From: an uncultured Clostridia bacterium
GTDB taxonomy: Bacteria; UBA6262; WVXT01
DNA length: 64,000 nt
Assembly: GCA_964403285.1 (NCBI GenBank)
Contig: CAYOFG010000004.1
Coordinates: forward strand, 17,292 to 81,291
Direction of reading: 5' to 3'
Shown here: positions 1-64,000 of the stretch, piece after piece
Position numbering within the stretch: the stretch's first letter is position 1
How the letters are laid out: the number at the start of each line of letters is the position of its first letter
Made by a program: the position numbers and the translations under genes
The notes under the pieces: generated by a model
Database searches by the model: none
What the model saw: only the letters and a program-made list of their open reading frames with translations
What the model was told of the DNA's origin: nothing

Positions 1-2
1 AG

Positions 3-1724
3 GAAGAGAAGAGTAGAATAGAAGTAGAGCTTAAGAAGAGGATAGAGGAATTTGAAATTGAGAGGGCAAAGAGAGAAGAAGAGGTAAATGTCTTAAGGCA
101 AGGTCTGGAAAGGGAATTAAGAGAAATAAGGGATAAGCTGGAAGAGGAGAAGAGAGTCTCTTCTCAGAAGATGGAAGAGAAAGAGAGGGAGCTTAAGGCT
201 AAACAGGAAGAACTTACCTCCAGACTCCAGGATTTGGAAAGGGAACTGGAAAAAGAGAAACAGATTGTAGAGAAGAGTTTAGAGAATAACAAGGATGTAA
301 GAGCAAAAACTGAAGAGGAATTGAAAATAGAAGAAGAGAAAATGGAAGAGTTAGAGAAGAGACTCTTGGAGGAAAAGAAAATGCGAGAGAAAGAATTTAT
401 AAGTCGAGAAGATGAGGACAAAATATTAAAAATGGGATTTCAACATAAAGAGCAGGAATTTGAAGAAGAAAGTAGAAAGTTGAAAGAGAGAATAGAGAGA
501 TTAAGGGAATATCTTGAAGATAGATTAAACGAACTGAATCGTAAATTAGAGGGGCAAAAATACATACCGTCTAGAGAAACTTCTCCCGGGGGGGACCTAT
601 TGAGGGATGAATTTCAGAGGAGAGAGAAAGAACTGACAGCATTGGAAAGAGAACTGGCAAGGCAAAGGGACTTGGTGGGCTCATTTGGGGAGCTGTTAGC
701 TCAGAAAGAGATGGAACTCAAATATGAGCGGGAAAAGAGGGGGAAGGAAATAGACCAGATAAGAGAAGAGATGGGGAAAATAGTTAGAAACTTGGAGATG
801 GGACTACGGGAAGAAATGGAAAAGCTTGAGGGACGAATCCCTGAAGTGGAGAAGAAGGAGCTAGAGGAAGTTATAAAAGCCAAGGAAGAAGAGATAGAAA
901 GGAGAGAAGCGAAACTCAAGGAACTCTATGAGGAGAGGGAGAGGGAAATTCAAACAATAAAGGAAAAGATGGACAGAGAATTACAAAATCAGAAGTTTGA
1001 GTGGGAAGAAAGACTGAAGATAAAAGAAGAAGAGAATAGAGAGATAAAACAAAAAATTAGAGAGATGCAAGAAGAGCTTCAAACCGAGGTAGAAGAGAAG
1101 AGGAAACAGGCAGAGGAAGCAAATGTAGAACTGGAAGAGAAAATAAAAGAGATGGAAAAGAAGTTAGCTACAGGGGCAAGGATAGACGAAGAGAAATTCA
1201 GAGAAAAAGAAGAAGAGATAGAAGAATTAAGGATGGAAGCAACTCAAAGAGAACAACAGTTGAAAGCCGCTTATAGAGAAGGCCAGGAGAAGATAGACAG
1301 GACAAGAAAAGAATTAGAAAGAAAGGAAGAAGAAATAGGCTCACTTAAAGAAAGAATGGCAGAAATGGAAATAGACTTCAATGAAGAATTACAAAAAGAA
1401 GAAAGTAAATCTTTGGATAAGGAAGAAATGCTTAGAAATAAAGAAAAAGAAATAGAAAAGATAAAAGCTAAAATAAGAGAAAAGGAAATGGCGCTTGCAG
1501 AAGACTTGGGTGAGAAGGAGAGAAAGATAAAAAGGTTAGAGGCAGAATTAACTAAGGAAAAGGAAGCAACGCAGGTGCTCGCTGAAATTGCAGAGAAACA
1601 GGCACGACTTAGGGCTGAAGAAAAAAGAAGAGAGGAAGAACTTGAAACTCGCTTAGCTGAAGCTAAACGGGGTATTCTGAAAAAATTCTGGCAATGGCTG
1701 AATAAGCCGGTAAACGGTGAATAA
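3..1724 (+). CDS. Long E/K/R-rich coiled-coil protein, 5'-truncated by the window edge
   Basis: The frame of ORF 171..1724 is open back to position 3 (EEKSRIEVELKKRIEE...). Heptad-like low-complexity sequence ending in GILKKFWQWLNKP. Confidence 0.8.
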   Translation, partial: EEKSRIEVELKKRIEEFEIERAKREEEVNVLRQGLERELREIRDKLEEEKRVSSQKMEEKERELKAKQEELTSRLQDLERELEKEKQIVEKSLENNKDVRAKTEEELKIEEEKMEELEKRLLEEKKMREKEFISREDEDKILKMGFQHKEQEFEEESRKLKERIERLREYLEDRLNELNRKLEGQKYIPSRETSPGGDLLRDEFQRREKELTALERELARQRDLVGSFGELLAQKEMELKYEREKRGKEIDQIREEMGKIVRNLEMGLREEMEKLEGRIPEVEKKELEEVIKAKEEEIERREAKLKELYEEREREIQTIKEKMDRELQNQKFEWEERLKIKEEENREIKQKIREMQEELQTEVEEKRKQAEEANVELEEKIKEMEKKLATGARIDEEKFREKEEEIEELRMEATQREQQLKAAYREGQEKIDRTRKELERKEEEIGSLKERMAEMEIDFNEELQKEESKSLDKEEMLRNKEKEIEKIKAKIREKEMALAEDLGEKERKIKRLEAELTKEKEATQVLAEIAEKQARLRAEEKRREEELETRLAEAKRGILKKFWQWLNKPVNGE

Positions 1725-1757
1725 ATGGCAATTTTGTAGATACTATCTCAAGTGTGT

Positions 1758-1839
1758 TGTCATTGCGAACGGAGTGAAGCAATCTCGTAATTCGGTACGT
1801 ACGAGATTGCCACGCTCCTTTCAGTCGCTCGCAATGACA
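1758..1839. repeat. Palindromic repeat family A (RPE/REP-like), copy 1
   Basis: TGTCATTGCGA...GCAATCTCGT...ACGAGATTGC...TCGCAATGACA fold-back; related copies at 22818 and 51008. Confidence 0.85.
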
Positions 1840-1876
1840 TTTATGATGTGATTCCAAATTGTGAGGATTTTCTAAA

Positions 1877-2089
1877 ATGATTAAAGTGAGAAAGATAAAC
1901 GGAGAAGAAATGGTTATAAACGCCGAGCTGATTGAAACAGTGGAGGCCAGGCCGGATACGACTATCTCTATGGCTACAGGAAATAAGATAATAGTGAAAG
2001 ATACGGTTTCAGAAGTTATTGAAAAGGTTTTGGAATACCGGCGCTTGGTAAATCAAAAAGTACCAAGAAAAGAAATAAAAGATAAATAA
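1877..2089 (+). CDS. flbD: Flagellar FlbD family protein
   Basis: MIKVRKINGEEMVINAELIETVEARPDTTI matches the FlbD pattern and precedes motAB. Confidence 0.85.
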   Translation: MIKVRKINGEEMVINAELIETVEARPDTTISMATGNKIIVKDTVSEVIEKVLEYRRLVNQKVPRKEIKDK

Positions 2090-2117
2090 AGAGGGACAAA
2101 TTACAATAGGAGGAGAG

Positions 2118-2909
2118 ATGGATATTACCACTATTTTGGGAGTGGTAGGGGGAATTGGTTTAATTGTTATTGCCATCGTTATGAGAATGGGAGGGATGGG
2201 CCTTATAGGTTTCTTTGATGTCTCCTCAATGTTTATTACTTTTGGGGGTGCATTTGCTGCCACACTGGTAAATTATCCCATGAAGCAGGTCTTGGGAGTT
2301 TTCAAAATTGCCAAGAAGGTCTTAACAGAGAAGGAGGAAGATCCCGCTGAGTTAATTAACCAGTTCATAAATTTCACCAAGATAGCTCACAAGCAAGGGA
2401 TATTGGAACTGGAAAAAGAATTAGATAAGATCAATAATGATTTTCTAAAGAGGGGTGTGCAATTAGTTGTTGACGGCGCCGACCAGGAGAGAATCCGCAG
2501 TGAGCTGGAAACGGAGATAACATTTATTCGCGAGAGGCACTTCATAGGACAGGAGATTTTTGTAACTCTGGGCACTTACTGTCCTGCCTTTGGAATGATT
2601 GGAACAATTATAGGACTAATTATGATGCTTGCTCGTCTTGAAGACCAGAGCCAGATTGCTGCTGGTATGGCAGTAGCCCTCTTGACCACCTTTTACGGCG
2701 CTGTGGCAGGCTATCTTTTCTTTTTGCCCATTGCAGGGAAATTGAAACGTCGTAGTGAAGATGAGATATTTATTAAAGAAGTTATTATTAGAGGAGTTCT
2801 CTCCTTGCAGGCAGGAGAGATTCCCAGCGTTATGGAAGCTAAATTGAAAGCCTATCTGGCTCCACAATTGAGGAAAAGAACAGTCGAAGGGAAAAGATCA
2901 CACCCATAG
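2118..2909 (+). CDS. motA: Stator A subunit (MotA/PomA family)
   Basis: PAFGMIGT and MAVALLTTFYG motifs; hydrophobic TM segments. Confidence 0.9.
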   Translation: MDITTILGVVGGIGLIVIAIVMRMGGMGLIGFFDVSSMFITFGGAFAATLVNYPMKQVLGVFKIAKKVLTEKEEDPAELINQFINFTKIAHKQGILELEKELDKINNDFLKRGVQLVVDGADQERIRSELETEITFIRERHFIGQEIFVTLGTYCPAFGMIGTIIGLIMMLARLEDQSQIAAGMAVALLTTFYGAVAGYLFFLPIAGKLKRRSEDEIFIKEVIIRGVLSLQAGEIPSVMEAKLKAYLAPQLRKRTVEGKRSHP

Positions 2910-2947
2910 AAAAAAAGCTATCTGACTTATTCTTAAGGAGAGAAATA

Positions 2948-3601
2948 ATGGCTTTTCTGCCAGGTGTTCCCAGGCAAGTGAATAAAGAAATACAGATAGG
3001 AAAGCCGACACCTGCATGGATGTTGACTTATGCGGATATGATAACCCAGCTTTTGATATTTTTCGTTATGATGTTCGCTTTAGCCAGCGCTATGAACGAA
3101 ATGCAGCTGATAGAGTTAAAGAAGAAGCTGGAAGCGTACGTAACGGGACAACAGTTGGGAAACTATATCGGTTTAACAATTAATGAGAAAGGATTAGTTG
3201 TTTCTCTACGTGAAAAATTGATGTTCGATAGTGGAAGAGCCGAAATTCACCAAGAAGCGAAAGACATCCTAAAAGACATTACTATAGAGATTGGCGATGT
3301 GCCAAATAATACCCGGATTGAAGGGCACACCGATAACGTTCCCATTGGCCCGGAACTGAAGAGCACATTTCCTACTAATTGGGAACTGTCCACAGCCAGG
3401 GCTACAAATGTGACTCGCTATCTACTGGAGACACTAAATTTTCCTCCCCAACGCATATCCTCTGCAGGATACGGAGAATATCATCCGGTTGTGGATAATG
3501 ATACTGAAGAACACAAGGCAATGAATCGAAGAGTAGATATTGTGGTGCAGAGGATTGGCACCAGGCTTAAGCCTAGAGAAGGCGTTAAGAAAATTTTTTA
3601 G
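2948..3601 (+). CDS. motB: Stator B subunit (MotB/PomB, OmpA-like PG-binding domain)
   Basis: WMLTYADM TM with conserved Asp; IEGHTDN, NWELSTARA and NRRVDI motifs. Confidence 0.9.
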   Translation: MAFLPGVPRQVNKEIQIGKPTPAWMLTYADMITQLLIFFVMMFALASAMNEMQLIELKKKLEAYVTGQQLGNYIGLTINEKGLVVSLREKLMFDSGRAEIHQEAKDILKDITIEIGDVPNNTRIEGHTDNVPIGPELKSTFPTNWELSTARATNVTRYLLETLNFPPQRISSAGYGEYHPVVDNDTEEHKAMNRRVDIVVQRIGTRLKPREGVKKIF

Positions 3602-3607
3602 AAAGCA

Positions 3608-3640
3608 AACCTCCCCAGAACCTCCCCAGAATCTCCCAAA
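3608..3640. repeat. Three-unit 11-bp tandem repeat
   Basis: AACCTCCCCAG AACCTCCCCAG AATCTCCCAAA. Confidence 0.7.
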
Positions 3641-3672
3641 GTTCTTAAGAATAACATTTTTCTAAAAAAGAG

Positions 3673-3701
3673 TTGACAAAAAAGCTTTTTTTTGCTAATT
3701 T
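3673..3701 (+). promoter_or_regulatory. Sigma70-type promoter
   Basis: TTGACA-17 bp-TAATTT with extended -10 TG. Confidence 0.6.
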
Positions 3702-3765
3702 TCTATAAAGCTTCGCAGACCTGGGGGAGTCGACAGGATAAGGTCTGCGTCAGAGGGGGTAAGAG

Positions 3766-3942
3766 ATGAAAACATTGATTACTCTGGCAATCATTGTGAG
3801 CTTGGGTAGCTTGGTTTTGGGAGTTGTTGCCAGGCTTGGTCTAGGGTCAATAGTGGTAGCACCCCGCACCTTCCTATTCTTTGCAGGCTATTGCCTGGGT
3901 TTGGCGATAGCGCTTGAGCTTTATCCTGCAAAAAAAGAATAG
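3766..3942 (+). CDS. Small 58-aa two-TM membrane protein (below ORF-track cutoff)
   Basis: ATG 3766 to TAG 3942: MKTLITLAIIVSLGSLVLGVVARLGLGSIVVAPRTFLFFAGYCLGLAIALELYPAKKE; SD GAGGGGG and an upstream promoter. Confidence 0.7.
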   Translation: MKTLITLAIIVSLGSLVLGVVARLGLGSIVVAPRTFLFFAGYCLGLAIALELYPAKKE

Positions 3943-4073
3943 AAAGCAATTTAACATCTTTTGATAGTTTGTCAATTTTTTGGTCTAAACAGACCCCCCA
4001 TCCAGAAAGTTTTTAAATAGAGGGTTTAGTTTCTTTTTGGATGGGGGCGGTTTTTTCGGGAATGGTGGATACA

Positions 4074-4517
4074 GTGAAGACTTTTGTACCAAAAAGGGAA
4101 AATCTTGAGAAGAAATGGTATTTAATTGATGCCTCTGACCTGGTCTTGGGGAGATTGGCAACAAAAGTAGCAGAGTTATTGAGGGGCAAGGGCAAGCCGA
4201 TTTTCTCTCCCCATATGGATACAGGTGATTATGTGATTATCATTAATGCAGGAAAGGTTTTATTAACGGGAAAAAAATTGCAACAGAAATTTCATTTTAC
4301 CCATTCCGGCTATCCGGGCGGGGCTAAGTTTACCCGATACGACAAATTGCTGGCAGAAAACCCGGAAAAGGCAATTAGGTTAGCGGTCAAAGGAATGTTA
4401 CCGCCAAACAAACTCGCTGACAAATTGATTACTAAATTGAAAATATATAGAACCAGAGAACATCCCCATGGAGCGCAAAAACCTCAGATAATAGAAATTG
4501 AAAGGAAAGCTCATTAA
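4074..4517 (+). CDS. rplM: 50S ribosomal protein L13 (probable GTG start 4074; ORF open from 4041)
   Basis: [33 protein letters not shown] and KGMLP motifs. Confidence 0.97.
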
Positions 4518-4549
4518 ATTTTTGTTTTGTAAGTAAGTGGAGAAACTGT

Positions 4550-4948
4550 ATGGCTAAAGTGACAGAGTTTTGGGGCGTGGGCAGAAGAAAAACAGCTATT
4601 GCCAGGGTTATATTGAAATCCGGTAATGGAAAAGTCGTAATTAATAAATTGTCTCTGGATGAATACTTTTCTGGTTTACCTGGTCTAAGGGTATTCAGTA
4701 TGGAACCTCTAAAAGTGACCAATTTGCTAAACAAATTCGATATTTCAGCAAATGTTTCTGGTGGAGGTAAGAACGGTCAGGCGGGAGCAATAAGACATGG
4801 AATTTCCCGTGCCCTGGCTAAGATAGACGAGCAGACAAGACTCACTTTGAGAAAAGAGGGATTGTTGACGCGCGATCCCCGTATGGTCGAGCGGAAAAAA
4901 CCGGGACAGCCAAAAGCAAGAAAAAGATTCCAATTCTCCAAGAGATAA
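4550..4948 (+). CDS. rpsI: 30S ribosomal protein S9
   Basis: [36 protein letters not shown] and RFQFSKR motifs. Confidence 0.97.
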
Positions 4949-4974
4949 GTTGGTTTTGTAAGGATGAGCGTAAA

Positions 4975-5071
4975 CCCCGTTAGAGAGTTTGCAAGAGCTT
5001 TTAATCCCTTCCCAGACTAAACGTACTTTTTCATTTCTGCCCCATTGGACGGAGTCTCTTTTCTAACGGGG
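4975..5071. mobile_element. MITE-like element family B, copy 1 (97 bp)
   Basis: TIR CCCCGTTAGA/TCTAACGGGG flanked by a TAAA direct repeat (4971-4974, 5072-5075). Confidence 0.75.
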
Positions 5072-5078
5072 TAAATTT

Positions 5079-5115
5079 GCGGAAGCAAGCGATTTACTGC
5101 TTCCGCTTTTTTTTT
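5079..5115 (+). terminator. Intrinsic terminator of rplM-rpsI
   Basis: GCGGAAGCA/TGCTTCCGC 9-bp stem followed by a T9 run. Confidence 0.85.
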
Positions 5116-5175
5116 GAAAGAAGCAGGAGAGTTTTTCACGCTAACCTTAGGGAAAAATCGAACTACCCGGTAATG

Positions 5176-5238
5176 GTAGGGGCTCAATTTATTGAGCCCG
5201 TTTTACCAACCGGGATTCCGATGAATCGGAACCCCTAC
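5176..5238. repeat. GTAG-type REP doublet (family C)
   Basis: GTAGGGGCTCAATTTATTGAGCCC...GGGATTCCGATGAATCGGAACCCCTAC; inverse relative at 61171. Confidence 0.8.
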
Positions 5239-5250
5239 AGGAAATATGAT

Positions 5251-5279
5251 TTGACAAATTCGGATAATTAGAATATAAT
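5251..5279 (+). promoter_or_regulatory. Consensus sigma70 promoter for sppA
   Basis: TTGACA-17 bp-TATAAT. Confidence 0.85.
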
Positions 5280-5312
5280 TTAAAAAAATTAAGATAACAT
5301 AGGAGAAGAAAT

Positions 5313-6239
5313 ATGAAAAGGGAAAATCTAATTATAGCAACTATTCTTTTCTTATGTATTTTTTCAATTGTAATGGGTATATATCTTATTGTAGAAAGAG
5401 CCGTTGTGGGAAAAGCGCGGATTTTTACTGGGAAAAAGGGAGTAGCGGTCGTTTATCTCTATGGCCCGCTGTCTGTCTCCCAGCGTGCATCGGGATGGGC
5501 TCGCTTTTTGCCTGGAGCCGATAGCGTAACCAGTGAGTTGAGAAAGATAGGTGAGATTGAAACCATAAAAGCGGTAGTCTTAAGAATTAACAGTCCCGGC
5601 GGAAGCATCGGCGCGGTTCAGGAAATTTATGAGGAAGTAAATAGGCTGAAAGAGAAAGGGAAAAAAGTTGTTGTCTCTATGGGTGATGTGGGCGCCTCCG
5701 GGGCATACTATATTGCTTGTGCTGCAGACAAGATTGTAGCCAATGCGGGAACGGTTACAGGAAGTATAGGGGTACTGATGAGTCTTGGTAATATGGAGGA
5801 GTTGTTTCGTAAGATAGGAATTAAAGTTGAGGTTATTAAAAGAGGAAAACACAAAGACATCGGTTCTCTGTCCCGGGAAATGACACCGGAAGAGAGAAAG
5901 CTCCTTCAGGGACTGATAGATGATGCCTACGACCAATTTCTCCAGGCAGTAATTGAGGGCAGGAATCTTAAGAAGGGGGAGGCAGAGAAGATTGCTCAAG
6001 GGCAGGTGTTTACGGGACGGCAAGCAAAGAATTTGGGGCTAATAGATGAGATTGGCAATTTTCAGGATGCTGTAAGACTTGCAGGTAAACTTGCAGGCAT
6101 TCCCGGCGAGCCCAGGGTCATTGAGTTACCCAGGCCGTTTCCCAGAATTCTTGGTATTTTTTCCAGTCACTTTGGGACGAATACTATAGAAGATTTAATA
6201 AAGGAAGATTCCGTAAGATTAGAATATATCCTCCAGTAG
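5313..6239 (+). CDS. sppA: Signal peptide peptidase SppA (short S49 type)
   Basis: LRINSPGGS, GASGAYYIA and GTVTGSIGV motifs; N-terminal TM. Confidence 0.93.
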   Translation: MKRENLIIATILFLCIFSIVMGIYLIVERAVVGKARIFTGKKGVAVVYLYGPLSVSQRASGWARFLPGADSVTSELRKIGEIETIKAVVLRINSPGGSIGAVQEIYEEVNRLKEKGKKVVVSMGDVGASGAYYIACAADKIVANAGTVTGSIGVLMSLGNMEELFRKIGIKVEVIKRGKHKDIGSLSREMTPEERKLLQGLIDDAYDQFLQAVIEGRNLKKGEAEKIAQGQVFTGRQAKNLGLIDEIGNFQDAVRLAGKLAGIPGEPRVIELPRPFPRILGIFSSHFGTNTIEDLIKEDSVRLEYILQ

Positions 6240-6259
6240 ACTCCCATTCCGAGAGAACT

Positions 6260-6844
6260 ATGGAAAACAACTATTTAGCACTCCTTTACGATTTAATCGC
6301 CCGTCCAGGAAGAGGGCTTGGTCGAGCCAGAGAGGAGAGACCATGGATTTTTCTGGTAGCGGTTGTTATTCTTTCAGTAATTAGTATTGCTACCGGAACC
6401 ACTCTATTCGTTTCCAGCTTCACGGGAGTAAGGATGGTCGCCTTATTTTCCAGTCTCTTTCTGGTTACGGTTCTCCTCACTCTCTTCTGGGTAGTTAATG
6501 TGGGAATTCTTCATTTCTTTGCTGAAGTGTGGGGGAAAAGGGGCAACATAATAGACCTCTTCATTACTTTAGGATTGGCAATGTTTCCTTCTATTTTTGT
6601 TAGTCCACTGTCTTTGTTAGGAGAAGGATTGGGTGGAGGGAGAATCTTCTTTCAGTCGTTTTTTACCGTTGTTCTCCTTTTGTGGTGTTTTCTCCTCACC
6701 CTGTCTGCCATTAAGGAAGTCTATTCTTCTGCCACTTTTGAAGCGCTGTTGATACTTTTGACACCAGTTGTCCTGTTTATGGTACTTTCTATACTTCTCC
6801 CTCTGGGTTGTATTCTTTTAGCCATGCTTTCTCTTCCTTTATGA
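6260..6844 (+). CDS. Yip1-like multi-pass membrane protein
   Basis: About five hydrophobic segments and N-terminal LIARPGRG; resembles bacterial Yip1 proteins. Confidence 0.6.
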   Translation: MENNYLALLYDLIARPGRGLGRAREERPWIFLVAVVILSVISIATGTTLFVSSFTGVRMVALFSSLFLVTVLLTLFWVVNVGILHFFAEVWGKRGNIIDLFITLGLAMFPSIFVSPLSLLGEGLGGGRIFFQSFFTVVLLLWCFLLTLSAIKEVYSSATFEALLILLTPVVLFMVLSILLPLGCILLAMLSLPL

Positions 6845-6917
6845 AGAGAAAGACTTTCCAATCTTACATTTGAATTAAGCGACAAATAGGTACTTTTTAA
6901 GAATTGGAGGAAGTTCA

Positions 6918-7940
6918 ATGATAACAGTCAGCATTGTGGGAGCCAGTGGTTATGCGGGAAGGGAATTAATAAAGATTCTCCTTGATCATCCCCAGGTGAA
7001 AATTGCTCACCTGACTTCTGAGACTTATAAGGGGAAGAGAATTTCAGAGTTGCATAAAGGCCGTGTCGGCTTTATAGATAAGAGATTTGAGAAACTAGAT
7101 ATTGATAAAGTCGCCGAGGATTCAGACCTTATCTTTCTTGCCCTTCCTCACGGTAAATGTCAGAAACCGGTAGCAGAATTTTTGAAAAAAGGGAAGAAAG
7201 TTATAGACCTTTCAGCCGACTATAGATTGAGGAACAAATCCCTGTATAAGAAATGGTACGGGCTGGAACATTCTTATCCCCGGCTTCTGCAAAGAGCGGT
7301 TTATGGATTACCAGAAATTTATAAAGAAGATATAAAGAAATCCTATCTCGTAGCCAATCCGGGTTGCTATCCCACGGGAATAATTTTAGGGGTGGCTCCA
7401 CTTCTGGCTCATGGATTAGGCGACGGAAATTCCATAATTGCCGATGCTAAATCAGGAGTATCCGGCGCAGGCAGGAGATTGGATCTAGCCTATCATTTCA
7501 GTGAGTGCCACGAAAATCTCACTGCCTATAATGTAGGGAAACACCGACACATCCCCGAAATAGAACAGGAGCTGTCGAAGATTTCTAAAAAAAAGATAAC
7601 TATTTCCTTTACTCCCCATTTAGTTCCCATGGACCGTGGGATTCTATCCACAATCTATGTTAACTTAGAGGGGAAAGTTTCTCTCGATAGAGTAAGGAAT
7701 GTTTACAAGAAATACTATAGAAAAGCACCGTTTGTGAAGATTCTACCAAAAGCCACTTTTCCCGAAGTAAGGAACATCGTGGAGACAAATTTCTGTGAGA
7801 TAGGTCTTATGGTTGATAAACGCACCAGGCGAATAGTTATTATTACGGCGATAGACAATTTGGTTAAAGGTGCTTCGGGACAGGCTGTACAGAATATGAA
7901 CTTAATGTCTGGATTCAGGGAGACAGAAGCACTGCTTTGA
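6918..7940 (+). CDS. argC: N-acetyl-gamma-glutamyl-phosphate reductase
   Basis: GASGYAG, ANPGCYPT, SGVSGAGR and DNLVKGASGQAVQN motifs. Confidence 0.97.
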   Translation: MITVSIVGASGYAGRELIKILLDHPQVKIAHLTSETYKGKRISELHKGRVGFIDKRFEKLDIDKVAEDSDLIFLALPHGKCQKPVAEFLKKGKKVIDLSADYRLRNKSLYKKWYGLEHSYPRLLQRAVYGLPEIYKEDIKKSYLVANPGCYPTGIILGVAPLLAHGLGDGNSIIADAKSGVSGAGRRLDLAYHFSECHENLTAYNVGKHRHIPEIEQELSKISKKKITISFTPHLVPMDRGILSTIYVNLEGKVSLDRVRNVYKKYYRKAPFVKILPKATFPEVRNIVETNFCEIGLMVDKRTRRIVIITAIDNLVKGASGQAVQNMNLMSGFRETEALL

Positions 7941-7968
7941 AGATTCTAATTTAGGTCTTAATTCTGTT

Positions 7969-9168
7969 ATGGTAAGTCAACTATTTTTTCCCAGGGGTTT
8001 TTTTCTAAACGGAATCGGTTCCGGGATAAGAGATAGAAAAAAAAGAGATATAGCTCTCATCTATTCGGAAATTCCCTGTGTGGCAGCTGGGCTGTTCACT
8101 AAAAATAGAGTGAAGGCAGCTCCCGTCATAATCTCTAAAAGACATTTAAGAAATGGACGGGCGCAGGCGATTCTGGTCAATTCGGGTTGTGCAAATGCCT
8201 GCACGGGAAATAAAGGAATGGAAGATGCAGAGATGATGGCTTATGATTTGGCTTGTCATCTGGGTATGAGAAAGGAAGATGTTCTTCTTGCCTCCACAGG
8301 GGTAATTGGTCGATTCCTGCCTATGAATCGAGTTAAACACGGTATTAGGAAGATAACCGAAACTATAGGGAACCCTTCTAAGCCTGAATTTTTTGCTGAA
8401 GCAATTATGACCACTGACACTACTGCCAAAATAATCAGCAGGCAATTTTTGACTCAGAATCGCAAGAGAGCAGTCATCTGTGGATTGGCCAAAGGCGCAG
8501 GAATGATTCATCCTGACCTGGCCACTCTTCTCTGCTTCATAATTACTGACATAGCTATCCACAAGAGATTGCTTGAAAGATCGTTAATGACTGCGGTGGA
8601 AGGATCGTTTAACTCCCTCACTATTGACGGTGATATGAGCACCAACGATTCTGTTTTTATCCTCGCCAATGGCCGAGCAGGGAATAGACCAATAAATGGT
8701 GCAAATCGTGATTTTTTGAAGTTCCAGAATAATCTCAATGAGGTGACGAGAGGGCTGGCGGAGTTGATTGCCCGGGATGGAGAGGGAGCAACAAAATTGG
8801 TCAGGATAGTAGTGAGGAATGCAGAGAGTGATGTAAATGCAAAAAAGATAGCCCGGCATATCGCCACCTCTCTTTTAGTTAAGACAGCCCTGTATGGCTC
8901 TGACCCCAACTGGGGAAGGTTAATGGCAGCAATTGGTTCATCGGGAATAAGAATTAACCCCCGGAGAATAGATATCTATTTTGGTAAATTGCAGGTAACC
9001 AGAAATGGCCAGCCGGCATCTTATTCTGAAATAGAGGCTAAGAGAATATTAGAAAATAAGGAAATAGAAATAGTGATAGATTTGAAACAAGGAAGAGGTG
9101 GAGCCAAAGTCTATACCTGCGATTTGACTCCCGATTACGTAAAGATAAATTCATGTTATAGTACATAG
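7969..9168 (+). CDS. argJ: Ornithine acetyltransferase/N-acetylglutamate synthase
   Basis: NSGCANA, STGVIG, KGAGMIHP, DGDMSTND and ARDGEGATK motifs. Confidence 0.96.
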   Translation: MVSQLFFPRGFFLNGIGSGIRDRKKRDIALIYSEIPCVAAGLFTKNRVKAAPVIISKRHLRNGRAQAILVNSGCANACTGNKGMEDAEMMAYDLACHLGMRKEDVLLASTGVIGRFLPMNRVKHGIRKITETIGNPSKPEFFAEAIMTTDTTAKIISRQFLTQNRKRAVICGLAKGAGMIHPDLATLLCFIITDIAIHKRLLERSLMTAVEGSFNSLTIDGDMSTNDSVFILANGRAGNRPINGANRDFLKFQNNLNEVTRGLAELIARDGEGATKLVRIVVRNAESDVNAKKIARHIATSLLVKTALYGSDPNWGRLMAAIGSSGIRINPRRIDIYFGKLQVTRNGQPASYSEIEAKRILENKEIEIVIDLKQGRGGAKVYTCDLTPDYVKINSCYST

Positions 9169-9254
9169 TAGCTGCAGAGCGAAGCTCTGCTTTAAAATGG
9201 AGTAGCAGAGCTTGCTCTGCGTTATTATCGCTCCGATGAATCGGAGCTACTCCA
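9168..9254. repeat. GTAG-type REP hairpins (family D and D')
   Basis: GTAGCTGCAGAGC-GAA-GCTCTGC (9168-9190) and TGGAGTAGC...GCTACTCCA (9198-9254); segments recur at 28876, 47263 and 60217. Confidence 0.8.
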
Positions 9255-9866
9255 ATGGGAAAGATAATTAAGATTAATTCTGAGAAGCCCGAAAGGAAAA
9301 TAATTGGAGAGGCCGTACGTGTATTGAGAAGAGGGGGTCTTGTGATTTTTCCCACAGATACTGTTTACGGGTTGGGAGCAAGCATTCGCTTTCCTGAAAC
9401 AATAAGGAAAATTTACCGCATAAAGAAAAGGTCCGGGAGGAAACCTTTAGTTTTTCTGGTTGGCTTCAAAAAAGATATAGGAAAGTTCACTAATAAGTTA
9501 TCTAACGAAGAAAAAAGACTGGTAAGGGATTTCTGGCCAGGTGCTCTGACTTTAGTTTTTCCTTCTAAAAAGTATAATACAATCGCTTTGAGAATGCCAG
9601 ACCACAGAATAGCTCTGGGATTGATTAGGGGTGCCGGGCCATTAGCTGTGACCAGCGCCAATCTTTCCGGCAAGAAGGAGAATGTGACACTTAAAACAGT
9701 GGGAAGTCGTCTCTTAAAAGAGACCAATTTGTGTATTGATGGCGGCAAGGCTCCCCGGAGAAGTGTCTCCACTGTCGTGGATGTGACCAAGCATCCTTTC
9801 CAGGTAATCAGGGAAGGATGCATAAAAGAGAAAGAACTGAGAGAGGCGATAAAAAGTAAAATCTGA
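9255..9866 (+). CDS. tsaC: L-threonylcarbamoyladenylate synthase (TsaC/Sua5)
   Basis: FPTDTVYGLG, IKKR..KPL and TSANLSG motifs. Confidence 0.93.
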   Translation: MGKIIKINSEKPERKIIGEAVRVLRRGGLVIFPTDTVYGLGASIRFPETIRKIYRIKKRSGRKPLVFLVGFKKDIGKFTNKLSNEEKRLVRDFWPGALTLVFPSKKYNTIALRMPDHRIALGLIRGAGPLAVTSANLSGKKENVTLKTVGSRLLKETNLCIDGGKAPRRSVSTVVDVTKHPFQVIREGCIKEKELREAIKSKI

Positions 9867-9867
9867 A

Positions 9868-10326
9868 ATGTACAAGAAAATTCTTTTTGTTTGTACCGGT
9901 AATACCTGTCGTAGCGTAATGGCACAAGGACTATTAAGGAAAATGCTGAGCGAGGAAGGAATAAAGGATGTAGAAGTGAGTTCCGCTGGAATTGCTGCTC
10001 TGCCTTCCTTTGCTATTTATGGTGTACTGGAAAAAGTATTAAAAGAAGAGGGTATCGAGATTTTCAACCATAAACCTACCCGAGTCACTGCGGATATAGT
10101 TAAAGACGCTGATCTGATTCTGGTGATGGAGAGAAGACACAAAGAGGCTATTCTGGAGATGGCTCCGGAAGCAGAAAACAGAGTATTTCTATTGAAAAAG
10201 TTTGCCGGGGAAAAAGAGAATTTAGATATTCCCGATCCTATTGGTCAGCCCGAAGAGGCCTATCTAAGCAGTCTACAGGAAATTAAGGGATATTTGATCA
10301 AAATACTGAAGAAAATAAAAGGATAA
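9868..10326 (+). CDS. ywlE: Low-molecular-weight protein Arg/Tyr phosphatase (YwlE-like)
   Basis: VCTGNTCRS P-loop and DIPDPIG; conserved context between tsaC and glyA. Confidence 0.85.
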   Translation: MYKKILFVCTGNTCRSVMAQGLLRKMLSEEGIKDVEVSSAGIAALPSFAIYGVLEKVLKEEGIEIFNHKPTRVTADIVKDADLILVMERRHKEAILEMAPEAENRVFLLKKFAGEKENLDIPDPIGQPEEAYLSSLQEIKGYLIKILKKIKG

Positions 10327-10350
10327 TTCTAAATAATTAAGGAGAAGAAA

Positions 10351-11604
10351 ATGTCAAGCTTGAAGCGACTCGATTGTGAAGTTTACAGAGCAATCCAGTT
10401 GGAGACTAAAAGGCAAGCGGAAAATCTTGAGTTGATTGCTTCTGAAAACTTTGTCTCCGAAGCAGTTCTGGAAGCTCAAGGCTCAGTGATGACCAACAAG
10501 TATGCAGAAGGTTATCCCAGCCATAGATTCTACGGGGGATGTGAATATTACGATGTAGTGGAATCTTTAGCCATTGAGCGCGCCAAAAAGTTGTTCGGTT
10601 GTGACCATGTGAACGTTCAGGCTCATTCCGGGACCCAGGCAAATATGGCGGTCTACTTTGCCGTTCTTGAGCCGGGAGATACAATTATGGGGATGCACCT
10701 GTCGCATGGAGGACACCTTTCCCATGGCCATCCTACGAGTTTCTCTGGCAAATATTTTAAGACTGTACCTATAGGTGTATCCAAAAAGACAGGACGTATA
10801 GATTACCGGGAGATGAGGAACCTGGCCATCAAACATAAGCCAAAATTGATTGTTGCTGGGGCCTCTGCCTATTCCAGGATTATAGATTTCGGGAAGTTCA
10901 GAGAGGTCTGCGACAGGGTGGGTGCTTTTCTGATGGCTGATGTTGCCCATATAGCGGGATTAATCGCTGCTCGCCTGCATCCTTCTCCCATTCCTTATGC
11001 TGACTTTGTAACCACTACAACGCATAAGACGCTTCGCGGACCAAGAGGCGGAATGATAATGTGTAAGAAGAGATACGCTTCGCTTATAGACAAAAATATC
11101 TTTCCTGGAATACAGGGAGGTCCTCTCATGCACGTTATTGCTGCCAAAGCTGTGGCCTTTAAAGAGGCGCTTACGCCGGGATTCAGAAAATATCAGGCGC
11201 AGATAGTGAAAAATGCCAGGGCGCTGGCTGAAGGATTGATGAAGAGAGGATTCAAGATCGTTTCTGGAGGTACGGATACACACCTGATGCTGGTAGACCT
11301 TAGAAATAAGAGATTGACCGGAGATATAGCTGAAGAAGTTTTAGATCAGGCAGGTATTACGGTTAATAAGAATAGTATTCCCTACGATATAGAGAAACCC
11401 TTTGTGACCAGCGGGATTCGTTTGGGGACACCAGCCCTGACCACCAGGGGAATGGTGGAAAGCGATATGGAGAAAATTGCCGACTTGATATCAGATGCCC
11501 TCGATCATCGTTACGATGAGGACTATCTCGCCGGCTTGAAAAACGAAGTACGTAAACTAACCAAAAAATTTCCCTTATACAAGAAGAGACTGAGAAAGGA
11601 ATAA
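10351..11604 (+). CDS. glyA: Serine hydroxymethyltransferase
   Basis: [28 protein letters not shown] and GIRLGT motifs. Confidence 0.98.
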
Positions 11605-11652
11605 TCGGACAACCCATAGCGGAATTATCTTTTCATTCCTGGTATAAATTAG

Positions 11653-12663
11653 ATGCTTATCTCTTATATTCTTGTCTTTCTCCTTTCAGGACTAATTTCC
11701 TTAGGAGCCACGCCTCTAATTCTTCTCCTGGCGAGAAAGTTCGGGGTAATGGATAGGCCAAGTGAACGCAAAGTCCACCGTGGACTGGTTCCCTCCTGGG
11801 GTGGGTTGGCAATCTATGTTGCCTTTAGCGGTTCCATAGCATTAATCTTTCTTTTCCATGATGCTTTCCACCTTCTGCTTCGCTACCACCATTTTCTGGT
11901 CCAAAAGTATTTGGTAGGAATATTTTTGGGAGCAACAATTATCACTGTTTTAGGGTTAATTGACGATAAGAGAGGGCTCAATCCCACCGTTAAATTACTT
12001 GGCCAGGTTATTGCAGTCTTATTTCTACTCTGGTATGGGATAAGAATCGCGGGAATAAACAATCCTTTTGGTAAAACATATATTGAATTCTCGTTATACT
12101 TAAGTTTTTTAATTACAATCATTTGGACAGTCACTTTCATTAACTCCATCAATTTTATTGACGGACTCGATGGATTAGCCGCAGGCATAGTGGTAATTGC
12201 TTCCCTTACCTTTTTTGTTATCACTCTTTTTCAAATCGATAAGCAGAGCAATGTAGTAATTATTAACAGGCTGGAACTGGTAGCTATTATGGCTATGGCA
12301 TTGGTGGGAAGTACAGGCGGGTTTCTACTTTACAATTTCCATCCTGCAAGAATTTTTATGGGCGACACTGGCAGTATGTTTCTGGGATTTATCCTGGGGG
12401 CGATTACAATAATGGGAACATTGAAAACTGTGGCTACAATTGCTCTATTAGTTCCCATTATGGTAATAGGGCTTCCTTTATTGGACACTTTCCTCACTGT
12501 TCTTCGACGCTTGAAGAGGAGAAAACCTCTTCTGCAAGCTGACAGGGAACACCTCCACCATCGCTTATTGGACTATGGCTGGGGCCAGAAAAGGACAGTT
12601 CTTTTAATGTATGGAATCTCCGTGGTATTGGCATTGGGAGCAATACTTTTAACTATTCTTTAA
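11653..12663 (+). CDS. tagO: Undecaprenyl-phosphate GlcNAc-1-phosphate transferase (WecA/TagO)
   Basis: GLIDDK, NFIDGLDGLA, FMGDTGS and DREHLHH motifs. Confidence 0.9.
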   Translation: MLISYILVFLLSGLISLGATPLILLLARKFGVMDRPSERKVHRGLVPSWGGLAIYVAFSGSIALIFLFHDAFHLLLRYHHFLVQKYLVGIFLGATIITVLGLIDDKRGLNPTVKLLGQVIAVLFLLWYGIRIAGINNPFGKTYIEFSLYLSFLITIIWTVTFINSINFIDGLDGLAAGIVVIASLTFFVITLFQIDKQSNVVIINRLELVAIMAMALVGSTGGFLLYNFHPARIFMGDTGSMFLGFILGAITIMGTLKTVATIALLVPIMVIGLPLLDTFLTVLRRLKRRKPLLQADREHLHHRLLDYGWGQKRTVLLMYGISVVLALGAILLTIL

Positions 12664-12670
12664 AGAAAAG

Positions 12671-12785
12671 GTAGTGTAGGGCTTTATCCCCCTCCCGATA
12701 AATCGGGACGCCCATAAACCCCGTTAGAAATGGATGTTAGGAATCCTTTCGGGGGAATTTCTAACGGGGTAAAGGGCTACACTAC
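12671..12785. repeat. GTAG-type REP interrupted by a family B MITE
   Basis: Outer GTAGTGTAG/CTACACTAC inverted repeat with an internal CCCGATAAATCGGG hairpin. Confidence 0.8.
12719..12769. mobile_element. MITE-like element family B, copy 2 (51 bp)
   Basis: 13-bp perfect TIR CCCCGTTAGAAAT/ATTTCTAACGGGG; TAAA direct repeats at 12715-12718 and 12770-12773. Confidence 0.8.
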
Positions 12786-12829
12786 GCACGATTCTGGAGA
12801 AGAATTTTCTTCTTTAACTGGATTATTAT

Positions 12830-13972
12830 ATGAAAAAGATAATTTGTATCTTTGGCACAAGACCTGAAGCCATTAAGATGGCACCTGTGTTGAGAGAACT
12901 ACAAAAGAAGAAAGATTTATTCAAAACCGTCGTGGTAGTTACCGCTCAACACAGAGAGATGCTCGACCAGGTCCTGAGACTATTTAATCTCCAATCTGAT
13001 TATGATCTAAATATAATGCAAGGATCTCAGACCCTCTATTATATCACTACCAGCGCGCTTTCCAGGTTGGGAAAGGTAATTAATAGAGAGAATCCAGATT
13101 TCATTCTTGTCCAGGGGGATACCACGACAACTTTTGCAGCTACGTTGGCTGCTTTTTATCAAAAAGTGCCCGTTGGTCATATTGAAGCAGGACTCCGTTC
13201 TTACGATAGATTAAATCCCTATCCTGAAGAAGTGAACAGGCTTCTCACAGATACCTTGTGTGATATCCACTTTGCTCCTACCCCCACGGCGAAAAGAAAC
13301 CTCCTTAAAGAGAACATAAGGAACGAAGCCATTTTCGTAACGGGAAATACTGTGATCGATGCCCTCTATTTAGCCCTGAAGAAGCCGCATCGGTTCAGGA
13401 ACTCTGTTTTAAAAAAAATCGACTTCAGCAAGAAAAGAATAATCTTGCTCACTGCTCACCGTAGAGAAAATTGGGGAATTCCACTGGAGAATATCTGTTT
13501 GAGTATTAAGAGACTTATCCACAAGTACGATGATTTGGAAATTGTCTATCCCGTCCATCTCAATCCCAAAGTGAAGAATGTTGTCTATAGAATACTGAAA
13601 AACTCTCCTCGCATCCATCTTATTAAACCATTAGATTATCTCGATTTTGTGAATCTTTTGAATAAGTGCTTCCTGGTATTAACTGATTCTGGCGGGCTGC
13701 AAGAGGAGGCGCCCTCTTTGGCTAAACCCGTGTTATTGTTAAGAGAGGTTACCGAAAGGCCAGAAGGCGTAAAGGCAGGTACTGTAAGGATCGTTGGCTT
13801 ATCCAAAGAGAGAATATTTAGAGAAACCTGTAAGTTAATCGAAAATAGGAGAATGTATAACAGGATGGCTAAATCAGTTAACCCCTATGGCGATGGAAAG
13901 GCATCCAAAAGAATAGTTGACGTCCTTTTATCCTATTTTAGGAAAAAAAGTGACAGGTACTTTTTTAAATGA
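12830..13972 (+). CDS. wecB: UDP-N-acetylglucosamine 2-epimerase (non-hydrolysing)
   Basis: FGTRPEAIKMAP, VQGDT, GHIEAGLRS, DSGGLQEE and NPYGDG motifs. Confidence 0.96.
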   Translation: MKKIICIFGTRPEAIKMAPVLRELQKKKDLFKTVVVVTAQHREMLDQVLRLFNLQSDYDLNIMQGSQTLYYITTSALSRLGKVINRENPDFILVQGDTTTTFAATLAAFYQKVPVGHIEAGLRSYDRLNPYPEEVNRLLTDTLCDIHFAPTPTAKRNLLKENIRNEAIFVTGNTVIDALYLALKKPHRFRNSVLKKIDFSKKRIILLTAHRRENWGIPLENICLSIKRLIHKYDDLEIVYPVHLNPKVKNVVYRILKNSPRIHLIKPLDYLDFVNLLNKCFLVLTDSGGLQEEAPSLAKPVLLLREVTERPEGVKAGTVRIVGLSKERIFRETCKLIENRRMYNRMAKSVNPYGDGKASKRIVDVLLSYFRKKSDRYFFK

Positions 13973-14003
13973 AATGTACCTGTCACCTTTTTGGGAAAGA
14001 GAG

Positions 14004-14342
14004 ATGATAGAACATTATAGTTTTGGCAGGATAGTTATCGACGGAAAAGAATACACCTCTGATGTGATAATATACCCCGACCACGTTGATGGTAATTGGT
14101 GGAGAAAAGAAGGGCATCGACTGCAAGTAGTTGACATTAAGAAAGCTATACAGGATAAGCCCGAGATTCTAATTGTTGGTACAGGAGCTTCAGGGTTAAT
14201 GGAAGTCCCTGAGGATGTTGAAAATTATATAACTTCCCAAGGGATAAAATTAGTTGTAGATACGACCAAAAAAGCTTGCGATGAGTATAATCGACTTTGC
14301 CCATCGGGTAAAACCATCGCTGCCCTCCACCTCACCTGCTAA
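14004..14342 (+). CDS. Mth938-like domain protein (probable start 14004)
   Basis: IEHYSFGRIVIDGKEYTSDVII...IVGTG...ALHLTC pattern. Confidence 0.85.
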   Translation: MIEHYSFGRIVIDGKEYTSDVIIYPDHVDGNWWRKEGHRLQVVDIKKAIQDKPEILIVGTGASGLMEVPEDVENYITSQGIKLVVDTTKKACDEYNRLCPSGKTIAALHLTC

Positions 14343-14354
14343 CAGGAGGTCATT

Positions 14355-14897
14355 ATGAAAATAGAGCCCATATACTGGTACAAACTCCTAAGTCCCAGGG
14401 CTGTTGTTTTAATTTCCACAGTAAACAAGAAGGGCATCTCTAATGCTGCCCCTTTTAGTTTTGTAATGCCGGCTTCAGTGGAACCACCAATGATTGCCTT
14501 TGCTTCAGACCCGGAACACCACACCATATCCAATATCAGGGAGATGGGAGATTTTGCAGTGAATATTCCCGGAGTGGAAATGCTTAATCAACTGTGGACC
14601 TGTGGCGAAGATTTTCCTGAAGGAGTCAGCGAGATCAAAAAAGCGCACCTTACTGAAAAGAAATCTAAAAAGATAAAATCACCAAAAGTAGCGGAAGCGC
14701 TGGCTCAATTTGAATGTAAGCTGGAAGCAATGTATGAAGCCGGGGACCACATAATTGTAGTGGGAAGAGTAGTGGATGCGGAAGTGAAAAAAAGACTTTT
14801 TGCCAAAGGAAAATATAACCTTTTAAAGGCCAGACCACTCTCGCATGTGGGAGGTAATGAATTTACCCTGCCAGAGAAAATTATCCGGGTAAGATAA
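14355..14897 (+). CDS. Flavin reductase family protein (DIM6/NTAB)
   Basis: PRAVVLIST, NAAPFSF, HTISNI and GDHIIVVGRV motifs. Confidence 0.88.
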   Translation: MKIEPIYWYKLLSPRAVVLISTVNKKGISNAAPFSFVMPASVEPPMIAFASDPEHHTISNIREMGDFAVNIPGVEMLNQLWTCGEDFPEGVSEIKKAHLTEKKSKKIKSPKVAEALAQFECKLEAMYEAGDHIIVVGRVVDAEVKKRLFAKGKYNLLKARPLSHVGGNEFTLPEKIIRVR

Positions 14898-14958
14898 CTT
14901 TTTTGACACACATTAGTAGTTCAAAGAACAGTTTATCCTCGAGAGTTCCCTTATTTAC

Positions 14959-14988
14959 TTGACAATTAAAAAATTAATTTTATAAAAT
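14959..14988 (+). promoter_or_regulatory. Sigma70 promoter of the panE-fhs operon
   Basis: TTGACA followed by TATAAA (16-bp spacer) or TAAAAT (18-bp spacer). Confidence 0.6.
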
Positions 14989-15023
14989 TGGGATTTAGAA
15001 GTTTTTTATTTTTTGGGAACGAT

Positions 15024-15041
15024 TTGTGAAAATTTTCACAA
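15024..15041. promoter_or_regulatory. Rex operator
   Basis: TTGTGAA-AATT-TTCACAA, an exact Rex consensus; rex is in the same island. Confidence 0.9.
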
Positions 15042-15074
15042 AAACGCAGCCATCGAAAGAAACAGGCTTGAAGA

Positions 15075-16022
15075 ATGAAGATAGGAATTGTGGGCGCCGG
15101 GGCAATGGGTGGGTTATTTGGTGTAATGCTCACCAGAGCAGGGCAGGATGTTTGGCTAATTGACAATCATAAGCAAAGAGCGGAAAAGATAAATAGAGAA
15201 GGACTGATTATAGAAGCAAGTAAATCTCTTGAGTCCAGGGAACCTAAACAGGAAACAATAAAAATAAAAGTAACAACAGATCCTCAAGAAGTAGGTTCCT
15301 GCGATTTAGTTATCCTTTTCGTTAAAGCGTATGATACGGAAGAAGCCACCAGGAATTCTTTACCCCTAACTGGAAAGAATACAGTCTGGCTTACCCTGCA
15401 AAATGGTCTGGGAAACATTGAGAGGATGGATAAAATACTGGGTAAGGGTAGAGTGGTTGGTGGTATTACTTATCAAGGTGCTACTGTCCTGGAAGTGGGA
15501 AGAATAAAGCATGCGGGTTGTGGAAACACAGTAATTGGAGAGATTGACGGCAGGGAAAGTGAAAGAATAAGAGACATTTCACATATTTTCAATCAGGCGG
15601 GCATAGAGACTGAAATTTCTGATAACATAGAGGGTGTGTTGTGGGGTAAACTGTTAATCAATGCAGTGATTAACCCTTTAACAGCCATTACCAGGGTGAG
15701 AAATGGCCAATTGCTGGAATCTCCCCTTTTAAAAGAGACGATGAAACTCATAGTGGAAGAGGCTATGCGAGTTCCCCTGAAGGAGGGAATCAGACTACCA
15801 TACGAGAGAGTATTTGAGAAAGTGGAGGAGTCCTGTTACGCCTCCAGGGACAACATTTCTTCTATGTTGCAGGATATATTGAGAAAGAAGAGAACGGAAG
15901 TGGATTTTATCAACGGTGCAATAGTTTCTGAAGCGGAAAAAATAGGGATATCTACACCATTGAATAAGGCTCTCTGGAATCTGGTAAAATTCTTAGAAGG
16001 GAGGGCGGAATATGTTAAGTGA
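15075..16022 (+). CDS. panE: 2-dehydropantoate 2-reductase
   Basis: GAGAMG, FVKAYD, LQNGLG, WGKLLIN and SSMLQD...TEVDFING motifs. Confidence 0.93.
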   Translation: MKIGIVGAGAMGGLFGVMLTRAGQDVWLIDNHKQRAEKINREGLIIEASKSLESREPKQETIKIKVTTDPQEVGSCDLVILFVKAYDTEEATRNSLPLTGKNTVWLTLQNGLGNIERMDKILGKGRVVGGITYQGATVLEVGRIKHAGCGNTVIGEIDGRESERIRDISHIFNQAGIETEISDNIEGVLWGKLLINAVINPLTAITRVRNGQLLESPLLKETMKLIVEEAMRVPLKEGIRLPYERVFEKVEESCYASRDNISSMLQDILRKKRTEVDFINGAIVSEAEKIGISTPLNKALWNLVKFLEGRAEYVK

Positions 16023-17709
16023 TTTAGAGATTGCCCAGAAGGCGAAGATGAAGCCCATTGTGGAAATCGCTCAGGCCCTGGGCATAAAGGAAGATGAGAT
16101 TGACCTCTACGGGAAGTACATGGCTAAGGTCTGTCTCGATGTTCTGGATAGGTTTAAAGATAAGCCCAATGGCAAGCTTATTACAGTAACCGCGATTACT
16201 CCTACTCCTTTAGGGGAAGGGAAGACAGTTACTGCTTTTGGCCTGGGGATGGCCCTGGCCAGGATAGGAAAGAAAATCTGTAACACCTGTCGCCAACCTT
16301 CAAAGGGTCCCACATTCGGCATTAAGGGTGGTGCCGCGGGAGGAGGTTACTCTCAGGTTCTTCCGATGGAGAACATTAATCTGCACTTTACCGGAGATGC
16401 CCATGCAGTAGAATCGGCTCACAATCTTTTAGCCGCGGCAATAGATGCCAGCATTCTTCACGGAAACAAATTGAACATCGATCCTCTCAATATTACCTGG
16501 CGCAGGTGCGTTGACGTCAGTGATCGGGCACTAAGAAACATAGTTATTGGACTGGGGGGGAAGGCTAATGGTTATCCACGGGAAACAGGTTATGATATCA
16601 CCGTGGCTACCGAGACTATGGCTATTCTTGCGCTAACCACAGGCCTATTCGACTTGAGAAAGAGGTTGGGTAGGATAGTGGTGGGTTATACTTATGACGG
16701 TAAACCGGTAACTGCTGAACAGCTCAAGATTGCAGGAGCGATGACAGTCTTATTAAAGGATGCCATTAAGCCCAATCTTGTTCAGACAACGGAGAATACA
16801 CCTGTTTTTGACCATGCAGGGCCCTTTGCCAATGTTGCTCATGGGAATAACTCAGCAATCGCTGATATGGTAGCTCTTAAACTGGCCGATTACGTAGTTA
16901 CAGAGAGTGGCTTTGGTGCGGACTGCGGTTTTGAGAAATTGGTCAACGTTAAGTGCCGTCAAAGTGGTTTAAGAGTCGATTGTGGTGTAGTGGTTGCTTC
17001 CATAAGGGCGTTAAAAATGCATGGTGGGGCTTTTGACGTGCGCCCGGGAGTCGACTTAGATGAGAAATTGGTGGCCAAAGAAAATATGAAAGCTCTGGAG
17101 AAGGGATGTGAAAATCTTGCTAAGCATATAGAGAATGTCCACATCCATGGAGTTCCCGCAGTAGTGGCGATTAATAGATTTACTTCAGATACTGACAAAG
17201 AGATAGAATTTGTGAGAAAAAAGGCTCTGCAAGCGGGTGCGGATGACGCTGCCCCTGTAGATTGTTGGGCTAAAGGTGGCGAAGGTGCCATTCAATTGGC
17301 CAAAGCAGTGGTGGCAGCAGTGGATAAGCCACACCAGATGCGCTTCCTCTATCCAGACGATGCATCTATCAAAGAAAAGATTGAAACAATAGCTACGAAG
17401 ATATACGGAGCAGATGGGGTAGATTATGCTCCTCTTGCCGAAAGTAAGATTAAATTGTATACTGAATTGGGTTATAGCAAGATGCCTATTAACATGGCCA
17501 AGACCCATCTCTCTCTTTCCCATGACCCAAATCTAAAGTGTGTACCTCGCCACTACAGGATACCCATTCGAGACATCCGGGCATCAGTAGGAGCTGGATT
17601 TCTTTATCCTCTATTGGGGGCTATGAGTACTATGCCTGGGCTTCCCTCAATCCCAGCTGCTACCAAAGTGGATATCGATAAGACCGGAAAGACGGTGGGA
17701 TTGTTCTAA
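16012..17709 (+). CDS. fhs: Formate-tetrahydrofolate ligase
   Basis: TPTPLGEGKT, KGGAAGGGYSQ, NLHFTGD and HAGPFANVAHG motifs. Confidence 0.98.
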   Translation: MLSDLEIAQKAKMKPIVEIAQALGIKEDEIDLYGKYMAKVCLDVLDRFKDKPNGKLITVTAITPTPLGEGKTVTAFGLGMALARIGKKICNTCRQPSKGPTFGIKGGAAGGGYSQVLPMENINLHFTGDAHAVESAHNLLAAAIDASILHGNKLNIDPLNITWRRCVDVSDRALRNIVIGLGGKANGYPRETGYDITVATETMAILALTTGLFDLRKRLGRIVVGYTYDGKPVTAEQLKIAGAMTVLLKDAIKPNLVQTTENTPVFDHAGPFANVAHGNNSAIADMVALKLADYVVTESGFGADCGFEKLVNVKCRQSGLRVDCGVVVASIRALKMHGGAFDVRPGVDLDEKLVAKENMKALEKGCENLAKHIENVHIHGVPAVVAINRFTSDTDKEIEFVRKKALQAGADDAAPVDCWAKGGEGAIQLAKAVVAAVDKPHQMRFLYPDDASIKEKIETIATKIYGADGVDYAPLAESKIKLYTELGYSKMPINMAKTHLSLSHDPNLKCVPRHYRIPIRDIRASVGAGFLYPLLGAMSTMPGLPSIPAATKVDIDKTGKTVGLF

Positions 17710-17772
17710 AAGATTTTTATCTTTAGCGGATTGTAAACACACCTGGGGAAACTACTCATTGGAGGAAAAATA

Positions 17773-18003
17773 ATGAAAGAAGTAATTTTGCCAGATATGG
17801 GCGAAGAGGTAAAGGAAGCAACTATCTCCTTCTGGCATCACGACGAGGGAGACAAAGTAACCCAAGGAGAAGATTTAGTAGAGATTACTACGGAGAAAGC
17901 GAGTTTTCAAGTTGAAGCGCCTGTTTCGGGAGTCCTAAGCAAAATTTCTGCTGGCGAAGGCGAAGTAGTAAAATCGGGACAGGTCCTGGGCATCATCGAA
18001 TGA
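17773..18003 (+). CDS. Stand-alone lipoyl-domain protein (E2-type fold)
   Basis: 76 aa; LPDMGE...EITTEK(42)ASFQVEAPVSGVL matches the E2 lipoyl domain; SD GGAGG. Confidence 0.88.
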   Translation: MKEVILPDMGEEVKEATISFWHHDEGDKVTQGEDLVEITTEKASFQVEAPVSGVLSKISAGEGEVVKSGQVLGIIE

Positions 18004-26345: not shown

Positions 26346-27410
26346 ATGATGGAATTTAAAGGAATGTGCACAGCAATTGGCAGCTTGCCTCATCAGGATG
26401 TTGATAGAGCCTGTGAGATAGTCCTGGAGAGTTTTTCTCAAATACCGGCCTGGCCACAACTTCCTAGGCGTAATTTACGGGAAAATATGTATATACAGGT
26501 GAGTGAAGGGATGCCCTGCCTCGTCCTGGATGAAAAGAAAGGGATGGTCTACTTCCAGACAAAAGATGAAATGAGTGAGGAATTAGAGAAGTTCTATGAA
26601 AAGATAATAGATAATAGCGTGGATTATTTTAAGATTAGCGAGGATTATGCAGCGGGGTTTTACGCACTTATGAAACAATTGAAAAAGAGACTCTCAAAGG
26701 GGGAGGGAGAAGACAATATTCTGGCGCTAAAGGGACAACTTATTGGCCCTGTTAGTTTCGGGCTCACTGTTACTGACGAAAATAGAAAGTCTATCCTTTA
26801 CCACGAGCAACTTGTGGATGCGGTGGTGAAGACTTGCGGGATGAAGGCTCGCTGGCAGATTAAAAGGATGAAAGAGGTCTTCCCGCAGATTATTATTTTT
26901 ATAGACGAACCATATCTTGCATCCTTTGGTTCTGCTTTCGTCTCACTAAGTCGAGATGAAGTAGTAGATTATCTGAATCAGGTTATAGACTCCATTAAAT
27001 CAGAGGGAGCCGTTGCCGGGATACACTGTTGTGGAAACACCGACTGGTCGATTCTTATGGATACGAAAGTGGACATCATAAGTTTTGATGCATATAGTTA
27101 CCTGGAGACTATTAGTTTATACCCAGAGAAGTTGAAAGAATTTTTGACGCAAGGACGCTACTTAGCCTGGGGTATTGTGCCTGCATCATCCAGAGCAATG
27201 GAAGAGGAGATAAACAGTTTAACTAAAAGATTCGAGGATGGATTGAAACTCTTACACAGTAAAGGCGTAGAGAGAGAAAGAATCCTGGAAAACTTATTGA
27301 TTACTCCCAGTTGCGGGACGGGAACTCTACCGGTGGAAGTTGCCGAAAAAGTAGTAAAGTTGACCAGAGGAGTTTCCGATAATATTAAAGCCAGGTATTT
27401 CCGGGGGTGA
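26346..27410 (+). CDS. Core (single-barrel, folate-independent) methionine synthase, MesB-like
   Basis: 354 aa; TAIGSLPH, IPAWPQLP, FIDEP, Zn ligands HCC and TPSCG; no N-terminal MetE folate barrel. Confidence 0.8.
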   Translation: MMEFKGMCTAIGSLPHQDVDRACEIVLESFSQIPAWPQLPRRNLRENMYIQVSEGMPCLVLDEKKGMVYFQTKDEMSEELEKFYEKIIDNSVDYFKISEDYAAGFYALMKQLKKRLSKGEGEDNILALKGQLIGPVSFGLTVTDENRKSILYHEQLVDAVVKTCGMKARWQIKRMKEVFPQIIIFIDEPYLASFGSAFVSLSRDEVVDYLNQVIDSIKSEGAVAGIHCCGNTDWSILMDTKVDIISFDAYSYLETISLYPEKLKEFLTQGRYLAWGIVPASSRAMEEEINSLTKRFEDGLKLLHSKGVERERILENLLITPSCGTGTLPVEVAEKVVKLTRGVSDNIKARYFRG

Positions 27411-27414
27411 GTGA

Positions 27415-28866
27415 GTGGAGAAGTTTGTCGAACCCTTACAGTGGATAGGAGAAATTTCAACTCTATCTCCTCCACATAAGTTATTCCATAAATTTGTGGA
27501 TAGCCGTTACAGTTTCCTCCTGGAAAGCGGAGGTTCTGTAAGCGATTTCAGCAGGTATTCGTTCCTCGGTAGCGAGCCCTTTCTTGTGTTCAAAAGCAAG
27601 GGAAAACAGATTGAAATTTGTGAAGGAGACCAGAGTCAGAGATTCTCGGGAGACCCTTTTGATGTTCTCAAAATGCTCATTTCTCAGTACAACTTAGCCT
27701 CTTCTGGCCACTCTCCCCTTCCCGGGGGAGCAGTCGGTTATTTTGGCTATGACTTATGCCATTTCGTGGAAAAGTTACCCAGAAATAGCTTTGACGATTT
27801 ACAACTTCCCGACTGCTATTTAGGTTTTTATGACCTGGTGCTGACCTTCGACCACTTAACAGGTAGACTGTTCATCTCTTCGTCGGGTCTTCCGGAAAAA
27901 GAAGCGGTTAGAAGAAGAGAGAAAGCCAAGTGGCGCCTGGAAGAGACACTCGATATATTGAACAAAGCTTCCCGGGAAGATTTTTCAGTCGGGGAAGAAC
28001 ATAATATTGCGGAAATAAGCTCGAATTTTTCACGGTCAGCTTATCTTGACGCTGTAGAGAGAACCAAAGAGTATATCAGGGCAGGGGACATCTTTCAGGT
28101 CAACCTTTCCCAGAGGTTTGTATGCTCCCGGATGGCTTTACCGTTTATTATATATGAGAAGCTTCGTCGCATTAATCCCGCACCGTTTGCCAGTTTCTTA
28201 AATTTTCCTGAACTTGCTATAGTAAGTGCCTCTCCCGAAAGGTTCTTGCGCATATCAGGAAGAAAGGTCCAGACCCGTCCTATCAAAGGCACGCGGCCCC
28301 GGGGTAGAGACAGCCTGGAAGATAAGGAATTAGCCAGGGAACTTTTGGAAAGTGAAAAGGATAAGGCAGAGTTGATAATGATAGTTGATCTGGAAAGGAA
28401 TGATCTAGGCAGAGTTTGTGAATACGGCTCTGTAAGGGTACCTAAACTGATCACTTTGGAGACCTATCCCACAGTGTTTCATCTTGTTTCTACGGTGGAG
28501 GGAGTGCTAAAAGAAGACAAAGACCACATCGACTGTTTAAGAGCCTGTTTTCCAGGGGGTTCAATAACAGGCGCGCCAAAGATAAGGGCTATGGAGATAA
28601 TTGATCAACTGGAGCCAAATCAGAGAGGTGTTTACACTGGGTCTATCGGATACATAGGATTTAACGGCGAAACCGACCTCAACATTGTAATTAGAACTAT
28701 GGTAATCACTGGTGAAAAGATATACTTCCACGCTGGTGGCGGAATTGTAGCCGACTCCGATCCTGCGACAGAATATGAGGAGACACTGCATAAAGCCAAA
28801 GCTCTAATAAAAACGCTTACTATAGAAAAAGGACGAGAGACGGTTATCCATCCGAGCAGTCTATAG
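27415..28866 (+). CDS. pabB: Aminodeoxychorismate synthase component I
   Basis: SASPERF, RPIKGT (Lys of ADC synthase), MIVDLERNDLGRV and FPGGSITGAPK motifs. Confidence 0.9.
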   Translation: MEKFVEPLQWIGEISTLSPPHKLFHKFVDSRYSFLLESGGSVSDFSRYSFLGSEPFLVFKSKGKQIEICEGDQSQRFSGDPFDVLKMLISQYNLASSGHSPLPGGAVGYFGYDLCHFVEKLPRNSFDDLQLPDCYLGFYDLVLTFDHLTGRLFISSSGLPEKEAVRRREKAKWRLEETLDILNKASREDFSVGEEHNIAEISSNFSRSAYLDAVERTKEYIRAGDIFQVNLSQRFVCSRMALPFIIYEKLRRINPAPFASFLNFPELAIVSASPERFLRISGRKVQTRPIKGTRPRGRDSLEDKELARELLESEKDKAELIMIVDLERNDLGRVCEYGSVRVPKLITLETYPTVFHLVSTVEGVLKEDKDHIDCLRACFPGGSITGAPKIRAMEIIDQLEPNQRGVYTGSIGYIGFNGETDLNIVIRTMVITGEKIYFHAGGGIVADSDPATEYEETLHKAKALIKTLTIEKGRETVIHPSSL

Positions 28867-28875
28867 GTTGAGCCT

Positions 28876-28973
28876 TTGGAGTAGCGAAACTTGTTTCGCG
28901 TTAATAACGCAGAGCAAGCCAACGCACCGCAAGCGGTGCTACTCCAATTTTGGGAGTCCTCCCGAAAGGGAGG
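28876..28973. repeat. Family D REP (28876-28947) plus family F hairpin (28953-28973)
   Basis: TTGGAGTAGC...GCTACTCCAA; GGAGTCCTCCCGAAAGGGAGG is repeated exactly at 42830-42850. Confidence 0.8.
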
Positions 28974-28999
28974 GTGGTGGAGTCGGAAGAATCCTGAAG

Positions 29000-29869
29000 A
29001 TGGAAAAAATCTTTGTCAACGGTTCTTTTGTGAATCTTACTCAGGCAAAAATTTCTGTTTTCGACAGAGGATTTCTCTACGGAGATGGTCTATTTGAGAC
29101 GATGCGAGCCTATTGGGGGGAAGTTTTTCGCCTGGGAGACCATCTGGACAGGCTGTTCCGCTCGGCAAAGGAAATAGAACTCTCTTTCTCCTATACCCGA
29201 AAAGAGTTAAGAAATATAATTAAGAGAATACTAAAAATAAACAATCTTTCCGAGGCCTATATAAGACTTACTCTTTCCCGAGGAGTTTCCGAGCCCGGCT
29301 TAATTTCTAAATCTAAATCTTCAGCCACTTTGGTAATAATGGGTAGAAAATTCAAGCCACTTTCTCCTTCAGAATATAGAAGAGGATGGAGAGCTACAAT
29401 AGTCGAGACCAGGCAAAATCAGGCATCGCCAGTCTCCAGATTGAAGTCACTCAACTTTCTAAATAACATACTGGCTAGAAAAGAGGCAAAAGCCAAGCGA
29501 GTTGATGAGGGAATCTTACTCAATACTTTAGGTGATGTTACTGAAGCTTCAACAAGCAATATCTTTTTGGTGAAAAGGGGTATTTTAATTACGCCACCAG
29601 AAGAGGCGGGACTATTGCCGGGGATAACGCGAGGAGTTATTCTGGAGTTGGCTACCAGTTTGGGACTTAAAATATTTGATAGGAGAATCTCCCTGGATGA
29701 ATTGATGGGAGCAGAGGAGGTTTTCCTTACCAACTCCTTAATTGAAGTTATGCCTCTGGTAGAAATCGATGGTCGGCAAATTGGCAAGGGAAAACCGGGT
29801 CCCGTCACTGAAAGAATTCATAAGGCATATAAAAACTTGGTAAGAAAGGAAATAACATTTAAAAGATAG
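29000..29869 (+). CDS. pabC: Class IV aminotransferase (ADC lyase PabC or IlvE-like); probable start 29000
   Basis: DRGFLYGDGLFETMR, KSLNFL, EASTSN, LPGITR and EEVFLTNS motifs; follows pabB. Confidence 0.75.
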   Translation: MEKIFVNGSFVNLTQAKISVFDRGFLYGDGLFETMRAYWGEVFRLGDHLDRLFRSAKEIELSFSYTRKELRNIIKRILKINNLSEAYIRLTLSRGVSEPGLISKSKSSATLVIMGRKFKPLSPSEYRRGWRATIVETRQNQASPVSRLKSLNFLNNILARKEAKAKRVDEGILLNTLGDVTEASTSNIFLVKRGILITPPEEAGLLPGITRGVILELATSLGLKIFDRRISLDELMGAEEVFLTNSLIEVMPLVEIDGRQIGKGKPGPVTERIHKAYKNLVRKEITFKR

Positions 29870-30043
29870 TTTGTTCGTTCCTACGGAATTTCTTGACGCC
29901 AAAGAACTTCGGACTTTGCAGGGCGCAAAAATAAACTCCCCCCGATAAATCGGGGGTCAAACAAATTTTTGCTTGGAAGAGAAAGGATCGTCCTCGTTCT
30001 TTGGCTGAAATTCCAGAAGTCCTTCACAAGCTATCTTTTAAAT
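29857..30043. mobile_element. Fold-back MITE-like element family E, copy 1
   Basis: TIR ATTTAAAAGATAG/CTATCTTTTAAAT with nested internal stems; similar to 34496-34678. Confidence 0.8.
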
Positions 30044-30071
30044 GGTAAAAATGTTAGGAGTGGGTAGAGAG

Positions 30072-30827
30072 ATGAAATTGGCAATAACCGGTAAGGGTGG
30101 GGTGGGAAAGACAACACTGGCTGCAGGATTGGCCCTCAGTTTCGCTCAGGATGGGAAGAAAGTTATCGCCATCGATGCCGATCCCGATAGCAACCTGGCA
30201 GCAACTCTCGATTTCCCCGAACCGGAGAAGATAATCCCTCTTGTGGAGATGAAGGAACTGATTGAGGAGAGGACAGGAGTTAAACCCGGCACAGTGGGAG
30301 GCTACTTCAAGCTCAATCCCCGGGTGGACGATATTCCTGGTAGGTTTTCCAGAGAGCATAAAGGCATAAGACTTCTCCTTATGGGAAGGGTAAAGAAGGG
30401 TGGAAGTGGATGCTTCTGTCCGGAAAACGCTTTTCTTAAAGCAGTACTTTCCTATCTATTTTTTAGTCAGGAAGATGTGGTGATTCTCGATATGGAAGCA
30501 GGAATAGAGCACTTAGGGAGAGGCACAGCAGAAGGAGTGGATAGTCTCATTGTAGTTGTGGAGCCGAGAATGAGGAGTATTGAGACGGCATATAGAATTA
30601 AGTCTCTGGCAAAAGATTTGAAAATAGAGAAGGTTTTCCTCGTGGGTAATAAGGTTCGTGGTGATGTAGATATGGATTTCATCAGAAAGAATATTTCCGA
30701 TTTTGAAATTTTGGGCTTCATTTGGTATAATAATTTTTTGGTCGATAAAGTAACAGATTCAATAATGGGAGAAATAAAAGAAATTAAGGAAAACCTAATA
30801 AGGAGGCAGAATGAAAAAGGAAGATAA
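30072..30827 (+). CDS. cooC: CODH nickel-insertion ATPase CooC (probable start 30072)
   Basis: GKGGVGKT, DADPDSN, GCFCPEN and DMEAGIEHLGRGT motifs. Confidence 0.93.
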   Translation: MKLAITGKGGVGKTTLAAGLALSFAQDGKKVIAIDADPDSNLAATLDFPEPEKIIPLVEMKELIEERTGVKPGTVGGYFKLNPRVDDIPGRFSREHKGIRLLLMGRVKKGGSGCFCPENAFLKAVLSYLFFSQEDVVILDMEAGIEHLGRGTAEGVDSLIVVVEPRMRSIETAYRIKSLAKDLKIEKVFLVGNKVRGDVDMDFIRKNISDFEILGFIWYNNFLVDKVTDSIMGEIKEIKENLIRRQNEKGR

Positions 30828-32736
30828 GTCAATAGATAAAGCAAGCCAGGAAATATTGGAAATCGCTGAAAAAGAAGGAATCGATACTGCCTGGGATAGA
30901 TATGAAGCAATGGTTCCCCAGTGTGGGTTTGGTGAACTCGGTCTTTGCTGCAGGAACTGTCTTTTGGGACCATGCCGGATTGATCCCTTTGAGGAGGGTC
31001 CCCAAAAAGGAGTTTGTGGGGCTACGGCAGAAATTATTGCAGCCAGAAATTTGATCCGTATGATTGCTGCCGGGGCCAGCGCCCACTCTGACCACGGACG
31101 GGACATTGCCCATACTTTGCTTATGACTGCCCAGGGAAAGACGAAAGGTTATGAGGTTAAAGATGAACAGAAATTGATTTCCCTTGCTGATGAGTTAGGA
31201 ATAAAAACGAATGGAAAAGGTAAAAAAGAGATTGCAGTGGAGGTGGCGGAAAAAGTATTCTCTGAGTTTGGTCAGCAGCATGGAGAGCTCCAATTTTCTC
31301 ACCGTGCTCCAGAGAAGAGACAGGCATTATGGCGGAAACTGGGGATTATGCCCCGAGGAATCGACAGGGAAATTGTAGAAGTAATGCATCGCACACACAT
31401 AGGAGTAGATAACGATTGTGAGAATCTTATAACTCATGGGATGAGAACTGCCTTAGGAGACGGATGGGGTGGTTCTATGATTGCTACGGAACTTTCCGAT
31501 GTCCTTTTTGGGACCCCCAGACCCATCCGCGCCAAGGTGAATTTAGGTGTACTTGAAGCGGATGAAGTCAATCTGGTAGTCCATGGTCACGAGCCCACGC
31601 TTTCTGACGTTATTGTGACTGCTAGTCAGGACAAAGAGCTATTGGAACTTGCCCGGAAGAATGGGGCAAAAGGTATTAACCTGGCGGGAATCTGTTGCAC
31701 TGCCAACGAGATTTTGATGCGCCATGGTATTCCTATTGCGGGAAATTTCCTCCAGCAAGAGTTGGCGATAGCCACGGGAGCAGTCGATTTAATGCTGGTG
31801 GATGTCCAGTGTATAATGCCTGCTCTTTCCTCAGTAGCCAAATGTTTCCACACAAAGCTTGTCTCCACTTCTCCTAAGGCAAAATTTCCCGGAGCAGAAC
31901 ATGTGGAGTTCAAAGAAGAGGAAGCCCTGCCTATTGCTAAGAAGATTGTTAGAATGGCAGTGGAGAATTTCAAGAATAGAGTGAAAGAGAAAATTAATAT
32001 ACCCAAAGAAAAAATGGATTTAGTAGCGGGATTTACTGCGGAGAGTGTGTTTAAATTTCTGGGAGGCAGATATCGAGCCACTTATCGGCCCTTGAACGAT
32101 GCTATAATCAGTGGAAGATTGAGAGGGGCAGCAGGTATTGTTGGCTGCAATAATCCCAAGATAAAGCATGATTGGGGCCATGTGGAGATGGCTAAGGAGT
32201 TAATTAAGAATGATGTTCTGGTAGTAGTCACTGGTTGCTCAGCCATTGCTGATGCTAAGGCAGGACTTTTGAAGCCAGAAGCCGCCTTTCAGTACGCAGG
32301 AAAAGGTTTGCGGGAAATATGCGAAGCTGTAGGAGTTCCACCGGTCCTCCATGTTGGCTCCTGCGTAGATAACAGTAGAATTCTAATTACTCTCTGTAAT
32401 GTTGTTAACGAAGGTGGATTGGGTGACGATATATCCGAATTGCCTGTTGCTGGGGCCGCTCCAGAGTGGATGAGCGAGAAAGCAGTTTCTATCGCTTTCT
32501 ATTTTGTGGCTTCAGGGGTATTTACTGTGCTCGGCAGTCCTTTCCCGATTTTGGGAAGTAGAGAGGTAACTGAGTTACTAACCAAGAGATTGGAAAAGAC
32601 TGTGGGAGCCAACTTCGCCTTTGAATCAGATCCCATAAAGGCTGCCCGGTTGATGATTGACCACATCAATAGGAAGAGAGAGGCACTTAAGTTGAAACCA
32701 GTGATGTACGAAAGAGAAGAAGTGGCGGTGAGATAG
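30811..32736 (+). CDS. cooS: Anaerobic Ni-CO dehydrogenase catalytic subunit (AcsA/CooS)
   Basis: D/B-cluster Cys (CGFG...CCRNCLLGPC); C-cluster ligands HGHEP, GICCT, VQC, GCNN, GCS, GSCVDN; EKA. Confidence 0.97.
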   Translation: MKKEDKSIDKASQEILEIAEKEGIDTAWDRYEAMVPQCGFGELGLCCRNCLLGPCRIDPFEEGPQKGVCGATAEIIAARNLIRMIAAGASAHSDHGRDIAHTLLMTAQGKTKGYEVKDEQKLISLADELGIKTNGKGKKEIAVEVAEKVFSEFGQQHGELQFSHRAPEKRQALWRKLGIMPRGIDREIVEVMHRTHIGVDNDCENLITHGMRTALGDGWGGSMIATELSDVLFGTPRPIRAKVNLGVLEADEVNLVVHGHEPTLSDVIVTASQDKELLELARKNGAKGINLAGICCTANEILMRHGIPIAGNFLQQELAIATGAVDLMLVDVQCIMPALSSVAKCFHTKLVSTSPKAKFPGAEHVEFKEEEALPIAKKIVRMAVENFKNRVKEKINIPKEKMDLVAGFTAESVFKFLGGRYRATYRPLNDAIISGRLRGAAGIVGCNNPKIKHDWGHVEMAKELIKNDVLVVVTGCSAIADAKAGLLKPEAAFQYAGKGLREICEAVGVPPVLHVGSCVDNSRILITLCNVVNEGGLGDDISELPVAGAAPEWMSEKAVSIAFYFVASGVFTVLGSPFPILGSREVTELLTKRLEKTVGANFAFESDPIKAARLMIDHINRKREALKLKPVMYEREEVAVR

Positions 32737-32738
32737 AG

Positions 32739-33203
32739 ATGGAAAAGATTTTCTGTGATATAAGGAAATGCCTGGGCTGTAAGTCATGTGAAATAGCTTG
32801 TGGTGTGGAACACTCCACGAGTAAAAATATTTTTCAGGTAATAAAGGAAGAGAAAAAACCCCGTCAGAGAGTGGTTGTGCGAAGCACCACAAGGGAGCCT
32901 TTTCCTTTACGTTGTCATCATTGTGAAGACGCACCCTGCGTCCAGGCGTGTATGTCTGGCGCAATGTACAAAGATGAAGAAGGCTTTACCAGGCATGATG
33001 CGGATAAGTGCGTGGGATGCTGGATGTGTATTATGGTCTGTCCCTTTGGGGCGATCTCGCGGCAGGAGAGTGTGGCTTTGAAGTGCGACCTCTGTCCGGA
33101 TAGAGAAGAAGGTTTTGCCTGCGTGGAAGCCTGTCCCACAAAGGCTCTATTCGTAGGTACATGGGATGAGTTCAAAGAAAAGTTACGGCAGGAGAAGAGG
33201 TGA
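32739..33203 (+). CDS. cooF: 4Fe-4S dicluster electron-transfer protein (CooF-like)
   Basis: CLGCKSCEIAC, CHHCEDAPCVQAC, CVGCWMCIMVCP and CDLC motifs. Confidence 0.85.
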   Translation: MEKIFCDIRKCLGCKSCEIACGVEHSTSKNIFQVIKEEKKPRQRVVVRSTTREPFPLRCHHCEDAPCVQACMSGAMYKDEEGFTRHDADKCVGCWMCIMVCPFGAISRQESVALKCDLCPDREEGFACVEACPTKALFVGTWDEFKEKLRQEKR

Positions 33204-33206
33204 GTT

Positions 33207-34496
33207 ATGCATTATGTGATTGTGGGAGGAAGTGCAGCCGGAATTAGTGCGGTGGAAGCAATCAGAAGTCAGGATAAGGAAGGAAGGATAACACTTGTCT
33301 CTGACGAGAAGTTTCCTCTTTATTCGCGATGCCTCATTACTTACTTCCTGGCAGGGAAACTTGCGGAAGATAAACTCAAATATAGAAGTAGCGATTTCTA
33401 TGCGAAAGAGAAAGTAGAGGCTCTCAACGGGGTCAGGGCGAAAAGACTCTTGCCGGAAAAGAGAAAGCTTATCCTGGACAATGGAAAAGAAATCACTTAC
33501 GATAAATTGTTAATTGCTACAGGTGCCTCACCCCAGATGGTGGAGGTACCCGGTAGTGATAAGGAAGGAATTCTTGGTCTGAGGACTTACCGGGACGCGC
33601 AATTGATTAATGGAAGGCTGGATAAAGTAAACAGGGTTTCTATTCTCGGTGGGGGATTGATAGGTTTAAGAGCTGCCTATGCTCTCCATGCAAGGAATAA
33701 ACAGGTCAAAGTCATAGTTAAATCGAACCAGGTCTTATCTCAGATGCTCGATAAAGGAGCGGCAGATTTCGTCAGGAGAAAGATTGAACAGAAGGGTATT
33801 GAGGTTATGACTGGATTGGCTGCGGTTGAATTTTTGGGCGGAAAAGAGGTTACTGGCCTGGTGCTGGATGATGGCAGAAGATTAGAGTGTGAACTGGTAA
33901 TTGTCGGTAAGGGAGTAGAGCCGAATTTAGAGTTAGTAGAAGGCACAGAAATCAAAACTGATTACGGGATTATTGTTGACGATTATCTTCAAACCAATCT
34001 TCCCAATGTATATGCTGCTGGTGATGTAGCTCAGGCGAAAGATTTAATTACTGGCGAGTCAACTATAAATGCCCTGTGGCCCTGTGCAGTTGCCCAGGGA
34101 AAGGTTGCGGGATTGAATATGGCCGGGAAAAAAGTAAAGTACGATGGGTCTCTGGCTATGAACTCCATCGAATTTTTTGGCCTGCCAGTGATTTCCATAG
34201 GGATAACCCGACCGAAAGAGAAAGAGTATGAACAGTTGGTTAAGGAGGATGCGAAGAACTTTGTATATAAGAAAGTAGTACTTAGAAAAAATAGACTTCA
34301 GGGAATGATTCTGGTTAATAGGATTGAGCAGGCAGGGGTTATGGGGATTTTGATGAAAAAGAAAGTAGATATTTCATCGATAAAAGGAATGCTCTTAGAA
34401 GATATATTCGATTTTGCCAAGATTTTGCCAATAATAAAAGAGGGAAAAGAATTATTCACCGAGCAGGAATTCAAAGAGAGCATAATTAGTTATTGA
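33207..34496 (+). CDS. FAD/NAD(P)-dependent oxidoreductase (FNOR, NirB/rubredoxin-reductase-like)
   Basis: GGSAAG, LIATGASP, GGGLIG and YAAGDVA motifs. Confidence 0.85.
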   Translation: MHYVIVGGSAAGISAVEAIRSQDKEGRITLVSDEKFPLYSRCLITYFLAGKLAEDKLKYRSSDFYAKEKVEALNGVRAKRLLPEKRKLILDNGKEITYDKLLIATGASPQMVEVPGSDKEGILGLRTYRDAQLINGRLDKVNRVSILGGGLIGLRAAYALHARNKQVKVIVKSNQVLSQMLDKGAADFVRRKIEQKGIEVMTGLAAVEFLGGKEVTGLVLDDGRRLECELVIVGKGVEPNLELVEGTEIKTDYGIIVDDYLQTNLPNVYAAGDVAQAKDLITGESTINALWPCAVAQGKVAGLNMAGKKVKYDGSLAMNSIEFFGLPVISIGITRPKEKEYEQLVKEDAKNFVYKKVVLRKNRLQGMILVNRIEQAGVMGILMKKKVDISSIKGMLLEDIFDFAKILPIIKEGKELFTEQEFKESIISY

Positions 34497-34678
34497 TTAA
34501 AAGATAATTTGTTCATCGTTAGGGAATTTCTTTACGCCAAAAAACATCAGACTCTGTAGGGCGCAAAAATAAACTTCTCCGATAAATCGGAGTCGAACAA
34601 ATTTTTGCTTGAAGGAAAGATAGTCGTCCTCGTTTTTTGGCTAAAATTCCAAAAACTCTTCACAAATTATCTTTTAAT
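34496..34678. mobile_element. Fold-back MITE-like element family E, copy 2
   Basis: Perfect 16-bp TIR ATTAAAAGATAATTTG/CAAATTATCTTTTAAT. Confidence 0.8.
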
Positions 34679-34798
34679 ATTGTAGCTGTCCCGATGAATC
34701 GGGACGAAGCTCTGCATTGACCACACCAAGAGGGGGTGGGTGCTCGATTAGTGGTGAAGGTCCCGAAGAGACTATATTGATTTTGGAGGGAGAAAGAT

Positions 34799-36976
34799 AT
34801 GTCTAAGATTGTGGCAGCAGCAGCTATCAGGGGCGCGCATAAAGTGATAAAAGAGGCAGAAGAATTTTTAAATAAAGCGATCAAGGAGAAAGGGAAAGAC
34901 CAGAAAGTTGAATTTCCTGAGACCGCTTACTTCCTTCCCATGGCTTATGCCCTTTTGGGGGCCGAGGTAAAGACTGTAGGAGACATGGTACCTGTACTTG
35001 AGGAAGCGAAGTCACTTTTGAGAGAGGAGCCGAGCGAGTCTCTCTGGCTTCCCTATCTCGGCGATGCGCTCGATTCCGGCATAGCTACCCTTTTAGGAGA
35101 AGAGATTATTGTCGCCCTAAGATACCTGTATGGCAAAGAACCCCAACCAGATTGTGTTGGTTTCTACACCGATACCTGGATGAGAAGTTACGGGATACAA
35201 CTGGTAGATGGCAGGATGCCCGGTTTTGCTGCCATATTGGGTGCGGCTCCGGATAGCAAAACCGCAGTAGAGATAGTCAGGGAACTTCAGAAAAGAAATA
35301 TAATATGTTTTGTTGGCTCCAATCATAATGGCAGGAGCATAATTGACCAACTCAAAGAAGAGAATGTCCAGATGGGTTGGGAGACGTATATAGTTCCTTA
35401 CGGACGCGATACCATAACTGGAATCTATCCACTCAACTGGGCTATCAGATCGGCTCTGACCTTTGGTGGCCTCAAAAAGGGAGAGGCAGTGAAGTGTCTC
35501 AAATACTGCCAGAATAGAGTATTCGCCTTTGGTTTGGCTTTGGGCGAGTTGGATGATGTGAAGTATGCTACCGGTGCAGGAGCTATTAACATGGGCTTTC
35601 CTGTAATTGCCGATACCGATATTCCTGAGATAAGGCCCAGTGGTATCTGCACCTATGAACATTTAGTGAAGGAACTTGATCATAAGAAGTTAGTTCCTAC
35701 CTGTATCCAGGTGCGTGGCGTTAAGGTTAGGGTAACGGAAATTCCCATTCCCGTTGCCTATTCTGCTGCTTTTGAGGGAGAGACAGTAAGAAAAGAGCAG
35801 ATGTATGTCCAGTTTGGAGGAAAATATTCGACTGCTTTTGAGTATGTCACCACAAGAGATTTGGACGACGTGGAAGATGGAAAGATAGAAGTAATTGGAC
35901 CGGAAGTGGACAAAGCTGAAGAGGGTGGGGCAATGCCTTTAGGGATATATGTCGAAGTAGCTGGCAGAAAGATGCAGAAGGATTTTGAGCCCATATTAGA
36001 ACGGCAGATTCATACTTTTTTGAACGAGGCTATGGGGATATTCCATATGGGTCAGAGAGACCTTAACTGGTTAAGGATTAGTAAAGATGCGAAGAAGAAA
36101 GGCTTCAAGATTCGCCATTTTGGAGTGATTATTCACGCTCGCCTTCACGATACCTTCGGGGCAATAGTGGATAAAGCTCAGGTTACAATTTATACTCGAC
36201 AGGAGGATGTGGAGAAATATCGTTCAGAAGCCAAGAAGGCTTATGAGGAACGCGATGAACGCATAGGAGGAATGACCGACGAGAGCGTCGATACTTTCTA
36301 CTCTTGCACGCTATGTCAATCGTTTGCGCCGAATCATGTATGTATAGTTAAACCAGAAAGATTAGGGTTATGTGGCGCTTATACTTGGCTGGATGCTCGC
36401 GCTTGTTTTGAGTTGAATCCCACAGGACCAAATCAGCCGGTGAAGAAAGGAGAATTTATTGACTCATTAAGGGGTGAGTGGAAGGGAGTGAATGATTTCA
36501 TCTATCAAAAATCTAACAAGACCTTAGAACGCTTCCACGGTTATTCCATAATAAGTTGCCCAGAGACCTCATGTGGGTGCTTCGAGTGTATAATTGCTAT
36601 ACTTCCCGAGACGAATGGCTTTATGATTGTAAATAGGGAATTTGCTGGTATGACTCCCATAGGGATGACTTTCAGCACCTTGGCTGGCTCTGTGGGTGGA
36701 GGAGCACAGACCCCGGGCTTTATGGGCATTGGAAGACTGTATATCGTTAGTAAGAAGTTTATCTCTGCTGATGGAGGGATAAAACGCATAGTCTGGATGA
36801 CAAAAGAGTTAAAAGAAGCACTGGGGGATAAATTTAAGAAAAGGTGCGAAGAAGAAGGAATTCCTGAGCTGATAGATAAGATTGCTGATGAGACAGTCGC
36901 CACCACCACAGAGGAACTTCTCTCGTATTTGCAGAAAGTGAAGCACCCGGCTTTAGACATGGAACCATTGATATGA
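34799..36976 (+). CDS. acsB: Acetyl-CoA synthase, bacterial type
   Basis: 725 aa; FPETAYFLP, SCTLCQSFAPNHVC and PETSCGCFEC A-cluster ligands. Confidence 0.97.
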   Translation: MSKIVAAAAIRGAHKVIKEAEEFLNKAIKEKGKDQKVEFPETAYFLPMAYALLGAEVKTVGDMVPVLEEAKSLLREEPSESLWLPYLGDALDSGIATLLGEEIIVALRYLYGKEPQPDCVGFYTDTWMRSYGIQLVDGRMPGFAAILGAAPDSKTAVEIVRELQKRNIICFVGSNHNGRSIIDQLKEENVQMGWETYIVPYGRDTITGIYPLNWAIRSALTFGGLKKGEAVKCLKYCQNRVFAFGLALGELDDVKYATGAGAINMGFPVIADTDIPEIRPSGICTYEHLVKELDHKKLVPTCIQVRGVKVRVTEIPIPVAYSAAFEGETVRKEQMYVQFGGKYSTAFEYVTTRDLDDVEDGKIEVIGPEVDKAEEGGAMPLGIYVEVAGRKMQKDFEPILERQIHTFLNEAMGIFHMGQRDLNWLRISKDAKKKGFKIRHFGVIIHARLHDTFGAIVDKAQVTIYTRQEDVEKYRSEAKKAYEERDERIGGMTDESVDTFYSCTLCQSFAPNHVCIVKPERLGLCGAYTWLDARACFELNPTGPNQPVKKGEFIDSLRGEWKGVNDFIYQKSNKTLERFHGYSIISCPETSCGCFECIIAILPETNGFMIVNREFAGMTPIGMTFSTLAGSVGGGAQTPGFMGIGRLYIVSKKFISADGGIKRIVWMTKELKEALGDKFKKRCEEEGIPELIDKIADETVATTTEELLSYLQKVKHPALDMEPLI

Positions 36977-36982
36977 ATTGAG

Positions 36983-37170
36983 AAAGGAGGGTCGCTGTTC
37001 CGACGGATAAGGAGGAACGTGTCAGCGACGCCTGCGAGTCGGTGAGCAGGCAGGTCACCGACTGAAGCGAAGCGAAAGGGTCGTCGTCGCGACGAGTAAG
37101 GAGCGACAAGTCTGGCGACGGGTTCGAGATGGTGAGAACCCCGGCCGGATTGAGCGAAGCGAAAGGAGGT
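36983..37170 (+). ncRNA. Candidate tandem structured RNA/ssDNA motif (two ~88-nt units)
   Basis: Two units with conserved loops GACGnnTAAGGA and GAGnnGGTGA closed by covarying stems, each ending in AGCGAAGCGAAAGG. Function unknown. Confidence 0.55.
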
Positions 37171-37179
37171 GAGTAAGTT

Positions 37180-37593
37180 ATGGCTAAGGCGAACAAAGTC
37201 AATCATTTAATTGTGGAGACTCCCGACAAAGTAGGCATGATGGCAAAGGTCTGCTCGGCAATTTCAGATGCAGGGGTAAACATTAGAGCGATCTCTGCGA
37301 GTGCCAGAGCACGGAAGGGACATTTTATGCTTCTCACAGAGAACAATCCTAAAGCAAAGGAGGCTCTTAAAGCTGCTGGTTTTAAAGTCAAAGAGGAGGA
37401 GGCTGTAGCCGTTGAGCTGGAGAACGAGGTCGGGGCAGCAAAAAAGTTGGCTAAGAAGCTGGCAGATGCCAAAGTGAATCTAAGATATTGTTATGGTTCT
37501 ACTGGTAATGGCACGATGGCACTCCTGGTCTTTAATTCAAGCGACAACGAGAAAGCAATAAGGACCCTCGGTATTATGGGAGTGGGGGAATAA
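37180..37593 (+). CDS. Tandem ACT-domain protein
   Basis: Two ACT-like halves (TPDKVGMMAKVC..AGVNI; NEVGAAKKLA...VNLRYCY); SD AGGAGGTGA. Confidence 0.85.
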   Translation: MAKANKVNHLIVETPDKVGMMAKVCSAISDAGVNIRAISASARARKGHFMLLTENNPKAKEALKAAGFKVKEEEAVAVELENEVGAAKKLAKKLADAKVNLRYCYGSTGNGTMALLVFNSSDNEKAIRTLGIMGVGE

Positions 37594-37631
37594 TCCGATT
37601 TCGGTAACGGAAACAGAAGAAGCTCTGGAAT

Positions 37632-37690
37632 GTAGGGGCGACACTCTGTGGTCGCCCAAAGAGAGGGACGGCACAGAGTCCGTCCCCTAC
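37632..37690. repeat. GTAG-type REP doublet (family C)
   Basis: GTAGGGGCGAC..GTCGCCC...GGGACGGCACAGAGTCCGTCCCCTAC; 3' arm identical to that at 47332-47359. Confidence 0.85.
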
Positions 37691-37714
37691 AGCTACAAAT
37701 GGTTGGAGGAGATT

Positions 37715-39052
37715 ATGGCTTTAACGGGTCTGGAGATTTATAAGCATTTGCCAAAGACAAATTGTAAGAAGTGTGGCTTTCCCACTTGTTTAGCATTTGC
37801 TATGGCTCTGGCGGGAAAGAAGACTTCGCTGGATAAGTGTCCCGATATTACAGAAGAGGCGAAGCTTGCCCTGGAATCTGCTTCTCAACCTCCTATGGCA
37901 ACAATTACTATTGGCGTAGGAGAAGATAAAGTAGAGGTTGGCGGCGAGACAGTTCTCTTCCGGCACGAGAAGACTTTCTACCACCCTTGCGCTATTGGCA
38001 TCACTTTGAGTGACTCTCTGGAGAAGGAAAAAATCCTCCGGCGAATTGAAAAAATCAGTAAGTTAAAATTCGAAAGGGTGGGTATGTTTCTGCAAGTGAA
38101 TCTCATTGCCATTTCTAACGACAGCAATAGTCAGGATAAGTTCTGCGATGCAATAAGAGGTGCGACGGAAAAATCTAATTTACCATTGGTTTTAATCTCC
38201 AATAACCCACAAGTTTTAGAGGCTGGTTTGAAAATATGTGCTGAAAGAAAACCATTAATTTATTCGGCTAAGGAAGATAATCAAGAAGCCATGGTAGGTT
38301 TAGCCAAGAAATATTCCTGCCCCCTGGCAGTTTATGGGAAGAATTTAGAAGAGTTAGATTCCCTTTCCCAGAAGGTGGTTGCCTCGGGAGTAAAAGATGT
38401 TGTCCTTGATCCTGGAACGAGAAATCTGGGTGGCTCTGTTCAGGATTTTACTCAGCTCAGGAGATTAGCTTTAAAGAGAGGTTATCGACCATTCGGTTAT
38501 CCGGTAATTGCCTTTGTCAGAGGCAATGACCCTTACCAGGAAGTTTCTATGGCAGCCACTTATATTTCCAAGTATGCTAACATAGTGGTGCTTGATAGAA
38601 CTGAGCCGGAGGAGATTCTCCCTCTGATTACTCTGAGGCAGAATATATATACCGATCCTCAGAAGCCGATAATGGTCGAACCCAAACTTTATGAAATCGG
38701 CACACCGAACGAAAATTCTCCACTATTGGTAACTACAAACTTTTCTCTTACATTTTTTACGGTTCAGCCGGAGATTGAGGCAAGCAAGGTTCCCTCTTAT
38801 TTATTAATCGTTGAAGCTGAAGGTCTCTCTGTGCTTACCGCTTGGGCTGCTGAGAAGTTTACACCTGAGGGAATTTTTGCGGCAATGAAGAAGGCAGAGG
38901 TAGAGAAGAAGCTATCTCATAAAAAAATAATTATTCCTGGCTATGTAGCTGTAATGAAGGCAAAATTGGAAGATGAAAGTGGCTGGGAAGTTCTGGTAGG
39001 TCCGAAAGAGGGTTCGGGAATTCCCAAATATCTGAAAGAGACATGGAAATAG
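37715..39052 (+). CDS. acsC: Corrinoid Fe-S protein large subunit (probable start 37715)
   Basis: LPKTNCKKCGFPTCLAFA, LRQNIYTDPQKP, VTTNFSLT and VLTAWAA motifs. Confidence 0.96.
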   Translation: MALTGLEIYKHLPKTNCKKCGFPTCLAFAMALAGKKTSLDKCPDITEEAKLALESASQPPMATITIGVGEDKVEVGGETVLFRHEKTFYHPCAIGITLSDSLEKEKILRRIEKISKLKFERVGMFLQVNLIAISNDSNSQDKFCDAIRGATEKSNLPLVLISNNPQVLEAGLKICAERKPLIYSAKEDNQEAMVGLAKKYSCPLAVYGKNLEELDSLSQKVVASGVKDVVLDPGTRNLGGSVQDFTQLRRLALKRGYRPFGYPVIAFVRGNDPYQEVSMAATYISKYANIVVLDRTEPEEILPLITLRQNIYTDPQKPIMVEPKLYEIGTPNENSPLLVTTNFSLTFFTVQPEIEASKVPSYLLIVEAEGLSVLTAWAAEKFTPEGIFAAMKKAEVEKKLSHKKIIIPGYVAVMKAKLEDESGWEVLVGPKEGSGIPKYLKETWK

Positions 39053-39067
39053 GAAGCGAAGGACATT

Positions 39068-41011
39068 ATGGAGAAATGTAAGATAGTCTTTTATCCCTGG
39101 AAAAAGGAAGTAACTGTCCCCAGCGGCACGGACCTGTTGACTGCAGCGATAAGAGCCGGTGTCCATATTTATAATAGCTGTGGAGGCGAGGGGATTTGTG
39201 GTCGGTGCAAGGTTATTGTTAGAAAGGGTGAGGTCGTCACTGAAGCCACGGGGCGTTTGAGTGCTGAAGAGAGAAAGAGGGGCTATGTTCTTGCTTGCCG
39301 TACTACGTGCAAGGGAGGAATGGAAATTGAAGTGCCTCCCGAATCTCGCCTGGAAGGTTTGGAGATTCTTACTGAGGAGGCAAGGGCAAAGAGGCTAGTT
39401 GGACTTTATACACCAGCAGAAGAAGTCGAGAAAGGACCCGAAGTAGCTTTGGAGAGGGTATTTACTCATGGTCCCCTTTCGACCAAGTTATACCTGGAAC
39501 TTTCTCCTCCTACCCTGGAAGATAATATTGGCGATCTGGAACGAGTCTATCGGGAAATCAGAAAGGGAAGGGAAATTCCTATTATGCAGATGGGCTTAGC
39601 CAATATTAAAAAATTGAGCAAACTTCTCAGAGAGAGCGGCTGGAAAGTGACTGCTACCCTCGGTAATCGAAATGAGACTACGGAAGTAGTGCTAATTGAG
39701 CCTGGAGATACAACCAACAAAAATTATGGCGTGGCAGTAGATATCGGGACAACGACAATAGTGGCTTATCTGGTCAACCTCGCAGAGCGTCATGTCCTCG
39801 GCGCAAAAGCTTGCTATAATCCGCAAGTCGATTTTGGTGAGGACGTTATCTCCCGAATAATTTTCGCTCAGGAAGAGGATAGGTTAGAAAAGTTGCACCA
39901 TGTGGTAATAGATGCAATTAATAATCTCATTTTAGGAATGGTTTTAGAACACAATTTGACCCTTAACGATATTAATGGCGTTGCCTGTGCCGGCAATACA
40001 ACCATGATTCATCTTTTGTTGCGAGTTCCTCCCGAATACTTGCGAAAGGAACCATATGTTCCCACCGCTGGATTCATTCCTGTTATAAGGGCGGCGGAGG
40101 CAGGAATTAAGATTAATCCTCGGGGGCTCCTCTGTTGCATACCCGGAGTGAGTAGCTATGTTGGTGGGGATATAACAGCTGGCGTTTTAGCTTCGGGATT
40201 GGATGATTTGCCAACTTTGGGACTATTTATAGATCTGGGGACAAATGGTGAAGTGGTCTTAGGAAATAGAGATTGGTTAGTCTGCTGTTCGACTTCTGCT
40301 GGCCCCTGTTTTGAGGGTGGAGGGGTAAAATGGGGGATCCGCGCGATGAAAGGTGCTATCCAGAGAATGGAAATAAATCCTTCCAGGGATAAAGTCAAGC
40401 TCTATACTATTGGTGAAGAGAAGCCTAAAGGTATCTGTGGTGCTGGACTGGTTGACTGCGTGGGTGAGCTTCTGAAAAGTGGTAGGCTTAACAGGGCAGG
40501 AAAACTAATTTCTCAATCATCGAAGCGAATAAGAAAAGGAGAAGACGGTTGGGAGTTCGTTCTGGTAGAAGCGAAGAAGTCTCTTGTAAGACAGGACATC
40601 GTTATAACTGAGACGGATATAAAAAACCTGATACATTCAAAAGGAGCAATCTATTCCGGAGCCGAAGTTCTATTGAAACGGGTGGGATTGAGTTTCCAGG
40701 ATTTAGAACAAGTGTTTATTGCCGGCGGATTAGGGACAGCTCTGGATGTGGAGAAAGCAATTATGATTGGGCTTTTGCCCGATCTTCCTCTGGAAAAATT
40801 CACCTTCATTGGCAATAGCGCCATCGCGGGAACGAAGATGTGTCTACTTTCTCAGGAGGCGATGAGAAAAGCAGAAAAGATTGCTGGAAGGATGACCTAC
40901 GTAGATTTGAGCACAGAGCCAGAATTTATGAATAACTATACTGCTTCACTTTTTTTGCCACATACAGATATAAACCTCTTCCCCAGCGTGAAGAAATTGA
41001 TAAAAAGTTAA
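39068..41011 (+). CDS. acsV: Reductive activator of corrinoid protein (RACo/AcsV; 2Fe-2S plus ASKHA)
   Basis: CGGEGICGRC...LAC, VDIGTTT, GNTTM, DLGTNGE and GPCFEG motifs. Confidence 0.92.
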   Translation: MEKCKIVFYPWKKEVTVPSGTDLLTAAIRAGVHIYNSCGGEGICGRCKVIVRKGEVVTEATGRLSAEERKRGYVLACRTTCKGGMEIEVPPESRLEGLEILTEEARAKRLVGLYTPAEEVEKGPEVALERVFTHGPLSTKLYLELSPPTLEDNIGDLERVYREIRKGREIPIMQMGLANIKKLSKLLRESGWKVTATLGNRNETTEVVLIEPGDTTNKNYGVAVDIGTTTIVAYLVNLAERHVLGAKACYNPQVDFGEDVISRIIFAQEEDRLEKLHHVVIDAINNLILGMVLEHNLTLNDINGVACAGNTTMIHLLLRVPPEYLRKEPYVPTAGFIPVIRAAEAGIKINPRGLLCCIPGVSSYVGGDITAGVLASGLDDLPTLGLFIDLGTNGEVVLGNRDWLVCCSTSAGPCFEGGGVKWGIRAMKGAIQRMEINPSRDKVKLYTIGEEKPKGICGAGLVDCVGELLKSGRLNRAGKLISQSSKRIRKGEDGWEFVLVEAKKSLVRQDIVITETDIKNLIHSKGAIYSGAEVLLKRVGLSFQDLEQVFIAGGLGTALDVEKAIMIGLLPDLPLEKFTFIGNSAIAGTKMCLLSQEAMRKAEKIAGRMTYVDLSTEPEFMNNYTASLFLPHTDINLFPSVKKLIKS

Positions 41012-41026
41012 TTTAGGTGAGTAATT

Positions 41027-41779
41027 ATGGCTTTTACTATTGCAGTGGCAGGTAAGGGCGGAAGTGGCAAGACGACTTTAGCCACTCTGACTATTCTCCA
41101 CCTCATTAGACAAAATAAGGGACCTATTCTGGCAGTTGATGCTGACCCCAATTCCAATTTGAACGTAGGCCTGGGTATGAAATTTGAAGAGACTATAGCT
41201 GACCTACGAGAGGAGGTTCTGACTAAGGAGATTCCTTCAGGAATGTCCAAAACCGATTTTTTCGATTATCGCTTACACCAATGTTTAGTGGAAGGTGATA
41301 AAGTTGACCTCTTGGTGATGGGTCGGCCGGAAGGGCCTGGCTGTTACTGCGCAGTGAACAATCTTCTCAGGCAATATCTCTCCAGAATTTCTAAACAGTA
41401 TGAATATGTAGTTATGGATAACGAGGCGGGAATGGAACATTTGAGCAGGAGAACGACTGATGGTGTGGATGTACTACTTATTACCAGCGATCCCACTTTG
41501 GTAAGTATCAGGTCTGCAGCGAGAATTAAGGAAATTGCCCTCAAGATAAAACTGAAAATAAAAGATATATATCTAATTATCAATAAAGTAGCGAAATCGA
41601 AAGACATCTCTTCTCTCATTTCAGGAAGCATCGGCGATAAGTTATCGCTGTTGGAAAATATACCCGAAGACCCTTTAGTCCTTGAAGCTTCTGAAAAAGA
41701 GGAAAATCTTCTCTCTCTTCCAGCAGAATCTCCTTCTTTTCAAGCAGTTGGTAGATTAATGAAAAAGCTGAAGTTGTAG
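41027..41779 (+). CDS. acsF: ACS nickel-insertion ATPase (AcsF/CooC2)
   Basis: GKGGSGKT, GCYCAVN and DNEAGMEHLSRRT motifs. Confidence 0.88.
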   Translation: MAFTIAVAGKGGSGKTTLATLTILHLIRQNKGPILAVDADPNSNLNVGLGMKFEETIADLREEVLTKEIPSGMSKTDFFDYRLHQCLVEGDKVDLLVMGRPEGPGCYCAVNNLLRQYLSRISKQYEYVVMDNEAGMEHLSRRTTDGVDVLLITSDPTLVSIRSAARIKEIALKIKLKIKDIYLIINKVAKSKDISSLISGSIGDKLSLLENIPEDPLVLEASEKEENLLSLPAESPSFQAVGRLMKKLKL

Positions 41780-41842
41780 GAGTAGTACCATTCTCCGCAG
41801 TAAAGAATGGGGAAAATATTAATAAGATTCAGGAGTATAAAA

Positions 41843-42805
41843 TTGGAAAAAGCTATTGAGAAATGGGCAAGTAAGGTTAACGAGGTAATTATTGGAGCGA
41901 CACAGAAAGAGGGTGGAACGAGGAGTTCTCTCATTAAGGTAGGAGGAGCTACTACTCTGCCATTCCTCCATTTTGAAGAAGCTATCCCCAATTCGCCGAC
42001 AATTGCTATGGAAGTCTGGGATATGGAGCCTCCTGATTGGCCGGATATACTGAAGAAGCCATTTGGAGATGTGCTTGGTGACCCAGTAGAATGGGCCAAG
42101 AAATGCATAAACGAGTATGGAGCCGATTTCTTGTGTTTGCGGCTCGCTTCCACGCACCCGGATAGCAAAAATAGTTCTCCCCAGGAGGCTTCGGCCACGG
42201 TCAAGAAAGTTCTGGATGCAGTATCCGTTCCTTTAATGATTATAGGATGTAACCAGGCAGAGAAAGACACGGAAGTTATTCCCGCAGTCAGTGAAGCTGC
42301 TCGGAGAGAGAACTGCCTGGTAGGCATAGCAGTGCAGGCAAACTACAAGACAATAACTGCGGCCTGTCAAAGCGATGGACATTCGATAATTGCCGAATCT
42401 CCTATCGATATCAATTTAGCCAAGCAATTGAATATTCTTATATCAGATATGGGGTTTCCTCCGGAGAAGATAATTATGCACCCTGCCACAGGAGCTCTGG
42501 GCTATGGTCTGGAATATACTTATTCCATAATGGAACGCACTCGCCTGGCAGCGCTACAAGGAGATAAGATGATGTCCATGCCCATGGTAAATTTCGTAGG
42601 ACAGGAAGTGTGGAGGGTCAAAGAAGCTAAGACCTCTGAAAAAGAGGTTCCTGAATGGGGACCGATAGCGTCCAGGGGACCCCTCTGGGAAATTACTACT
42701 GCTGTGAGCTATCTTCAGGCAGGAGCAGATATCTTGGTAATGTGCCACCCTAAAGCAATAGAAAGCGTTAGGAAGACTATCGGCGATTTAATGAAAAAAG
42801 AATAA
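41843..42805 (+). CDS. acsD: Corrinoid Fe-S protein small subunit (probable TTG start 41843)
   Basis: LPFLHFE, ESPIDINLAKQLN and LGYGLEYTYSIMER motifs. Confidence 0.95.
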   Translation: MEKAIEKWASKVNEVIIGATQKEGGTRSSLIKVGGATTLPFLHFEEAIPNSPTIAMEVWDMEPPDWPDILKKPFGDVLGDPVEWAKKCINEYGADFLCLRLASTHPDSKNSSPQEASATVKKVLDAVSVPLMIIGCNQAEKDTEVIPAVSEAARRENCLVGIAVQANYKTITAACQSDGHSIIAESPIDINLAKQLNILISDMGFPPEKIIMHPATGALGYGLEYTYSIMERTRLAALQGDKMMSMPMVNFVGQEVWRVKEAKTSEKEVPEWGPIASRGPLWEITTAVSYLQAGADILVMCHPKAIESVRKTIGDLMKKE

Positions 42806-42824
42806 GTAATTTAGAAGAGAGAAT

Positions 42825-42975
42825 ACCCTGGAGTCCTCCCGAAAGGGAGGTTGGAGTGTCAAGCGAAAGCTTGACCAGGGTGGCCCCGATTGATTTGGTC
42901 GGTCACCCTTTAGGGTGACGAAAACGGCACTCTGAAGAGTACCCGACCAAATGAGACCTCCGATTGCATCGGAGG
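42825..42975. other. Multi-hairpin structured intergenic segment
   Basis: Two three-way-junction-like folds (42825-42881; 42893-42952) plus a CCTCCGAT/ATCGGAGG hairpin. Confidence 0.6.
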
Positions 42976-43002
42976 AGTCCAGAATTTTTGGAGGGGAAGA
43001 AT

Positions 43003-43791
43003 ATGTTCATTATTGGTGAGAGAATTAATGGTATGTTTAAGGATGTAGCTAAAGCAATCAAAGAAGGCGATAAGACTATTATACAGGATTTGGCTTGCAA
43101 ACAGATGGAGGAAGGAGCAGACGCACTGGATGTGAATGTTGGCCCTGCTGCCGAAGAGCCTCTACGAGCTATGGAGTGGCTGGTTACCACTATTGGTGAA
43201 GTCACTAATGCTCCTCTGGCAATTGATACTACAAAATTCGAAGTAATGGAAACTGGACTCAAATTATGTAAAGGTAAAGCAATAATAAATTCTACCTCGG
43301 GAGATAAAGAAAAACTGGACAGGCTTCTTCCTTTAGCCAAGAAATACAATGCTTCTATAATTGGCTTAACCATGAATAAGAACGGAATTCCCCAGGATGC
43401 ACAGAGTAGAGCGGAAATTGCTGCTCAGATTGTAACCTCTGCTCAGGAGCAGGGGATAGAGATGAGCGATCTTTATATTGACGGAGTGATTCTTCCGGTC
43501 AATGTGGCACAGGACCATTCTCGGGAAGTTTTGGAGACAATAAGGCAGTGTAAACTCCTGTGCGACCCTCCTCCCAGGACGATTTTAGGATTGAGTAATG
43601 TTTCTCAGAAGACGGTCGATCGTTCTTTGGTTAACAGAACTTACCTGGCAATGGCCGTTGCCAGTGGTCTGGATGCAGCAATTCTGGACCCCTTGGATAA
43701 AGATTTGATGAACATTATGATTACTGCTGAACTGTTAATGGGGAAACAGATATATTGCGATGACTATCTTGAGGCTTACAGGAAAAAATAG
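43003..43791 (+). CDS. acsE: Methyl-THF:corrinoid Fe-S protein methyltransferase (probable start 43003)
   Basis: IIGERING, LDVNVG, IDTT, IINST and GLSNVSQ motifs. Confidence 0.94.
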   Translation: MFIIGERINGMFKDVAKAIKEGDKTIIQDLACKQMEEGADALDVNVGPAAEEPLRAMEWLVTTIGEVTNAPLAIDTTKFEVMETGLKLCKGKAIINSTSGDKEKLDRLLPLAKKYNASIIGLTMNKNGIPQDAQSRAEIAAQIVTSAQEQGIEMSDLYIDGVILPVNVAQDHSREVLETIRQCKLLCDPPPRTILGLSNVSQKTVDRSLVNRTYLAMAVASGLDAAILDPLDKDLMNIMITAELLMGKQIYCDDYLEAYRKK

Positions 43792-43804
43792 TAAAGGAGG
43801 TTAA

Positions 43805-44623
43805 ATGGAAGGGTTCAATCCACCCAAAAAAATTGCCGAACTGGTGTCAGAAACTACCCAGGCCAAATGTAAATTATCCTGGTTTCAGTTAGTAATACTG
43901 GGAATGCTTGCCGGTGCCTATATAGGTTTTGGTGCTGAGCTTTCCACGATGGTTACTTACGATATGAGCGAACGTTTGGGAAGTGGGATGGCCAGATTTA
44001 TGGCGGGCAGTGTCTTTAGTGTGGGACTGATGTTGGTAGTCATCGGAGGAGCAGAGCTATTCACCGGGAACTGTCTGATGGCACTTGGTCTAGTTGGTGG
44101 CAAGATTCCACGGCTAAAGATGTTGAAGAATTGGTTCTGGGTTTATTTTGCCAATTTCGTCGGGTCCCTGGTATTGGTGGGAATTATGTTTGGAGCCGGG
44201 CTCTGGAAAGCGGGAGGAATGGAAGCAGGTATCAGAGCAATGGAAATTGCCTCATCCAAATGTAATCTGGGATGGTGGGAAGCCTTGTTCAGAGGAATTG
44301 GCTGTAACTGGCTGGTATGTTTAGCGGTCTGGCTGGCAATGAGCAGTAATTCGATAGTTGGTAAGATATTCGGTATCTACTTTCCGATTATGGCTTTCGT
44401 TGCTTCGGGATTTGAACACAGCATAGCCAATATGTATTTTATACCTATGGGGATTTTTCTAAAAACGACACTGGTGGCAGCCAAGTCAGGCCTGGATTTA
44501 ACAAATCTCAGCTGGGGTGGATTTTTCCTCAGGAACCTGATTCCCGTGACCATAGGGAACATAATCGGTGGAGCGTTCTTTGTCGGGATTCTGTATAGAA
44601 TAGTTTATTTGGGGAAAGAATGA
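43805..44623 (+). CDS. Formate/nitrite transporter family channel
   Basis: AGAYIGFG, GGAELFTGN, CNWLVCLAVW, FEHSIANM and GNIIGG motifs. Confidence 0.93.
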   Translation: MEGFNPPKKIAELVSETTQAKCKLSWFQLVILGMLAGAYIGFGAELSTMVTYDMSERLGSGMARFMAGSVFSVGLMLVVIGGAELFTGNCLMALGLVGGKIPRLKMLKNWFWVYFANFVGSLVLVGIMFGAGLWKAGGMEAGIRAMEIASSKCNLGWWEALFRGIGCNWLVCLAVWLAMSSNSIVGKIFGIYFPIMAFVASGFEHSIANMYFIPMGIFLKTTLVAAKSGLDLTNLSWGGFFLRNLIPVTIGNIIGGAFFVGILYRIVYLGKE

Positions 44624-45243
44624 GAGTAGTTAAAGTACCAGAAAACACAATCAATCGTATTTCTATATACTCACGTTATCTCAGGTATCTAGCAAAAAGA
44701 GGCGAGTCATTTATTACCTCCGAAAAGTTAGGTCAAAAGATGCACTTTAAGCCTACTCAAGTCCGTCGAGACTTTGCCTATTTCGGCCATTTTGGCTTTC
44801 GCGGTAAAGGCTACAGTGTGAAAAGACTTTATAAGGAACTGGAAAAGATTTTGGGATTGAACAGAAGATGGCTGGTAGTAGTTGTTGGGGCCGGGAATTT
44901 GGGGAGGGCACTTTCTGCCTACCCCGGATTTCGGGAACACGGATTTGAAATTTCAGCCATCTTTGACAACTCGCCAGCAAAAATAGGAAAGACCTGGCAG
45001 GGAGTGGAGATTTTAGATATAAAGCAGATGCCAAAAGTAATAAAAGAGAGGAAGATAAAAATTGCAATTATCGCTGTACCTTATTTTTCCGCCCAACAGG
45101 TTGCGGGAATTTTGATTCGCTCAGGGGTGAAAGCGATCCTGAACTTTGCTCCATATAAACTTGTGGTGCCGGAAGGGCTGAAATTAAAAAATATAGACTT
45201 GTCTACGGAACTACAGAGCTTGAGCTGTTTCTTGACCAAATAA
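44620..45243 (+). CDS. rex: Redox-sensing transcriptional repressor Rex
   Basis: QVRRDFAYFGHFG..GKGYSV, VVGAGNLGRAL and ILNFAP motifs. Confidence 0.95.
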   Translation: MRVVKVPENTINRISIYSRYLRYLAKRGESFITSEKLGQKMHFKPTQVRRDFAYFGHFGFRGKGYSVKRLYKELEKILGLNRRWLVVVVGAGNLGRALSAYPGFREHGFEISAIFDNSPAKIGKTWQGVEILDIKQMPKVIKERKIKIAIIAVPYFSAQQVAGILIRSGVKAILNFAPYKLVVPEGLKLKNIDLSTELQSLSCFLTK

Positions 45244-45258
45244 ATTTTAAAGATTTAC

Positions 45259-45288
45259 TTGACGCTTGCCTGGTTTATTTTGTATAAT
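45259..45288 (+). promoter_or_regulatory. Sigma70 promoter of the hydrogenase operon
   Basis: TTGACG-18 bp-TATAAT. Confidence 0.65.
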
Positions 45289-45330
45289 CCAAACTTAAAA
45301 TTTTGTAAGTTTTAAATTTTTTTATGGCAT

Positions 45331-45348
45331 TTGTGAAAAGTTTCACAA
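45331..45348. promoter_or_regulatory. Rex operator
   Basis: TTGTGAA-AAGT-TTCACAA, an exact consensus. Confidence 0.9.
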
Positions 45349-45354
45349 GGCCGC

Positions 45355-46383
45355 ATGGTTATCATTATGAAATTTTACATAAATAAAACGGATTGGGAAA
45401 AATTTCTGGGACAGATTTCAAAAACTTATCATATTTATGCTCCCCAAGAGGTATATGGCGAACTTGCCTATCAGCTTTTGTCTCCAGAAAATGTTAGCCA
45501 GGCCATTTATGATACTTACCGGGCAGTCCAGCCTTTAAAGACCTTCTTCTCTTTACCGCAGGAAAAGGTGACAGTGGTTACTCCGCAGGCGGAGAAAACG
45601 ATAGTTCTGGGAGTTAAGAACTGTGACCTTAAAGCGGTTTCAGTTATGGATAAGATTTTTCTGGAAGGGGAATTTGTGGATCCTTTTTATAAACAGAGAA
45701 GAGAGACTACCCTTATTGTTTCCTCCGATTGTTATCAACCAAAGGATACGTGTTTTTGTGCTTTGCTAGACAATAATCCTTTTCCGGAAGGAGGGTTTGA
45801 TCTCAACCTCTCTCCGATAGATAATGGTTTTCTCATGGAAGTGGGTTCATCAAAGGGGGAAAGCTTTATCGCTCCTATGAGAGAAGATTTGAAAGAAGCA
45901 ACTCCTGACTTAATAGAGAAGAGAGAAAAGAAGAGAAAAACGGCGAAGCAAAGAGTGATAGAGGTGAACAGGGAATTCAGGACGGAGAGACCCTTCCCCA
46001 CTGTTGTAAAGGAAGAATATGCTTCGCCTGAGTGGGAAGAGGCAGCCAAAACCTGCGTGGAATGTGGAGCCTGCACCAACATATGTCCTTCCTGTTACTG
46101 TTTTCTCCTTGTGGATACAAAAGATGAGGGTAAATTTCCCAAAGTTAAGTTTTGGGATTCCTGCCAGCATACTGGCTTTGCCCGGGTCGCTGCGGGTGTC
46201 AATCCCCGGGCAAAATTATATGAAAGGTTGAGGAATAGATATTTGTGCAAGTATGAGTACAGGCCAGAAAATTTTGGAATTGTGGCCTGTACTGGTTGTG
46301 GTCGCTGCGTGGAAGCCTGCCAGGGAAAAATAGACAAAAGGGAAGTAATAAAGAAATTAGAAGAAAGCAAGGTGGAAACGTGA
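45355..46383 (+). CDS. AsrA/sulfhydrogenase-beta-like 4Fe-4S subunit
   Basis: GVKNCD, C..TCFC, CVECGACTNICPSCYCF and CTGCGRCVEAC motifs. Confidence 0.85.
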   Translation: MVIIMKFYINKTDWEKFLGQISKTYHIYAPQEVYGELAYQLLSPENVSQAIYDTYRAVQPLKTFFSLPQEKVTVVTPQAEKTIVLGVKNCDLKAVSVMDKIFLEGEFVDPFYKQRRETTLIVSSDCYQPKDTCFCALLDNNPFPEGGFDLNLSPIDNGFLMEVGSSKGESFIAPMREDLKEATPDLIEKREKKRKTAKQRVIEVNREFRTERPFPTVVKEEYASPEWEEAAKTCVECGACTNICPSCYCFLLVDTKDEGKFPKVKFWDSCQHTGFARVAAGVNPRAKLYERLRNRYLCKYEYRPENFGIVACTGCGRCVEACQGKIDKREVIKKLEESKVET

Positions 46384-47202
46384 ATGGTAGAGAACCCCTA
46401 TTTACCTATTGAAGCTAAAGTTGAGAAGATTATTGACGAGACTCCTAATATAAAGACTTTTGTGTTGAAGCCGAGCCGAAAAGTCAAATTCGAAACTGGC
46501 CAATTTATTCAACTGAGTATATCTGGTATTGGCGAGGCACCCTTTACTCCCTCCTCTTCTCCCTACCAGACTGAAAAAATAGAAGTAACCATAATGAAGG
46601 CCGGACTTCTGACCGGCAAATTGCATGAGATAAGAGAAGGAGAAATAGTAGGCATCCGCGGGCCTTATGGTCAGGGATATCCTTTTGATGATTTCTACAA
46701 TAAGGAAGTTCTAATTCTGGGTGGAGGAGTGGGCATGGCACCACTCAGGTCTTTGCTGCTTACGCTTCTGGAAAATGTTGATAAGTTCAAACGGATGGTT
46801 CTCTGTTATGGAGCGAAGAGTCCTGAGGATATAGTTTATAAGTATGCCTTTCCTGAATGGCAGAAAAAAAGGAAATTGGAAATCTTGAGAAGTGTGGATA
46901 AAGCAGCTCCTGGATGGAGTGAAACCGAAGGATTGGTGACTGTGCTTCTTGACAAAATCGAGATGGATTTAAGAAATTCTGTAGGTATAGTTTGTGGACC
47001 TCCCATTATGATGAAATTCGGGACGCTAAAGCTCCTGGATTTAGGATACAAACCTGAGAGTATCTATCTTTCTATGGAGAAAAATATGTCTTGCGGTCTG
47101 GGTAAATGTGGACACTGTGCACTGGGTAAATATTATGTTTGTAAAGATGGTCCGGTTTTCAGATACGATCTGATAAAGGATGTCCCGGATATCTGGTTGT
47201 AG
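46384..47202 (+). CDS. AsrB/sulfhydrogenase-gamma-like FAD/NAD(P)-binding 2Fe-2S subunit
   Basis: GQFIQL, GEAPF, GPYG, GGGVGMAPL, CGPPIMM, MSCGLGKCGHC and CKDGPVF motifs. Confidence 0.88.
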   Translation: MVENPYLPIEAKVEKIIDETPNIKTFVLKPSRKVKFETGQFIQLSISGIGEAPFTPSSSPYQTEKIEVTIMKAGLLTGKLHEIREGEIVGIRGPYGQGYPFDDFYNKEVLILGGGVGMAPLRSLLLTLLENVDKFKRMVLCYGAKSPEDIVYKYAFPEWQKKRKLEILRSVDKAAPGWSETEGLVTVLLDKIEMDLRNSVGIVCGPPIMMKFGTLKLLDLGYKPESIYLSMEKNMSCGLGKCGHCALGKYYVCKDGPVFRYDLIKDVPDIWL

Positions 47203-47508
47203 CTCGGGATTTGGTTCACTCGCTAACAATTTTTTGCTCTTTGAGCACCGCCAAAAATCTCTGTAGCTGCAGAGCGATAGCTCTGCGTCAGTGTAGGGGT
47301 GATCCCGATATATCGGGATGGTCGCCCGAAGGAGGGACGGCACAGAGTCCGTCCCCTACAGAGAAAGCAAAGCTTACGCTTTGCGGCTAGAATCTTCGAT
47401 TTTTGGCTAAAAATTCTAATGCTCGCTACACCAAATCCCTCACATTAAGGGATAGTTTGTCCTCGTTGTTTGGCTGGAATTCCACAAGCTTTTCACAGAC
47501 TATCTTTT
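47202..47508. repeat. Composite fold-back element family E' carrying GTAG-type REP hairpins
   Basis: Same scaffold as 22663-23013; the centre holds a D' hairpin (47263-47286) and a family C doublet (47293-47359). Confidence 0.85.
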
Positions 47509-47523
47509 GAAGATTGAAACAAG

Positions 47524-47997
47524 ATGAAAAAATTGTTTATTGATTTGGAAGGATGTTCTAAATGTAAAGACTGCACGGTCTCCTGCAGTTATTTCTACCA
47601 TCCTGACAATAATGGAGTAACCAATCTAAGGGAGTTGGCACATCTTGCTCTAATCTGCAGGCATTGTGAGGAAGCTCCCTGCGTTAAAGTCTGCCCGAAA
47701 GAAGCACTGGAAAAGCAGAAGGACGGAGTATTGAAAAGATATAATATGCGTTGCGTAGCGTGCAGGTCTTGCATGGTAGCTTGCCCTTTTGGAACGATTT
47801 ATCCAGAAACTATTCCCTACCTCGTTTCCAGTTGCGATTATTGTTTAGATCGGGCAGATGGAAAACCTCCTCTTTGTGTAGAGGACTGTCCGGAGAAGGC
47901 GATTAGATACGAAGAAGTTGAACAAGACTCAAAAAAGAACTATTTTGCTGTGGGAAAGAATCTAGTAGTCCACTATATTCCCTGGGAAAGAGAGTAA
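47524..47997 (+). CDS. 4Fe-4S dicluster protein (HycB-like)
   Basis: CSKCKDC, CRHCEEAPCVKVCP, CVACRSCMVACP and CDYC motifs. Confidence 0.85.
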   Translation: MKKLFIDLEGCSKCKDCTVSCSYFYHPDNNGVTNLRELAHLALICRHCEEAPCVKVCPKEALEKQKDGVLKRYNMRCVACRSCMVACPFGTIYPETIPYLVSSCDYCLDRADGKPPLCVEDCPEKAIRYEEVEQDSKKNYFAVGKNLVVHYIPWERE

Positions 47998-47999
47998 GA

Positions 48000-48929
48000 A
48001 TGGCAAAGACTCTATTTTACTTTATAGTATTTCCTGGGTTTTTGTTTACCGCATTGATAGGCTTGTTAGTTAGTTGGATTGACCGAAAGGTGACTGCCCG
48101 GGTGCAGTGGCGAGTAGGGCCGCCGATACTGCAACCCTTTTACGATTTTGTAAAGCTTTTGGGTAAGGAGACAATTGCTCCTCAAGCCGGCTCGAAATTG
48201 ACCTTTCTTTTTTCCCCGATTTTTGGATTAGCTGCAGTGACTATTGTTTCCACTATACTTTGGCTGGTGATGATTTCACCAGAGAAGACTTTTCTGGGAG
48301 ACTTGATTGTAGTTATTTATCTTTTGACAATTCCGTCCATAAGCATAATTATAGGTGGCTTCGCTTCGGGGAATCCCCTGGCTTCTTTAGGCGCTTCCCG
48401 GGAGATGAAAATGGTTTTAGCGTACGAGCTACCCTTCATTCTGGCTATTTTCACTCCCGTTATTAAAGCGCAAGGCATAATCAGGCTTGGCGATTTACTG
48501 CAATATCAATGGGCAAATAGTATCTTCCTCAATTCCTGGTCTGGATTTATTGCCTTTGTTGTGGCAATAATCTGTATGCAGGCAAAACTGGCTTTAGTCC
48601 CCTTTGACATTCCCGAGGCAGAAACAGAGATAATTGCCGGCCCATATATTGAATATTCTGGAGCTCCTTTGGCCCTTCACAAACTTACTCGCTGGATGAT
48701 GTTGTTTGTGGTCCCAATCTTTTTGGTAGTTATGTTTATGGGGGGCATTCTATTCTCCGGCTGGCATATTTTATGGGGCATACTAAAATACGTTCTCCTC
48801 TTGGTGATTATTATTCTAATACGTAATACTAATCCCCGACTTCGTATTGACCAGGCTATAAAGTTTTTCTGGGGACCGATGACAATCTTGGCAGTTATAG
48901 GCGTAATTCTTGCATTTTTGGGGATATAA
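48000..48929 (+). CDS. NuoH/MbhM-like membrane subunit
   Basis: DRKVTARVQWRVGPP, DFVKLLGKE and PFDIPEAETE motifs. Confidence 0.9.
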   Translation: MAKTLFYFIVFPGFLFTALIGLLVSWIDRKVTARVQWRVGPPILQPFYDFVKLLGKETIAPQAGSKLTFLFSPIFGLAAVTIVSTILWLVMISPEKTFLGDLIVVIYLLTIPSISIIIGGFASGNPLASLGASREMKMVLAYELPFILAIFTPVIKAQGIIRLGDLLQYQWANSIFLNSWSGFIAFVVAIICMQAKLALVPFDIPEAETEIIAGPYIEYSGAPLALHKLTRWMMLFVVPIFLVVMFMGGILFSGWHILWGILKYVLLLVIIILIRNTNPRLRIDQAIKFFWGPMTILAVIGVILAFLGI

Positions 48930-48931
48930 GT

Positions 48932-49354
48932 ATGGACCTTAAGACAAAGGCATTAACTAAATCCATATGGGTCTTCCATTTTGCAGCCGCTTCTTGTAAT
49001 AACTGTGATATAGAAATTCTCGATGCTCTAACTCCTAAGTTTGATCTGGAAAGGTTCGGTATTCTTTTGGTGGGAAGTATTCGTCATGCTGATGTTATCC
49101 TGGCTACGGGTGCAATTTCGCACAAAGCAGCAGTGAGGTTAAAAAGACTCTATGAGCAGGCTCCCCAACCCTGTCTGGTTGTGGCAGTCGGTTCCTGCGC
49201 CTGTTCAATGTGTATATTCCGGGATTCTTATAACATGGCTGGACCTTTTGATGGACTTGTTCCTGTTCATGTATATATCCCCGGTTGCCCACCAAAACCA
49301 GAAGCAATAATTATGGGAGTAGTCAAACTGGTTAAGGCATTAAAGAAAGGTTGA
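48932..49354 (+). CDS. Group 4 [NiFe]-hydrogenase small subunit
   Basis: SCNNCDIE, AVGSCAC and YIPGCPPKPE motifs. Confidence 0.9.
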   Translation: MDLKTKALTKSIWVFHFAAASCNNCDIEILDALTPKFDLERFGILLVGSIRHADVILATGAISHKAAVRLKRLYEQAPQPCLVVAVGSCACSMCIFRDSYNMAGPFDGLVPVHVYIPGCPPKPEAIIMGVVKLVKALKKG

Positions 49355-49355
49355 T

Positions 49356-49787
49356 TTGATGGCAGAAGAAATTTTGGCAAGAATAAAAGATGAATTCTCT
49401 AAAAAGATTCTTAAAGTTTTTGAGAAGTCTCGTCGTCGAATATATATTGACTTTGACTCAAAGGATATACCCCAAGTGGTAAGTTTCCTATTCCGGGAAA
49501 TGGGAGGACGATTAGCTACTGCCACGGGAATAGATGCCCGGAAGAATATAGAAATACTCTACCACTTTTCCTTTGATAGTTCAGGAACAATCGTTTCTCT
49601 ACGCACTCTGATTGATAAAAACAATCCTGAAATAGAATCAGTAACTCCCATAGTAAAAGGAGCGGAATGGATAGAAAGAGAGATACACGAACTTTTGGGA
49701 GTGAATTTCAGGAATCATCCCAACTTGAAAAGGCTACTCTTATTTGAAGATTGGCCTGAAGGCAAGTATCCTCTCAGGAGAGAATAG
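49356..49787 (+). CDS. NuoC/MbhK-like subunit
   Basis: EILYHF, WIEREIHELLGVNF.NHP and YPLR motifs. Confidence 0.88.
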   Translation: MMAEEILARIKDEFSKKILKVFEKSRRRIYIDFDSKDIPQVVSFLFREMGGRLATATGIDARKNIEILYHFSFDSSGTIVSLRTLIDKNNPEIESVTPIVKGAEWIEREIHELLGVNFRNHPNLKRLLLFEDWPEGKYPLRRE

Positions 49788-50986
49788 TGGCTAAGACAAT
49801 TATTCCTGTGGGCCCATACCATCCTTTGCAAGAAGAGCCAGAATTTTTCAAACTGCTTGTGGAAGGCGAAAAAGTCCTCGACCTGGAGATAGAGATAGGA
49901 TATAATCACCGGGGAATTGAGAAAATTGCTGAGTCAAAGAGCTATGACCAGGTAGTTTTCTTGGTGGAGCGTGTTTGTGGTATCTGCTCCACATCACACC
50001 CCATTGCCTGTGTAAATGCACTGGAAGATTTAGCCGATATTAAAGTCCCTGAGCGGGCACTATATATTCGAAGTATTATTGCTGAACTGGAAAGGCTCCA
50101 TTCGCATCTACTCTGGCTGGGTTTGGCTGGCCACTTCATAGGTTATAATACAGTATGGATGTGGGCGTGGAAATATCGGGAGCCTGTTCTGGACATTTGT
50201 GAAAGAATTTCAGGCAATCGTAACCATTATGCAATGATGAAAGCAGGCGGTGTCAGAAGAGATATTGACAATAATGATATTCCGCACATAATGAAAATGG
50301 TAGATAATTTACTACCCGGGCTCGATTTGTTTATGGGGGCAGTAATGGACGACCCGGTAATTGCTCTCAGAACAAAAGGAGTGGGGGTTTTGACCAAGAA
50401 GGATGTAATTGAGTATGGAGCGCTTGGTCCCACTGCTCGGGCTTCAGGTGTAGCAATAGACGTTAGAAAAGATGAACCCTATGCTGCCTATCCTCTGGTG
50501 GAATGGAAATTAATAACGCGGGAAGAAGGAGATGTCTTTGCCAAGATTGTGGTTCGTGTACTGGAAATGTATGAGGCAGTGAAGATTATCAAGCAGTGCT
50601 TGGAGAAGTTGAAAATAGTTGGTGGGGAGATAGATGCTAAAGTTAAAGAGATTCCTCCTGGCGAGGGGATTGGCAGAGGCGAGGCACCTCGGGGAGAAGT
50701 ACTCCATTATATCAGAAGTGACGGAAGTAACCGACCAGTAAGATATAAAATAAGGGCTCCCAGTTATATGAACGTTCCCACTAATCAGAAATCTGTAGTT
50801 GGGGGAACTATTTCCGATGCCACAATAACCCTGGCTGCTGTAGACCCGTGCTACTGTTGTACTGAAAGAGTAGCAGTTGTTGATAGGAAGACCGGAAAGA
50901 AAGGGTTGACCGGTAAAGAGTTGATAAAGTTATCACAAGAAAAGACTTTAAGACTTAAGAGGGATATTGGTATGATGAAGGGATAG
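49787..50986 (+). CDS. Group 4 [NiFe]-hydrogenase large subunit
   Basis: GYNHRGIEK, L1 ERVCGICSTSH, EAPRGE, L2 DPCYCCTER followed by a cleavable C-terminal extension; HycI-type protease in the operon. Confidence 0.92.
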   Translation: MAKTIIPVGPYHPLQEEPEFFKLLVEGEKVLDLEIEIGYNHRGIEKIAESKSYDQVVFLVERVCGICSTSHPIACVNALEDLADIKVPERALYIRSIIAELERLHSHLLWLGLAGHFIGYNTVWMWAWKYREPVLDICERISGNRNHYAMMKAGGVRRDIDNNDIPHIMKMVDNLLPGLDLFMGAVMDDPVIALRTKGVGVLTKKDVIEYGALGPTARASGVAIDVRKDEPYAAYPLVEWKLITREEGDVFAKIVVRVLEMYEAVKIIKQCLEKLKIVGGEIDAKVKEIPPGEGIGRGEAPRGEVLHYIRSDGSNRPVRYKIRAPSYMNVPTNQKSVVGGTISDATITLAAVDPCYCCTERVAVVDRKTGKKGLTGKELIKLSQEKTLRLKRDIGMMKG

Positions 50987-51007
50987 TTTTCGGAGTCGCT
51001 CGGTCAG

Positions 51008-51089
51008 ATGTCATTGCGAGGCGAAGCCGCGGCAATCTCGAGAATAAATCTACGAGATTGCTTCGTCGCTTCCGCTCCTCGCAACGACG
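51008..51089. repeat. Palindromic repeat family A, copy 3
   Basis: ATGTCATTGCGAG...GCAATCTCG...CGAGATTGCTTCG...CTCGCAACGAC. Confidence 0.8.
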
Positions 51090-51140
51090 CGGATTTGAAG
51101 CTCCTGCAACTATGCCTTCATCCTAAGAGAAGTGGAGAGA

Positions 51141-52955
51141 ATGAATTTGTTGCTATATTTGATTATTATTCCATTTGTAGTGGGACTATTCTGCTTGCTG
51201 GTTCCCAAAAAGTTAAGTAAGATTAGAGAGTGGTTGGCCATAGGTGGTGGATTAGCGACTCTATATTTCGCTATAATCGGTTTTCTTAGTAAGCCTGTTG
51301 AGTGGTTTTATTATAATCTACTCCTTTTGAAAGTTGACAATCTTAGTGGATTTATTCTTTTAGCTATCGGTCTTTTTGGGGTTTTGATTGTTCTTTATTC
51401 ACTAAAGTTTATGGCAGGGAGGGAGCGCCTGAATGAATATTATGCTTATCTTCTCTGGACAATCGGTGGAGCTTGTGGAGCAATTTTAGCAAATAATTTG
51501 GTGCTCCTTCTTGCTTTCTGGGGATTTCTCGGCTTGACCCTGTATCTACTTATTGGCATAGGTGGGCCAGAGGCTACTCCAGCAGCAAAGAAGACATTTA
51601 TTATTGTCGGTGGCTCTGATTGTCTGATGATTTTGGGAATTGGCATTGTTTGGCTTTTGACTGGTTCTTTCCAGATGGACAAAATTAGTGTGTCCTTAAT
51701 GGGTACGTTACCCACAATTGCATTCATATCGTTAGCTATTGCTTCCTTTGCCAAAGCTGGAGTGATGCCCATGCATACCTGGATTCCAGATATGGCAATG
51801 ACTGCACCCGTGAGTATAACCGGGTTCCTGCCTGGCTCTTTGGATAAATTATTGGGAATCTACTTTCTTGCTAGAATATCAATCGATATTTTCGTTATGA
51901 ATAACCCGATGGGGAAGTTACTTTTGATTATTGGCGCGGTAACGATTGTTGGTGGGGTTATGATGGCTCTCGTTCAGCATGATTTGAAGAGGTTACTTTC
52001 CTACCATGCGGTAAGCCAGGCTGGTTATATGGTCTTAGGCATAGGCACGGGAAATCCTATTGGGATTGCTGGTGGGCTGTTTCATATGTTAAATAATGCT
52101 ATTTATAAATTTGGTCTATTTCTCTCTGGAGGAGCGGTAGAAAATAAGGCTCGCACTACAGATTTGGATAGATTGGGTGGCCTGGCTAAACTGATGCCTG
52201 TCACTTTCATTACCTGTTTGATTGCTGCATTGTCAATTTCTGGCGTGCCACCTTTTAATGGCTTTGTTTCCAAGTGGATGGTTTACCAGGGAGTGATAGA
52301 ACTGGGCAAAGGCGGCGATAAGTTATGGATTGTCTGGTTGGTAGCAGCAATGTTTGGTAGTGCTTTAACATTGGCTAGTTTTATGAAATTGATGCACTGT
52401 GTATTTTTGGGTTCCCCATCAGCGACTACTCAATCGTCGGGCGCAAAACGAAACGAAGTCTCATTTGTTATGTGGCTTCCTATGGTAATACTGGCAGTAT
52501 TATGTATAACTTTTGGCGTTTTTACATATAGCGTTCCTTTGAAAAATTTTATTCTCTCCGCAGTTCCCGGAGTTTCTTTCCTTGGTTTCTGGTCGCCAGG
52601 CCTCGCTACTCTACTGATTATTATGGGAATAATTTTGGGAATAATTATTTACTTCATAGGTAATATGAAGGGTGTGCGGTTAGATACTACTTATGTCGGC
52701 GGCGAGATAATTTCCCGGGATAGCCGTGTAAGTGGGGTGGAGTTCTATGATACGATAAGGGATCTGGGAACGTTTAAGGAAATTTATAGACAGGCGGAAA
52801 AGAAACTTTTTGATATTTATGATTGGGGTGCAAAATTTATCTTTTTCCTTATTCGCGGATTAAGAAGAATCCATAGTGGAGCGTTGCCTACATATCTGTT
52901 TTGGTCTCTTTTTGGTATGTTGATTCTTTTTATAATTATGATGTTGAGGATTTAG
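51141..52955 (+). CDS. NuoL/MrpA/D-like ion-translocating membrane subunit
   Basis: AKAGVMPMHTWIPD, QHDLKRLLSYH, HMLNNAIYK and GVPPFNGFVSKW motifs. Confidence 0.88.
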   Translation: MNLLLYLIIIPFVVGLFCLLVPKKLSKIREWLAIGGGLATLYFAIIGFLSKPVEWFYYNLLLLKVDNLSGFILLAIGLFGVLIVLYSLKFMAGRERLNEYYAYLLWTIGGACGAILANNLVLLLAFWGFLGLTLYLLIGIGGPEATPAAKKTFIIVGGSDCLMILGIGIVWLLTGSFQMDKISVSLMGTLPTIAFISLAIASFAKAGVMPMHTWIPDMAMTAPVSITGFLPGSLDKLLGIYFLARISIDIFVMNNPMGKLLLIIGAVTIVGGVMMALVQHDLKRLLSYHAVSQAGYMVLGIGTGNPIGIAGGLFHMLNNAIYKFGLFLSGGAVENKARTTDLDRLGGLAKLMPVTFITCLIAALSISGVPPFNGFVSKWMVYQGVIELGKGGDKLWIVWLVAAMFGSALTLASFMKLMHCVFLGSPSATTQSSGAKRNEVSFVMWLPMVILAVLCITFGVFTYSVPLKNFILSAVPGVSFLGFWSPGLATLLIIMGIILGIIIYFIGNMKGVRLDTTYVGGEIISRDSRVSGVEFYDTIRDLGTFKEIYRQAEKKLFDIYDWGAKFIFFLIRGLRRIHSGALPTYLFWSLFGMLILFIIMMLRI

Positions 52956-52959
52956 GATT

Positions 52960-53508
52960 ATGTTTGAATTATACGTTCTTCTATTATTTATGATCCTGGG
53001 AGCAATAATTGCTGTGGAGATAAAGGATCTGCTCTCTTCAGTAGTCGCTGTTGGTGCAGTAGGCTTGGGGTTATCCGTTGCTTTCTTGATTTTAAAAGCG
53101 CCTGATTTGGCTATCACCCAGTTGGTTGTGGAGATATTGTGTCTAATCATCTTAATTCGGGCAACAATAAGGAGAGATATCCCCCCACAAGAGCGAGGCA
53201 AAGAAGTTGTTGGCTCGATTATGGTTCTTTTGTTCATTGGAGGCTTTCTATTTTTTGCTTACCGCGCTTTGAAAGATTTACCATCGTTCGGGCATCCGAT
53301 AATGAGGGTTAGCCAGAATTATCTGGCTGAGGGATTGAAAAAGACAGGCGCAACCAATCTGGTTGCTTCAGTGATATTAGATTTCCGTGCCTACGATACT
53401 TTAGGCGAAGCAACTATACTTTTTACTGCGGTGGTTGGAGTCTTGGTGGTTTTACGCCGGGTTGGGCGTAAGAAAGTCGATGAGCCTGTGGAAAAGGAAA
53501 ATGAATAA
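52960..53508 (+). CDS. MrpA C-terminal/DUF4040-MnhB-like membrane subunit
   Basis: KAPDLAITQ, NLVASVILDFRAYDTLGEATIL motifs. Confidence 0.85.
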   Translation: MFELYVLLLFMILGAIIAVEIKDLLSSVVAVGAVGLGLSVAFLILKAPDLAITQLVVEILCLIILIRATIRRDIPPQERGKEVVGSIMVLLFIGGFLFFAYRALKDLPSFGHPIMRVSQNYLAEGLKKTGATNLVASVILDFRAYDTLGEATILFTAVVGVLVVLRRVGRKKVDEPVEKENE

Positions 53509-53953
53509 AAAAACTAAAGAGCCAGGTATGACCCTGATTGTTAAGACGATTACACGCCTTACAGTAGGGTTAATTCTTCTATATGGAATATATATCGTCA
53601 CCCATGGTCACCTTTCGCCAGGGGGTGGCTTTGCCGGCGGGGTAATTATAGCTTTATCTTTTATACATCTTATGCTCGCCTTTGGCAAAGATTTGGCATT
53701 AAAAAAATTGAGTGAAAGTTTAGCTTCTTTCTTTGAAAGCTTTGGGGCGATAATGTTTTTGACCATTGGACTTCTGGGTTTTATAGGAGGATATTTCTTC
53801 TTTAATTTCTTTTCCAAGGGTAAACCGTTTAATCTTTTTAGTGCAGGGATTATTCCCTTGTGTAATATTGCTATATGTCTTAAAGTCGGCGTGGGGTTAT
53901 TTGCCGTGTTTGTTGCTTTAATCCTTTTAGAGATACCTACTAAGAAAGAGTAA
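53501..53953 (+). CDS. mrpB: MnhB/MrpB-like subunit (probable start 53501)
   Basis: HGHLSPGGGFAGG and NIAICLKV motifs. Confidence 0.85.
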   Translation: MNKKTKEPGMTLIVKTITRLTVGLILLYGIYIVTHGHLSPGGGFAGGVIIALSFIHLMLAFGKDLALKKLSESLASFFESFGAIMFLTIGLLGFIGGYFFFNFFSKGKPFNLFSAGIIPLCNIAICLKVGVGLFAVFVALILLEIPTKKE

Positions 53954-53956
53954 CTG

Positions 53957-54292
53957 ATGATTTATTTAATGTGTCTTGTTTTATTCTGTATCGGTGTATA
54001 TTGTATTTTGGTAAAGAGAAACCTTATCAAGATTATCATTGGCATAGGGATTGTTGAGTATGCGGTCAACCTATTTTTCGTACTGGTTGGTTATCGTGCG
54101 CAAGGACGTGCGCCAATTCTTGCTAAAGACCAGGTAGTTCAAAATATGGTGGATCCTTTGCCTCAAGCATTAGTTTTGACAGCTATTGTTATTGGTTTGG
54201 CTGTTACTGCTTTGATTGTCGCTATTGCTATAAGAATCTATGAAAAGTATGGAACTTTCGATATTACTAAAATCAGGAGATTACGAGGATAA
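53957..54292 (+). CDS. mrpC: MnhC/MrpC-like subunit
   Basis: RNLIKIIIG and DPLPQALVLTAIVIG motifs. Confidence 0.9.
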   Translation: MIYLMCLVLFCIGVYCILVKRNLIKIIIGIGIVEYAVNLFFVLVGYRAQGRAPILAKDQVVQNMVDPLPQALVLTAIVIGLAVTALIVAIAIRIYEKYGTFDITKIRRLRG

Positions 54293-54295
54293 ACG

Positions 54296-55816
54296 ATGAA
54301 TATGGCGCTATTACCCCTTACCCCTAACTTATTACCATTGTTTGTTGCTATCCCATTAGGTTCTGCTTTTATAGTTTCCCTTTTGGGAAAAAAGTTGAGA
54401 GGATTTTCTGATACTTTTTCCAATTTAGGTACTTTTTCTTTGCTTTCTCTCTCTCTGCTTTCTCTCCTTTTGATTAAACGTTTGGGAACTGTCGTCTATA
54501 AAGTCGGCGGATGGATACCACCTATTGGAATCTGTATGGTTCTGGATAGTTTGACTAGTTTTATGCTGATCACAGTCAACTTGATCGCATTTTTGGTTAC
54601 CATTTATTCTATAAGTTATATGGAAAGATATACGGATAAATGGAAATTCTATACCCTGTTCTTGTTGATGCTCGCTGGCATGAACGGAGTAATCATCACC
54701 GGGGATTTATTTAATCTATTTGTTTTTCTAGAGATTGCTTCTATATCAAGTTATGCTCTGGTTGCTTTTGGGGTAGAACATGAAGAGCTTGAGGCTTCTT
54801 TTAAATATACGGTGATGGGAAGTATAGCTTCCTCTTTCATACTGTTGGGTATTGCCTTATTATATAGTTATACCTCCAGTCTTAATATGGCAGACATTTC
54901 TCGCACTTTGGCACAAGGAAAAAGCAGTCAAGTAGTCTTTTTTGTCAGCGTTCTATTTCTTATGGGTTTTGGATTAAAAGCAGCTTTAGTGCCATTCCAT
55001 GCCTGGCTACCTGACGCCCATCCTTCGGCACCTGCCCCAATCTCAGCTATGCTTTCCGGGGTATTGATTAAGGCTCTGGGTGTTTATGCGTTAGCCAGAA
55101 TCTTCTTCAACGTGCTGGGAATGACTGCTATTTCTTCTTCTATTTTAATGGGCTTGGGAACTATCTCTATGGTTCTGGGTGGGCTCCTGGCATTGGGACA
55201 GGAAGACATCAAAAGATTATTTGCTTATTCCAGTATCAGCCAAATAGGTTATGTTATCTTGGGCATAGGTATGGGAACGCACCTGGGAATTTTAGCCGGA
55301 CTATTCCACCTGTTTAATCACGCCACCTTTAAGTCTTTACTATTCTTAAATTCAGGCTCAATAGAATACGCTACCGGGACAAGAGATTTAAGGAAAATGG
55401 GCGGTCTGACTTCTAAAATGCCAGTTACCGGCTACTCTTCTTTGGTCGGCTCGATGTCTATTTCTGGCATACCCCCTCTGAGTGGTTTCTGGAGCAAATT
55501 ATTGATTATTTTAGCTGCAATTCAAGCCAAGCATTTTATCTTTGCTGCTATCGCTGTCCTGGTGAGCATATTAACATTAGCATACTATTTGAAAGTACAG
55601 AGATTAGCGTTTTTTGGAGAGTTAAAAGATTCGTTGAAAGGGATAAAAGAAGTTCCTCTAACAATGAAGTTATCGATGATTACCTTATCTATCATTTGCT
55701 TATTGGGAGGGTTACTTTTGATTCCTGGGATACAGAAGAATTTTCTTAGTTTAGCCACTGAAGTGTTAACCAATGGCAATAATTATGCACAGACCATTTT
55801 CGGGAGTATAAAGTAA
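54296..55816 (+). CDS. mrpD: MnhD/MrpD-like antiporter subunit
   Basis: DLFNLFVFLEI, KAALVPFHAWLPDAHPSAP, DIKRLFAYSS and GIPPLSGFWSK motifs. Confidence 0.9.
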   Translation: MNMALLPLTPNLLPLFVAIPLGSAFIVSLLGKKLRGFSDTFSNLGTFSLLSLSLLSLLLIKRLGTVVYKVGGWIPPIGICMVLDSLTSFMLITVNLIAFLVTIYSISYMERYTDKWKFYTLFLLMLAGMNGVIITGDLFNLFVFLEIASISSYALVAFGVEHEELEASFKYTVMGSIASSFILLGIALLYSYTSSLNMADISRTLAQGKSSQVVFFVSVLFLMGFGLKAALVPFHAWLPDAHPSAPAPISAMLSGVLIKALGVYALARIFFNVLGMTAISSSILMGLGTISMVLGGLLALGQEDIKRLFAYSSISQIGYVILGIGMGTHLGILAGLFHLFNHATFKSLLFLNSGSIEYATGTRDLRKMGGLTSKMPVTGYSSLVGSMSISGIPPLSGFWSKLLIILAAIQAKHFIFAAIAVLVSILTLAYYLKVQRLAFFGELKDSLKGIKEVPLTMKLSMITLSIICLLGGLLLIPGIQKNFLSLATEVLTNGNNYAQTIFGSIK

Positions 55817-56310
55817 TGAAAAGCAGGATTGTTCTATTTTTTCTGGCATTTTTGGTCTGGCTCGGCTTGACCTGGCCACCTGATTGGCAACATATTTCAA
55901 TTGGAATTCTGGCAGCAATATTTGTAGCCTTTATGACCGGGGATATGTTTACCAAGCGTCCACATCTTTTTAGACATCCCAGGCGATATTTCTGGTTGCT
56001 CTATTATTTACCTATTTTTATCTGGGAATGCATAAAGGCAAATTTCGATGTGGCGTATCGGGTAGGTCATCCAGATCTTCCCATTAATCCAGGAATAGTC
56101 AAAATAAAGACAAGTCTAAAATCGGACACAGGTCTTACATTTCTGGCTAATTCCATTACGCTTACGCCCGGCACATTAAGTGTGGATGTGAACCAGGAAG
56201 AAGGAGTTCTCTATGTCCACTGGATCGATGTGAAGGATAAAGATGTAGAAAAGGCAACGAAAATGATTGCAGGTAAATTCGAACCCATTTTAAGGAGAAT
56301 TTTCGAATAG
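55816..56310 (+). CDS. mrpE: MnhE/MrpE-like subunit
   Basis: ANFDVA, PGIV and ANSITLTPGTL motifs. Confidence 0.9.
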   Translation: MKSRIVLFFLAFLVWLGLTWPPDWQHISIGILAAIFVAFMTGDMFTKRPHLFRHPRRYFWLLYYLPIFIWECIKANFDVAYRVGHPDLPINPGIVKIKTSLKSDTGLTFLANSITLTPGTLSVDVNQEEGVLYVHWIDVKDKDVEKATKMIAGKFEPILRRIFE

Positions 56311-56330
56311 ACTTAACACTATAGTAAATG

Positions 56331-56392
56331 TGGTAGTCGCTCCGATTCATCGGAGCGCACATATTCACGCAACCTAAAGGTTGCGACTACCA
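56331..56392. repeat. GTAG-type REP doublet
   Basis: TGGTAGTCGC...GCGACTACCA with internal CCGATTCATCGG and CGCAACC-TAAA-GGTTGCG hairpins. Confidence 0.8.
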
Positions 56393-56453
56393 GTAGACTA
56401 AAATCGCACTGCGAAGGATGGAGAACGACTTTGGATATTAAGGAGTTGGTAAA

Positions 56454-56816
56454 ATGAACAGGAGGTTACGCTGGCTAATAGGATTATTAATAATAATTGC
56501 ATTATTTGTAGGAATTATATTCTATCCTCCCGCTTCACTCCTTGAGTGGCAGTCGGTTAGTCTTATGCGCTTTTTCTTTATCCTTTCGCTCTGTTGCGTA
56601 TTTTGTCTATATCGCATTTTGAGAGGTCCCACTTCAGCGGACAGGGTAGTTGCCATTGATATATTAGGAATATTGATTGTTGGTTTTTGTGCTGTTTTGG
56701 GAATTCCTACAGGAAGACCCTGGTATATTGATATTGGCATTGCCTGGGCTTTGCAGAGTTTCATAGGCACTATAGCATTAGCTAAATACCTTGAAGGGAA
56801 AGGATTTGAGGAATAA
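56454..56816 (+). CDS. mrpF: MnhF/MrpF-like subunit (N-terminally extended)
   Basis: GPTSADRVVAID and FIGTIALAKYL motifs. Confidence 0.85.
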   Translation: MNRRLRWLIGLLIIIALFVGIIFYPPASLLEWQSVSLMRFFFILSLCCVFCLYRILRGPTSADRVVAIDILGILIVGFCAVLGIPTGRPWYIDIGIAWALQSFIGTIALAKYLEGKGFEE

Positions 56817-57151
56817 TGATAGGAATAATTGCGTACATATTTATTGCGGTTGGGCTTATGTTTGATCTCTTTGGCTGCATTGGTTTGGTGAGGCTTCCCG
56901 ACGTGTACAACCGCCTTCAGGCTTCTACCAAGTGCGTAACTTTGGGCACTTGTAGTATTCTATTTGGACTATTTCTATTCCGGGGATTTACAGACGCGGG
57001 AATTAAAGCATTGCTATGTATTGTCTTTATAATTTTGACCGCTCCCGTATCTGCCCACGCTATTGCTCGAGGAGCTCATATTTCGGGAGTGAAACTCTGG
57101 GATAAATCAGTCTGCGATAAATATGAAGAAGACAGACAAACAGATGCTTGA
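56816..57151 (+). CDS. mrpG: MnhG/MrpG-like subunit
   Basis: GLVRLPDVYNRLQASTK and TAPVSAHAIAR motifs. Confidence 0.9.
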   Translation: MIGIIAYIFIAVGLMFDLFGCIGLVRLPDVYNRLQASTKCVTLGTCSILFGLFLFRGFTDAGIKALLCIVFIILTAPVSAHAIARGAHISGVKLWDKSVCDKYEEDRQTDA

Positions 57152-57165
57152 CAGGAGCGCAGGGA

Positions 57166-57792
57166 ATGAGGTATCCTAAATTACGGGAATTAAAAGAAGC
57201 AATTAGAGCAGTCATTAAAGGTCCATATACAACGAAGTTCCCCCGTGAGCCGCATGTGCCTCAAGAGAAGTTTCGCGGTAAGCCTGAATTTTATGAGAAA
57301 GACTGCGTGGGTTGTTGTGCTTGTGCCGAAGTCTGTCCGGCGAGAGCGATAGATGTCATAGATGATATTGCAGCAAAGCCACCTATACGAAAACTAGTTT
57401 TGCATTTTGATATCTGTATTTTCTGCGGCCAGTGTCAGGCAAATTGTATTACAGAAAAGGGAATCAAACTCACCGGAGAATACGATCTGGCTCTATTTAA
57501 CAGGAAAGAGGCGGAAGTCAAGGTAGAGAAGGAATTATTAGTTTGTGAAGAGTGTGGTAAAGTAATTGGAGCCAAAGACCACCTTTGCTTTTTGGCGAGT
57601 AAACTCGGACCCCTGGCATATGGTAATATGCCTTTACTACTCACCGCATCGGGAGAGCTACAATTAGTAAAGGCCCCACCAATAATAGGTCCTCCTTTGA
57701 GGAGGGCACACATCTTTCGCCTTCTCTGTCCCAGGTGTCGTCGAGAAGTTCTGCTGGAAGATATCTGGGGCAAAAAGAGAACCGAAGAATAA
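57166..57792 (+). CDS. NuoI/MbhN-like 2x4Fe-4S subunit (probable start 57166)
   Basis: YTTKFP, CVGCCACAEVCP and CIFCGQCQANC, plus CEEC/CPRC. Confidence 0.88.
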   Translation: MRYPKLRELKEAIRAVIKGPYTTKFPREPHVPQEKFRGKPEFYEKDCVGCCACAEVCPARAIDVIDDIAAKPPIRKLVLHFDICIFCGQCQANCITEKGIKLTGEYDLALFNRKEAEVKVEKELLVCEECGKVIGAKDHLCFLASKLGPLAYGNMPLLLTASGELQLVKAPPIIGPPLRRAHIFRLLCPRCRREVLLEDIWGKKRTEE

Positions 57793-57806
57793 TTGTCTAA
57801 TAATTA

Positions 57807-58265
57807 ATGGAACTGACAAAACTCAAAAATAGACTCCAGGGCAAAGTATCGATTGTAGGTATAGGGAATCGTTTACGTGGCGATGATGGGGTCGGTCCAG
57901 AAATAATAAAGAGAGTAGAAAATCCCCTCCCTTCTCTACTCTTGTTTGATGTCGGTGAAGCTCCGGAAAACTATTTAGGAAAGATTGTTAAACAGAAGCC
58001 AGATGCAATAGTTTTTATTGATGCGGTTGACTTCGATGCTCCTCCGGGAACGATAAAGGTTGTAGAAACGGACGATATAAGGAATGAGTCTCTTTCTACG
58101 CATAATGTGAGCTTGAATCTGGTAGCGAAATATTTGCAGAAAGAGACCTCTGCAGATGTATTTCTTTTGGGCATCCAGCCAGAAACTACAGAATTTGGAA
58201 GAGAAATCTCCCGGCCGGTAAGAGAAAGTTTGGGAAAAATTGTTAAAATGTTAGAAAGAGTTTGA
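57807..58265 (+). CDS. hycI: Hydrogenase maturation endopeptidase (HycI type)
   Basis: GIGNRLRGDDGVG, APENY, IDAVDF and STHN motifs. Confidence 0.92.
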   Translation: MELTKLKNRLQGKVSIVGIGNRLRGDDGVGPEIIKRVENPLPSLLLFDVGEAPENYLGKIVKQKPDAIVFIDAVDFDAPPGTIKVVETDDIRNESLSTHNVSLNLVAKYLQKETSADVFLLGIQPETTEFGREISRPVRESLGKIVKMLERV

Positions 58266-58285
58266 AACTTTCCTTGGAGGTCTAT

Positions 58286-58633
58286 ATGCATGAATTGGGT
58301 ATAGCTCAGGATTTATTCCGCATAGTAGAGGATAAAGCAAAAGAGAATAATCTGAAAGCAGTCACTAAGATTGTAGTAGTAGTTGGAGAAGATTCGGGAA
58401 TTGAAGAGGATTTTCTGAAGCATAATTTAGTGGATTACCTTATGCCCGGTACTATTGCCGAGAAGGCAGAATTGGAAATTACAAAAGAGCTGTTACAGGC
58501 AAGATGCCAGGCTTGTGGAAAAGAAATAGATTTCCCGCAAAGGTCCTCTTTAGAATGTCCCGATTGCGGAGACAACAATTTAGAAATCACCCAGGGAAAA
58601 AATGTTTACATACGAACTATCGAAGGCGAATAA
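58286..58633 (+). CDS. hypA: Hydrogenase nickel chaperone (probable start 58286)
   Basis: MHELGIA, CQAC and CPDC motifs. Confidence 0.92.
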   Translation: MHELGIAQDLFRIVEDKAKENNLKAVTKIVVVVGEDSGIEEDFLKHNLVDYLMPGTIAEKAELEITKELLQARCQACGKEIDFPQRSSLECPDCGDNNLEITQGKNVYIRTIEGE

Positions 58634-58661
58634 AAAAAATGGGGTCAACTCTATTTTTTGC

Positions 58662-58708
58662 TTGACATAAATAGATAAATTGTGCTACACTTACAAAAAA
58701 AGTAACAC
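58662..58708 (+). promoter_or_regulatory. nikR promoter with overlapping candidate NikR operator
   Basis: TTGACA-18 bp-TACACT with extended -10; GTGCTAC-N13-GTAACAC at 58682-58708. Confidence 0.65.
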
Positions 58709-58717
58709 AAAGGATTT

Positions 58718-59140
58718 ATGGAGATGACAGATTTAGTTCGTTTTGGTGTATCATTAGAAAAAGAACTTTTGAGTAAATTTGATAAACATATCAAAGAGAA
58801 AAATTATCCTACTCGCTCCAAGGCGATTGGGGATTTAATCAGGGAAAATTTAGTCAAGAGGGAATGGACAGAGGGCAAGGAGGTTATGGGAGCGATTACT
58901 TTAGTCTATAACCACCACAAAAGAGAATTGGTAAATAGATTAACCGATGTGGAGCATGATTTTCACCAACTCATCATTTCCTCTCAACACGTTCATCTGG
59001 ATGAAGCCAATTGTCTGGAGATAGTGGTAGTGAAGGGTAAGCCAAAGAATGTTCAGAAATTGGCTTATAGCCTGAAGTCAACAAAAGGTGTAAAACATGG
59101 TTCTTTGACTATGACCACAACCGGCAAGAGAATAGCGTAA
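58718..59140 (+). CDS. nikR: Nickel-responsive regulator
   Basis: VRFGVSL RHH N-terminus, RSKAIGDLIR and HVHLDEANCLE Ni site. Confidence 0.96.
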   Translation: MEMTDLVRFGVSLEKELLSKFDKHIKEKNYPTRSKAIGDLIRENLVKREWTEGKEVMGAITLVYNHHKRELVNRLTDVEHDFHQLIISSQHVHLDEANCLEIVVVKGKPKNVQKLAYSLKSTKGVKHGSLTMTTTGKRIA

Positions 59141-59163
59141 GAGTATTATTTTTTTCGTTATTC

Positions 59164-59190
59164 GTAACACGATTTTGAAAAATGTATTAA
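59164..59190. promoter_or_regulatory. Candidate second NikR operator
   Basis: GTAACAC-N13-GTATTAA, the same 7-13-7 geometry as the site at 58682. Confidence 0.45.
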
Positions 59191-59216
59191 AAATCATATT
59201 TAAAGGGAGGTGAGTA

Positions 59217-60170
59217 ATGAAAGAGAAGATTTTTCTTCTTTTATTCTTGGTCTTGTGTGTAACTACAGTCCCTGCTTTTGCCGAACTGGAGGTCTCAGGA
59301 TTTGTCGATGTTCTTGGTCAAGGTCAACAAGGAGAGAACACAACATTTGGCATGGGTCCATTTGAGATTGATTTCGCTTCTGAATTTTCTTCCAAGGTCT
59401 CTTTTGAAGGTGCAGTTGTGGTGGAGGGAGGAGAAGTAGGTCTGGGGCAAACGCTGGTCGATTTCAAGTTGTTGAATGAAGACAGGTTAGGAGTACAGGT
59501 TGGTCTACTGGATGTGCCCTTTGGAATCGATTATCGGGTCTTCGCCACTCCCGACAGAAAACTGGTTACACCACCACTAGTTACTGAACTGATGATGGAT
59601 GGTGGTTGGGGCGATGTAGGAGTGAATCTCCACGGAGCTGTATCTCTATTGAATTATAATTTATATGTTGTTAATGGAATGGGTGAGGATGGTGATGTTC
59701 CTGTTAACCAAATAACAGACAACAATAGTGCCAAAACCGCGGGTGGCCGTATCGGAGTCTTGCCCATAAAAGACCTTGAGCTCGGCTTTTCTTATGTCCA
59801 GGGCCCTTATCTGGATGGCACAGCTGATGAGGCACTTTCAAGAATCGGAGGAGATATTCAATTTGTTTATGAGCGATTGCAGATAAAGGGAGAATTTGTT
59901 AGGGGGGAGGAAGAAGTACCTGGCGGCACTGATAATGAACATCAGGGATATTACATCCAGCTACTTGGTGAAGCAACAGAAAAGGTTTACGCAGTAACTC
60001 GCTTTGGCTATTGGAAACCTAAAGGAGGTGATAGAGTAACCAGAATCACTATAGGATTGGGATATGACCTCATAGAAAATGTCTCTCTAAGGAGCGAATA
60101 CCAGATAAATGATGAGACACCCAGTGTGGATAATAATCTATTTTCTGTGCAGGCGATATTAAGTTTCTAA
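59217..60170 (+). CDS. Outer-membrane beta-barrel (porin-like) protein
   Basis: Signal peptide, alternating beta-strand pattern and C-terminal Phe (QAILSF). Confidence 0.7.
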   Translation: MKEKIFLLLFLVLCVTTVPAFAELEVSGFVDVLGQGQQGENTTFGMGPFEIDFASEFSSKVSFEGAVVVEGGEVGLGQTLVDFKLLNEDRLGVQVGLLDVPFGIDYRVFATPDRKLVTPPLVTELMMDGGWGDVGVNLHGAVSLLNYNLYVVNGMGEDGDVPVNQITDNNSAKTAGGRIGVLPIKDLELGFSYVQGPYLDGTADEALSRIGGDIQFVYERLQIKGEFVRGEEEVPGGTDNEHQGYYIQLLGEATEKVYAVTRFGYWKPKGGDRVTRITIGLGYDLIENVSLRSEYQINDETPSVDNNLFSVQAILSF

Positions 60171-60216
60171 AAGATATTGTAAAATTTAATGGGGGACTTA
60201 GGATGGTTTTTAGCCA

Positions 60217-60271
60217 GGAGTAGCAGAGCTTGCTCTGCGTTAGCTAATCGCGAAACAAGTTTCGCTACTCC
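60217..60271. repeat. Family D REP doublet
   Basis: GGAGTAGCAGAGCTTGCTCTGCGTTA as at 9199; CGCGAAACAAGTTTCGCTACTCC is the reverse complement of the 28876 arm. Confidence 0.85.
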
Positions 60272-60360
60272 AAAAGATAAAAAAGTTCCCCTAACTTCTT
60301 GACGCTAAGCTTCTAAAAAATTAAATCTTGCGTAAAATTAAGAAAGGGGGTATAATAACA

Positions 60361-61140
60361 ATGAGAAAAATAATGCTACTAAGAAGTCTGGTTTTCACAA
60401 TTCTGTTTCTAATTGGTAATTTTGGTGTCTCCAGGGCCCATTTCGGGATGATAATTCCATCTGATGATATGGTTACCAAAGCCGACAACAAGAACATCAC
60501 TTTGAAAGTTATGTTTATCCATCCGATGGAAGGAGATTATATGAACATGGAGAAACCTAGCCAGTTCGGGGTAATGGTTATGGGAAAAAAACAAAATTTA
60601 CTGAACACCCTAAAGGAAAATAAGGTAAAGGGCCTTTCCACCTGGGAAACTACTTACAAAATCACGCGTCCGGGTGACCACATATTTTACGTGGAGCCTA
60701 AACCCTACTGGGAACCAGCAGAAGATTGTTTTATTGTTCATTATACCAAAGTAATTGTAAATTCACTGGGTATGGAAGAAGGCTGGGATGAAGGAGTTGG
60801 CTTAAAAACAGAAATCATTCCATTAACCAGGCCTTACGGACTCTGGGCGGGAAATGTTTTTCAAGGGATTGTAAAAGTTAATGGGAAACCCGTGTCTTAC
60901 GCAGAGGTAGAAGTTGAGTATTACAATGAGGACGGGAAGGTTAAATGGCCTGCTGACCCGATGATTACACAGGTTGTTAAAGCTGACCAGAATGGCGTGT
61001 TTACCTATGCTATGCCCAGAGCCGGCTGGTGGGGATTTGCTGCTCTCAATGAGGATGAAAAAAAAATAAAGTATAAAGGCGAGGACAAATCGGTGGAGAT
61101 AGGCGCTGTGCTTTGGATCAGGACACATGACATGAAATAA
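60361..61140 (+). CDS. DUF4198 (NikM-like) periplasmic metal-binding protein (probable start 60361)
   Basis: Signal peptide ending AHFGMIIP; [18 protein letters not shown] and [11 protein letters not shown] motifs. Confidence 0.85.
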
Positions 61141-61170
61141 GAAACAGAGTCTGTTTCCGGGGCATTTACT

Positions 61171-61226
61171 GTAGGGGTTCAATTCATCGAACCCGCAGAA
61201 ACGGTCTCAATAAATTGAGCCCCTAC
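61171..61226. repeat. GTAG-type REP doublet (family C)
   Basis: GTAGGGGTTCAATTCATCGAACCC...CTCAATAAATTGAGCCCCTAC. Confidence 0.8.
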
Positions 61227-61248
61227 AACGTTATAAAAAGGAGAATTT

Positions 61249-61860
61249 ATGCATATTTCTGAAGGTGTACTTTCCGCTCCTGTCCTGGTGACCGGTGTGA
61301 TACTTACTATTGGTGGTGTTTCTCTGGGACTTAAGAAAATGGATTACGAAAAAATTCCCGAGGTAGCGGTGTTGACTTCCGCTTTTTTTGTAGCCTCGCT
61401 CATCCACGTCCCTATCGGTCCGTCGAGCGCCCACTTAGTTCTGAACGGTCTTATAGGTTTGTTGCTCGGCTGGCCAGCCTTTTCGGCAATTCTCGTTGGA
61501 CTGAGCCTTCAGGCGCTCCTTTTCCAGTTCGGCGGAATTACATCCTTGGGAGTTAATACCTTTAACATGGCGTTTCCAGCAATAGTGAGTTTTTACTTTT
61601 TCCGAATCTTCAACAGAAGATATAATCGCTATGTACTTGTGTCTTCTGGCTTTCTGTGTGGTGTAGTTGGTATCCTGGGAAGTGCCTTACTTGTAGCCCT
61701 CAGTCTGGTAGCTACAGGAGAGGCATTCCTGACAGCAGCAAAACTGATTGTAATTGCTCATTTACCAGTTATGATTATTGAGGGGGTGATAACTGCCACG
61801 GCAGTTGTTTCTCTAAATAAAGTAAGACCGGAACTCTTGACGAGAAAGGTAAAAATTTGA
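61249..61860 (+). CDS. cbiM: Ni/Co ECF transporter S component
   Basis: MHISEGVL N-terminus, SSAHLV and QFGGITSLG motifs. Confidence 0.92.
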   Translation: MHISEGVLSAPVLVTGVILTIGGVSLGLKKMDYEKIPEVAVLTSAFFVASLIHVPIGPSSAHLVLNGLIGLLLGWPAFSAILVGLSLQALLFQFGGITSLGVNTFNMAFPAIVSFYFFRIFNRRYNRYVLVSSGFLCGVVGILGSALLVALSLVATGEAFLTAAKLIVIAHLPVMIIEGVITATAVVSLNKVRPELLTRKVKI

Positions 61861-62504
61861 ATTCTCTGCGAGGTAATATTATAGGAGGAATGGGCATGGA
61901 TACAATGAAAAGTATCTTAATCGGGCTAGTTCTTCTGATATTGCTTTCCAGCAATGGTCTGGCCCATAAAGTAAACCTGTTTGCTTATGCTGAGAATGGC
62001 ATGGTCTACACGGAAAGTTATTTCAGTGATGGAAGGAAGGTAATCGATTCAACGGTAGAGGTCTTTGATGCCCAAAATAATGAATTGCTACTTACAGGTA
62101 GAACTGATAAGAACGGTGAATTTTCCTTCAAAATACCCGAAGCCACTGGTCTACGCATAGTGCTGACTGCCAGTATGGGTCACAAGAATGAATACTTGCT
62201 CAGCGAAGATGAAGTGAGGGATGCGATTGGCATAGCAAAACTACCAGAAAAGGCACCTCCTGAGAAAATGGAAACAGAGAAAAGGCAGGCACCGCCGGAA
62301 AGAGCGACTCAAATTTATGATGACCGGTTGGAACTCCTCATGGAGAGGATAGTAGAAGAGAAGGCCGCTCCTATAATGAAGAAACTCTTAAAAATTGAAG
62401 AGCAGATGCAAAAACCCTCTCTTCAGGATATCATTGGCGGCCTGGGCTATATAATTGGGCTTATGGGCATAGGAATCTACTTTAAATATAAATCAAAACG
62501 TTGA
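61857..62504 (+). CDS. Ni/Co ECF accessory protein (CbiL/NikL-like); true start probably downstream
   Basis: Signal ending AHKVNLFA, GRTDKNGEFSF, MGH; C-terminal DIIGGLGYIIG TM. Confidence 0.75.
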   Translation: MNSLRGNIIGGMGMDTMKSILIGLVLLILLSSNGLAHKVNLFAYAENGMVYTESYFSDGRKVIDSTVEVFDAQNNELLLTGRTDKNGEFSFKIPEATGLRIVLTASMGHKNEYLLSEDEVRDAIGIAKLPEKAPPEKMETEKRQAPPERATQIYDDRLELLMERIVEEKAAPIMKKLLKIEEQMQKPSLQDIIGGLGYIIGLMGIGIYFKYKSKR

Positions 62505-62525
62505 TAAATTTGGAGAAACAACCTT

Positions 62526-63299
62526 ATGCATCTTGAAGAATTTGCCGAGGGAAAATCCTTTATTCATTCTTTAGACCCAAGAATTAAACTGATAAGTTTT
62601 TTTCCTTTTATCGTCATAGTGGCGATAGCCAGAGGATTGACTGTCCCTTCTATTTCCCTTATGGCAAGCGTCATTCTCATCTCATTTGCCCGACTCCATA
62701 TGAGGCCACTGTTGGAAAGACTCCTGGCAGTTAACCTGTTCATCCTTTTTCTCTGGCTCATATTGCCATTCAGCGTTGAAGGTGAAAGCATATTTACCAT
62801 CGGTCCTTTAACGGCAACCTCCGAAGGGATCTCTTACGCGCTCACCATAACGCTTAAGGCTAACGCCATCGTACTGGCAACAATTGCTCTCGTTGCTACT
62901 ATACCTATTTTTCGGCTTGTACACGCTCTGAGGCATTTGAAAGTTCCTGAAAAACTGGTAAGTCTTTTCTTTTTCTGTTATCGTTACATAAGCGTCTTAC
63001 ACGAAGACTATTCTGCGTTACACAACGCAATGAAAATGAGGGCATTTAAGCCTGCTACCAATGTTCATACCTATCGCAGTTATGCCTATCTTGTAGGTGT
63101 GCTTGTACTGAAAAGTTACGAGCATTCGGAAAAAGTGTATCAGGCTATGCTCTGTCGAGGTTTTAGAGGAAAGTTTCCTTTACTTGACCATTTTACTCAT
63201 ATAACCAGGAAAGATTTTATTTTCTTTGTTTCCATGATCTTTGTCGCCGCGTGTCTGGTGACATTGGAAGTAGGCAAGTATTTCTGGGGGTTGCCATGA
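62526..63299 (+). CDS. cbiQ: ECF transmembrane T component
   Basis: LDPRIK, ALRHLKVP..L...RYI and AMLCRGF motifs. Confidence 0.9.
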   Translation: MHLEEFAEGKSFIHSLDPRIKLISFFPFIVIVAIARGLTVPSISLMASVILISFARLHMRPLLERLLAVNLFILFLWLILPFSVEGESIFTIGPLTATSEGISYALTITLKANAIVLATIALVATIPIFRLVHALRHLKVPEKLVSLFFFCYRYISVLHEDYSALHNAMKMRAFKPATNVHTYRSYAYLVGVLVLKSYEHSEKVYQAMLCRGFRGKFPLLDHFTHITRKDFIFFVSMIFVAACLVTLEVGKYFWGLP

Positions 63300-63937
63300 T
63301 AAAAATACAAAAACTTAGATTTGCGTATCCCGGAGATAAGTTGGTGTTTAATGACCTTGATTTTCTATATGAAAAGGAGCAGAAAATAGGTATTGTTGGG
63401 CCTAACGGTTCGGGCAAGACGACACTTTTTTATCTTATTATGGGTTTATTAAAGCCCCAAGAGGGTGAAATTGAAATCTTTAATAAGGTTCGCCAAACAG
63501 AGAAGGATTTTGAAGATGTGAGAAGAAAAATAGGCTTCCTTTTCCAGAATCCTGACCACCAATTGTTTTGTCCCACCGTGGCCGAGGACATTGCTTTTGG
63601 GCCGCTAAATCTGGGGAAAACACATAAGGAAGCCAGGGAAATAGTTAGTAGAATATCCAAATTGTTAGGTCTGGAAAAATATGTGGATAGGGCATCCTAT
63701 AAACTATCCTGGGGAGAGAAACGGCTTGTCTGCATGGCTACGGTGCTCGCTATGGAGCCGGAGGTTCTTCTCTTGGATGAACCCACCGCGGGATTGGATG
63801 AACGTTCCACTCACAAGGTGCTCAACTATCTCAAACAGGATGGTCCCTCTTTCATAATCGCTTCCCATGATATGAATTTCTTGAAAACGCTTACCGATAA
63901 AATTTACCTCCTAAACGATGGAAAAATTCTCTATTGA
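63296..63937 (+). CDS. cbiO: ECF ATPase (probable start 63296, ATGA overlap)
   Basis: GPNGSGKT, FQNPDHQL, LSWGEKR and LDEPT motifs. Confidence 0.92.
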   Translation: MIKIQKLRFAYPGDKLVFNDLDFLYEKEQKIGIVGPNGSGKTTLFYLIMGLLKPQEGEIEIFNKVRQTEKDFEDVRRKIGFLFQNPDHQLFCPTVAEDIAFGPLNLGKTHKEAREIVSRISKLLGLEKYVDRASYKLSWGEKRLVCMATVLAMEPEVLLLDEPTAGLDERSTHKVLNYLKQDGPSFIIASHDMNFLKTLTDKIYLLNDGKILY

Positions 63938-63971
63938 GAAAAAGTAGCCTGTCCCCTTTTCCTTTTTTTAC

Positions 63972-64000
63972 TTGATATTTTAATCATTTTTTATTATCAT
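63972..64000 (+). promoter_or_regulatory. Possible sigma70 promoter for the next gene
   Basis: TTGATA-17 bp-TATCAT at the window edge. Confidence 0.45.

What the first reader, a model, noticed from the sequence alone, without database searches (positions are those of the whole stretch)
36983..37170. Tandem two-hairpin motif with covarying stems and conserved loops between acsB and the ACT gene
Seen: two ~88-nt GC-rich units. Each has (a) an outer 6-bp stem GTCGCT/AGCGAC versus GTCGTC/GGCGAC with a 3' bulge; (b) an inner 5-bp stem GTTCC/GGAAC versus GTCGC/GCGAC closing a 12-nt loop GACG-nn-TAAGGA (37002-37013; 37091-37102); (c) a 6-bp stem GCCTGC/GCAGGC versus GGGTTC/GAACCC closing a 10-nt loop GAG-nn-GGTGA (37036-37045; 37126-37135); (d) an identical AGCGAAGCGAAAGG tail (37066-37079; 37153-37166), the second running into the SD of the ACT gene. 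In unit 1 the second loop can alternatively pair with TCACCGACT downstream, a possible switch or pseudoknot. Both loops display SD-like or GGA sequences. I recognise no known family. Inference: a tandem aptamer or protein-binding leader controlling ACT-acsC-acsV-acsF-acsD-acsE; alternatively another repeat family.
Basis: partly seen in the sequence, partly recalled or inferred. Interest (0 to 1): 0.8.

Follow-up and report, generated by a model that had tools for sequence, protein, structure and literature searches.

The report
Mobile hairpin repeats, not a riboswitch
The two GC-rich hairpin units between acsB and the ACT gene are real and well structured, but they are two copies of a small repeat that sits in the ribosome-binding sites of dozens of unrelated genes and is present or absent between near-identical strains. 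They are therefore not a dedicated switch for the acetyl-CoA-synthase operon.

Summary
Window 36991-37079 (unit A) and 37080-37166 (unit B) each form a bipartite hairpin with loop GACGRRUAAGGA, then a 6-bp hairpin with loop GAGNNGGUGA, then an identical AGCGAAGCGAAAGG tail.

The regulatory reading is not supported:
- Orthologous acsB-ACT spacers are empty (22-26 nt) in three lineages. One empty strain has an ACT protein identical to strains carrying A+B.
- Other orthologous spacers hold different, hybrid or multi-unit arrays.
- The B tail alone reached the metagenome scan's 120-stretch limit. The 114 arrays found hold 1-4 units, nearly always in sense orientation. In 83 of them the tail GAAAGGAGG lies 5-10 nt before a start codon, upstream of at least 25 unrelated gene families.
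- The core two-hairpin module occurs in at least 113 genome stretches: Nitrospirota, delta-proteobacterial lineages, Planctomycetota, Omnitrophota, Elusimicrobiota and others.
- Its loops are invariant among the hits of a search pattern that itself specified them. Its stems, which the pattern left free, covary strongly.
- In Nitrospirota and delta-proteobacterial MAGs it is an optional insert inside terminal-inverted-repeat MITEs.
- There is no Rfam match, no linked protein gene, and no hit in the viral or plasmid collections.

Best reading: a previously uncatalogued small mobile or recombining structured repeat that lands in Shine-Dalgarno sites and regenerates the Shine-Dalgarno sequence. 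How it moves, and what recognises the loops, remain unknown.

The parts
34799..36976 (+). acsB (acetyl-CoA synthase subunit), the gene upstream of the repeat
   Evidence: Pfam ACS_CODH_B_C 4.6e-123, CdhC 1.1e-64, CODH_A_N
36980..36990 (+). Left junction GAGAAAGGAGG. This SD-like sequence corresponds to the single SD of empty alleles.
   Evidence: Empty allele L015 reads GAAAAAGGAGG|TGAGTAAGTTATG; filled allele L011 reads GAAAAAGGAGG[A+B]TGAGTAAGTTATG. Left flanks at 49 distinct metagenome junctions all end in G; most end in RAGG, and 12 begin with a unit type that has a different outer stem.
36991..37079 (+). Unit A (89 nt): bipartite hairpin 1 (36991-37029, loop 37002-37013), hairpin 2 (37030-37051, loop 37036-37045), and tail AGGTCACCGACTGAAGCGAAGCGAAAGG (37052-37079)
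   Evidence: Covariance-model hit 36988-37055, 74.4 bits, E 2.5e-15. Minimum-free-energy fold equals the described structure. The same subtype lies upstream of other genes (L028, L092, L116).
37080..37166 (+). Unit B (87 nt): hairpin 1 (37080-37119, loop 37091-37102), hairpin 2 (37120-37141, loop 37126-37135), and tail CGGCCGGATTGAGCGAAGCGAAAGG (37142-37166)
   Evidence: Covariance-model hit 37077-37145, 78.7 bits, E 2.6e-16. The B tail alone reached the 120-stretch limit of the metagenome scan, with tandem arrays of period 87.
37161..37172 (+). Shine-Dalgarno sequence of the ACT gene, GAAAGGAGGTGA. Its 5' half is the end of unit B.
   Evidence: Read. 7 nt lie between GAAAGGAGGTGA (ends 37172) and the ATG at 37180. 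In 83 arrays elsewhere the same tail is followed by a start codon 5-10 nt after the SD match.
37180..37593 (+). ACT-domain protein gene downstream of the repeat
   Evidence: Pfam ACT 1e-13, ACT_8. 102 homologues, all in the acsB-ACT-acsC context where contigs allow it to be seen.

Best explanation
Window 36991-37166 holds two different subfamily copies (A and B) of a small (about 65-90 nt), non-coding, strongly structured dispersed repeat.

Shown:
- The two copies lie head to tail exactly in the ribosome-binding site of the ACT gene.
- Each unit ends in ...GCGAAAGG(AGG). The insertion therefore regenerates the SD at normal spacing from the start codon, and the downstream gene stays translatable.
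- The array is a strain-variable passenger of the acs operon transcript, not a sensor dedicated to that operon.
- The units are members of a family with invariant loops and covarying stems.
- The family is scattered over unrelated genes and at least eight phylum-level lineages.
- Units are present or absent at homologous positions, both here and inside MITEs of Nitrospirota.
- In the window's lineage the arrays are in sense orientation and embedded in the SD.

Inferred, how it spreads: units or whole arrays are copied from one SD to another. This would use either the short AAAGG/AAGGAG homology that brackets them (template switching or short-homology recombination) or an unidentified site-specific enzyme acting on the folded hairpins. 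Array length then changes by slippage.

Inferred, what it does here: as part of the mRNA it adds about 180 nt of stable hairpins and extra SD-like sequence between acsB and ACT. That could protect flanking RNA from exonucleases or attract 30S subunits. Any such effect is dispensable, because empty alleles exist.
For: (1) Orthologous site polymorphism:
- empty spacers in L005 (22 nt), L015 (23 nt) and L133-136 (26 nt)
- A+B in L011-14, which have the same ACT protein as the empty L015
- a different hairpin element in L001-4
- a hybrid joined at AAGGAG in L006/7
- a 483-nt multi-unit array in L008/9
- a variant B unit in L141-143
- unrelated repeats in L137-140
.

(2) Between the window and L011 the A+B spacer is 98.0% identical. 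acsB is 87.9%, ACT 81.4%, and the next spacer 40%. The repeat is therefore younger than, or homogenised relative to, its flanks.

(3) Dispersal:
- The metagenome scan with the B tail hit its limit at 120 stretches, giving 207 modules in 114 arrays of 1-4 units.
- 96 of 103 arrays are followed by a sense ORF.
- At least 25 unrelated downstream gene families were seen.
- Array size varies at orthologous genes.
.

(4) Left flanks at 49 distinct junctions all end in G, most in RAGG.

(5) In Nitrospirota MITEs with the same terminal inverted repeats, the module is present (L020, L030), absent (L132, L049) or at another position (L021, L056).

(6) No recurrent neighbouring protein among 154 flanking ORFs.

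(7) No Rfam family. No consensus promoter or terminator in the spacer.
Against: - The loop sequences were specified by the search pattern, so their constancy among the hits shows only that this form is abundant. The stems, left free by the pattern, take at least 27 and 22 different forms. Some selected interaction is likely, and it has not been identified. A host-beneficial RNA function in this lineage is therefore not excluded.
- Strict sense orientation and precise SD placement could reflect selection for a useful leader rather than insertion specificity.
- 98% identity between diverged strains could also be read as purifying selection.
- No transposase, target duplication or excision product was found, so mobility is inferred only from presence/absence patterns.
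- All data are MAG and metagenome contigs. Copy number per genome and strand bias relative to replication could not be measured.
Confidence: 0.78

Rival explanations
1. Operon-specific tandem riboswitch or protein-binding leader. The two units would sense a metabolite (THF, cobalamin, metal, amino acid) or bind the ACT protein or CsrA, and so control translation of ACT-acsC-acsV-acsF-acsD-acsE.
For: - Real covarying structure with conserved loops.
- Position immediately 5' of the ACT SD.
- A GGA-containing loop.
- An alternative pairing in unit A.
Against: - Absent from three orthologous lineages, and from a strain with an identical ACT protein.
- The same units precede at least 25 unrelated gene families.
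- The core module lies in both orientations relative to genes inside MITEs of other phyla.
- The alternative pairing is not kept by compensatory change.
- No Rfam match.
Confidence: 0.03
2. Host-useful portable leader. In this lineage the arrays would be kept because they improve expression of the gene downstream. Possible routes are SD-like sequences that hold 30S subunits and block 5' exonucleases (as in STAB-SD of cry3A), 5' hairpins that stabilise the processed mRNA, or insulation of the downstream SD from upstream structure. Copy number (1-4) would tune the effect.
For: - 96 of 103 arrays are sense and directly before an ORF.
- 83 arrays have the tail SD 5-10 nt from the start codon.
- Each unit ends in GAAAGG(AGG), the STAB-SD-type sequence (PMC12970973, citing Agaisse and Lereclus 1996).
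- Loop 1 contains UAAGGAG and loop 2 contains GGUGA. In order, these read as the extended SD UAAGGAGGUGA.
- Units are more conserved than the flanking genes.
Against: - Empty alleles with identical flanking proteins exist.
- No gene-class bias.
- In high-GC phyla the same module shows no orientation bias relative to genes: 35 same against 32 opposite upstream, 28 against 42 downstream.
- If the loop ends form tandem G.A pairs, as the GAT...ATC variants suggest, most of the SD-like bases are not single-stranded.
- No expression data.
Confidence: 0.2
3. Mechanistic rival for mobility: a REP- or IS200/IS605-like single-strand element. A Y1 (HUH) transposase encoded elsewhere would recognise the folded hairpins and a 5' RRGG head, and insert the unit 3' of an AAGG-type target without target duplication.
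For: - Architecture: a head tetranucleotide (GAGG/GGGG/AGGG) abutting a bulged GC-rich hairpin.
- No terminal inverted repeats and no fixed-length duplication.
- Clean presence/absence inside MITEs.
- Head-to-tail arrays are expected if the unit's end recreates the target.
- A Y1_Tnp gene (Pfam 4.2e-11) lies about 60 nt upstream of a 4-unit array in L176.
Against: - The L176 Y1 gene is flanked on both sides by a different palindrome, GGTACTCGGGGTCGTCCCTGACCCCGAG. That is the more likely cognate.
- Only 2 Y1-like genes were found in 252 loci, about 1.6 Mb.
- Whole composite arrays (the same A+B pair) occur at different loci (L116 and the window). Hybrid units break at AAGGAG (L006, L043). Both fit homology-driven copying better.
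- The loops are 10-12 nt and conserved, unlike REP loops of 2-5 nt (PMC6006769).
Confidence: 0.2

Closest known systems
REP / BIME / REPIN elements (RAYT-associated repetitive extragenic palindromes)
   Same: Short, GC-rich, hairpin-forming intergenic repeats. They are often inside operons, form mosaic clusters, have stems that vary between families, carry a short conserved head next to the hairpin foot, and are strain-variable.
   Different: - The head is RRGG, not GTAG/GTGG.
- The loops are 10-12 nt and constant in every hit of a loop-anchored search spanning many phyla, not 2-5 nt.
- Units are direct tandem repeats, not inverted doublets.
- Position is 5' of genes, inside the SD, not mostly 3' of genes.
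- No flanked RAYT gene was identified (PMC6006769, PMC3733652).
BOX elements of Streptococcus pneumoniae (boxA-boxB(n)-boxC)
   Same: Modular composite repeats with a variable number of tandem internal modules. Length differs between strains. They are transcribed with neighbouring genes and are predicted to fold (PMC3049150).
   Different: - BOX has terminal inverted repeats and target duplications, and is confined to streptococci.
- The present module has neither in this lineage.
- The present module spans many phyla and is embedded in the SD.
MIRUs (mycobacterial interspersed repetitive units; from my own knowledge of Supply et al. 1997, not checked here)
   Same: 40-100-nt direct tandem repeats in intergenic regions of operons. 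They share the orientation of the flanking genes, vary in copy number, and carry translation signals that adjoin the flanking genes.
   Different: - MIRUs are thought to work through small ORFs overlapping the neighbours' stop and start codons.
- Here the start codon is in frame with the open frame of unit B in only 20 of 70 cases, about chance (after correcting the register).
- MIRUs lack the conserved two-hairpin structure.
Bacterial MITEs (Correia, RUP, Nezha, Chunjie)
   Same: Small non-coding mobile repeats that can sit in operons without destroying them. In Nitrospirota and delta-proteobacterial MAGs the module rides inside true terminal-inverted-repeat MITEs.
   Different: - The window's units have no terminal inverted repeats.
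- The module is an optional insert in the MITEs, not their defining part.
- Chunjie is A+T-rich with 9-bp direct repeats (PMC3184786).
STAB-SD (SD-like mRNA stabiliser of B. thuringiensis cry3A)
   Same: A GAAAGGAGG-type sequence in an untranslated leader that is not used for initiation. It is proposed to bind 30S and protect the mRNA (PMC12970973).
   Different: STAB-SD is a single short motif at one gene family, not a mobile structured repeat. Whether the present internal tails or loops bind 30S is untested.

Membership tests
Riboswitch / dedicated cis-regulatory leader | Conserved at orthologous positions upstream of the regulated genes | tested here: not met
   Of 8 ACT-protein clusters sampled, 3 contain empty spacers, 2 hold other repeats, and the rest hold variable arrays. 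L015 (empty) and L011-14 (A+B) encode the identical ACT protein.
Riboswitch / dedicated cis-regulatory leader | Association with one functional class of genes | tested here: not met
   At least 25 unrelated downstream gene families in 120 metagenome stretches. No recurrent neighbour among 154 ORFs at genome loci.
Riboswitch / dedicated cis-regulatory leader | Match to a curated RNA family | tested here: not met
   Rfam 15 gives no hit at gathering score in the window. No relevant hit at E<=10 on the region or on relatives.
Riboswitch / dedicated cis-regulatory leader | Ligand- or protein-dependent structural switch | not testable with these tools
   Needs in-line probing or binding assays. The only alternative pairing, in unit A, lacks compensatory support.
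REP/REPIN (RAYT-mobilised) | GTAG or GTGG head 0-2 nt 5' of the hairpin | tested here: not met
   The head is GAGG, GGGG, AGGG or GAGA. Definition taken from PMC6006769.
REP/REPIN (RAYT-mobilised) | Short or bulged GC-rich hairpin with a 2-5 nt loop, usually as inverted doublets | tested here: not met
   A bulged GC-rich hairpin is present, but the loops are 12 and 10 nt. Units are direct tandem repeats of period 87-89.
REP/REPIN (RAYT-mobilised) | A cognate RAYT gene flanked by the same repeats | tested here: inconclusive
   One Y1_Tnp gene lies next to a 4-unit array (L176), but it is flanked on both sides by a different palindrome. Whole genomes could not be searched.
MITE | Terminal inverted repeats | tested here: not met
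   There are none at the ends of units A or B. In Nitrospirota and delta-proteobacterial MAGs the terminal inverted repeats belong to a carrier element that also exists without the module.
MITE | Fixed-length target-site duplication | tested here: not met
   The flanking direct repeat is the SD itself. Its length varies from 3 to 8 nt: AAG, AAAGG, GAAAGG, AAAGGAGG.
Dispersed small structured repeat (generic class: REP/BOX/MIRU-like) | Many copies at unrelated loci, non-coding, with presence/absence and copy-number polymorphism between strains | tested here: met

The most novel reading that the evidence does not exclude
The two-hairpin core would be a previously undescribed, phylum-spanning mobile module of about 70 nt. 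Its two stems each end in C-G plus tandem G.A pairs, capped by loops GRRUAA and NNGG. On this reading the invariant loops are the recognition site of a conserved trans-acting partner, either an unknown single-strand transposase or recombinase or the 30S subunit itself. The module targets SD-like AAGG sequences. In one uncultured low-GC lineage it has become a self-spreading 'portable ribosome-binding site' that precedes a sizeable fraction of genes in arrays of variable length.
Probability: 0.3. Interest if true: 0.8.

Novelty: new variant of a known kind. Interest (0 to 1): 0.55.

Why it matters
For this window: the acs operon should not be annotated with a riboswitch, and the spacer is a strain marker rather than a regulator.

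More broadly, the core module combines properties not usually seen together in bacterial repeats:
- the same loop sequences recur in Nitrospirota, delta-proteobacterial lineages, Planctomycetota, Omnitrophota, Elusimicrobiota and others
- the stems are under heavy compensatory change
- it nests inside MITEs
- in one lineage it is exclusively inserted in sense orientation inside Shine-Dalgarno sites, and it restores them

If a recognising factor exists, it would define a new way for selfish DNA to colonise operons without polar effects. It would also give a natural set of 0-4-unit leader alleles for studying how 5' structure and extra SD sequences affect translation and mRNA decay. The covariance model built here could be used to mask these repeats in searches for genuine regulatory RNAs in metagenomes.

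Tried and rejected
- Rfam at gathering score and at E<=10, on the window region and on Nitrospirota and delta-proteobacterial copies: nothing relevant.
- Literature search by loop sequence and by topic: no description found. The Chunjie MITE and CGTC-tagged REPs were considered and rejected on sequence and structure.
- Viral contigs: 0 hits. Plasmid collection: no blastn match for the window spacer or for a delta-proteobacterial MITE.
- Linked protein: 154 neighbouring ORFs show no recurrent family. tblastn with Y1 transposase sequences recalled from memory gave 2 hits in 1.6 Mb. The one next to an array has a different cognate palindrome.
- tRNA intron idea: ARAGORN calls only intact tRNAs beside the modules. 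The interrupted tRNA-like pieces are partial duplicates.
- G.U against A.C mismatches in stems (16 against 9): too few to decide between RNA-level and DNA-level selection.
- Small-ORF or translational-coupling idea: unit B is 29 codons and open in one frame. But only 20 of 70 downstream start codons are in that frame, after correcting an off-by-one register. That is about chance.
- Per-position substitution analysis of B copies: confounded by mosaic units and not used.
- Consensus promoter and terminator scan of 36500-37800: none found.

Full report
**1. What is in the window**

The 203-nt spacer lies between acsB (34799-36976; Pfam ACS_CODH_B_C, CdhC) and a 137-aa ACT-domain gene (37180-37593). 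It holds two head-to-tail units: A at 36991-37079 and B at 37080-37166.

Each unit has:
- a bipartite hairpin, with an outer stem of 6 bp and an inner stem of 5 bp, separated by a 5-6-nt bulge on the 3' strand
- a 12-nt loop GACGRRTAAGGA on that hairpin
- an abutting 6-bp hairpin with a 10-nt loop GAGNNGGTGA
- a tail ending in AGCGAAGCGAAAGG

The tail is exact twice and occurs nowhere else in the window. The second tail runs into GAAAGGAGGTGA (37161-37172). This is the SD of the ACT gene, with 7 nt between it and the ATG.

The surrounding genes are a complete CODH/ACS cluster: CODH, ferredoxin, a pyridine-nucleotide oxidoreductase, AcsB, ACT, AcsC, RACo, a CooC-like ATPase, AcsD, a pterin-binding AcsE and a formate/nitrite transporter.

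**2. Is it more than chance?**

Folding alone is only suggestive. Each unit's minimum-free-energy fold is exactly the described structure, but the z-scores are -2.3 and -1.4. The whole spacer gives z -2.9.

The decisive evidence is comparative. 50 diverse relatives were aligned by MAFFT, without reference to structure.
- The inner stem is paired in 99.2% of cells and hairpin 2 in 98.7%.
- 15 of 17 pairs carry changes on both sides.
- The covariation score is 0.71, against 0.18 in column shuffles (0 of 500 reach it) and 0.07-0.16 when partners are slid. RNAalifold recovers the same two helices.
- Among 110 distinct cores there are 27 different inner-stem and 22 different hairpin-2 sequences.

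The loops were fixed by the search pattern, so their invariance is not independent evidence within this set. The stems were left free.

**3. It is not specific to this locus**

(a) The orthologous site. Contigs encoding seven homologous ACT proteins (73-96% identical to the window's) were fetched. Every contig long enough keeps the order acsB-ACT-acsC. The spacer differs:

| Loci | Spacer |
|---|---|
| L005 | empty, 22 nt |
| L015 | empty, 23 nt |
| L133-136 | empty, 26 nt |
| L011-14 | A+B; same ACT protein as the empty L015 |
| L001-4 | a different two-hairpin element, 106 nt |
| L006/7 | that element fused to the 3' part of B at the sequence AAGGAG; same ACT protein as the empty L005 |
| L008/9 | 483 nt holding at least three units plus an interruption |
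| L141-143 | a variant B whose first hairpin is replaced |
| L137-140 | unrelated repeats plus a remnant of the A tail |

(covariance-model occupancy.)

The empty allele reads GAAAAAGGAGG|TGAGTAAGTTATG. The filled allele reads GAAAAAGGAGG[A+B, ending ...GAAAGGAGG]TGAGTAAGTTATG. The array therefore sits in the SD, bracketed by SD sequence.

(b) Age. Between the window and L011 the spacer is 98.0% identical, while acsB is 87.9%, ACT is 81.4% and the next spacer 40%. Taken together with the empty alleles, this fits recent spread or homogenisation better than an ancient conserved leader.

(c) Other loci in the same lineage.
- nhmmer found 207 modules in 114 arrays there: 53 singles, 34 doubles, 22 triples and 5 quadruples, with period 87.
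- 96 of 103 arrays with enough sequence are followed by a sense ORF.
- In 83 arrays the tail SD is followed by a start codon 5-10 nt later.
- The downstream genes fall into at least 25 unrelated families. Examples include a MerR-like regulator, an eda-like aldolase, a sugar kinase, ribosomal protein S15, a FeoA-like protein and the ACT protein.
- Array size differs (1-4 units) at orthologous genes.
- Left flanks at 49 distinct junctions all end in G. Most end in RAGG; 12 begin with a unit type that has a different outer stem.

The same A+B pair precedes an eda-like gene in L116. Hybrid units occur, for example L043 with hairpin 1 of B and hairpin 2 of A.

**4. The core module is far more widespread**

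It returned 117 stretches, against about 16 expected for the whole collection under uniform base composition (my estimate). 113 of them have the stems.

The record titles are mostly MAGs:
- Nitrospirota
- 'delta proteobacteria', Syntrophaceae, Syntrophorhabdus and Thermodesulfobacteriota
- Planctomycetia
- Omnitrophota
- Elusimicrobia and Endomicrobia
- Firestonebacteria
- Ratteibacteria
- Gaiellales
- an alphaproteobacterial MAG
- low-GC 'Clostridia' or 'bacterium' MAGs carrying the window-type units

Other findings:
- Several genomes contribute several contigs.
- In Nitrospirota and delta-proteobacterial MAGs the module is an internal part of 110-350-bp MITEs. Their terminal inverted repeats are CAGG(A/C)TGCT(C/G)AAAAAG..., flanked by CTAG/TTAG-like sequences, and their interior is a mosaic of small hairpins.
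- MITEs with the same ends exist without the module (L132, L049). In others the module sits at a different internal position (L021, L056). The module is thus a unit of insertion or deletion in its own right.
- After filtering ORFs by codon-position GC, the high-GC lineages show no orientation bias relative to neighbouring genes, whereas the low-GC lineages are sense-biased.
- 154 neighbouring ORFs show no recurrent family.
- The module is absent from 2.9 million viral contigs and from the plasmid collection.
- A few copies lie 15-100 nt downstream of tRNA genes or between partial tRNA duplicates.
- One copy sits inside the start of an xseB-like ORF, with a duplication of about 30 nt of the gene start on either side (L085).

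**5. Anatomy of the conserved parts**

Both loops begin with GA and end with GA. A minority variant of hairpin 1 replaces GAC...GGA by GAT...ATC around the same GAATAA (5 distinct stems against 40). This replaces G.A, A.G and C-G by G-C, A-T and T-A.

This suggests that the 12-nt 'loop' is really a C-G-closed tandem G.A stack, plus one more pair, capped by a GRRUAA hexaloop. By analogy, hairpin 2 would be a tandem G.A stack plus G.U capped by NNGG. This is an inference from few examples.

Read linearly, loop 1 holds UAAGGAG and loop 2 holds GGUGA. Together and in order they spell the extended SD UAAGGAGGUGA. Three explanations are open and I could not decide between them: ribosome binding, the microhomology used for spreading, or a by-product of the GA-rich closing motifs.

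**6. How it most likely works**

Shown: the units are members of a dispersed, strain-variable repeat family. In this lineage they occupy SD sites in sense orientation and end with a sequence that restores the SD.

Inferred:
- Spread from SD to SD probably uses the AAAGG/AAGGAG sequence that brackets units and recurs in loop 1.
- This would account for the sense-only orientation, the variable 3-8-nt flanking repeat, the movement of whole composite arrays, the hybrid units and the deletion junction in L006.
- A dedicated single-strand (Y1/HUH-type) enzyme is the main mechanistic rival. It would better explain the recurrence of one loop form across phyla and the clean presence/absence inside MITEs.
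- One Y1 gene lies next to an array (L176), but it is flanked by a different palindrome.

At this locus the array is probably co-transcribed with the operon, since no consensus promoter or terminator was found. It may alter mRNA stability or ribosome loading, in the manner of REP or STAB-SD. It is dispensable, because empty alleles with identical proteins exist.

**7. Comparison with known systems, and novelty**

The element behaves like REP/BIME, BOX and MIRU elements, and it rides in MITEs. It fails the defining features of each:
- no GTAG/GTGG head and no short loops, as REP would have
- no terminal inverted repeats or fixed duplication, as a MITE or BOX would have
- no frame-linked small ORFs, as MIRU would have (corrected)

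It matches no Rfam family, and I found no description in the searchable literature. I therefore file it as a new variant of the known kind 'small dispersed structured repeat'. Its recognising factor and its mechanism of movement remain open.

**8. Limits**

- All comparative data are metagenome or MAG contigs.
- MAG labels may be imprecise.
- ORF calls in high-GC loci are heuristic.
- No expression or biochemical data exist.

Noticed in passing
window 37631-37691: A REPIN-like inverted pair lies between the ACT gene and acsC: TGTAGGGGCGACACTCTGTG / CACAGAGTCCGTCCCCTACA, 20-nt arms, 80% complementary. It consists of two GTAG-headed palindromes, GTAGGGGCGAC...GTCGCCC and its partner. Similar GTAGGGGCGACC hairpins occur in relatives (L028, L071, L096). 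There is only one exact head in the window.
   Followed up: partly
L008 1-2517, L009, and the P0010 contig: In some relatives acsB is interrupted by inteins. The predicted products are 1252-1802 aa, with Intein_splicing and LAGLIDADG_3 domains inside the ACS_CODH_B_C region. The window's AcsB (725 aa) has none.
   Followed up: no
L176 1-760: A Y1_Tnp (RAYT-like) gene (209-724; Pfam 4.2e-11) is flanked on both sides by GGTACTCGGGGTCGTCCCTGACCCCGAG palindromes. About four tandem 45-nt repeats (GGGACGAGCCCGACTACCGTCC...) lie upstream of it. The same palindrome lies just upstream of module arrays in L116 and L157.
   Followed up: partly
L020 5290-5500, L102 2420-2660, L132 118-256 and many other loci: A MITE family is shared by Nitrospirota and delta-proteobacterial MAGs. 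Its terminal inverted repeats are CAGG(A/C)TGCT(C/G)AAAAAG..., its flanks are CTAG/TTAG-like, and its interior is a mosaic of exchangeable small hairpins. No parent transposase was identified, and there was no plasmid match.
   Followed up: partly
L008 2531, L026, L042, L141 1390-1420: Hairpins of the form YCCCGAT-(GAATAA or other)-ATCGGGR replace hairpin 1 or hairpin 2 in some units. The GAT...ATC version looks like a Watson-Crick-substituted form of the GAC...GGA loop ends.
   Followed up: partly
L085 1980-2130: An Omnitrophota copy lies inside the first codons of an xseB-like gene. About 30 nt of the gene start (GGTTTrACATGGCTGAAATAAAATTTGAGG) are duplicated on both sides. The downstream copy keeps an intact gene.
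   Followed up: no
L048 45-330; L078 1800-2310; L081 4090-4318: Module copies lie beside tRNA genes and are embedded between partial duplicates of the tRNA. They follow CTTTCAAGG of a tRNA-Glu anticodon arm, or interrupt a T-arm-like piece of tRNA-Val. ARAGORN calls only the intact tRNA copies.
   Followed up: partly
window 37129-37176; L176 792-1178: Loop 2 of unit B contains an ATG. This opens a 15-codon frame that ends at TAA 37174-37176, 3 nt before the ACT start codon. Unit B is exactly 29 codons and open in this frame, so a 4-unit array gives a 128-aa repetitive ORF. There is no SD before the ATG and no frame preference relative to downstream genes.
   Followed up: partly
L152, L177, L185, L189, L208, L223, L246, L247, L254, L260: At about ten loci the array is followed not by a start codon but by a conserved stretch of about 60 nt, GAAACAGAATCAAGAGCAGACTCAGACATGCGCTGAGTC..., with the ORF starting about 90 nt later. 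This may be another conserved leader or a paralogous gene family.
   Followed up: no
L137-L140, acsB-ACT spacer: In one related lineage this spacer holds two copies of TTCGGGGGACACAATACTTAA, followed by CACTGACTGAAGAAAGGAGG. The latter looks like a solo remnant of the unit A tail.
   Followed up: no

What the first reader, a model, noticed from the sequence alone, without database searches (positions are those of the whole stretch)
45355..58633. Membrane-bound group 4 hydrogenase with Mrp module, headed by an NAD(P)-linked AsrA/AsrB-like pair
Seen: one Rex-boxed operon of AsrA-like, AsrB-like (FAD/NAD, 2Fe-2S), 4Fe-4S, NuoH, small, NuoC, large (Ni ligands intact), NuoL-like, MrpA'/B/C/D/E/F/G, NuoI, hycI and hypA. 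There is no separate group 3 large/small subunit and no AsrC. Known: Mbh/Ech-type enzymes couple ferredoxin to H2; AsrA/B and HydB/G-type pairs are the pyridine-nucleotide module of soluble enzymes; H2 to NAD+ is modestly exergonic. Inference: an ion-translocating H2:NAD(P)+ (or Fd:NAD plus H2) complex that could replace Rnf in this acetogen-like organism. Similar operons may already be listed as group 4g of unconfirmed function, so the novelty is functional.
Basis: partly seen in the sequence, partly recalled or inferred. Interest (0 to 1): 0.75.

Follow-up and report, generated by a model that had tools for sequence, protein, structure and literature searches.

The report
Hun-type NAD(P)H-linked membrane hydrogenase operon
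This is an intact copy of the already published but never purified 16-subunit "Hun" membrane hydrogenase; it carries a flavoprotein pair that most likely links hydrogen to NAD(P)H rather than, or as well as, ferredoxin.

Summary

The architecture is not new. It is the 16-gene "Hun" complex of Glass et al. (bioRxiv 10.1101/536078), called "Mbh-Mrp-oxidoreductase type" by Méheust et al. HydDB places it in group 4g. It has its diagnostic CGIC...CYCC nickel motifs.

All 60 related genome loci with enough upstream sequence carry the AsrA/AsrB-like pair directly upstream, across more than ten phyla.

The pair is closest to the beta and gamma subunits of Pyrococcus NADPH-dependent sulfhydrogenase I (PDB 9NEZ; E 5e-43 and 1e-51). 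Its FAD, NAD(P) and 2Fe-2S motifs are invariant in 68 orthologues. Rex operators are strongly enriched at hun promoters.

My best reading (about 0.55) is a reversible, ion-coupled NAD(P)H:H+ oxidoreductase wired like formate hydrogenlyase. The published reading, ferredoxin only, remains possible.

"Replaces Rnf" is not supported: published relatives have both. The function has not been tested biochemically. The interest lies in the function, not the architecture, and is moderate.

The parts
44620..45243 (+). rex, the redox-sensing repressor gene, directly upstream of the operon
   Evidence: NCBIfam Rex NF003995, 260.6 bits against a cutoff of 126. rex is also adjacent to hunA in L001-L004, L008, L025, L029 and L032, and divergent in L063, L071 and L072.
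45259..45288 (+). sigma-70-like promoter TTGACG-18-TATAAT
   Evidence: 11 of 12 consensus positions match, the best site in the region. This is a consensus match only.
45331..45348 (.). Rex operator TTGTGAAAAGTTTCACAA, a perfect 18-bp palindromic consensus
   Evidence: Boxes with at most 2 mismatches lie within about 100 nt of hunA in 21 of 59 loci. In four more loci they lie upstream of rex-hunA. Only 35 such boxes occur in 1.25 Mb of loci.
45355..46383 (+). hunA: AsrA / sulfhydrogenase-beta-like Fe-S protein with 15 invariant Cys (about three [4Fe-4S] clusters)
   Evidence: Pfam Fer4_22. PDB 9nez_B, sulfhydrogenase 1 beta, E 5.3e-43 over residues 12-327. NCBIfam ShyB, HydB and AsrA all score below their cutoffs.
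46384..47202 (+). hunB: AsrB / sulfhydrogenase-gamma-like FAD, NAD(P) and [2Fe-2S] flavoprotein
   Evidence: Pfam FAD_binding_6, NAD_binding_1 and DHODB_Fe-S_bind. PDB 9nez_C, E 1.3e-51. GGGxGxAPxR, CGPPxMM and four Cys are invariant in 68 orthologues, and position 145 is always R or K.
47203..47523 (.). lineage-specific 321-nt spacer. It holds a hairpin of about 230 nt (47206-47439) and then the right end of a repeated element of about 190 nt (47436-47523).
   Evidence: RNA fold -125.5 kcal/mol, z -5.7. No Rfam family matches. The spacer is absent from L002 and L003, where hunB and hunC overlap by 10 nt. L004 shares part of it.
47524..47997 (+). hunC: HycB/CooF-type connector ferredoxin with 16 Cys (four [4Fe-4S] motifs)
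   Evidence: Pfam Fer4_11. PDB hits include HycB3 and HycB4 of HDCR (7qv7) and HycB of FHL (7z0s_B).
48000..48929 (+). hunD: NuoH/MbhM-like membrane subunit
   Evidence: Pfam NADHdh, E 9e-67.
48932..49354 (+). hunE: hydrogenase small subunit (NuoB-like)
   Evidence: Pfam Oxidored_q6. Cys at CNNC, GSC and GCPP are present.
49356..49787 (+). hunF: NuoC-like subunit
   Evidence: Pfam Complex1_30kDa.
49787..50986 (+). hunG: [NiFe] large subunit with CGIC and CYCC motifs and a 38-aa C-terminal extension
   Evidence: Pfam Complex1_49kDa and NiFeSe_Hases. The best PDB hit is MbhL 6cfw_L (E 3.6e-88), then HycE 7z0s_E.
51132..52955 (+). hunH: NuoL/MbhH-like antiporter-type subunit. The real start is probably the ATG at 51141.
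   Evidence: Pfam Proton_antipo_M. The best PDB hit is MbhH 6cfw_H, E 2.4e-46.
52960..53508 (+). hunI: fused MbhD/MbhE-like subunit (C-terminal part of MrpA)
   Evidence: Pfam MbhD and MbhE.
53435..53953 (+). hunJ: MnhB-like subunit. The listed ORF start overlaps hunI, so the real start is probably internal.
   Evidence: Pfam MnhB.
53957..54292 (+). hunK: MnhC/NuoK-like subunit
   Evidence: Pfam Oxidored_q2.
54296..55816 (+). hunL: MnhD-like second antiporter-type subunit
   Evidence: Pfam Proton_antipo_M, E 4e-75.
55816..56310 (+). hunM: MnhE-like subunit
   Evidence: Pfam MNHE.
56454..56816 (+). hunN: MnhF-like subunit
   Evidence: Pfam MrpF_PhaF.
56816..57151 (+). hunO: MnhG-like subunit
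   Evidence: Pfam PhaG_MnhG_YufB.
57148..57792 (+). hunP: NuoI/HycF-like 2x[4Fe-4S] subunit with a C-terminal extension that carries four further invariant Cys
   Evidence: The best NCBIfam hit is the FHL iron-sulfur subunit. The best PDB hit is HycF 7z0s_F, E 2.1e-19, ahead of MbhN 6cfw_N.
57807..58265 (+). hycI-type maturation endopeptidase
   Evidence: Pfam HycI.
58262..58633 (+). hypA nickel-insertion chaperone, the last gene of the operon
   Evidence: Pfam HypA.
58634..58659 (+). weak terminator-like hairpin followed by a T run, just after hypA
   Evidence: Fold. A separate promoter-like site for nikR lies at 58662-58691.

Best explanation
Identity (near certain): this is a hun operon. 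It encodes the published 16-subunit Mbh-Mrp-type group 4 [NiFe]-hydrogenase, followed by hycI and hypA. It is repressed by Rex and sits directly downstream of a Wood-Ljungdahl gene cluster.

Mechanism (inferred): HunB is an FNR-fold flavoprotein with FAD, an NAD(P) site and a [2Fe-2S] cluster. It exchanges a hydride with NAD(P)H. Electrons then run through the clusters of HunA (about three [4Fe-4S]), HunC (four [4Fe-4S], HycB/CooF type), HunP (two [4Fe-4S], HycF type) and HunE (the proximal cluster) to the Ni-Fe site in HunG.

This wiring copies formate hydrogenlyase and the CODH-Mbh complexes. There, a soluble dehydrogenase is plugged onto the hydrogenase through a HycB-like connector. Here the dehydrogenase is a sulfhydrogenase beta/gamma-type NAD(P)H module.

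The membrane arm consists of HunD, HunH and HunI-O, with two antiporter-like subunits. It couples the small free-energy change to H+/Na+ movement. The enzyme would therefore be reversible:
- At very low H2 it disposes of NAD(P)H as H2, possibly drawing on the ion gradient.
- At high H2 it makes NAD(P)H and adds to the gradient.

Rex control means derepression when NADH/NAD+ is high. That points to reductant disposal as the usual role.

Shown here: gene content, motifs, homology, conserved linkage and Rex sites. Inferred: physical attachment of HunAB, NAD(P)H use, ion coupling and direction.
For: - The gene order hunA-P is identical to the published Hun cluster, and HunG has its diagnostic CGIC/CYCC motifs.
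- HunA and HunB lie directly upstream in 60 of 60 loci with at least 4.7 kb of upstream sequence. These loci span Clostridia, Omnitrophota, Elusimicrobiota, Planctomycetota, Bacteroidota, Chlamydiota, Verrucomicrobiota and others.
- The hunB-hunC gap is at most 20 nt, or the genes overlap, in most loci.
- HunA and HunB distance matrices track that of HunG (r 0.75-0.77, 0 of 999 permutations reach this). HunC tracks HunG about as well (r 0.80).
- The full-length best solved homologues are the beta and gamma subunits of NADPH-dependent sulfhydrogenase I, 9nez_B and 9nez_C (E 5e-43 and 1e-51). The next hits for HunB are NADH-linked PyrK and NfnA-type proteins.
- In HunB, GGGxGxAPxR, CGPPxMM, the GEAPFTPSS flavin loop and four [2Fe-2S] Cys are invariant in 68 orthologues. 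Position 145 is always R or K, followed by T or S. It aligns with the Arg of the SHI-gamma 'TAR' motif, where NADH-specific PyrK has Ala.
- HunP is closer to HycF than to MbhN, and HunC is HycB/CooF-like. These are the connector pair used by FHL.
- About 30 of the 35 Rex boxes with at most 2 mismatches in 1.25 Mb of loci lie at hun or rex-hun promoters. rex is adjacent to hun in about 12 loci from at least four phyla.
- Bird et al. report that the hydrogenase is cotranscribed with the adjacent oxidoreductase in Atribacteria (PMC6469976).
Against: - No biochemical data exist for any Hun complex in the literature searched.
- The authors who named Hun proposed ferredoxin as the donor.
- NAD(P)H/H2 offers only about 18 kJ/mol at standard state. 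That is little for a complex with NuoH plus two antiporter-like subunits, and it favours a lower-potential co-donor.
- HunC and HunP could still dock ferredoxin.
- Rex also controls ferredoxin-dependent hydrogenases in other Firmicutes (my own knowledge), so Rex sites do not prove NADH use.
- A conserved basic residue hints at NADPH, which Rex does not sense.
- In this genome a 321-nt hairpin-rich spacer separates hunB from hunC, so co-transcription is not shown here.
- No multimer model could be run.
Confidence: 0.55

Rival explanations
1. The published view: Hun is a ferredoxin-oxidising, H2-evolving, ion-pumping Mbh. HunABC merely accept electrons from ferredoxin and relay them, and pyridine nucleotides are not substrates.
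For: - Glass et al. propose this.
- Ace Lake and Elusimicrobia papers treat the enzyme as a ferredoxin-coupled Mbh.
- HunG and HunH are closest to the ferredoxin-dependent P. furiosus Mbh.
- The energetics of ferredoxin to H+ suit a large pumping module better.
Against: - A pure Fe-S relay has no need of a flavoprotein.
- HunB keeps every FNR-type FAD and NAD(P) motif, invariant across 68 orthologues from many phyla.
- Its nearest solved relative is an NADPH-oxidising subunit.
- Mbh itself takes ferredoxin directly at MbhN, without any such module (my own knowledge of 6CFW).
Confidence: 0.2
2. A three-way enzyme. [quoted passage not shown] Alternatively it acts as an Rnf-like ferredoxin:NAD(P)+ oxidoreductase with H2 as a third partner. 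The membrane arm balances the energetics.
For: - The long branched-looking Fe-S complement gives room for a second donor site: four clusters in HunC plus an extra 4-Cys site in HunP.
- A 2026 study modelled SHI-beta/gamma homologues next to group 4b hydrogenases as a three-branch network (PMC13582414).
- It would solve the weak driving force of NAD(P)H alone.
Against: - HunB has the single FNR-type flavin of SHI-gamma, PyrK and NfnA. This is not a known bifurcating site (plus my own knowledge).
- No third catalytic subunit is present in this operon.
- Relatives keep Rnf as well.
Confidence: 0.12
3. HunAB is a separate soluble enzyme, for example an NAD(P)H-dependent polysulfide or other reductase, or an NAD(P)H:ferredoxin oxidoreductase. 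It is only co-regulated with the hydrogenase and is not bound to it.
For: - SHI beta/gamma were once assigned sulfur reductase activity.
- Bird et al. mention reduction of sulfur compounds.
- In this window a 321-nt spacer separates hunB from hunC.
- In L006 a 3.8-kb insert does so.
Against: - Linkage is 60 of 60, in fixed order.
- hunB and hunC overlap or nearly abut in most loci.
- The pair is co-inherited with HunG.
- A HycB-type connector is always present between the pair and the hydrogenase core.
- No catalytic partner such as AsrC, or the alpha/delta subunits of group 3b, was found among the window ORFs scanned.
Confidence: 0.08

Closest known systems
Hun complex (Glass et al., bioRxiv 10.1101/536078). 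Also called the 'Mbh-Mrp-oxidoreductase type' (Méheust et al., 10.1101/765248) and described as the Saganbacteria Mbh + Mrp + asrA/asrB/cooF region (PMC6349859).
   Same: - The same 16 genes in the same order.
- The same CGIC/CYCC motifs in the large subunit.
- The same absence of AsrC.
- The closest genomes include a Clostridia MAG from the same Hydrate Ridge site (L003; 87% HunG identity; also MeTr, Rex and hun; L004 adds FocA).
   Different: Nothing architectural. This copy carries three lineage-specific hairpin inserts inside the operon, and hycI, hypA and nikR follow it. The published functional assignment is ferredoxin. I favour NAD(P)H.
Pyrococcus furiosus membrane-bound hydrogenase Mbh (group 4d, PDB 6CFW)
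   Same: It is the best solved match for the large subunit (E 3.6e-88) and for the first antiporter-like subunit (E 2.4e-46). It is also joined to an Mrp-like module.
   Different: - Mbh has no HunA, HunB or HunC and takes ferredoxin directly.
- Hun has a second antiporter-like subunit (HunL).
- Hun's NuoI-type subunit is closer to HycF than to MbhN.
Beta and gamma subunits of Pyrococcus furiosus soluble sulfhydrogenase I (group 3b, PDB 9NEZ)
   Same: They are full-length homologues of HunA and HunB (E 5e-43 and 1e-51). They share the FAD, NAD(P), [2Fe-2S] and Fe-S cluster motifs.
   Different: - The Hun proteins are not equivalogs: NCBIfam scores of 166-187 bits lie far below the cutoffs of 600-750.
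- They are attached to a membrane-bound group 4 core rather than to group 3b alpha/delta subunits.
E. coli formate hydrogenlyase FHL-1 (group 4a, PDB 7Z0S), and the Thermococcus formate- or CO-dependent Mbh-Mrp clusters
   Same: They share the modular logic of a soluble dehydrogenase, a HycB-type connector, a HycF-type subunit and the hydrogenase core. HunP's best solved match is HycF, and HunC matches HycB-type proteins.
   Different: The plugged-in dehydrogenase is an NAD(P)H flavoprotein pair, not FdhH or CODH. E. coli FHL-1 has no Mrp module.
Anaerobic sulfite reductase AsrABC
   Same: AsrA and AsrB are homologues of HunA and HunB.
   Different: Scores fall below the equivalog cutoffs (135 against 323, and 216 against 289). 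The catalytic siroheme subunit AsrC is absent.
Respiratory complex I (analogy only)
   Same: It combines an NAD(P)H-oxidising module, a NuoB/C/D/I-type module, and NuoH with antiporter-like subunits.
   Different: The NAD(P)H module is unrelated to NuoEFG. The acceptor or donor is H+/H2 at a real Ni-Fe site, not quinone.

Membership tests
Hun complex (Glass et al.) | Sixteen genes hunA-P in the published order: AsrA-like, AsrB-like, 4Fe-4S, NuoH, small, NuoC, large, NuoL-like, seven Mrp-like, NuoI-like | tested here: met
   compared with the description.
Hun complex (Glass et al.) | HunG metal-binding motifs CGIC (L1) and CYCC (L2) | tested here: met
   VCGICSTSH and DPCYCCTER. They are invariant in 26 homologues.
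Hun complex (Glass et al.) | AsrC absent from the cluster | tested here: met
   None of the window ORFs scanned is AsrC-like.
Hun complex (Glass et al.) | HydDB assigns the large subunit to group 4g | not testable with these tools
   HydDB is not available. The published classification of HunG is 4g, but distant from other 4g sequences. Group 4g is reported to be polyphyletic.
Group 4 energy-converting [NiFe]-hydrogenase | Large subunit with both CxxC Ni-Fe motifs, small subunit with proximal-cluster Cys, NuoH-like and antiporter-like membrane subunits | tested here: met
Group 4 energy-converting [NiFe]-hydrogenase | Maturation by a C-terminal endopeptidase | tested here: met
   There is a 38-aa extension after CYCCTER, and hycI and hypA are in the operon. 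Cleavage itself was not tested.
Group 4 energy-converting [NiFe]-hydrogenase | H2 turnover coupled to ion translocation | not testable with these tools
   This needs vesicle or proteoliposome assays.
Mbh proper (group 4d, P. furiosus type) | Ferredoxin docks directly on the NuoI-type subunit, with no added soluble dehydrogenase module | tested here: not met
   HunA, HunB and HunC are present and conserved. HunP is closer to HycF than to MbhN.
Sulfhydrogenase (group 3b) beta/gamma diaphorase pair | Beta subunit with Fer4_22 and further clusters. Gamma subunit with FAD, NAD(P) and [2Fe-2S] motifs. | tested here: met
Sulfhydrogenase (group 3b) beta/gamma diaphorase pair | Scores above the NCBIfam equivalog cutoffs for HydB/ShyB and HydG/ShyC | tested here: not met
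   166 and 169 bits against cutoffs of 750 and 690. 180 and 187 bits against cutoffs of 650 and 600.
Sulfhydrogenase (group 3b) beta/gamma diaphorase pair | Encoded together with group 3b alpha and delta subunits | tested here: not met
   The only hydrogenase large and small subunits in the window are the group 4 pair.
Anaerobic sulfite reductase AsrABC | AsrA and AsrB score above the equivalog cutoffs, and the siroheme subunit AsrC is adjacent | tested here: not met
   TIGR02910: 135 bits against 323. TIGR02911: 216 bits against 289. No AsrC is present.
Rex regulon | Operator TTGTGAAnnnnTTCACAA in the promoter region, and a Rex protein encoded in the genome | tested here: met
   A perfect box lies at 45331-45348 and rex at 44620-45243. 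Enrichment across loci is shown.
Rex regulon | NADH-sensitive binding of Rex to the operator | not testable with these tools
   This needs EMSA or footprinting with and without NADH.

The most novel reading that the evidence does not exclude
Hun is a proton-reducing counterpart of complex I. It would be a single membrane complex that couples NAD(P)H:H+ oxidoreduction, in either direction, to H+/Na+ translocation. It would be the first energy-converting hydrogenase that works on pyridine nucleotides. It would give low-energy fermenters, syntrophs and some acetogens a one-step route between NAD(P)H and H2, without ferredoxin or flavin-based bifurcation. At least about 600 species-level genomes would encode it.
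Probability: 0.4. Interest if true: 0.8.

Novelty: new member of a known kind. Interest (0 to 1): 0.45.

Why it matters
How strict anaerobes reoxidise NAD(P)H to H2 against an unfavourable potential is a central problem of low-energy life. The known solutions are confurcating [FeFe]-hydrogenases, or reverse Rnf combined with Ech or Mbh.

A membrane hydrogenase with its own NAD(P)H module would be a third, single-enzyme solution. It would also be a living analogue of the step between Mbh and complex I.

The family is widespread. At least 597 of the pattern matches in GTDB species genomes encode a relative. It is common in subsurface phyla such as Atribacterota, Omnitrophota and Elusimicrobiota.

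Metagenome papers routinely annotate it as a ferredoxin-coupled Mbh, or miscount it as 'sulfhydrogenase' or 'AsrAB'. Kosmotoga isolates reportedly carry it, so the question can be tested directly.

For this particular window the finding is a confirmation, not a discovery.

Tried and rejected
- Rfam gathering scan of the whole window: no family matched, so the intra-operon hairpins are not known RNAs.
- I looked for the molybdopterin gene that others report between hunB and hunC. In L006 the 3.8-kb insert encodes a pilin-like protein and unknown proteins, not a molybdopterin protein. In L037 the extra ORF has no Pfam hit.
- Exact-protein look-up of HunG found only a 2.9-kb Logan contig (ERR4334733). 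It gave no extra context.
- The structural paper on SHI (PubMed 40570843) is not held, so its NADP-contact residues could not be read. The R/K145 argument rests on alignment and on general FNR-family knowledge.
- Literature searches for any biochemical work on Hun or on the Kosmotoga enzyme returned only the Glass et al. preprint.
- I rejected 'AsrAB = sulfite reductase': there is no AsrC and the scores are below the cutoffs.
- I rejected 'Mbx/Mbs-like sulfur reductase': the Ni ligands are intact and HycI and HypA are present.
- I rejected 'the pair is a separate transcription unit' as a general statement, because the genes overlap in most relatives. It stays open for this genome.
- Multimer modelling, HydDB classification and whole-genome checks for rnf, hydABC and the ATP synthase c subunit were not possible with the tools and the single window.

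Full report
**Observation**

The + strand between 45355 and 58633 carries 18 intact, closely packed ORFs.
- an AsrA-like Fer4_22 protein
- an AsrB-like protein with FAD_binding_6, NAD_binding_1 and DHODB_Fe-S_bind
- a Fer4_11 polyferredoxin
- NuoH, a hydrogenase small subunit, NuoC and a [NiFe] large subunit
- a NuoL-like subunit and an MbhD/E-like protein
- MnhB, C, D, E, F and G
- a NuoI-like protein, HycI and HypA

The large subunit reads VCGICSTSH near its N-terminus and DPCYCCTER near its C-terminus, followed by a 38-residue extension. The four Cys are invariant in 26 homologues. The small subunit keeps its cluster Cys.

Upstream lies a promoter-like TTGACG-18-TATAAT site. Next comes a perfect Rex operator, TTGTGAAAAGTTTCACAA, at 45331-45348. 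The gene immediately upstream (44620-45243) is rex itself, at 260 bits against a cutoff of 126. A weak terminator-like hairpin follows hypA, and nikR has its own promoter-like site.

It folds into a hairpin of about 230 nt (z -5.7).

**Genomic setting**

The 45 kb upstream hold a nearly complete Wood-Ljungdahl set:
- Methyl branch: Fhs (16012-17709), MetF, FchA and FolD.
- Carbonyl branch: CooC, CooS, a CooF-like protein, an FAD/NAD oxidoreductase, AcsB, AcsC, AcsV, a second CooC, AcsD and AcsE.
- FocA lies between this set and rex.

Downstream are NikR, a beta-barrel porin-like protein, DUF4198 and a CbiM/Q/O-type metal transporter. This is probably a nickel supply unit.

No AsrC, group 3 hydrogenase or rnf gene was found among the window ORFs scanned; six + strand ORFs of 110 aa or more were left unscanned. 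'Acetogen-like' is therefore a fair description of the gene content. The rest of the genome is unseen.

**Is the linkage to the AsrA/AsrB-like pair conserved?**

A profile of the large subunit found at least 597 relatives among GTDB species genomes. The 80 best (65-87% identity) were fetched with 10-kb flanks. tblastn with all window proteins gave these results:
- All 60 loci with at least 4.7 kb of upstream sequence carry both genes directly upstream, in the same order.
- In 40 of 43 loci with enough downstream sequence, the whole Mrp-like set and the NuoI-like gene follow.
- By their record titles, the loci come from Clostridia, Omnitrophota, Elusimicrobiota, Planctomycetota, Bacteroidota, Chlamydiota, Verrucomicrobiota, Auribacterota and others.
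- In most loci the AsrB-like gene and the 4Fe-4S gene overlap or lie at most 20 nt apart.
- Pairwise distance matrices of the two proteins correlate with that of the large subunit (r 0.75-0.77; none of 999 permutations as high). The 4Fe-4S connector correlates about as well (r 0.80).

The pair is thus an inherited part of the unit, not a chance neighbour.

The 321-nt spacer in the window is a lineage-specific insertion. It is absent from the closest Clostridia MAGs L002 and L003, partly shared with L004, and replaced in L001 by a different copy of a repeated element.

**What it is called**

The cluster is already in the literature.
- Glass et al. (bioRxiv 10.1101/536078) describe a 16-subunit 'Hun' complex, HunA-P, with exactly this order. 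They found it in Atribacteria and in a Firmicutes MAG from Hydrate Ridge, and report it in Omnitrophica, Elusimicrobia, Bacteroidetes and Kosmotoga isolates. HydDB put HunG in group 4g, though far from other 4g sequences. They single out the CGIC/CYCC motifs that this window also has.
- One of my closest loci (L003, 87% HunG identity, also with MeTr, Rex and hun) carries an isolate name from the same site.
- Matheus Carnevali et al. saw hydrogenase, Mrp, cooF, asrA and asrB together in Saganbacteria (PMC6349859).
- Méheust et al. call it the 'Mbh-Mrp-oxidoreductase type', with 'the function of this oxidoreductase unknown', in predicted acetogenic Elusimicrobia (10.1101/765248).
- Bird et al. 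report cotranscription with the adjacent oxidoreductase. [quoted passage not shown]
- Ace Lake studies annotate members simply as 'group 4g Mbh, Mrp-linked' and ferredoxin-coupled.
- I found no biochemical study.

**How it most likely works**

HunA and HunB are full-length homologues of the beta and gamma subunits of P. furiosus sulfhydrogenase I (PDB 9NEZ; E 5e-43 and 1e-51). That enzyme oxidises NADPH. The next hits for HunB are NADH-linked PyrK and NfnA-type proteins. They fall below the NCBIfam equivalog cutoffs for HydB/ShyB, HydG/ShyC and AsrA/AsrB. They are therefore a distinct branch of that family, not sulfhydrogenase or sulfite reductase subunits proper.

Across 68 HunB orthologues the following are invariant:
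- the nucleotide loop GGGxGxAPxR
- the CGPPxMM motif
- the flavin loop GEAPFTPSS
- the four [2Fe-2S] Cys

Position 145 is always Arg or Lys, followed by Thr or Ser. It aligns with the Arg of 'TAR' in SHI-gamma, whereas NADH-specific PyrK has Ala there. By general FNR-family knowledge this hints at NADPH, but I give it little weight.

The Fe-S complement is as follows:
- HunA has 15 invariant Cys.
- HunC has 16 Cys in four CxxCxxCxxxC-type motifs.
- HunP has eight cluster Cys plus four further invariant Cys in a C-terminal extension.

HunP's best solved match is HycF of E. coli formate hydrogenlyase, ahead of MbhN. HunC matches HycB-type connectors. HunG and HunH are closest to MbhL and MbhH.

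The simplest model is therefore an FHL-style assembly in which the plugged-in dehydrogenase is an NAD(P)H flavoprotein pair. The electron path runs NAD(P)H - FAD - [2Fe-2S] (HunB) - HunA - HunC - HunP - HunE - Ni-Fe (HunG). The membrane arm is HunD, HunH and HunI-O.

**Direction and energetics**

These figures are established values, not tool results. E0' is -414 mV for H+/H2 and -320 mV for NAD(P)+/NAD(P)H. H2 to NAD(P)+ therefore yields about 18 kJ/mol at standard state. The reverse reaction becomes neutral or favourable only at H2 of a few Pa or less, or with a highly reduced NADPH pool. Either direction could move roughly one ion per pair of electrons, or the ion gradient could drive NAD(P)H oxidation.

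Rex releases its operator when NADH/NAD+ is high. Rex control therefore argues for induction under reductive stress, which means reductant disposal as H2.

Rex control is not peculiar to this genome:
- Of 35 boxes with at most two mismatches in 1.25 Mb of fetched loci, 23 lie within 150 nt of hunA.
- Most of the remaining boxes lie upstream of rex-hunA or just beyond that limit. About 30 of the 35 are at hun promoters.
- rex is adjacent to hun in about a dozen loci from several phyla.

**Weak points**

- Everything about NAD(P)H use, physical attachment and ion coupling is inferred.
- The free-energy span is small for a complex with NuoH and two antiporter-like subunits. This keeps ferredoxin alive as the donor or a co-donor.
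- Rex also governs ferredoxin-dependent hydrogenases in other Firmicutes (my own knowledge).
- Co-transcription across the 321-nt spacer is not shown for this genome.
- The 'replaces Rnf' idea is contradicted in the relatives whose genomes have been described. Acetogenic Elusimicrobia, Ca. Gorgyraea, Ca. Saelkia and Ca. Tritonobacter lacicola (my locus L029) all encode Rnf as well.

**Verdict**

The finding is real and correctly read at the level of gene content. It is a further member of a named but uncharacterised family. The added value of this check is fourfold:
- Linkage of the pair to the hydrogenase is universal in the loci examined.
- The pair belongs to the solved NADPH-dependent SHI beta/gamma type, and its nucleotide and flavin motifs are invariant.
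- The connector architecture is like that of formate hydrogenlyase.
- Rex control is conserved across phyla.

Together these make NAD(P)H coupling more likely than the published ferredoxin-only scheme, without proving it.

Noticed in passing
window 47203-47523; L004 and L001 at the hunB-hunC junction: A 321-nt insertion sits inside an otherwise overlapping gene junction. It holds a near-perfect long hairpin of about 230 nt with ends GGGATTTGGT.../...ACCAAATCCC (-125 kcal/mol, z -5.7). L004 shares its ends. L002 and L003 lack it. It looks like a small mobile or REP-like element. Its effect on operon expression is unknown.
   Followed up: partly
window 29850-30050, 34488-34690, 47436-47523; L001 7531-7745: A repeated intergenic element of about 190 nt carries terminal inverted repeats TAAAAGATAGTTTGT / ACAAACTATCTTTTA. 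Copies end just before the start codons of cooC and hunC and lie upstream of acsB. A related genome (L001) has a full copy at the hunB-hunC junction. It could be a MITE or a shared regulatory or RNA-processing element that links the Wood-Ljungdahl and hun operons.
   Followed up: partly
window 1767-1838, 22818-22894, 51005-51090: Palindromic repeats of the GTCATTGCGAGG...CAATCTCG type. One fills the hunG-hunH spacer and produces the spurious 70-aa ORF at 51008-51220.
   Followed up: partly
window 56331-56393: Another strong hairpin (-34 kcal/mol, z -6.2) lies in the 143-nt hunM-hunN spacer. Three of the operon's junctions therefore carry structured inserts in this lineage.
   Followed up: partly
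window 57148-57792 (HunP residues 133-197): The NuoI/HycF-like subunit has a C-terminal extension with four Cys (CxxC ... CxxC) that are invariant in 43 orthologues. This suggests an extra metal site, either a Zn ribbon or an Fe-S site, that the Hun papers read here do not mention.
   Followed up: partly
window 58718-63937: nikR is followed by a beta-barrel porin-like protein, DUF4198 and CbiM/Q/O-type transporter genes. This is a probable NikR-controlled nickel uptake unit placed right after the hydrogenase operon. The porin-like gene, and the MotA/TolQ and OmpA-like genes at 2118-3601, suggest an outer membrane, although the closest MAGs are labelled Clostridia.
   Followed up: no
window 16012-44623: A near-complete Wood-Ljungdahl cluster (Fhs, MetF, FchA, FolD, CooC, CooS, CooF-like, AcsB, AcsC, AcsV, CooC, AcsD, AcsE) with FocA at its end. 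No formate dehydrogenase is in the window. A MeTr-like gene also lies 1-2 kb upstream of hunA in L066 (Omnitrophica) and L070 (Clostridia).
   Followed up: partly
L006 3152-6965: This is the only locus where hunAB are separated from hunC. The 3.8-kb insert encodes a protein with a pilin-type N-methylation motif and two proteins without a Pfam match. It is not the molybdopterin protein that others report at this position.
   Followed up: yes
window 171-1724: A 517-aa Glu/Lys-rich, coiled-coil-like protein with no Pfam match. It accounts for the extreme purine skew of the first 2 kb (GC skew 0.48, AT skew 0.45). It lies upstream of MotA/TolQ- and OmpA/MotB-like genes.
   Followed up: no
literature (PMC9324843) against HunB: Metagenome surveys that count 'sulfhydrogenase' by loose matches to the gamma subunit (35% identity, 50% coverage) would probably also pick up HunB. 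HunB scores 180-187 bits on the HydG and ShyC models. Group 3b may therefore be overcounted where Hun is common.
   Followed up: no
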